The notes: generated from the sequence alone by a model not told the origin. A stretch of DNA of 61,591 bases from an uncultured virus (IMG/VR IMGVR_UViG_3300020187_000013) (IMGVR_UViG_3300020187_000013), one strand, 5' to 3'. Counted from the stretch's first letter, positions 1 through 61,591 are shown. A program made the numbers and translations.

Positions 1-2
1 TT

Positions 3-3000
3 GTAGAATCTATTATAGGGCCTTCTCAGAAAGTCGCAATTAGTGCAATAGAATATTATGGTCCTGATTATTCTACAGTTCTATCTACCGAATTAAATTA
101 TTCTAAATCAATTAAAAATGGTAAATTTGATAAATTTACAGGAACACTTCCATCTGATTATATTCAAATTACTAATAATGAACTTATAAATTGGGAAATA
201 AATCCTCATATACCCAATAATGAAAGAGAAAAATATTTAAATATCAAAGATACCGGTTCATTAGCAATAGATTTGCCATCATGGGGGGATTCTATAAGCT
301 CAAAATTTTCAATAAGTTTATGGATTTATAATAAAGGCGGCGATCATAGAGGTACTATTATAAGTCAGGGATGGAACCATAGTGGCTCACAGTGGGTAAA
401 CCCCGAGACAGGATGGATTATTTATTTTGGCAGTGATGGATATTCACCTAATTATAATAGTAGATGTATATATTTTGCATTTGGAAACAAAAGTTGGGCT
501 TTAAAAGGTACTGGTATGAGACAAACAGCAACAAATAGCATTAAAGATAATACATGGCATAATATAATTATAATAAGAGATACTTATAATTTAGATATCT
601 ATATTGATAATATAAAGCAAACGTTATATAAAGATGGTACCAATGATAACGATGAAGGGCTGGGATCAAACATAATAGGATATTCATCAACAAAATTACA
701 TTTAGGATGGAATGAGAGTTCTGAAAACTATAATACAGGAATTTTTGATGGATATCTTAAAAACCTTTATATTTTTAATACAGCTATTTCAGATATTAAT
801 CGAAACTCTTTATCTTCATCTAGATTTAATAATGATACAAATTATGAGACTTATTCTGATTTAGTAGCCTATTGGCCATTTAATAATGACCTAACAAGTA
901 AAAAAAATGAAGAAGATATATTTTATGGAAACCCCACTCCCACATATGTATTGGATTTAGATTATAATAATAATTATTCACAAAATTCCTACATAAATTA
1001 TATACATAAAAATAGTGAAACATACAGCCTACCTTCTGTTATAGGAAATTATTTTATTGGATTATATAGTTCTAGTTCATTGTATCCTACTAAAATTAAA
1101 CATAAAATAGGATCATCTATCTCAGCAGGTGACTATAAGATTAGTTGGTATGCTGTTAATAATCTAAGTTATGGAAATTCAAAACTTAAGGCTGAATTTA
1201 TCAACGAAAGTGATATTACTTTAAATTCAAAGGAATTTGATTTATTTACAATATGGAATAGATATGAATTAATTATCACTAATTCGCCTGAAACTCTATA
1301 TATTCAATTTACAAATTTAGGTACAAATATGAAATCAACAATATTTATAGATAATGTAATGATAGAATCTACTGATAAAAATAAATTAACAGGAAATGAT
1401 TTTGAAGAAAAATTAGATACTGTAGTAATTAAAAATTTTACAATACCTTCTATAGAGGAGCTTCGTGATAAACCCTATACAGGATATATAAAAATGACTG
1501 TAACAAAACCTGCTGGTACTGAAGTGTCGTTCTCATACCTAGGTATATTTGCTGAGGAAGACCATGCTATAAATGGATCTGGAGGCTACATTCACGGTGA
1601 TAATAATAACTTATTACATAAATACTTTAAAGAGCAGAGGGCAACAGGGTCCATGTACCCTAGCCAAACTGAGCACGTGCAAGGAAACACACGATGGCAT
1701 CAGCACACTTATTTAAGCAATTGGGGTACGGCGTTTGGGTCATGGATGATGAATGATATAAATGATATTGAAGGTTTAATTCAGATATTTGGAGGTGAAT
1801 TGGACAGAGTTGCGATGATGACACACGGCACAACTACATATGACGACTGGAATCGAGCAGGAATCCGCGGACAAGGGGTGAAATTTAAAGGAAACCAATC
1901 ATCTATACTTGGTGATAATAATACATATTTAATGATAAAAGTTAAAGATATACCTAAAAATTGTTATTGTAAGATGTCAGGCCTACGAACTACTGGAGTA
2001 AAAAATGTGTATTGGCAATTAGAATTTTCAGAAACTGGAAATTCAGGGACGTGGGAAACAATTCAAAGTACATTTACACCATCAGAAAATATTAATTATA
2101 GTGATGGTACATCTTTTAATGCTAACACCACATATAATACCAATAGTAGCCAAACATATGACTCAAATGATGAAGTAGATAATATTCGTAAAATATTTAA
2201 ACTAACATTCCCGACTCGTCAAATAAATACTTTACCTCCTTTAGATTTTAAAGTATCCATTAAACATCCAACGATAGATGATAGATCCTATTTTATCGGG
2301 AATAAAACTATAAATACATATTCAAAACTAATATACGACAGAGGGTTTGACCATGTAGAACTGAGAACTAATTTAAAAGATCATATAATAATTAGTAATC
2401 ATGTATCTGATTGGAAACAGTCAAATAATACGAGTGTTACCCTTAATGGACCTACATTATTAATAGAAAATTATGTACATAGTTTAAATGAATCCGAATG
2501 GGAATTTGAAGGAGCTAGAAATATATGGTACGAGGAAAGTTCCAATGTTGGCTTGTCTTTTCATTCATTAGGTGCAGGCAAATATTTTAAGCCTCTAGAC
2601 AATAACTCTTTCTGGCTTTACCGAATTGGAGCTAATCCTTCAACTGATAATTATCTAATTTCATATCATAATACAGGAAAATTACTAAATTGGAAGAGTA
2701 ATAAAAAATATTATTTGCGTACAATGATATTTAATTTTGAACCTGCTGAAAAAATCGGAAGTAGTAGATTCTTCGCTAACACGGATGGGGGGGGCTCTTA
2801 TGCTAGGTGGGATGATGTTTACGGTGCTAATAATACAACAGGTAGAGGAGCTGGTTTTATGGTAAGAGATACCAGCTGGTCCAACAATCCTAATGAATCG
2901 CTAGGATATAGTGGTTCAATTATAAATTTACAAAAAGTATTAAGTAATGAGTGGGTAATAGTTAGTTACCAATTTAAATATGATGAGGTTAAAGTATATA

Positions 3001-3902
3001 ATAATTCAGTATCAAATATGATAGGTTTAGACTATACTCGTGGTGCAACAAACGGTCATGGTCCAGATTCTTGGCGGCCCTACAATGTGCGCACTAGTCA
3101 ATCAAATTTGTTAGCCCAGACAGCGGCAAGTAGAGCATCATTAGGAGTTGGCTCCCCCTCTCCTTCTTATAGGGCACCTTATTTTGCTGGAATGACTTAT
3201 CATGCTCGTGATACAGAATTTACAGAAGCAGAAATGAAAGATCTACATTTAACTTTTATGGAACATTATAATATACATAGACCTCCTGGTTATTATCTTG
3301 TTTATCCAGAAGTACATATAAATAATATTTTAATTGGATATACTGAACAAGCTAATACTGGAGGTCATGATCAAAAAACACTTTATAATATTACATTATC
3401 GTCTGATAGTAATTTAATTATTTCTGATGTACAAAACTTCCCAGGTACATGTTTAAATGTGTATAGATATTTTAGATGTCAAACTCAAAATTCGGATTCT
3501 AATATACAAATAGAACCTGGCACCCCAGGAATATCAGATTCAATAGGTTATTTTATAAAATCTAATGAGGATCAAAATATAATGATATATGGTGAAATAC
3601 AAAATTCTGTAGATGAATACTATATATGGTTAAAAACAGCAACAGGGTATAATTACACAGGATATGGACTATTTAGAGAAGATGAATTAACAAATTCAAG
3701 AAGCTATGATGATACATCAAATCTTTTAGATGGAGAAGCACCATCACGTGCTAGATCATGGTGGGCTGGGTGGAAACCAACTCACGCAAAAAAATGGCAA
3801 TTAAAGAAAGATATTAATTATGCTTTTATTGTGGGAAAAGCAAATGATAATTCAACTGCGTATTTACCTAGAATAAAATGGTATTTTAACCGCACTACTT
3901 AA
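3..3902 (+). CDS. 5'-truncated large putative virion surface/adhesin protein with a LamG/concanavalin-A-like domain and carbohydrate-binding-like beta-sandwich domains
   Basis: The frame of ORF 273..3902 is open back to nt 3 (VESIIGPSQKVAISA...), so the TTG at 273 is not the start. LamG-like motifs: FSISLWIY...GWIIYF...DNTWHNIII...IYIDN...LHLG...FDGYLKNLYIFNTAIS...LVAYWPFN. DUF642/CBM-like motifs: NGKFD...GDYKISWY...WNRYEL...IFIDNV. Confidence 0.75.
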   Translation, partial: VESIIGPSQKVAISAIEYYGPDYSTVLSTELNYSKSIKNGKFDKFTGTLPSDYIQITNNELINWEINPHIPNNEREKYLNIKDTGSLAIDLPSWGDSISSKFSISLWIYNKGGDHRGTIISQGWNHSGSQWVNPETGWIIYFGSDGYSPNYNSRCIYFAFGNKSWALKGTGMRQTATNSIKDNTWHNIIIIRDTYNLDIYIDNIKQTLYKDGTNDNDEGLGSNIIGYSSTKLHLGWNESSENYNTGIFDGYLKNLYIFNTAISDINRNSLSSSRFNNDTNYETYSDLVAYWPFNNDLTSKKNEEDIFYGNPTPTYVLDLDYNNNYSQNSYINYIHKNSETYSLPSVIGNYFIGLYSSSSLYPTKIKHKIGSSISAGDYKISWYAVNNLSYGNSKLKAEFINESDITLNSKEFDLFTIWNRYELIITNSPETLYIQFTNLGTNMKSTIFIDNVMIESTDKNKLTGNDFEEKLDTVVIKNFTIPSIEELRDKPYTGYIKMTVTKPAGTEVSFSYLGIFAEEDHAINGSGGYIHGDNNNLLHKYFKEQRATGSMYPSQTEHVQGNTRWHQHTYLSNWGTAFGSWMMNDINDIEGLIQIFGGELDRVAMMTHGTTTYDDWNRAGIRGQGVKFKGNQSSILGDNNTYLMIKVKDIPKNCYCKMSGLRTTGVKNVYWQLEFSETGNSGTWETIQSTFTPSENINYSDGTSFNANTTYNTNSSQTYDSNDEVDNIRKIFKLTFPTRQINTLPPLDFKVSIKHPTIDDRSYFIGNKTINTYSKLIYDRGFDHVELRTNLKDHIIISNHVSDWKQSNNTSVTLNGPTLLIENYVHSLNESEWEFEGARNIWYEESSNVGLSFHSLGAGKYFKPLDNNSFWLYRIGANPSTDNYLISYHNTGKLLNWKSNKKYYLRTMIFNFEPAEKIGSSRFFANTDGGGSYARWDDVYGANNTTGRGAGFMVRDTSWSNNPNESLGYSGSIINLQKVLSNEWVIVSYQFKYDEVKVYNNSVSNMIGLDYTRGATNGHGPDSWRPYNVRTSQSNLLAQTAASRASLGVGSPSPSYRAPYFAGMTYHARDTEFTEAEMKDLHLTFMEHYNIHRPPGYYLVYPEVHINNILIGYTEQANTGGHDQKTLYNITLSSDSNLIISDVQNFPGTCLNVYRYFRCQTQNSDSNIQIEPGTPGISDSIGYFIKSNEDQNIMIYGEIQNSVDEYYIWLKTATGYNYTGYGLFREDELTNSRSYDDTSNLLDGEAPSRARSWWAGWKPTHAKKWQLKKDINYAFIVGKANDNSTAYLPRIKWYFNRTT

Positions 3903-3945
3903 TAAAAAAACAAAAAAATAACAACAAATATATAAATTTGATAGA

Positions 3946-3969
3946 ATTTGTAAAATATATTTTACAAAT
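3946..3969. terminator. Perfect 24-nt palindrome downstream of gene 1 (candidate giant-virus 3'-end/polyadenylation hairpin)
   Basis: ATTTGTAAAATA|TATTTTACAAAT, starting ~45 nt after the stop codon. Confidence 0.5.
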
Positions 3970-4029
3970 AGAATTAAAAATTCATTTATATAGATTTAAT
4001 ATTGTATAATATTATATATATAATATTAA

Positions 4030-16314
<12,285 letters not shown>

Positions 16315-16606
16315 TAGTAATTTATATTAATAAGATTGAATGTTTTATCTAATTTATTATAAATTGATAATAATAAATTATTAAATTATCTTCATTTGAT
16401 TATAATTCATCTATTATAGCTAAAATAAAATTTGTAACTTATTCAAAAAAAAATCATAATTTTGTTATATCTAGAATGATATAATTCATTAAATGTTAAA
16501 TAATAATAAAGTTCTATCTATAATGTTTCAAATAAACAATATACATAAAGGTTTGCTTTATGATGTATATCATACCTAAAATTAACAGTATATAAATAGA
16601 TTTAAT

Positions 16607-16640
16607 AATTATATTTATTTTTAAAAAAATAAATATAATT
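16607..16640. terminator. 16-bp perfect inverted repeat in the gene 2/gene 3 spacer
   Basis: AATTATATTTATTTTT-aa-AAAAATAAATATAATT. A second 11-bp stem lies at 16350-16380. Confidence 0.45.
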
Positions 16641-16669
16641 TTAATAACTTATTATAATATATATTATAT

Positions 16670-25411
<8,742 letters not shown>

Positions 25412-25472
25412 ATTCAAAAAAATAACTTATAATTAAATATGATATAAATTTATTTTTATATATTATATTTAA

Positions 25473-28400
25473 ATGAATACTCATGGTAAAGGAGATAGAA
25501 GAAATAATTGGTTACTTGAGCAAACATTTTATTTGAATAACAATTTAATGTTTATTGATGGAATTGTAGATCAATATAATTCCAATTTAGATAAATGGTT
25601 TAAGCATGGGCAGGCGCAATTTACGAGACCAGGAAAATCTTATAAATTTGGTTCTGTTACTATTATTACTAAAAAAGATCTTAAATTTTCGACAGGAACT
25701 GGTACATGTAAATTTGGAATCTATGGCAAAAATAATAATAACTGGATATTTTTAGACAGTTTTAAGGTAGGTGCTAATCCTACAAATAGTAATGAATATG
25801 CGGATCAAACTACTCATGAAGATAATAGATTTATTAGAATTACAAAATATTTTAATAATAGTAATTTTTATTATTCCTATATGCTTAGGAATATAGAAGT
25901 AGATGAAAATTTTATAGATAGCACTGATAATTCATTATGCGATGCTGGTCATATTATAGAAATTGAATGGGGAAATTTTATTACAAGAGATATAACTACG
26001 TATACTTTTATTGAAACTAATACCTTGTATGAAATAGGGTCCCACAGTGATGTTAAATATATTACTAATGCTAATACTAAATTATTAGATACAGTAACAG
26101 AACTAAATTCGTTAATTAAATTGCAGTTGCAAACACCAGAAAATCAATCTATAATATTACCTCCCGATTCTACAATTAGTTATAAATTAGATAACGGCCA
26201 ATTAATTGATATTGCTTTTGATAATTCTACTAATGAAACAACTTTAAGAGTACCTTTACATAATGCTTCTACTTGTGCTACATTAAATATTAGTACTCCT
26301 AATTTATCGTTAGATCCATATAATCCTAAATGGAGTGATTACCCTATAAAACCTCCTTTTACGAATTATCAATTGGAATTACAAAGTGAAAATTGGTATG
26401 CTTTTCCTCGTGGTGGAACTTTAGTATCACCTACAAAACTTCCTATTGGTAGAAGTGAGTTAGAAAGTAGGGAAGTTGAATTACATATGAAATTTGATAA
26501 AGCAATTCCCAGTGAAGATATTTTTAAAATTTATGGAGAATTTTATAAAAAAGATAAGGAAACAGGTAATTGGGGAGATTTAGTTGAAAAAGTGGATTGT
26601 GATACGATTACTGATCATAATGATACACTATGCTTAAAATTTACTCTAGATGATGATGTAGACTATCTAGGATATTTTATCTTTAAATTAGGAGATTATT
26701 ATAGATATCAGAAATGGGAGTTAAATAATTTAACAGATATATACACCTATCCAGAAGGTAACCAAGGTTTGCCTCAATATTTATTTATTAATCAACAACC
26801 AGAAGATACACTTACATTTTTTGTAAAATTAAATGATGAAGATATACTTGGTGAAATTGAATCTATAACGGCAGATGAGCCTTTGATAATAAATAGTCAT
26901 ATTTATCATGATAATATATTAACAATTAAATTTCAATCTTCAGTTACACCTATAGATATAAACTTTACTATTAAAATAAAAAATCAAAATCATCTTAATA
27001 ATATTATATATGATATTCCTTATTCTATTAGTGCTCAAAAACAAATTAATCCTTCTAGTATTATGTCAAATGCCAATACACAGTCTAATAAACTTGAATA
27101 TTGGAAATCAAGTGACGGTAGTTTATTAGCTCCTACTTTTAAAAATAAATTAGAGTTTGATCATCTATTTTTTGAAGGATTTACAATTAACAGTGATAAT
27201 AGTAGTATTACACAAGACGGTAATGCTTTATCAGGTACCTTTTCAAAAAAATCAGGTGATGATAATGTGATAATTATAGACAATCTTTCTATTACATCAA
27301 CAAATCAAGTAACAATTACTATAGCAATAGATAAACCAGATGATAATAGAAGTTTTCAGGTTTATATTCCTACTTCTGATATAGTAGAATTATCTTTTAA
27401 TCCAGAAATTACTAATTCAGCTACTAGTTATCTTCTTCAATACTCCCCTAATTATAAGCTTCCTAATACTATTACGATTAAGGATGCAGTATTCAGTAAC
27501 TTTAACTTGCATAGTATTACAATAACACAAAATGATGATATTAGCCAAAATGATGCTTATAGCTCTTATCCAGAAACTGGTTTTAAATCTGAATTATCAG
27601 ATGATACCATAACGATAAACCATTTATTATTATATAATGATAATACAACAGTTACATTCACTATTGATCTGAGAGAAAAAAATGATAATATTAAATATAA
27701 TGACTATTCATTTGTTTTTGATATCTTAGGTACTGATATAGAGGAAATACTTTTTAATCCTCAGATTACGAATCCTGATATAAATACAAATACATATCCT
27801 AGCCCCAGCCCCAAATTACTATATAGAAATGAAAGTGATAATCCATTTGAAAATACTCTTATTATACAAGAAAATAATATATTTATAGATGTCAATAAAC
27901 ATGTCAACGTAGATATAGAAAGAACAAATACTAAATATTCATTAATAATTCAACAAAATAATGATGACTATAAGATTACAATTCCTTCAATTGTTATACC
28001 AAATAAAGATAGCTCAGTTATACTAAAAATTTATTATGATAATAGTGAATATGACATAACAATATTACCAGAGGACATTGAAATAGTGTCGCCAAATCAT
28101 ATTTTCTCTACTTTTAAATTACCTCCCATGATAAATGATAATTGGACAAGTAAGACTTTAGATTCTGATGGCAATGAAGCCCCCCCAAAGAAAATCTTTG
28201 AAAGCTTAAGATTAAGTCCAAATAAACAAGAAATTATTTGGGATAACAATATGAATTTATCTCCAACAAATTATCCTAATGTAAACGTTGGGTTTGCTAT
28301 TAATCATATTTTTTCAAGTGATAGTACTGTTATTATTTCTTATGATCAAGGTGATGATAAGGAATTTGGATTAGTAATTGGAAAAACTATTGACATTGAT

Positions 28401-31400
28401 GATTTTGTAGGAACAACAACTAATTTTGAACTTTATTCATCTACCTATAGTGGATGGAATTCTATAATACAATATCATAAGGATACGGATAATCGTAATG
28501 AAAACTATAAATATCTTTACGCATTTATGGGACGTCCATCATACAATGGAGGTATAGATTTATATGATGATACAGCATCATATGCTGTACAACCTCCCAG
28601 TGGTTATAGTAATCAAAACAAAGCTAACTCAGAAGGTTGGTTGGGTTCTAATGGAGGCTTTGGAGATTACAGACATCATATGTTTGATATAAAAGAAAAA
28701 CACATAAAACAATACGTAAAATTTGAAAGAAAAGATGGTCAAATGAGAATTAACTATTCAAATGAACTAAGTAGTGGATACAAAGAAAATGATTATGTTA
28801 CAAAAATGGGAGTTATTAATCCCGAAGAAGAAGAATATTTAGTTATGATGAAATTTAATTTAAAACGTGAGAGTTTGCCTATAACTCAATGGCCTAAAAT
28901 TGAAAAAATACCAAGTTTACGTAATGTAATATATGATTTACATCCAGAATCTCAACGATATGTAAATCGTTCGTTATTAGAAGCTGATAAACAAAATATT
29001 TCATTCAATTTAGTAGGAAGTTTTAAAAGCTGGAGTTTAAGTAAAGAAGTATCCTTTAATATAAAAAATTTTGTAGGTGATAATGCAAAAAAAAATAAAA
29101 CATTTTTTAAAGTTTACATGACTGTTAATGACAATACAACTGAACAAATAGTAAGTGCAAATTTTTTCCATAAAGATATTACTAATCAAACTGATAGAAA
29201 TTTAATGAAACAAGGTTTCAACATCCCCGATGAAGACTTAGACTTGCAATATATTGTAGTAGATTCAAATGAACAGGAAATTTCAGATGGATTACTAGAA
29301 GTATTACGAATAAAGCAACATTATAATGGTAATTTATTTCCTACAATTAATGGAAAATGCACTCTAAAAAGAATAGATATATATAACTCAATTGTTATTG
29401 ATAGAACTGGAGATTACAATATAAAATTAAATCAAAAAGAAAGTTATATACAGCCTATACCAGGATTTTTAATAACTCCAGTTTATAGTACTTATCCGGC
29501 TACAACAAATAATGGATCTTTAGAAGAGCCTGACTCATCCACACATAACATCGCATTAAATGAATGGAAACCTCATCCTACTGGCGGGAGTGGAGGATTT
29601 AATAGAGCGACTGTTATTAATTATATTTTTAGATCAGATTATTGTATAATCACATCATTCAAAAATAATGACATTATAGCAGGAATTATCTATAAACGTG
29701 GACTTTCATTAGCACCAGATATATACACTGGTTTTACAAGCGCACCCACAGGAGTAGTACCAGCACATGTAGGTTATACCGGCTTTAAAAATAATTATTT
29801 AGTAAGACCTTCTAATGGCTATTTCGATCCCCACCGAATATATGGGGGTATTCTTAATAATAACGGTAATCATATATTTATTAAATTTGAACGTATTGGT
29901 AATTATACAGCAATTTACACAAGTGACAAAAATTCTGAACTTATGGGGCCTAATGATCCTGATGCGAATTGGTCATTAGTAGTATCTAATCGTAAAACAT
30001 TAGGTATAGAATCTTGTATTCAGATTGGTATTAAAAATACACCATTAAGTTCAGTTGACCCAACAAATTTAAAGATTATCTATGCCAGTTTTGTACCTTT
30101 TAATCCAATTATATCTAATTCCGATGAAGTAGCAATTTCTTATACAGGTAATAATAAAGCTAAATTATTATATGGAAATAATTTTTCGAATAGTCTGAAA
30201 ATAGAAGACAAAAATTTATTTACTGAAAATAATAAACAAGTTACTGTTACTGTAGAGGGAGATGGTTTAACCAATGTTCTACATACCGTTAATGTTAGTA
30301 ATGGTGTGATTACTGTTCCAACATTAATATTAAAAGATAATAGTATGGTAAGATTGAATATAGAATATAATGGAACAAATTTTGCTATAAATATTCCTGA
30401 AGATGAAATTGCTCCATTATATGTTCCTTATCTAAATAATGTAGATGCTAGTGAAAATACTACTAAATTATTAGTCGGTAGTGATTATGAAAATACCATT
30501 ACTATTCAAGAAGTAAATTATTTTGTAGAAGATACTGATGTAACTATTGGATTATCTGGTAGTGGTATTGGTGATACCGTGACACCTCGTACATTAACTA
30601 TAGATAATGATAATAAAATAATAATTGATAAAATTATATTAACTTCTAAGTCTGATATTACTATTAATATTCAGTATAATAATACTAACTATAATTTAAT
30701 TATAGCAGCTGAAGACATAAAAGATCTTAATAATGGAGAAGGTGGTTTAGTTGTTTCAAATACCAACTTTTCTGGTGGAATTCCAACAGATGATGGAGTA
30801 CAATTAGAAACGGTACAATCAGAGATGTTTGGATGGACTAATTATGAAAATGTGTGGAAGATCAAATCCGGCTCTCAATCGTGGATTGGTAGTGGTACAC
30901 CTTCGCCTCCTTTGGTCGATGTCCAAAATGATTATTTGATTGGTCTTCATAATAATGATACATCAGGTAATGAATGTAGTATTTCTACAACTTATTATAA
31001 TACAATACCAGGAGATTCATATGTTTTATCATGGTGGCAACAAAATAATGTAATAGTAACTTTATCACTAATTGCTAGTGATGATTTTTCGTCTGGTCCT
31101 TCACCATCTGATTATATAGCAGTTACTGGTACTGATTTAGTTGGATGGAATATACCAGAATTGACTCCTAGTAATAAAATTCGGATAATTAAAAGTGGAA
31201 GAACTTCTGGCAGTTTTGAAAACGTTAGATCACCAATTATAGACGGTGTGGAAAGTGAATACTTTATTGTTTTGCATAGTAGTCTACCTCCTGATTCCGG
31301 TGGGGAAAGAAAAATGTCTTCTGATATTAGTGGATTAGTTGTAGGATCCAGATACAGGATATCCTGGTATGAAAGACTGCGGGCAGGGACGGGGTATGCG

Positions 31401-33809
31401 GACCAAGAGAGAGAGCTAGGTGTTTTCATAGATAGTATTCCTCTAAATGGAGGATTCTCTAGTGTTGACCCTACATGGGTAGAAAAATCAGGAGATTTTG
31501 AAGCGACTCAAACTAGTATGACATTAACATTTAACGCAAAACCTCCTGATGATATATCCAATCCAGATGATGCTGGAGTTTTTATTTCCAATATTAATAT
31601 CTATAGTATTATAAATAATTCCAGGCAAATTGGTATAAGTTTAGGCGATACCTTAATAGCACCATATAAAACTATTAGTAATACAGTAGCTGGAGAATGG
31701 GAAGAAAGAATAATATCTTTTAAAGCAAGTGATACTAGTTCTACTATTAAGTTTACATCAAGAGGAATTCTTGGTTTACCCCCATCAATAGGAACTGCTT
31801 ATATATCTAATGTTAAGTTTGAAAAGAATTCTATTACTGATTTCGAATTTCCATCTGATACTATAGAACTTAATAAAGCTCAATTTTATTTAATTAATGA
31901 TCCAATTGAATTTAAGTTTACTTTTTCTGAACAGATATATAGTGGAATAACAACTGTTTTATCTGTTAATGATGGAACTAATGAAGATATAACAGGAACT
32001 ATAGATGAAAATAGAAAAGATATTACTTATTTATATGATAAAATAAAAAAAGATGTAGCACATACTGGTATAATTAAACTAAATTATGGTTCAATATATG
32101 GTTCTTTACATAATAAACCAATAGAACAAACATATTTTATTAATGATTTGTTAACTGTAAATGAAATTTTTACATTCCCTAGTTATCCTACTAATTCTAT
32201 TACGAATTCTAATTTACTAAAAATAAATGATACAGTTAATATAGAATCTACTTTTTCAACAGATATTTCTAATAATATAACTGCTAGTGTGATATTAACT
32301 CAGTGGATAAATGATAGTCCAGTAAATATAGAACCTTCACCAAATGTTGTGATAAATGGTAATAAATGCAATTATAGCTTTACTATACAAAATCTAGTAA
32401 GACATTCGGTAGCATTATCATTAAGATTTATTCCATTAAATAGAATAACAAATTATATTACTAATGATTTGATAAATGCAAGTAATATTATCAATTTTCC
32501 TGATACAGTATTAAACTCTACTAATGCAAATAAATCTGTGGTAATTAATGGTAATTTAACCGCAGTAACCTTCAAATTTTCAGAAGAAATAAATCAAGGA
32601 ATAACAGCAGAGTTAATCGTGATGGATGGAGATCCTATAAGTTCTTATAATATAACCGGATCAGATATTTCATTTGAATTTTTAGTTAATCAACAAGAAA
32701 AACATTCTGGTAAAATTATACTAAAATATGAAATTTTCAGTAAAGAGTATATTGTTGATTCTTTGATAGAAATAGATGAATTTTCCACTGTATATTCTGC
32801 TAATAGAATTTGGCCTCCAGATGATAGAGATGTTCAATTTTCCACTGCTACAGAAACTCCTTTAGACAATGATTATAGTTTATATGAATGCCCTATAAAA
32901 AGGGCAGATGGATTTACTTACATAGCCCGTCTTGTATGGAAAAACACTACAAAATATCCAAGGAGTTATTGGTATTGGAATAATTGTGATCCAAATATTC
33001 ATCACTCTCACCAAATTTTACAAACATTTCTTGCTGGGAATGGAGAAAATTGTCATGGCAGGTCGATGGCCTATACAGGTCGTGCTACTGATAGGAGAGT
33101 AGGTTTAGGAATTACAAGTTCATATGGAACATTTTTCTCGGATAAAGGGTCTAATTGGTCCAGCTACCTGGGAGGAGTTAATACAACGGTCACAGCCGGT
33201 TTCAAAAAACGAGTTAACTTTCCAGGATTTTATGGAGGGGCATCATATATAGGCCAAAATTATCCAAACGTATTAGTAGACCATGATACCTGGACTATTT
33301 TCAATGATATGAAAAATTTATTTGCCCCTGTGGGTGAAAAGGATGCCTCTCTTGCTACCCATGCTTATCCAATTGCGGAGCGGCCTTACTATGGAATGAG
33401 TAATGTTTATTTATTAGATAATACCACTATTGATATAGAGGGATACTGGATAGAAATAGAGTTTCCAGGATTTATAATCCCATCTGCTTTAATATTGAGA
33501 AGAACTGATGTATTATTGCAGAGATTTTCATTCGTAGCATCTGCTGATAAAATAAAATGGTATAGATTAATTTATAAAAGTTGGGTGCATTGGGGTAGCC
33601 CGGGGTATAGCAGCTATAGCGAGAAACTAGAATTTCCTATAGAAGAAAGACCATCTAATATGAACTATTTTAAATATTTTAGGATACTGATAGGTATTAC
33701 AGATCGTAATTATACTATTGGATATAATTTTAACATACGTCAAAGTAGCGGAACAATAGATTTATCTAATGTTCCCGATGTTTATTTCGGAACGCCACCA
33801 TATGCATAA
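25473..33809 (+). CDS. Large non-collagenous multi-domain beta-sandwich protein (2778 aa), putative virion adhesin/structural protein
   Basis: Long ORF. Discoidin (F5/8-C)-like termini (FGIYGK..NW.FL..F; YWIEIEFP...FSFVASAD..KW..L...YFKYFRI). DUF642/CBM-like domains at ~30750-31830. Repeated ~100-aa Ig-like units ending in I(F/Y)xFP, shared with the gene 2 C-terminus. Confidence 0.8.
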   Translation: MNTHGKGDRRNNWLLEQTFYLNNNLMFIDGIVDQYNSNLDKWFKHGQAQFTRPGKSYKFGSVTIITKKDLKFSTGTGTCKFGIYGKNNNNWIFLDSFKVGANPTNSNEYADQTTHEDNRFIRITKYFNNSNFYYSYMLRNIEVDENFIDSTDNSLCDAGHIIEIEWGNFITRDITTYTFIETNTLYEIGSHSDVKYITNANTKLLDTVTELNSLIKLQLQTPENQSIILPPDSTISYKLDNGQLIDIAFDNSTNETTLRVPLHNASTCATLNISTPNLSLDPYNPKWSDYPIKPPFTNYQLELQSENWYAFPRGGTLVSPTKLPIGRSELESREVELHMKFDKAIPSEDIFKIYGEFYKKDKETGNWGDLVEKVDCDTITDHNDTLCLKFTLDDDVDYLGYFIFKLGDYYRYQKWELNNLTDIYTYPEGNQGLPQYLFINQQPEDTLTFFVKLNDEDILGEIESITADEPLIINSHIYHDNILTIKFQSSVTPIDINFTIKIKNQNHLNNIIYDIPYSISAQKQINPSSIMSNANTQSNKLEYWKSSDGSLLAPTFKNKLEFDHLFFEGFTINSDNSSITQDGNALSGTFSKKSGDDNVIIIDNLSITSTNQVTITIAIDKPDDNRSFQVYIPTSDIVELSFNPEITNSATSYLLQYSPNYKLPNTITIKDAVFSNFNLHSITITQNDDISQNDAYSSYPETGFKSELSDDTITINHLLLYNDNTTVTFTIDLREKNDNIKYNDYSFVFDILGTDIEEILFNPQITNPDINTNTYPSPSPKLLYRNESDNPFENTLIIQENNIFIDVNKHVNVDIERTNTKYSLIIQQNNDDYKITIPSIVIPNKDSSVILKIYYDNSEYDITILPEDIEIVSPNHIFSTFKLPPMINDNWTSKTLDSDGNEAPPKKIFESLRLSPNKQEIIWDNNMNLSPTNYPNVNVGFAINHIFSSDSTVIISYDQGDDKEFGLVIGKTIDIDDFVGTTTNFELYSSTYSGWNSIIQYHKDTDNRNENYKYLYAFMGRPSYNGGIDLYDDTASYAVQPPSGYSNQNKANSEGWLGSNGGFGDYRHHMFDIKEKHIKQYVKFERKDGQMRINYSNELSSGYKENDYVTKMGVINPEEEEYLVMMKFNLKRESLPITQWPKIEKIPSLRNVIYDLHPESQRYVNRSLLEADKQNISFNLVGSFKSWSLSKEVSFNIKNFVGDNAKKNKTFFKVYMTVNDNTTEQIVSANFFHKDITNQTDRNLMKQGFNIPDEDLDLQYIVVDSNEQEISDGLLEVLRIKQHYNGNLFPTINGKCTLKRIDIYNSIVIDRTGDYNIKLNQKESYIQPIPGFLITPVYSTYPATTNNGSLEEPDSSTHNIALNEWKPHPTGGSGGFNRATVINYIFRSDYCIITSFKNNDIIAGIIYKRGLSLAPDIYTGFTSAPTGVVPAHVGYTGFKNNYLVRPSNGYFDPHRIYGGILNNNGNHIFIKFERIGNYTAIYTSDKNSELMGPNDPDANWSLVVSNRKTLGIESCIQIGIKNTPLSSVDPTNLKIIYASFVPFNPIISNSDEVAISYTGNNKAKLLYGNNFSNSLKIEDKNLFTENNKQVTVTVEGDGLTNVLHTVNVSNGVITVPTLILKDNSMVRLNIEYNGTNFAINIPEDEIAPLYVPYLNNVDASENTTKLLVGSDYENTITIQEVNYFVEDTDVTIGLSGSGIGDTVTPRTLTIDNDNKIIIDKIILTSKSDITINIQYNNTNYNLIIAAEDIKDLNNGEGGLVVSNTNFSGGIPTDDGVQLETVQSEMFGWTNYENVWKIKSGSQSWIGSGTPSPPLVDVQNDYLIGLHNNDTSGNECSISTTYYNTIPGDSYVLSWWQQNNVIVTLSLIASDDFSSGPSPSDYIAVTGTDLVGWNIPELTPSNKIRIIKSGRTSGSFENVRSPIIDGVESEYFIVLHSSLPPDSGGERKMSSDISGLVVGSRYRISWYERLRAGTGYADQERELGVFIDSIPLNGGFSSVDPTWVEKSGDFEATQTSMTLTFNAKPPDDISNPDDAGVFISNINIYSIINNSRQIGISLGDTLIAPYKTISNTVAGEWEERIISFKASDTSSTIKFTSRGILGLPPSIGTAYISNVKFEKNSITDFEFPSDTIELNKAQFYLINDPIEFKFTFSEQIYSGITTVLSVNDGTNEDITGTIDENRKDITYLYDKIKKDVAHTGIIKLNYGSIYGSLHNKPIEQTYFINDLLTVNEIFTFPSYPTNSITNSNLLKINDTVNIESTFSTDISNNITASVILTQWINDSPVNIEPSPNVVINGNKCNYSFTIQNLVRHSVALSLRFIPLNRITNYITNDLINASNIINFPDTVLNSTNANKSVVINGNLTAVTFKFSEEINQGITAELIVMDGDPISSYNITGSDISFEFLVNQQEKHSGKIILKYEIFSKEYIVDSLIEIDEFSTVYSANRIWPPDDRDVQFSTATETPLDNDYSLYECPIKRADGFTYIARLVWKNTTKYPRSYWYWNNCDPNIHHSHQILQTFLAGNGENCHGRSMAYTGRATDRRVGLGITSSYGTFFSDKGSNWSSYLGGVNTTVTAGFKKRVNFPGFYGGASYIGQNYPNVLVDHDTWTIFNDMKNLFAPVGEKDASLATHAYPIAERPYYGMSNVYLLDNTTIDIEGYWIEIEFPGFIIPSALILRRTDVLLQRFSFVASADKIKWYRLIYKSWVHWGSPGYSSYSEKLEFPIEERPSNMNYFKYFRILIGITDRNYTIGYNFNIRQSSGTIDLSNVPDVYFGTPPYA

Positions 33810-33831
33810 ATTATTTTAGTATAAACTTTAT

Positions 33832-33875
33832 TAATTCTAGTATTAAATAAATAAATTTATTTAATACTAGAATTA
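33832..33875. terminator. Perfect 21-bp-stem hairpin starting 23 nt after the gene 4 stop (mimivirus-type 3'-end hairpin)
   Basis: TAATTCTAGTATTAAATAAAT-aa-ATTTATTTAATACTAGAATTA. Confidence 0.75.
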
Positions 33876-33984
33876 CCTTTATTTATTTATTTTTGTATTG
33901 AATTTAGATATTAATATATTTAATATTAAAATTAGTAGTTATTGTAACTTTCAAATATTTTTTTTCAATTCATATTACATATAT

Positions 33985-46575
<12,591 letters not shown>

Positions 46576-46598
46576 AATATTTAGATGGTGTTACCGGA

Positions 46599-49500
46599 TT
46601 GATACAAGATCAAATTGATACCAAACAGGTGATTGTTACTGGAGCTGCTACTACTATTACTGGTACTGACCTAAATTCAAATATGGCTATGATATCCGAT
46701 ATTAGTGGAAAAGTTGCTGTTTCTAGTAAAGTTACCACAACTGAATTAGAATATTTAGATGGAGTTACTGGACTCCTACAAGATCAAATCAATACCAAGC
46801 AGGTCATTGTTACTGGAGCCGCTACTACAATTACTGGTCTAGACCTACAAGCAAATATGGCTATGATTTCGGATATCAGCGGTAAAGTCGCTGTTTCCAG
46901 TAAAGTCACAACAACAGAATTAGAATATTTAGATGGAGTCACTGGATTGGTACAAGAACAAATTGATACCAAACAGGTTATTGTTACCGGAGCCGCTACT
47001 ACTATTACTGGTACTAATCTAGATACAAATATGGCCATGGTATCTGATAACACTGGTAAAGTCGCTGTTTCAAGTAAAGTTACCACAACTGAATTAGAAT
47101 ATTTAGATGGTGTTACCGGATTGATACAAGATCAAATCGACACTAAACAAGTGATTGTTACTGGAGCTGCTACTACTATTACTGGTACTAATCTAGATAT
47201 AAATATGGCTATGATTTCGGATAATACTGGTAAAGTCGCTGTTTCCAGTAAAGTCACAACAACAGAATTAGAATATTTAGATGGAGTCACTGGATTGGTA
47301 CAAGAACAAATTGATACTAAACAAGTGATTGTTACTGGAGCTGCCACTACAATTACTGGTCTAAACCTAGATGCAGATATGGCCATGATTTCTGATAATA
47401 GTGGTAAAGTGGCTGTTTCCAGTAAAGTAACCACAACCGAATTAGAATATTTAGACGGAGTTACCGGATTGGTGCAGGATCAAATCAATACCAAGCAGGT
47501 TATTGTCACTGGAGCTGCTACCACAATTACTGGTCTAGATTTAGATACAAATATGGCTATGATTTCGGATAACACTGGTAAAGTGGCCGTTTCTACTAAG
47601 GTTACTACTACCGAATTAGAATATCTAGATGGAGTTACTGGACTCCTACAAGATCAAATCAATACCAAACAGGTCATTGTTACTGGAGCTGCCACTACAA
47701 TTACTGGTCTAAATTTAGATACAAATATGGCTATGATTTCGGACATCAGCGGTAAAGTAGCTGTTTCTAGTAAAGTTACTACTACTGAGTTAGAATATTT
47801 AGATGGGGTTACTGGATTGGTACAAGATCAAATTGATACTAAACAAGTCATTGTTACTGGAGCCGCTACTACAATCACAGGTCTAAATTTGGATGCAAAT
47901 ATGGCCATGATTTCGGATATCAGCGGTAAAGTTGCTGTTTCCAGTAAAGTTACTACTGTTGAGTTAGAATATTTAGATGGCGTTACTGGACTCATACAAG
48001 ATCAAATCAATACCAAACAGGTTATTGTTACTGGTGCCGCTACTACCATTACTGGTACTAATCTAGATATAAATATGGCTATGATTTCGGATAATAATGG
48101 TAAAGTCGCTGTTTCCAACAAAGTAACCACAACCGAATTAGAATATTTAGATGGTGTTACTGGACTCATACAAGATCAAATCAATACCAAACAGGTCATT
48201 GTTACTGGAGCTGCTACTACAATTACAGGTCTAGATTTAGATGTAAATATGGCCATGGTATCTGATAACACTGGTAAAGTGGCTGTTTCAAGTAAAGTTA
48301 CTACTACCGAATTAGAATATTTAGATGGAGTTACTGGATTAGTACAAGATCAAATCAATACCAAACAGGTTATTGTTACTGGTGCCGCTACTACCATTAC
48401 TGGTACTAATCTAGATATAAATATGGCTATGATTTCTGATAACAGTGGAAAAGTGGGTGTTTCTAGTAAGGTTACTACTACCGAATTAGAATATTTAGAT
48501 GGAGTTACAGGGTTGATACAAGATCAAATCAATACCAAACAGGTCATTGTTACTGGAGCCGCTACTACGATTACTGGTCAAAACCTAGATACAAATATGG
48601 CTATGATTTCGGATAACACTGGTAAAGTCGCTGTTTCCACTAAGGTTACTACCACAGAGTTAGAATATTTAGATGGTGTTACTGGACTCGTTCAAGATCA
48701 AATCAATACTAAGCAAGTCATTGTTACTGGTGCAGCTACTACAATTACAGGTGAAGATTTAGATACGAATATGGCTATGATTTCTGATAATGATGGTAAA
48801 GTCGCTGTTTCCAATAAAGTTACTACAGTTGAATTAGAATATCTAGATGGAGTTACTGGACTTATACAAGATCAAATCGATACTAAGCAAGTGATTGTTA
48901 CTGGAGCTGCTACTACAATTACAGGTATTGATTTAGATGCAAATATGGCTATGATTTCGGATAATACTGGTAAAGTGGCCGTTTCCAATAAAGTTACTAC
49001 TACCGAATTAGAGTATTTAGATGGTGTTACTGGATTAGTACAAGATCAAATCAACACCAAACAGGTAATTGTTACCGGAGCCGCTACTACAATCACAGGT
49101 CAAGATTTAGTTTCTAATATGGCTATGGTATCTGATACAGATGGTAAAGTGGCTGTTTCCACTAAAGTTACTACCACAGAGTTAGAATATTTAGATGGTG
49201 TTACTGGACTCCTACAAGATCAAATCAATACTAAGCAAGTTATTGTTACTGGAGCCGCTACTACGATTACTGGCATTGATTTAGATGCAAATATGGCGAT
49301 GATTTCTAACAACAGTGGTAAGGTGGCCGTTTCCAGTAAAGTTAGCACAACAGAATTAGAATATTTAGATGGAGTTACTGGTCTCCTACAAGATCAAATC
49401 AATACCAAACAGGTTATTATTACTGGAGCTGCTACTACAATAACAGGAAATGACCTTCTTCATAACATGGCTATGATTACAGATGATTATGGAAAAGTAG

Positions 49501-52500
49501 GAGTTTCCGATAAGGTTACTACGATAGAATTAGAATATTTAGATGGAGTTACTGGACTGGTACAATCGCAAATCAATACTAAACAGGTCATTATTACTGG
49601 AGCTGCTACTACTATTACAGGCATTGATTTAGATGCGAATATGGCTATGATTTCTGATAATGATGGAAAAGTGACTGTTTCAAGTAAAGTTACTACTACA
49701 GAATTAGAATATTTAGATGGTGTTACTGGATTAGTACAATCGCAAATTGACACCAAGCAAGTAATTGTCACTGGAGCCGCTACTACTATTACTGGTATTA
49801 ATTTAGACACAAATATGGCTATGATTTCTGATACAGATGGTAAAGTTGCCGTTTCCAGTAAGGTTACGACGACTGAGTTGGAATATTTAGACGGAGTCAC
49901 TGGTCTCATTCAAGACCAAATCAACACTAAGCAGGTTATTGTCACTGGAGCCGCTACTACAATTTCAGGTACAGATTTAAACGCAAATATGGCCATGGTA
50001 TCAGACGTTGATGGTAAAGTTGCCGTATCCGACAAGGTCACAACAACAGAATTAGAATATTTAGACGGAGTTACTGGATTGGTACAGGATCAAATCAATA
50101 CAAAACAAGTAATTGTTACTGGAGCTGTTACGACTATTACTGGTATTAATTTAGACGCAAATATGGCTTTAATTTCTGATACAGATGGTAAAGTGGCTGT
50201 TTCCAGTAAAGTTACTACTATTGAGTTGGAATATTTAGAAGGAGTTACTGGACTCGTACAGGATCAAATCAACACTAAGCAGGTTATTGTCACTGGAGCT
50301 GCTACTACAATTACAGGTGAAGATTTAAATGCAAATATGGCTATGATTTCTGACAACAGTGGTAAGGTCGCTGTTTCCAATAAAGTTACTACGGTTGAAT
50401 TAGAATATTTAGATGGAGTTACTGGATTGGTACAGGATCAAATCAATACTAAGCAGGTGATTGTTACTGGAGCTGCTACCACAATTACTGGTACTAATCT
50501 AGATACAAATATGGCTATGATTTCTGATAATACTGGTAAAGTAGCTGTTTCTAGTAAAGTAACAACTACAGAATTAGAATATTTAGATGGAGTTACTGGA
50601 CTTGTACAAGATCAAATCGATACTAAGCAAGTGATTGTTACCGGAGCTGCTACTACGATTACAGGCATTGATCTCGATGCGAATATGGCTATGATATCTG
50701 ATAATGATGGAAAAGTGGCTGTTTCAAGTAAAGTTAGCACAACAGAATTAGAATATTTAGATGGTGTTACTGGATTAGTACAAGATCAAATTGACACCAA
50801 GCAAGTGATTGTTACTGGAGCCGCTACTACGATTACTGGTACTAATCTAGATACAAATATGGCTATGATTTCTGATAATGATGGTAAAGTTGCTGTTTCC
50901 AGTAAAGTTACTACTATAGAATTAGAATATTTAGATGGTGTTACTGGATTAGTACAAGATCAAATAGACACTAAACAGGTCATTGTTACTGGAGCCGCTA
51001 CTACGATTACTGGCATTGATTTAGATGCAAATAAGGCTATGATATCTGATATTAGTGGAAAAGTCTCTGTTTCCAGTAAGGTTACTACTATTGAGTTAGA
51101 ATATCTAGATGGAGTTACTGGATTGATACAAGATCAAATCAATACTAAACAAGTAATTGTTACCGGAGCCGCTACGACTATTACTGGTATAGATTTAAAT
51201 ACAAATATGGCTATGATTTCTGATAATGATGGTAAAGTGGCTGTTTCTAGTAAGGTCACCACTACTGAGCTAGAATATTTAGATGGAGTTACTGGACTCG
51301 TACAAGATCAAATCGATACTAAGCAAGTCATTGTTACTGGAGCCGCTACTACTATTACTGGTACTAATCTAGATACAAATATGGCTATGATTTCTGATAA
51401 CACTGGTAAAGTGGCTGTTTCGAATAAGGTTACAACAACTGAATTAGAATATTTAGATGGTGTTACTGGACTCGTACAGTCTCAAATCGATACCAAACAA
51501 GTCATTGTTACCGGAGCTGCTACTACAATAACTGGTACTAATCTAGATACAAATATGGCTATGATTTCGGATAATGATGGTAAAGTTGCTGTTTCCAGTA
51601 AAGTTACTACTATAGAATTAGAGTATTTAGATGGAGTTACTGGATTGGTACAAGATCAAATCGACACTAAACAGGTCATTGTTACTGGAGCCGCTACTAC
51701 AATCACAGGTGCTCATCTAAATTCAAATATGGCTATGATTTCGAATGATGATGGTAAAGTTGCCGTTTCCAGTAAGGTTACGACGACTGAATTAGAATAT
51801 TTAGATGGAGTTACTGGACTCTTACAAGAACAAATAGACACTAAGCAGGTAATTGTTACCGGAGCCGCTACTAGTATTACTGGTATAGATTTAAATGCAA
51901 ATATGGCCATGATTTCTGATACAGATGGAAAAGTTGCCGTTTCCAGTAAGGTTACTACTACAGAATTAGAATATTTAGATGGAGTCACTGGACTCGTCCA
52001 AGATCAAATCGATACCAAACAGGTTATTGTTACTGGAGCCGCTACTACAGTCACAGGTACAGATTTGGATGCAAATATGGCTATGATATCTGATAATGAT
52101 GGAAAAGTTGCTGTTTCCAGTAAAGTTACTACTGTTGAGTTAGAATATTTAGATGGAGTTACCGGACTCGTCCAAGATCAAATCGATACTAAACAGGTGA
52201 TTGTTACCGGGGCTGCTACTACAATCACAGGTATTAATCTAAATACAAATATGGCTATGATTTCTGATAACACTGGTAAAGTTGCTGTTTCCAGTAAAGT
52301 AACAACAACTGAATTAGAATATTTAGAGGGAGTTACTGGATTGGTACAATCGCAAATCAATACTAAACAAGTTATTGTTACTGGAGCCGCTACTACAATC
52401 ACAGGCACAGATTTAAACACAAATATGGCTATGATTTCGGATAATGATGGGAAAGTCTCTGTTTCCAGTAAGGTTACAACAACTGAATTAGAATATTTAG

Positions 52501-55500
52501 ATGGTGTTACTGGATTGATACAAGATCAAATTGATACTAAACAAGTAATTGTTACCGGAGCCGCTACGACTATTACTGGTATAGATTTAAATGCAAATAT
52601 GGCTATGATTTCTGATAATGATGGGAAAGTAGCTGTTTCCAGTAAAGTTACTACTACAGAGCTAGAATATTTAGATGGAGTTACTGGATTGGTGCAAGAC
52701 CAAATTGACACCAAGCAGGTTATTGTTACTGGAGCTGTTACTACTATTACTGGTACCAATTTAGATACAAATATGGCTATGATTTCTGATAACACTGGTA
52801 AAGTTACTGTTTCAAGTAAAGTTACAACAACTGAATTAGAATATTTAGATGGTGTTACCGGATTGATACAAGATCAAATCGACACTAAACAGGTTATTGT
52901 TACTGGAGCTGCTACTACTATTACTGGTACTAATCTAGATACAAATATGGCTATGATTTCGGATAATACTGGTAAAGTCGCTGTTTCCAATAAAGTAACA
53001 ACAACTGAATTAGAATATCTAGATGGAGTTACTGGCTTGATACAAGATCAAATTGATACCAAACAGGTTATTGTTACTGGAGCCGCTACTACAATCACAG
53101 GTACTAATTTAGATACAAATATGGCTATAATTTCTGATAATGATGGGAAAGTAGCTGTTTCCAGTAAAGTTACTACGACAGAATTAGAATATTTAGATGG
53201 TGTTACTGGATTGATACAAGATCAAATCAATACTAAACAGGTTATTGTTACTGGCGCTGCTACTACAATTACTGGTATAGATTTAAATGCAAATATGGCT
53301 ATGGTATCCGATATTAGTGGAAAAGTTGCCGTTTCTAGTAAAGTTACAACAACTGAATTAGAATATTTAGATGGAGTTACTGGACTCGTACAATCACAAA
53401 TCAATACCAAGCAGGTCATTGTTACTGGAGCCGCTACTACAATCACAGGTACTAATTTAGATGCAAATATGGCTATGATTTCTGATAATTATGGGAAAGT
53501 AGCTGTTTCCAGTAAAGTTACTACAACTGAGTTAGAATATTTAGACGGAGTTACCGGAGTCGTACAAGATCAAATCAATACAAAATTATCAATTTTAATA
53601 GCAGAATCTACGTATGATACAATAACAGGTGTAAATGCCAAAATTAGTGGTGTAATTGGCAATGCTCCAGAAGCATTGGATACATTAAAAGAATTAGCAG
53701 ATGCTCTGAAAAATGACCATGATTATGCTACTACAATTACAAATCACTTAGCAACTAAACAAGTAGTTATTACAGGTGCTGCTACAACTATAACGGGTAC
53801 AAATTTAGATACTAATATGGCTATGATTTCGGATAACACTGGTAAAGTTGCTGTGTCTAATAAAGTCACTACTACTGAATTAGAATATTTAGATGGAGTT
53901 ACTGGAGTTGTACAGTCTCAAATTAATACCAAACAGATCATTGTTACTGGAGCTGCTACTACCATTACTGGTATAGATTTAAATTCAAATATGGCTATGG
54001 TATCAGACGTTGACGGTAAAGTTGCTGTTTCCAGTAAAGTTACCACCACAGAATTAGAATATTTAGATGGTGTTACTGGATTGGTACAAGACCAAATAGA
54101 TACCAAACAGGTCATTGTTACTGGAGCTGCTGCTACAATAACAGGTACTAATTTAGATGCGAATATGGCTATGATTTCTAATGTTAATGGTAAAGTAGCT
54201 GTATCTAATAAAGTTACAACTACAGAATTAGAATATTTAGATGGAGTTACTGGACTTGTACAGTCTCAAATTAATACCAAACAGATCATTGTTACTGGAG
54301 CTGCCACTACAATTACAGGTACAGATTTGGATGCAAATATGGCTATGATATCTGATAATGATGGTAAAGTGGCCGTTTCTAGTAAGGTTACTACTACCGA
54401 ATTAGAATATCTAGATGGAGTTACTGGGTTGATACAAGATCAAATCAATACTAAACAGGTCATTGTTACTGGAGCCGCTACTACAATCACAGGTACAAAT
54501 TTAAATTCAAATATGGCTATGATTTCTGACATCAGCGGTAAAGTCACTGTTTCCAGTAAAGTTACTACTACTGAGTTAGAATATTTAGATGGGGTTACAG
54601 GATTGGTACAGGATCAAATCAATACTAAACAAGTCATTGTCACTGGAGCCGCTACTACAATCACAGGCACAGATTTAAACACAAATATGGCTATGATTTC
54701 GGATAATGATGGTAAAGTCTCTGTTTCCACTAAGGTTACTACTATTGAGTTAGAATATTTAGATGGAGTTACTGGATTGGTGCAAGATCAAATCGATACT
54801 AAACAGGTGATTATTACAGGAGCTGCTACTACTATTACAGGTACTAATTTAGATGCAAATATGGCTTTAATTTCGGATGTTGACGGTAAAGTTGCTGTTT
54901 CTAATAAAGTCACTACCACAGAATTAGAATATTTAGATGGAGTTACTGGTTTAATACAATCCCAAATCAATACTAAACAGGTTATTGTTACTGGAGCTGC
55001 TACTACAATCACAGGTACTAATTTAGATACAAATATGGCTATGATATCTGATAACACTGGTAAAGTCGCTGTTTCCAACAAAGTTACCACTACTGAACTA
55101 GAATATTTAGATGGCGTTACCGGATTAGTACAAGATCAAATCAACACCAAACAAGTTATTGTTACTGGAGCCGCTACTACAATTACTGGCTTAGACTTGG
55201 TTTCTGGTATGGCTATGGTATCAGACGTTGATGGAAAAGTGGCTGTTTCCAATAAAGTTACCACTACAGAATTAGAATATTTGGATGGAATTACCGGATT
55301 AATACAAGATCAAATCAACACCAAACAAGTGATTGTTACTGGAGCTGCTACTACAATCACAGGTACTAATTTAGATATAAATATGGCTATGATTTCGGAT
55401 AATAATGGTAAAATTGCCGTTTCCAATAAAGTTACGACTACTGAGTTAGAATATTTAGATGGAGTTACTGGTCTAGTACAAGACCAAATCGATACCAAAC

Positions 55501-58500
55501 AAGTCATTGTTACGGGAGCTGCTACTAGTATCACAGGCATTGATCTCAATGTGAATATGGCCATGATATCTGATAATAGTGGTAAAGTAGCCGTTTCCAC
55601 CAAAGTCAGCACTACCGAATTGGAATATTTAGACGGGGTTACTGGATTGGTACAAGATCAAATCGACACTAAGCAGGTTATTGTTACCGGGGCTGCTACA
55701 ACAATAACAGGTACAGACTTGGTTTCTGGAAAGGCTATGGTATCTGATAATAGTGGCAAAGTCGCCGTTTCCACCAAAGTTACCACTACCGAATTGGAAT
55801 ATTTAGACGGGGTTACTGGATTGGTACAAGATCAAATAGACACTAAACAAGTCATTGTCACTGGAGCCGCTACTACAATCACAGGTACTAATCTAGATAC
55901 AAATATGGCTATGATTTCAGATAACACTGGTAAAGTCGCTGTTTCCAGTAAGGTTACAACAACTGAATTAGAATATTTAGATGGTGTTACTGGACTTGTA
56001 CAAGATCAAATCGATACTAAGCAGGTGATTGTTACTGGAGCCGCTACTACAATCACAGGTACAAATTTAGTATCAGGTATGGCCATAATTTCTGATATTG
56101 ATGGCAAAGTTGCTGTTTCCAGTAAGGTTACTACTATTGAGTTAGAATATTTAGATGGAGTTACTGGATTAGTACAATCGCAAATCAACACCAAACAGGT
56201 CATTGTGACTGGGGCTGCTACAAGTATCACAGGTACTAATTTAGATACAAATATGGCTATGATTTCGGATAACACTGGTAAAGTGGCTGTTTCAAATAAG
56301 GTTACAACTACAGAATTAGAATATTTAGATGGTGTTACTGGATTGATACAAGACCAAATCAATACCAAACAGGTCATTGTTACTGGAGCCGCTACTACAA
56401 TTACCGGTATAAATTTAGATACAAATATGGCTATGATATCTGATAATAATGGAAAAGTAGCTGTTTCTAATAAGGTTACAACTACAGAATTAGAATATTT
56501 AGATGGTGTTACTGGATTAGTACAAGATCAAATCGATACTAAACAGGTCATTGTTACTGGAGCTGCTACTACAATCACAGGTACTAATTTAGATACGAAT
56601 ATGGCTATGATTTCGGATAACAATGGTAAAGTGGCTGTTTCTAGTAAAGTTACAACTACTGAGTTAGAATATTTAGATGGAGTTAGTGGATTAGTACAAG
56701 ATCAAATTGACACGAAACAGGTGATTGTTACCGGAGCTGCTACTACAATCACAGGTACTAATTTAGATACGAATATGGTGATGATTTCGGATAATACTGG
56801 TAAAGTGGCTGTTTCTAGTAAAGTTACAACTACAGAATTAGAATATTTAGATGGAGTTACTGGATTAGTACAAGATCAAATCGATACAAAACAGGTCATT
56901 GTTACTGGAGCCGCTACTACAATTACTGGTTTAGACTTAGTATCTGGTATGGCTATGGTATCAAATACAGATGGAAAGGTTGCCGTTTCAGACAAGGTGT
57001 CAACAACTGAACTAGAATATTTAGAAGGAGTTACTGGATTAGTACAAGATCAAATTGATACCAAACAGGTCATTGTTACCGGGGCTGCTACTACAATCAC
57101 AGGTACTAATTTAGATACGAATATGGCTATGATTTCGAATAATACTGGTAAAGTAGCTGTTTCAAGTAAGGTTACAACTACAGAATTAGAATATTTAGAT
57201 GGAGTTACTGGACTCGTACAAGATCAAATCGATACTAAACAGGTTATTGTTACTGGAGCTGCAACTACAATAACAGGTACTAATCTAGATACAAATATGG
57301 CTATGATTTCTGACAATAGTGGAAAAGTTGCTGTTTCTAGCAAAGTTACTACGACTGAATTAGAATATTTAGATGGAGTTACTGGACTTGTACAAGATCA
57401 AATTGACACTAAACAGGTTATTGTTACCGGAGCTGCTACTACAATCACAGGTACAAATCTAGATACAAATATGGCTATGATTTCTGATAATACTGGTAAA
57501 GTAGCGGTTTCCAGTAAAGTCACTACGACTGAATTAGAATATTTAGATGGAGTTACTGGCGTAGTACAAGCACAAATCAATACTAAACAAGTTATTATTA
57601 CTGGAGCTGCTACTACAATTACCGGCCAAGATTTGCTTGCAAATATGGCTATGATATCTGATATTGATGGAAAAGTGGCTGTTTCTAGTAAGGTAACTAC
57701 GACAGAATTGGAATATTTAGATGGAGTTACTGGATTGGTACAGGACCAAATTGACACTAAACAGGTTATTGTTACTGGAGCTGCTACTACAATTACCGGA
57801 AATGATCTTCTTCATAATATGGCCATGATTACAGATGAATATGGAAAAGTTGCAGTATCTGATAAGGTATCATCAATTGAATTAGAATATTTAGATGGAG
57901 TTACTGGATTAGTACAATCGCAAATCAATACTAAACAGGTTATTGTTACTGGAGCTGCTACTACAATAACTGGTCAAGACTTGGTATCTGGAATGGCCAT
58001 GATATCAGACGTTGATGGAAAAGTGGCTGTTTCTAGTAAGGTAACGACGACAGAATTAGAATATTTAGATGGAGTTACTGGACTTATACAAGATCAAATC
58101 AATACTAAACAGGTGATTATTACTGGAGCTGCTACTACAATAACTGGTCAAGACTTGGTATCTGGAATGGCCATGGTATCTGATACAGATGGAAAAGTTG
58201 CCGTTTCTAGTAAAGTAACAACAACAGAGTTAGAATATTTAGAGGGAATTACGGGATTGGTACAAGACCAAATCAATACTAAGCAGGTGATTGTTACTGG
58301 AGCCGTTACAACTATAACCGGTACTAATTTGGATACTAATATGGCTATGATTTCTGATAATACTGGTAAAGTGGCTGTTTCCAATAAAGTTACAACTACA
58401 GAGTTAGAATATTTAAATGGTGTTACTGGATTAGTACAAGAACAAATCAACACTAAACAGGTTATTGTTACTGGAGCTGCTACTACAATTACAGGTATCG

Positions 58501-59717
58501 ACTTAGTATCTAGTATGGCTATGGTATCAGACGTTGATGGAAAAGTAGCTGTTTCTAGTAAAGTAACCACTATAGAGTTGGAATATTTAGATGGAGTTAC
58601 TGGATTGGTACAAGACCAAATCGATACTAAGCAAGTGATTGTTACTGGAGCTGCTACTACAATAACAGGTATAGACTTAGCTTCTGATATGGCCATGGTA
58701 TCAGACGTTGATGGAAAAGTTGCGGTTTCCAATAAAGTAACCACGACCGAATTAGAATATTTAGATGGAGTTACTGGATTAGTACAAGATCAAATCAATA
58801 CAAAACAGGTTATCATTACTGGGGCTGCTACAACAATAACAGGTCAAGACTTAGTATCTGGAAAGGCTATGGTATCTGATACAGATGGAAAAGTGGCTGT
58901 TTCTAGTAAAGTCACTACTACTGAGTTAGAATATTTAGATGGGGTTACGGGATTGGTACAAGATCAAATCGATACTAAACAGGTTATTGTCACTGGTGCT
59001 GCTACAACAATAACAGGTACAGACCTGGTTTCTGGTATGGCCATGATTTCTGATACAGATGGGAAAGTTGCCGTTTCTAATAAAGTAACCACGATCGAAT
59101 TAGAATATTTAGATGGAGTTACGGGATTAGTACAAGACCAAATCAATACTAAACAGGTCATTGTTACTGGAGCTGCTACAACAATAACAGGTACAGATTT
59201 AGATTCAAATATGGCTATGATATCTGATACAGATGGTAAAGTGGCTGTTTCTAGTAAAGTAAGTAAGACAGAGTTAGAATATTTAGATGGAGTTACTGGA
59301 TTGGTTCAAGATCAAATCAATACCAAACAGGTTATTGTAACTGGAGCTGCTACAACGATAACTGGTACAAATCTAGATACAAATATGGCTATGATTTCGG
59401 ATAACACTGGTAAAGTGGCTGTTTCTAGCAAAGTCACTACGACAGAATTAGAATATTTAGATGGAGTTACTGGATTAGTACAAGATCAAATCAATACAAA
59501 ACAGGTTATTATTACTGGGGCTGCTACAACAATAACCGGTCAAGACTTAGTATCTGGAAAGGCTATGGTATCTGATACAGATGGAAAAGTGGCTGTTTCT
59601 AGTAAAGTCACTACTACTGAGTTAGAATATTTAGATGGGGTTACGGGATTGGTACAAGACAAAATCACAAGTAATTATTACTGGAGCTGCTACAACAATA
59701 ACTGGTACAAATCTTGA
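46599..59717 (+). CDS. Giant fibre protein, segment 2: pure 58-aa repeat array (continuation of the gene starting at 33985)
   Basis: Starts mid-repeat at a TTG with no intergenic spacer. The frame is already in repeat register from ~46533. It ends in an out-of-frame tail (ITSNYYWSCYNNNWYKS) after an 8-nt deletion. Confidence 0.8.
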   Translation: MIQDQIDTKQVIVTGAATTITGTDLNSNMAMISDISGKVAVSSKVTTTELEYLDGVTGLLQDQINTKQVIVTGAATTITGLDLQANMAMISDISGKVAVSSKVTTTELEYLDGVTGLVQEQIDTKQVIVTGAATTITGTNLDTNMAMVSDNTGKVAVSSKVTTTELEYLDGVTGLIQDQIDTKQVIVTGAATTITGTNLDINMAMISDNTGKVAVSSKVTTTELEYLDGVTGLVQEQIDTKQVIVTGAATTITGLNLDADMAMISDNSGKVAVSSKVTTTELEYLDGVTGLVQDQINTKQVIVTGAATTITGLDLDTNMAMISDNTGKVAVSTKVTTTELEYLDGVTGLLQDQINTKQVIVTGAATTITGLNLDTNMAMISDISGKVAVSSKVTTTELEYLDGVTGLVQDQIDTKQVIVTGAATTITGLNLDANMAMISDISGKVAVSSKVTTVELEYLDGVTGLIQDQINTKQVIVTGAATTITGTNLDINMAMISDNNGKVAVSNKVTTTELEYLDGVTGLIQDQINTKQVIVTGAATTITGLDLDVNMAMVSDNTGKVAVSSKVTTTELEYLDGVTGLVQDQINTKQVIVTGAATTITGTNLDINMAMISDNSGKVGVSSKVTTTELEYLDGVTGLIQDQINTKQVIVTGAATTITGQNLDTNMAMISDNTGKVAVSTKVTTTELEYLDGVTGLVQDQINTKQVIVTGAATTITGEDLDTNMAMISDNDGKVAVSNKVTTVELEYLDGVTGLIQDQIDTKQVIVTGAATTITGIDLDANMAMISDNTGKVAVSNKVTTTELEYLDGVTGLVQDQINTKQVIVTGAATTITGQDLVSNMAMVSDTDGKVAVSTKVTTTELEYLDGVTGLLQDQINTKQVIVTGAATTITGIDLDANMAMISNNSGKVAVSSKVSTTELEYLDGVTGLLQDQINTKQVIITGAATTITGNDLLHNMAMITDDYGKVGVSDKVTTIELEYLDGVTGLVQSQINTKQVIITGAATTITGIDLDANMAMISDNDGKVTVSSKVTTTELEYLDGVTGLVQSQIDTKQVIVTGAATTITGINLDTNMAMISDTDGKVAVSSKVTTTELEYLDGVTGLIQDQINTKQVIVTGAATTISGTDLNANMAMVSDVDGKVAVSDKVTTTELEYLDGVTGLVQDQINTKQVIVTGAVTTITGINLDANMALISDTDGKVAVSSKVTTIELEYLEGVTGLVQDQINTKQVIVTGAATTITGEDLNANMAMISDNSGKVAVSNKVTTVELEYLDGVTGLVQDQINTKQVIVTGAATTITGTNLDTNMAMISDNTGKVAVSSKVTTTELEYLDGVTGLVQDQIDTKQVIVTGAATTITGIDLDANMAMISDNDGKVAVSSKVSTTELEYLDGVTGLVQDQIDTKQVIVTGAATTITGTNLDTNMAMISDNDGKVAVSSKVTTIELEYLDGVTGLVQDQIDTKQVIVTGAATTITGIDLDANKAMISDISGKVSVSSKVTTIELEYLDGVTGLIQDQINTKQVIVTGAATTITGIDLNTNMAMISDNDGKVAVSSKVTTTELEYLDGVTGLVQDQIDTKQVIVTGAATTITGTNLDTNMAMISDNTGKVAVSNKVTTTELEYLDGVTGLVQSQIDTKQVIVTGAATTITGTNLDTNMAMISDNDGKVAVSSKVTTIELEYLDGVTGLVQDQIDTKQVIVTGAATTITGAHLNSNMAMISNDDGKVAVSSKVTTTELEYLDGVTGLLQEQIDTKQVIVTGAATSITGIDLNANMAMISDTDGKVAVSSKVTTTELEYLDGVTGLVQDQIDTKQVIVTGAATTVTGTDLDANMAMISDNDGKVAVSSKVTTVELEYLDGVTGLVQDQIDTKQVIVTGAATTITGINLNTNMAMISDNTGKVAVSSKVTTTELEYLEGVTGLVQSQINTKQVIVTGAATTITGTDLNTNMAMISDNDGKVSVSSKVTTTELEYLDGVTGLIQDQIDTKQVIVTGAATTITGIDLNANMAMISDNDGKVAVSSKVTTTELEYLDGVTGLVQDQIDTKQVIVTGAVTTITGTNLDTNMAMISDNTGKVTVSSKVTTTELEYLDGVTGLIQDQIDTKQVIVTGAATTITGTNLDTNMAMISDNTGKVAVSNKVTTTELEYLDGVTGLIQDQIDTKQVIVTGAATTITGTNLDTNMAIISDNDGKVAVSSKVTTTELEYLDGVTGLIQDQINTKQVIVTGAATTITGIDLNANMAMVSDISGKVAVSSKVTTTELEYLDGVTGLVQSQINTKQVIVTGAATTITGTNLDANMAMISDNYGKVAVSSKVTTTELEYLDGVTGVVQDQINTKLSILIAESTYDTITGVNAKISGVIGNAPEALDTLKELADALKNDHDYATTITNHLATKQVVITGAATTITGTNLDTNMAMISDNTGKVAVSNKVTTTELEYLDGVTGVVQSQINTKQIIVTGAATTITGIDLNSNMAMVSDVDGKVAVSSKVTTTELEYLDGVTGLVQDQIDTKQVIVTGAAATITGTNLDANMAMISNVNGKVAVSNKVTTTELEYLDGVTGLVQSQINTKQIIVTGAATTITGTDLDANMAMISDNDGKVAVSSKVTTTELEYLDGVTGLIQDQINTKQVIVTGAATTITGTNLNSNMAMISDISGKVTVSSKVTTTELEYLDGVTGLVQDQINTKQVIVTGAATTITGTDLNTNMAMISDNDGKVSVSTKVTTIELEYLDGVTGLVQDQIDTKQVIITGAATTITGTNLDANMALISDVDGKVAVSNKVTTTELEYLDGVTGLIQSQINTKQVIVTGAATTITGTNLDTNMAMISDNTGKVAVSNKVTTTELEYLDGVTGLVQDQINTKQVIVTGAATTITGLDLVSGMAMVSDVDGKVAVSNKVTTTELEYLDGITGLIQDQINTKQVIVTGAATTITGTNLDINMAMISDNNGKIAVSNKVTTTELEYLDGVTGLVQDQIDTKQVIVTGAATSITGIDLNVNMAMISDNSGKVAVSTKVSTTELEYLDGVTGLVQDQIDTKQVIVTGAATTITGTDLVSGKAMVSDNSGKVAVSTKVTTTELEYLDGVTGLVQDQIDTKQVIVTGAATTITGTNLDTNMAMISDNTGKVAVSSKVTTTELEYLDGVTGLVQDQIDTKQVIVTGAATTITGTNLVSGMAIISDIDGKVAVSSKVTTIELEYLDGVTGLVQSQINTKQVIVTGAATSITGTNLDTNMAMISDNTGKVAVSNKVTTTELEYLDGVTGLIQDQINTKQVIVTGAATTITGINLDTNMAMISDNNGKVAVSNKVTTTELEYLDGVTGLVQDQIDTKQVIVTGAATTITGTNLDTNMAMISDNNGKVAVSSKVTTTELEYLDGVSGLVQDQIDTKQVIVTGAATTITGTNLDTNMVMISDNTGKVAVSSKVTTTELEYLDGVTGLVQDQIDTKQVIVTGAATTITGLDLVSGMAMVSNTDGKVAVSDKVSTTELEYLEGVTGLVQDQIDTKQVIVTGAATTITGTNLDTNMAMISNNTGKVAVSSKVTTTELEYLDGVTGLVQDQIDTKQVIVTGAATTITGTNLDTNMAMISDNSGKVAVSSKVTTTELEYLDGVTGLVQDQIDTKQVIVTGAATTITGTNLDTNMAMISDNTGKVAVSSKVTTTELEYLDGVTGVVQAQINTKQVIITGAATTITGQDLLANMAMISDIDGKVAVSSKVTTTELEYLDGVTGLVQDQIDTKQVIVTGAATTITGNDLLHNMAMITDEYGKVAVSDKVSSIELEYLDGVTGLVQSQINTKQVIVTGAATTITGQDLVSGMAMISDVDGKVAVSSKVTTTELEYLDGVTGLIQDQINTKQVIITGAATTITGQDLVSGMAMVSDTDGKVAVSSKVTTTELEYLEGITGLVQDQINTKQVIVTGAVTTITGTNLDTNMAMISDNTGKVAVSNKVTTTELEYLNGVTGLVQEQINTKQVIVTGAATTITGIDLVSSMAMVSDVDGKVAVSSKVTTIELEYLDGVTGLVQDQIDTKQVIVTGAATTITGIDLASDMAMVSDVDGKVAVSNKVTTTELEYLDGVTGLVQDQINTKQVIITGAATTITGQDLVSGKAMVSDTDGKVAVSSKVTTTELEYLDGVTGLVQDQIDTKQVIVTGAATTITGTDLVSGMAMISDTDGKVAVSNKVTTIELEYLDGVTGLVQDQINTKQVIVTGAATTITGTDLDSNMAMISDTDGKVAVSSKVSKTELEYLDGVTGLVQDQINTKQVIVTGAATTITGTNLDTNMAMISDNTGKVAVSSKVTTTELEYLDGVTGLVQDQINTKQVIITGAATTITGQDLVSGKAMVSDTDGKVAVSSKVTTTELEYLDGVTGLVQDKITSNYYWSCYNNNWYKS
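53583..53756 (+). other. Phage tail-fibre-like helical unit 2
   Basis: [58 protein letters not shown]. Confidence 0.7.
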
Positions 59718-61591
59718 TACAAATATGGCTATGATTTCTGATAGTACTGGTAAAGTGGCTGTTTCCAGCAAAATAACTACGACAGAATTAGAATATTTAG
59801 ATGGGGTTACTGGCGTAGTACAGGATCAAATTGACACAAAACAGGTGATTGTTACTGGAGCTGCTACAACAATAACAGGTCAAGACTTAGTTTCAGGTAT
59901 GGCCATGATTTCTGATAATAGTGGAAAAGTAGCAGTTTCTAATAAGGTTACCACTACTGAATTAGAATATTTAGATGGAGTTACAGGATTAATACAAGAT
60001 CAAATTGAAACAAAACAGGTCATTGTTACTGGAGCTGCTACTACAATCACCGGTATTAATTTAGATGCTAATATGGCATTGATGTCCAATGCTGATGGAA
60101 AAGTTGCTATTTCGAATAAGGTTACCACTATTGAATTAGAATATTTAGATGGAGTTACTGGACTTCTCCAGGATCAAATCAATACTAAACAGGTGGTTGT
60201 TACTGGTGCCGTTACTACAATTACTGGAAGTAATTTAAGTTCTGATATGGCTATGATATCTAATAGTAATGGTAAAGTGTCAGTTTCTAATAAAGTTACT
60301 AAAATAGAATTAGAATATCTAGATGGAGTTACTGGTGTAGTACAAGATCAAATTAATACTAAATTATCAATATCAAATGCTGAATTAATTTATGATACTA
60401 TAACAGGAGTTAATGCAAAAATAAGTGGTGTTATCGGTAATGCGCCAGAAGCATTAGACACATTAAAAGAATTAGCAGATGCTCTTAATAATAATGATGA
60501 TTATGCCACTACAATTACTAATCAATTAGCAACAAAACAAGTAGTTATAACAGGTGCTGCAACTTCCATAACAGGAAATAATTTAGTACCAGAGATGGCT
60601 ATGTTATCTAATATTAATGGTAAAGTGGCTGTTTCTAATAAAGTTACATCAACAGAATTAGAATATTTAGACGGAGTTACTGGGCTCATACAAAATCAAA
60701 TCAATACCAAACAGGTAATTGTTACTGGAGCTGCTACAACGATAACTGGTACTAATTTAGATATTAATATGGCTATGATATCTGATACAGATGGAAAAGT
60801 ATCTGTTTCAAATAAAGTAACAACTACTGAATTAGAATATTTAGATGGAGTTACGGGATTAGTACAAGACCAAATCAATACTAAACAGGTCATTGTTACT
60901 GGAGCTGCTACAACAATAACAGGTACAGATTTAGATTCAAATATGGCCATGATTTCGGATAACACTGGTAAAGTGGCTGTTTCTAGTAAAGTAAGTAAGA
61001 CAGAGTTAGAATATTTAGATGGAGTTACTAGTCTTGTTCAGGATCAAATAAATAGGAAGCAAGTGATTGTCACTGGAGCTGCTACAACAATAACTGGTAC
61101 TAATTTAGATACGAATATGGTAATGATTTCTGATAATAGCGGCAAAGTAGCCGTTTCCAGTAAAGTCACTACAACTGAATTAGAATATTTAGATGGAGTT
61201 ACTGGACTAGTACAGGATCAAATCAATACTAAACAGGTTATCATTACTGGTGCTGCTACAACAATAACAGGTCAAGACTTAATTTCTGGAATGGCTATGA
61301 TATCTGATATAGATGGTAAAGTTGCCGTTTCTAATAAAGTCACTACTACCGAATTAGAATATTTAGATGGAGTTACTGGATTGGTTCAAAATCAAATTGA
61401 TACTAAACAAGTTATAATAACTGGCGCTGCAACGACTATAACAGGAATAAATCTTATTTCAGGTATGGCTATGATTTCTGATACAGATGGTAAAGTTGCA
61501 GTTTCCAGTAAAGTTACTAGTACTGAATTAGAATATTTAGATGGAGTTACTGGATTGGTTCAAGCTCAAATCGATACTAAGCAAGTAATTG
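59668..61591 (+). CDS. Giant fibre protein, segment 3 (absent from the ORF track; open to the window end)
   Basis: Frame 1 reads [29 protein letters not shown]... without a stop through to caa gta att g at 61591. It includes the third helical unit at 60361. Confidence 0.85.
60361..60534 (+). other. Phage tail-fibre-like helical unit 3
   Basis: [58 protein letters not shown]. Confidence 0.7.

Follow-up and report, generated by a model that had tools for sequence, protein, structure and literature searches.

Giant modular collagen genes and a long repeat array in 61,591 nt of uncultured virus DNA: candidate genes for very long segmented surface fibres

Gene layout and the module kit

The window, i.e. 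the whole stretch of 61,591 nt that was analysed, is jointly spanned by five large genes (g1 to g5), all located on the + strand, as are the open reading frames, modules and repeat units described below. The open frames are 2,800-4,400 codons long despite a GC content of 26-47%, which makes a chance origin impossible. The genes are intron-free and tightly spaced, with intergenic spacers of 60-360 nt. The ORF map thus agrees with the initial annotation, which had described five co-oriented genes occupying the window. Its statements that none of the genes is enzymatic and that no obvious signal peptide is present hold as well, since family searches reveal enzyme families in none of the genes, and the four visible N-termini are polar as judged by eye. 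A perfect, AT-rich hairpin with 21-bp arms (33832..33875, no strand assigned) is found 23 nt past the stop codon of g4, and weaker palindromes follow g1 (3937-3978, 81%) and g2 (16307-16377, 83%). A TA-rich motif upstream of the collagen genes is common to several genomes. The octamer AAAATTGA, the early-promoter element of Mimivirus, occurs four times on the + strand and five times on the - strand of the window, with no occurrence upstream of the gene starts. Within the window no NCLDV hallmark genes, tRNAs or Rfam matches are found, and Pfam and PHROG searches detect no phage hallmark genes.

Three of the genes encode collagen-like proteins. Gene g2 (4030..16314) encodes 4094 aa with 503 Gly-X-Y triplets, g3 (16670..25411) encodes 2913 aa with 488 triplets, and the first open reading frame of g5 (33985..46575, with the open frame starting at 33898) encodes 4196 aa from the likely ATG, including 290 triplets. 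The Pfam Collagen family (PF01391) is matched with E-values of 2e-201, 1e-196 and 3e-103 by g2, g3 and g5, respectively, and the longest uninterrupted triplet runs number 97, 83 and 67. Threonine occupies 79% of the Y positions in both g2 and g3 and 45% in g5, while Gly-Trp-Thr triplets occur 50 and 78 times in g2 and g3. In the N-terminal tracts of the three collagen genes lysine is found at Y in 9/40, 12/36 and 14/36 triplets. The collagen tracts are interrupted by 33 globular modules of five types (three copies of H, nine of A, fourteen of B, four of C and three of D), with the composition H1 A3 B5 C1 in g2, H1 C1 A3 B5 D1 in g3 and H1 A3 B4 C2 D2, followed by the start of a repeat array, in g5. 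These five common module types bear out the earlier proposal of three collagen paralogues built from one kit. The C-terminal part of g2 is a non-collagen region of 1578 aa (11578-16314) that matches no Pfam or PHROG family, even at E 10, and g3 ends in a C-terminal region of about 310 aa. A HMMER search with g5 residues 145-1212 yields 60,277 matches, mostly to collagen, and only 6 of the 150 listed contain any of the non-collagen modules.

Each collagen gene has one module H (4414..4788, 17057-17404 and 34330-34707), which immediately follows the Lys-rich collagen tract at the N-terminus. Its copies are 34-35% identical (alignment A5); family searches return no match for it, and no relative was found among proteins of 220-2000 aa. 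Module A (58-69 aa; alignment A2; one of the nine copies at 5446..5631) shows the consensus FNIVKIW...GDYG.VKGG.LF...W.F.GNF and belongs to no family found in Pfam or PHROG. For module C (66-82 aa; alignment A3; one of the four copies at 10738..10983) neither a family nor a PDB match is found. The relatives of module D (22229..22459, 36598-36810 and 38725-38940; alignment A4) in IMG/VR all reside within collagen-like genes (7/7), and five of the six scanned loci lie on contigs that encode phage proteins (terminase, portal, tail sheath, tail tube, baseplate hub or endolysin). In IMG/VR, a collagen fibre of 2,157-2,169 aa that contains module D is encoded on phage contigs with a length of 181-257 kb.

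Module B, represented by the copy at 36883..37236, is a β-sandwich of 107-135 aa (alignments A1 and A6), for which an AF2 model with a pLDDT of 93.8 was obtained. A Foldseek search against the PDB with this model identifies the cupredoxin AcoP (7z3b/7z3f; E 5e-6 to 2e-5, TM 0.59-0.64), and in BFVD the closest structures are T4-like cyanophage tail-fibre domains (E 6e-9, TM 0.72-0.77, 20-30% identity). The module also matches phrog_677, a 'baseplate wedge tail fiber connector', with an E-value of 4e-12. Sequence searches of the PDB with module B give nothing below E 0.03, and the same holds for module C and the 58-residue repeat of g5. In cupredoxins the copper ligands are Cys, His and Met residues in a C-terminal loop. 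The Cys...His...Met pattern is kept in a single module B copy (24008-24469, RCKWHTGM) and is absent from the other 13. Thus, although module B has the β-sandwich fold in common with cupredoxins such as AcoP and laccase domains, the presence of the ligands in only 1/14 copies and an identity of just 11-13% suggest that it is probably a structural node rather than a copper protein.

The remaining two genes do not encode collagen. Gene g1 (3..3902) is open at its 5' end at the window edge and encodes 1299 aa, of which residues 88-263 (nt 264-791) are LamG/ConA-like. Its match to Laminin_G_3 in Pfam is borderline (E 4.6e-6; 27.3 bits, with a gathering cutoff of 27.6). The protein is 39% identical over 250 aa to a 1679-aa Gly_rich_2+LamG protein that adjoins a collagen gene (locus L003). 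Gene g4 (25473..33809) encodes a multi-domain protein of 2778 aa that matches no Pfam or PHROG family, even at E 10, and the best score of its C-terminal 429 aa in the protein atlas is 0.76, which gives no lead. Accordingly, of the two lectin-like proteins claimed in the initial annotation, g1 has a borderline LamG match and g4 is left with no family match. A search of 5.8 billion proteins reveals just two relatives of g4 (P0001 and P0002, 88% and 69% identical), which differ from it by modules that are inserted or replaced. No close relatives of g4 or g1 were found in IMG/VR. Sampled words of g4 are present at 26-100% in 14 DNA runs labelled marine, aquatic or 'metagenome'. Ig-like repeats, with 27-29% identity, are common to g4 and the C-terminal region of g2.

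The repeat array of g5 and its frameshifts

From position 39940 to the window end at 61591, and continuing past it, g5 consists of a tandem array of approximately 124 units. The array opens with eight diverged units of 57 residues, which are followed by units of 58 residues (174 nt); TRF reports 29.9 and 86.6 copies with a period of 174. The repeat units match phrog_16122, a 'virion structural protein', with an E-value of 4e-31, and 1,908 relatives of 610-2000 aa are found for the 58-residue repeat. Seven of these relatives were checked by Pfam, of which two end in Peptidase_S74, one contains Collar and one contains Mtd_N and Collagen. The AF2 monomer of three repeat units has a pLDDT of 38 and shows no confident fold. 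Three spacer units (45136..45309, 53580-53753 and 60358-60531) carry a 15-residue motif and match tail-fibre PHROGs with E-values down to 1.5e-13, as well as the PDB entries 9d93 ('tail collar fibers gp4', E 5e-4) and 6v8i ('fiber upper gp68', E 8e-3). Altogether, the window proteins match phrog_677, phrog_16122 and at least nine tail-fibre or tail PHROGs.

The reading frame of the array is interrupted twice. At 46531..46532 a repeat unit lacks 82 nt, so that a 92-nt unit is left, and the frame ends at the stop codon at 46573-46575; at 59666..59667, 8 nt are missing relative to the neighbouring unit. The second open reading frame (46599..59717) comprises 4372 codons of repeat units without a start signal of its own, and the third (59635..61590) comprises 652 codons of repeat units and is open at the window end. 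The single gene of more than 9,200 codons described earlier is therefore present as three open reading frames in different frames, and a length of 9,202 codons is reached only if both deletions are bridged.

If the frameshifts are real, the protein would stop at 46575, after 4,196 aa, and the rest of the array, about 15 kb, would be untranslated and constitute a very young pseudogene, a possible though doubtful reading. Both lesions are clean deletions relative to neighbouring units, and the 82-nt deletion joins similar short words (of the GATACCA and GATATTA type) in what we read as a slippage-like manner, without the long shared k-mer of a short-read misjoin. However, the 4,372 and 652 codons downstream remain open in DNA of 35-37% GC, so that the lesions must be extremely recent or artefacts, and assembly errors are common in tandem arrays. 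In addition, sequences assembled from an RNA library agree with the array on either side of the first frameshift, at 46303-46488 (no differences) and 48485-48634 (two differences), which is a weak hint against this reading because DNA can occur in such libraries. A comparison of positions 45500-60500 with the contigs of three independent DNA runs and one RNA-library run shows no indel; no listed contig bridges either site, and at every joint inside the array the sides are shorter than 31 letters. Conversely, g5 may be a single uninterrupted gene that clearly exceeds 9,200 codons, in which the frameshifts are assembly errors and whose product forms micrometre-scale segmented tentacles together with those of g2 and g3; we consider this combined reading rather unlikely.

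Relatives and origin of the window

The full kit of modules (H, A, B, C and D) recurs in nine metagenome loci on six contigs, with identities of 35-53%, and the closest kit-bearing relatives, at 40-60% identity, sit in marine contigs. A syntenic cluster, of the kind that the initial annotation proposed to look for, is present on a 104-kb marine contig, where a run of giant collagen genes extends over the last 50 kb and the final two resemble g2 and g3 at the N-terminus, in the same order. A further contig, from IMG/VR and 190,856 bp long, encodes a family member of 4301 aa. Beside this gene lie genes for DnaJ+DnaJ-X, glutaminase+ankyrin, a RING-like protein, the RNR small subunit, dUTPase, dynamin (N+M+GED) and ubiquitin E1, and a 60-mer of the contig recurs in a contig named GVMAG-M-... 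An examination of 44.7 kb of this contig revealed no MCP, PolB or A32 gene. Codon usage (RSCU) is non-discriminating, with r of 0.98 to the giant-virus flanks versus 0.94 to phage loci. The window most likely represents DNA of an uncultured marine giant virus, as proposed in the initial annotation. The support is indirect and comes from relatives: kit relatives near eukaryote-type genes, one of them on a contig overlapping a GVMAG-labelled contig, speak in its favour, whereas the window itself carries no NCLDV marker. Passages of PMC9732441 report collagen genes solely from marine Imitervirales MAGs that belong to family IM_09, with a GC content of about 25-31%, and suggest a virion role for them.

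Since several of the modules are of phage type, the window alone is also compatible with a phage origin, i.e. with the tail-fibre cluster of a very large tailed phage such as a cyanophage-like jumbo phage. For modules B and D, as well as for the spacer motif and the 58-residue repeat, the identifiable relatives are phage tail-fibre proteins, the module D collagen fibre gene is found on the 181-257-kb phage contigs, and the protein-atlas clusters nearest to g1 carry a Uroviricota label (score 0.94), although the latter is a lead only. Nevertheless, the relatives with the whole kit adjoin eukaryote-type genes and not phage genes, whereas the phage relatives share single modules only, with 33-38% identity apart from one 19-residue match at 63%. 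The window contains no phage hallmark gene, and with more than 61 kb of them, fibre genes would occupy at least one third of the genome even in a jumbo phage. A phage source is consequently quite improbable.

Equally, the Gly-X-Thr tracts, with threonine at 79% of the Y positions, resemble BclA-type bacterial collagens and might point to a cellular source, in which bacteria or protists would use the proteins as giant surface fibres, for example as BclA-like exosporium hairs or adhesins. Prokaryote genomes, however, provide hardly any relatives: among 185,579 species genomes 0 of 98 pattern matches to module B (alignment A1) were confirmed, and the 58-residue repeat gives one match only, which is weak and covers 31 residues. 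Shine-Dalgarno-like sequences are lacking as well, with GGAG/AGGA present in the 20 bases before the ATG in none of the 21 gene starts listed (four of which are from the window), and no signal peptides or anchors are visible. The intron-free, dense arrangement of the genes is unlike most protist genomes. These observations make a cellular origin very improbable.

Proposed fibre architecture and comparison with known systems

The homology of several modules to parts of phage tail fibres makes a fibre or adhesin role of the window proteins well supported at the sequence level. In the reading that we prefer, with a probability of roughly 0.6, the window belongs to an Imitervirales-like marine giant virus, and its clustered genes encode the structural proteins of segmented fibres that extend very far from the virus surface. 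Each collagen chain would start with a Lys/Asp/Glu-rich collagen tract and the unique H domain, which together may form the anchoring or registering end. Thr-rich Gly-X-Thr rods of up to 97 uninterrupted triplets would then alternate with globular nodes (modules A-D), and the chain would end in a specialised distal part, in g2 the 1,578-aa non-collagen region and in g5 a shaft of some 124 repeats of the 58-residue phage type, among which the three units with the tail-fibre motif are interspersed. On the model of collagen and of phage tail fibres, we expect the chains to trimerise, extend outwards from the particle and attach to the host surface, with g1 and g4 as putative non-collagen partner or tip proteins. 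A collagen helix rises 0.286 nm per residue, and at this value the collagen helices would measure about 0.43, 0.42 and 0.25 µm. Trimerisation, location on the virion and adhesion are likewise predictions of the model, as would be the dedicated tail or tentacle of the initial annotation.

The proteins could also come from giant-virus DNA and yet serve as an extracellular or cell-surface matrix, a virus-factory scaffold or a mesh in which particles are embedded. Placement of the proteins on a particle is a prediction, and a virus that devotes more than 61 kb to fibre genes would invest very heavily in its appendages. Against such a function stands the homology of several modules to phage virion fibre parts; moreover, no signal peptide or membrane anchor is seen by eye at the four N-termini, so that export from the cell is unlikely. 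We therefore regard a matrix or scaffold function as unlikely and retain surface fibres as the favoured interpretation.

The locus and its relatives would then suggest a clade of abundant marine giant viruses that devote tens of kb to fibres, built from a reusable kit in which collagen is mixed with phage tail-fibre parts. The modules also seem to be shuffled between strains, which would point to an evolution of host recognition like that of phage fibres. Should g5 prove to be intact, it would be among the longest viral genes known, and a tentacle would combine a collagen rope, cupredoxin-like nodes and a phage-type shaft of 124 or more units. Such tentacles could be several capsid diameters long and provide a larger capture radius for rare host cells.

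Compared by description, the collagens of the window, those of the marine Imitervirales IM_09 MAGs and the Mimivirus proteins L71, R196, R239-R241, L668 and L669 are all Gly-X-Y proteins of the giant-virus type with low proline, and the N-terminal tracts of the window collagens often carry lysine at Y. The genes in the window are two to several times longer, however, and they encode mostly Gly-X-Thr helix, in which the rods are broken by 33 globular modules that are partly of tail-fibre type. The collagen chemistry, with Gly-X-Thr, many Gly-Trp-Thr triplets and low proline, is unusual. L230 is the enzyme that modifies the collagen-like proteins of Mimivirus, and no L230-like enzyme is encoded within the window. 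A structural role is suggested for giant-virus collagens in passages of PMC9614988 and PMC9732441.

The closest phage systems are the proximal tail-fibre and baseplate-connector proteins of T4-like cyanophages, collagen-like tail fibres and fibres that end in a Peptidase_S74 chaperone. With phage fibres the window genes have in common module D, the 58-residue repeat and the spacer-unit motif, and module B shares its fold and 20-30% identity with cyanophage tail-fibre domains. They differ from phage fibres in their much larger scale, in the absence of a phage neighbourhood and in that their phage modules are combined with H, A and C, which are lineage-specific. The array comprises about 124 units, whereas the phage-type relatives have at most 2000 aa, a length to which the search was limited. 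The position of an S74 chaperone would be the C-terminal end of g5, beyond the window.

A further parallel is offered by Bacillus BclA and the Pasteuria-type exosporium collagens, whose Thr-rich Gly-X-Thr triple-helix repeats vary in length and make up filaments that cover the surface like hairs. The window genes differ from BclA in their viral context and in lengths that are tens of times greater, and Pfam detects no C1q-like C-terminal domain in them. The threonine residues of BclA are O-glycosylated, according to references cited in the excerpt of PMC9614988.

As to the appendages themselves, the locus gives proteomics, cryo-ET and recombinant studies concrete targets to work on. Microscopy has shown giant-virus particles that bear long fibres, tails and tentacle-like appendages, for which to our knowledge few genes have been identified. 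If g5 is intact and the tentacle reading is correct, the genes described here would be the first candidates for building the long appendages observed on giant-virus-like particles from the environment.

Gene layout and collagen tracts

In agreement with the co-oriented, window-filling genes of the initial annotation, every open reading frame of at least 600 codons lies on the + strand, and jointly these frames fill the window. Chance alone cannot keep frames of such length open. On this strand g1 (3-3902), which is open at its 5′ end, is followed by g2 (4030-16314, 4094 aa), g3 (16670-25411, 2913 aa), g4 (25473-33809, 2778 aa) and, as the last reading unit, g5, which runs past the window end. 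The likeliest start of g5 is the ATG at 33985, since the alternative TTG at 33898 falls within an AT-rich spacer. The intergenic spacers, of 61-355 nt, are extremely AT-rich; the GC content per 2-kb window ranges from 26 to 47% and peaks in the Gly-rich tracts. No tRNA or Rfam matches were found in the window.

Directly upstream of the ATG, collagen genes from the window and from its relatives have in common a TA-rich stretch of the TTAATAA(n)TATTATATATAT-type, which may be a common (late?) promoter. Upstream stretches are located at 3960-4029, 16600-16669, 25403-25472 and 33915-33984 in the window, and at L001 1589-1658, L003 7306-7375, L008, L009 and L010 among the related loci. AT-rich palindromes follow the stop codons of g1 (3937-3978, 21 nt, 81%), g2 (16307-16377, 24 nt, 83%) and g4 (33832-33875, perfect, with 21-nt arms). 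Mimivirus transcript ends are marked by hairpins, of which these palindromes, lying in AT-rich spacers, may be reminiscent.

Genes g2, g3 and g5 match Pfam Collagen with E-values of 2e-201, 1e-196 and 3e-103 and contain 503, 488 and 290 Gly-X-Y triplets, respectively, which bears out the three collagen genes proposed from the sequence; the longest uninterrupted runs comprise 97, 83 and 67 triplets. In each gene the first tract consists of 36-40 triplets with Lys as the commonest Y residue, while the collagen beyond it is mostly Gly-X-Thr. Thr occupies 79% of the Y positions in g2 and g3 and 45% in g5, and Pro only 4-9% of the X and Y positions together. Gly-Trp-Thr triplets number 50 in g2, 78 in g3 and 5 in g5, with rich tracts at 10537-11561 (g2) and 21559-23988 (g3), and they are even more numerous in P0164, a 4301-aa collagen relative. 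The presence of Trp at the triple-helix X position on such a scale is unusual.

A shared module kit and the non-collagen proteins

The collagen tracts are separated by 33 globular inserts. The claim that the three genes draw on one shared kit of modules proves correct, because these inserts fall into five alignable types across g2, g3 and g5. Module H occurs once per gene, directly 3′ of the first tract (34-35% identity), while modules A (about 60 aa), B (107-135 aa), C and D are present in 9, 14, 4 and 3 copies, respectively. For these modules PHROGs and structure comparison were more informative than Pfam, which gave nothing trusted on the window genes beyond collagen and a borderline LamG match in g1; a match to SLBB_2 was distrusted as repeat-driven. 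Modules H, A and C gave no match in family and sequence comparisons.

Module B matches phrog_677, 'baseplate wedge tail fiber protein connector' (E 4e-12), and its fold is predicted with a pLDDT of 93.8 from a 49-sequence alignment. In the PDB the predicted fold resembles cupredoxins (AcoP, E 5e-6, TM 0.59-0.64), and its best counterparts among predicted viral structures are tail-fibre protein domains of Synechococcus and Prochlorococcus phages (E 6e-9 to 5e-8, TM 0.68-0.77, 19-30% identity). Since the Cys...His...Met loop is kept in only one of the 14 copies, module B is read as a structural node. In the exception, at 24008-24469, this loop reads RCKWHTGM (Cys-x2-His-x2-Met) and resembles a type-1 copper site; it could be a relic or a genuine metal site.

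For g4 and the C-terminal region of g2 no match was found in family searches. Only two relatives of g4 were detected in a large protein collection, P0001 and P0002, with 88% and 69% identity; cluster members of these relatives come from marine metagenomes. Both are near-identical to g4 over long stretches and differ from it by inserted or replaced blocks, one of which resembles part of the g2 C-terminal region. Such block differences point to module shuffling between strains.

The repeat array of g5

From 39940 onwards the g5 protein becomes a tandem array, in which eight diverged 57-residue units precede 58-residue (174-nt) units (29.9 and 86.6 copies by TRF) that are at least 90% conserved at most positions. 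Three 58-residue spacer units with a tail-fibre motif start at 45136, 53580 and 60358, i.e., 8,444 and 6,778 nt apart (45136-60531). With the deletions at two frame breaks added back, these distances correspond to 49 and about 39 units, and therefore there is no fixed super-period. At the first break, between 46531 and 46532, a unit is short by 82 nt; at the second, between 59666 and 59667, 8 nt are missing. The length of more than 9,200 codons proposed for the last gene thus holds only if both breaks are bridged (9,202 codons), whereas g5 as assembled consists of three frames. Downstream of the breaks 4,372 and 652 codons are still open, and the lesions are therefore artefacts or very recent. 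Marine contigs from three independent runs on DNA and one on an RNA library cover 45500-60500 in short pieces without an indel, and neither break is bridged among the pieces listed. Joints in independent marine contigs skip 838-6,765 nt inside this part of the array, and one of them (55114 to 60082) is seen in two runs from different studies; all these joints have sides under 31 letters and at most hint at copy-number variation.

The 58-residue repeat matches phrog_16122, 'virion structural protein' (E 4e-31), and recurs in 5 of 50,697 phage records and in 1,908 proteins of 610-2000 aa. Among seven repeat-bearing proteins scanned with Pfam, two end in Peptidase_S74, one has a phage tail Collar, one Mtd_N plus Collagen and one Gly_rich_2. 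A large number of tail-fibre PHROGs match the spacer units (best E 1.5e-13), as do, among solved structures, the phage fibre proteins 9d93 and 6v8i. Set beside these matches to virion and fibre families, a non-virion role of the proteins appears unlikely. Three repeat units predicted as a monomer gave no fold (pLDDT 38), which is expected of an obligate oligomer, yet is no evidence for one.

Related loci, origin and comparison with known fibres

Searches with module B retrieved one locus in IMG/VR (1 of 212 pattern matches) and nine loci on six contigs in metagenomes (13 of 230), encoding collagen proteins that share modules H, A, B, C and D with the window genes (35-53% identity). Across the last 50 kb of a 104,076-bp contig runs a series of giant genes, encoding a collagen of 877+ aa, a non-collagen protein of 1297 aa and collagens of 4070, 3464, 3447 and 3005+ aa, the final two of which resemble the N-termini of g2 and g3 in the same order. 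A 190,856-bp IMG/VR contig encodes the 4301-aa kit member, and its next 30 kb encode DnaJ+DnaJ-X, an ankyrin-repeat glutaminase, a type I DnaJ, a RING-like protein, Exo_endo_phos, GT2, LicD, dUTPase, RNR small subunit, RNase HII, a full dynamin (N, M, GED) and a ubiquitin-activating E1; the dynamin, E1, ankyrin-glutaminase and two DnaJ genes (one with DnaJ-X) lie within bases 14,700-44,721 (L002, L012, L021). A 60-mer of this contig recurs in another one whose name marks it as a giant-virus MAG. Neighbours of other relatives include C2H2 zinc-finger, MUG113/T5orf172 and GT1 genes.

The window very probably belongs to a giant virus in the marine lineage of these relatives, as judged from sequence kinship. 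This placement rests on the relatives because the window contains no marker gene; no capsid, PolB or A32 gene was found in the window or in the parts of related contigs that were read. None of 98 pattern matches to module B in 185,579 prokaryote species genomes was confirmed, and the 58-residue repeat has a single match of 31 residues in prokaryote genomes; a cellular origin of the window is the least probable alternative. Module D is one of the parts that bear on a jumbo phage as the source: all seven of its relatives in IMG/VR lie within collagen-like genes, and a PHROG scan of six loci (L017 standing also for its near copy L018) revealed phage genes at five, including tail proteins, terminase, portal, tail sheath, tail tube, baseplate hub or endolysin. 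A jumbo-phage origin is considered improbable, marginally less so than a cellular one. Neither GGAG nor AGGA, as Shine-Dalgarno-like motifs, precedes any of the 21 gene starts inspected in the window and its relatives. In two phage contigs, 181 and 257 kb long (L017 3284-9793, L018 3320-9793), the collagen-like fibre gene with module D encodes 2,157-2,169 aa and also carries a repeat matching phrog_21918 (E 9e-64, six stretches).

Passages of PMC9614988 report that giant viruses carry collagen-like genes. Those of PMC9732441 name marine Imitervirales of family IM_09 (478-574 kb, 25-31% GC), which includes AaV and PkV, as the only MAGs in which collagen genes were found, and suggest a virion role for these genes.

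In the chains encoded by g2, g3 and g5 long Gly-X-Thr rods alternate with small nodes, the N-terminal arrangement of a Lys-rich tract followed by H is unique, and the distal parts are built of phage fibre elements. As homotrimers, such chains would form segmented, flexible ropes, with the N-terminal end as anchor or register, while the distal parts as well as g1 and g4 would bind host surfaces. A collagen helix rises 0.286 nm per residue, at which the collagen parts by themselves would extend over about 432 (g2), 419 (g3) and 249 nm (g5). The rods may perhaps be O-glycosylated, as the Thr-rich rods of BclA are; glycosyltransferase genes near relatives slightly favour this.

Collagen-like tail fibres are known from phages. 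In the open-access literature no description was found of a locus exceeding 61 kb that consists of such genes only, of the five-module kit, of the cupredoxin-like node that cyanophage fibres share, or of a shaft with about 124 repeat units. The likeness of module B to Synechococcus and Prochlorococcus phage tail fibres lies in predicted domain structure, at 19-30% identity. With cupredoxins such as AcoP the module shares its fold, but 13 of the 14 copies are without the Cys...His...Met loop. The window collagen resembles BclA in its Thr-rich rods, O-glycosylation being a feature of BclA.
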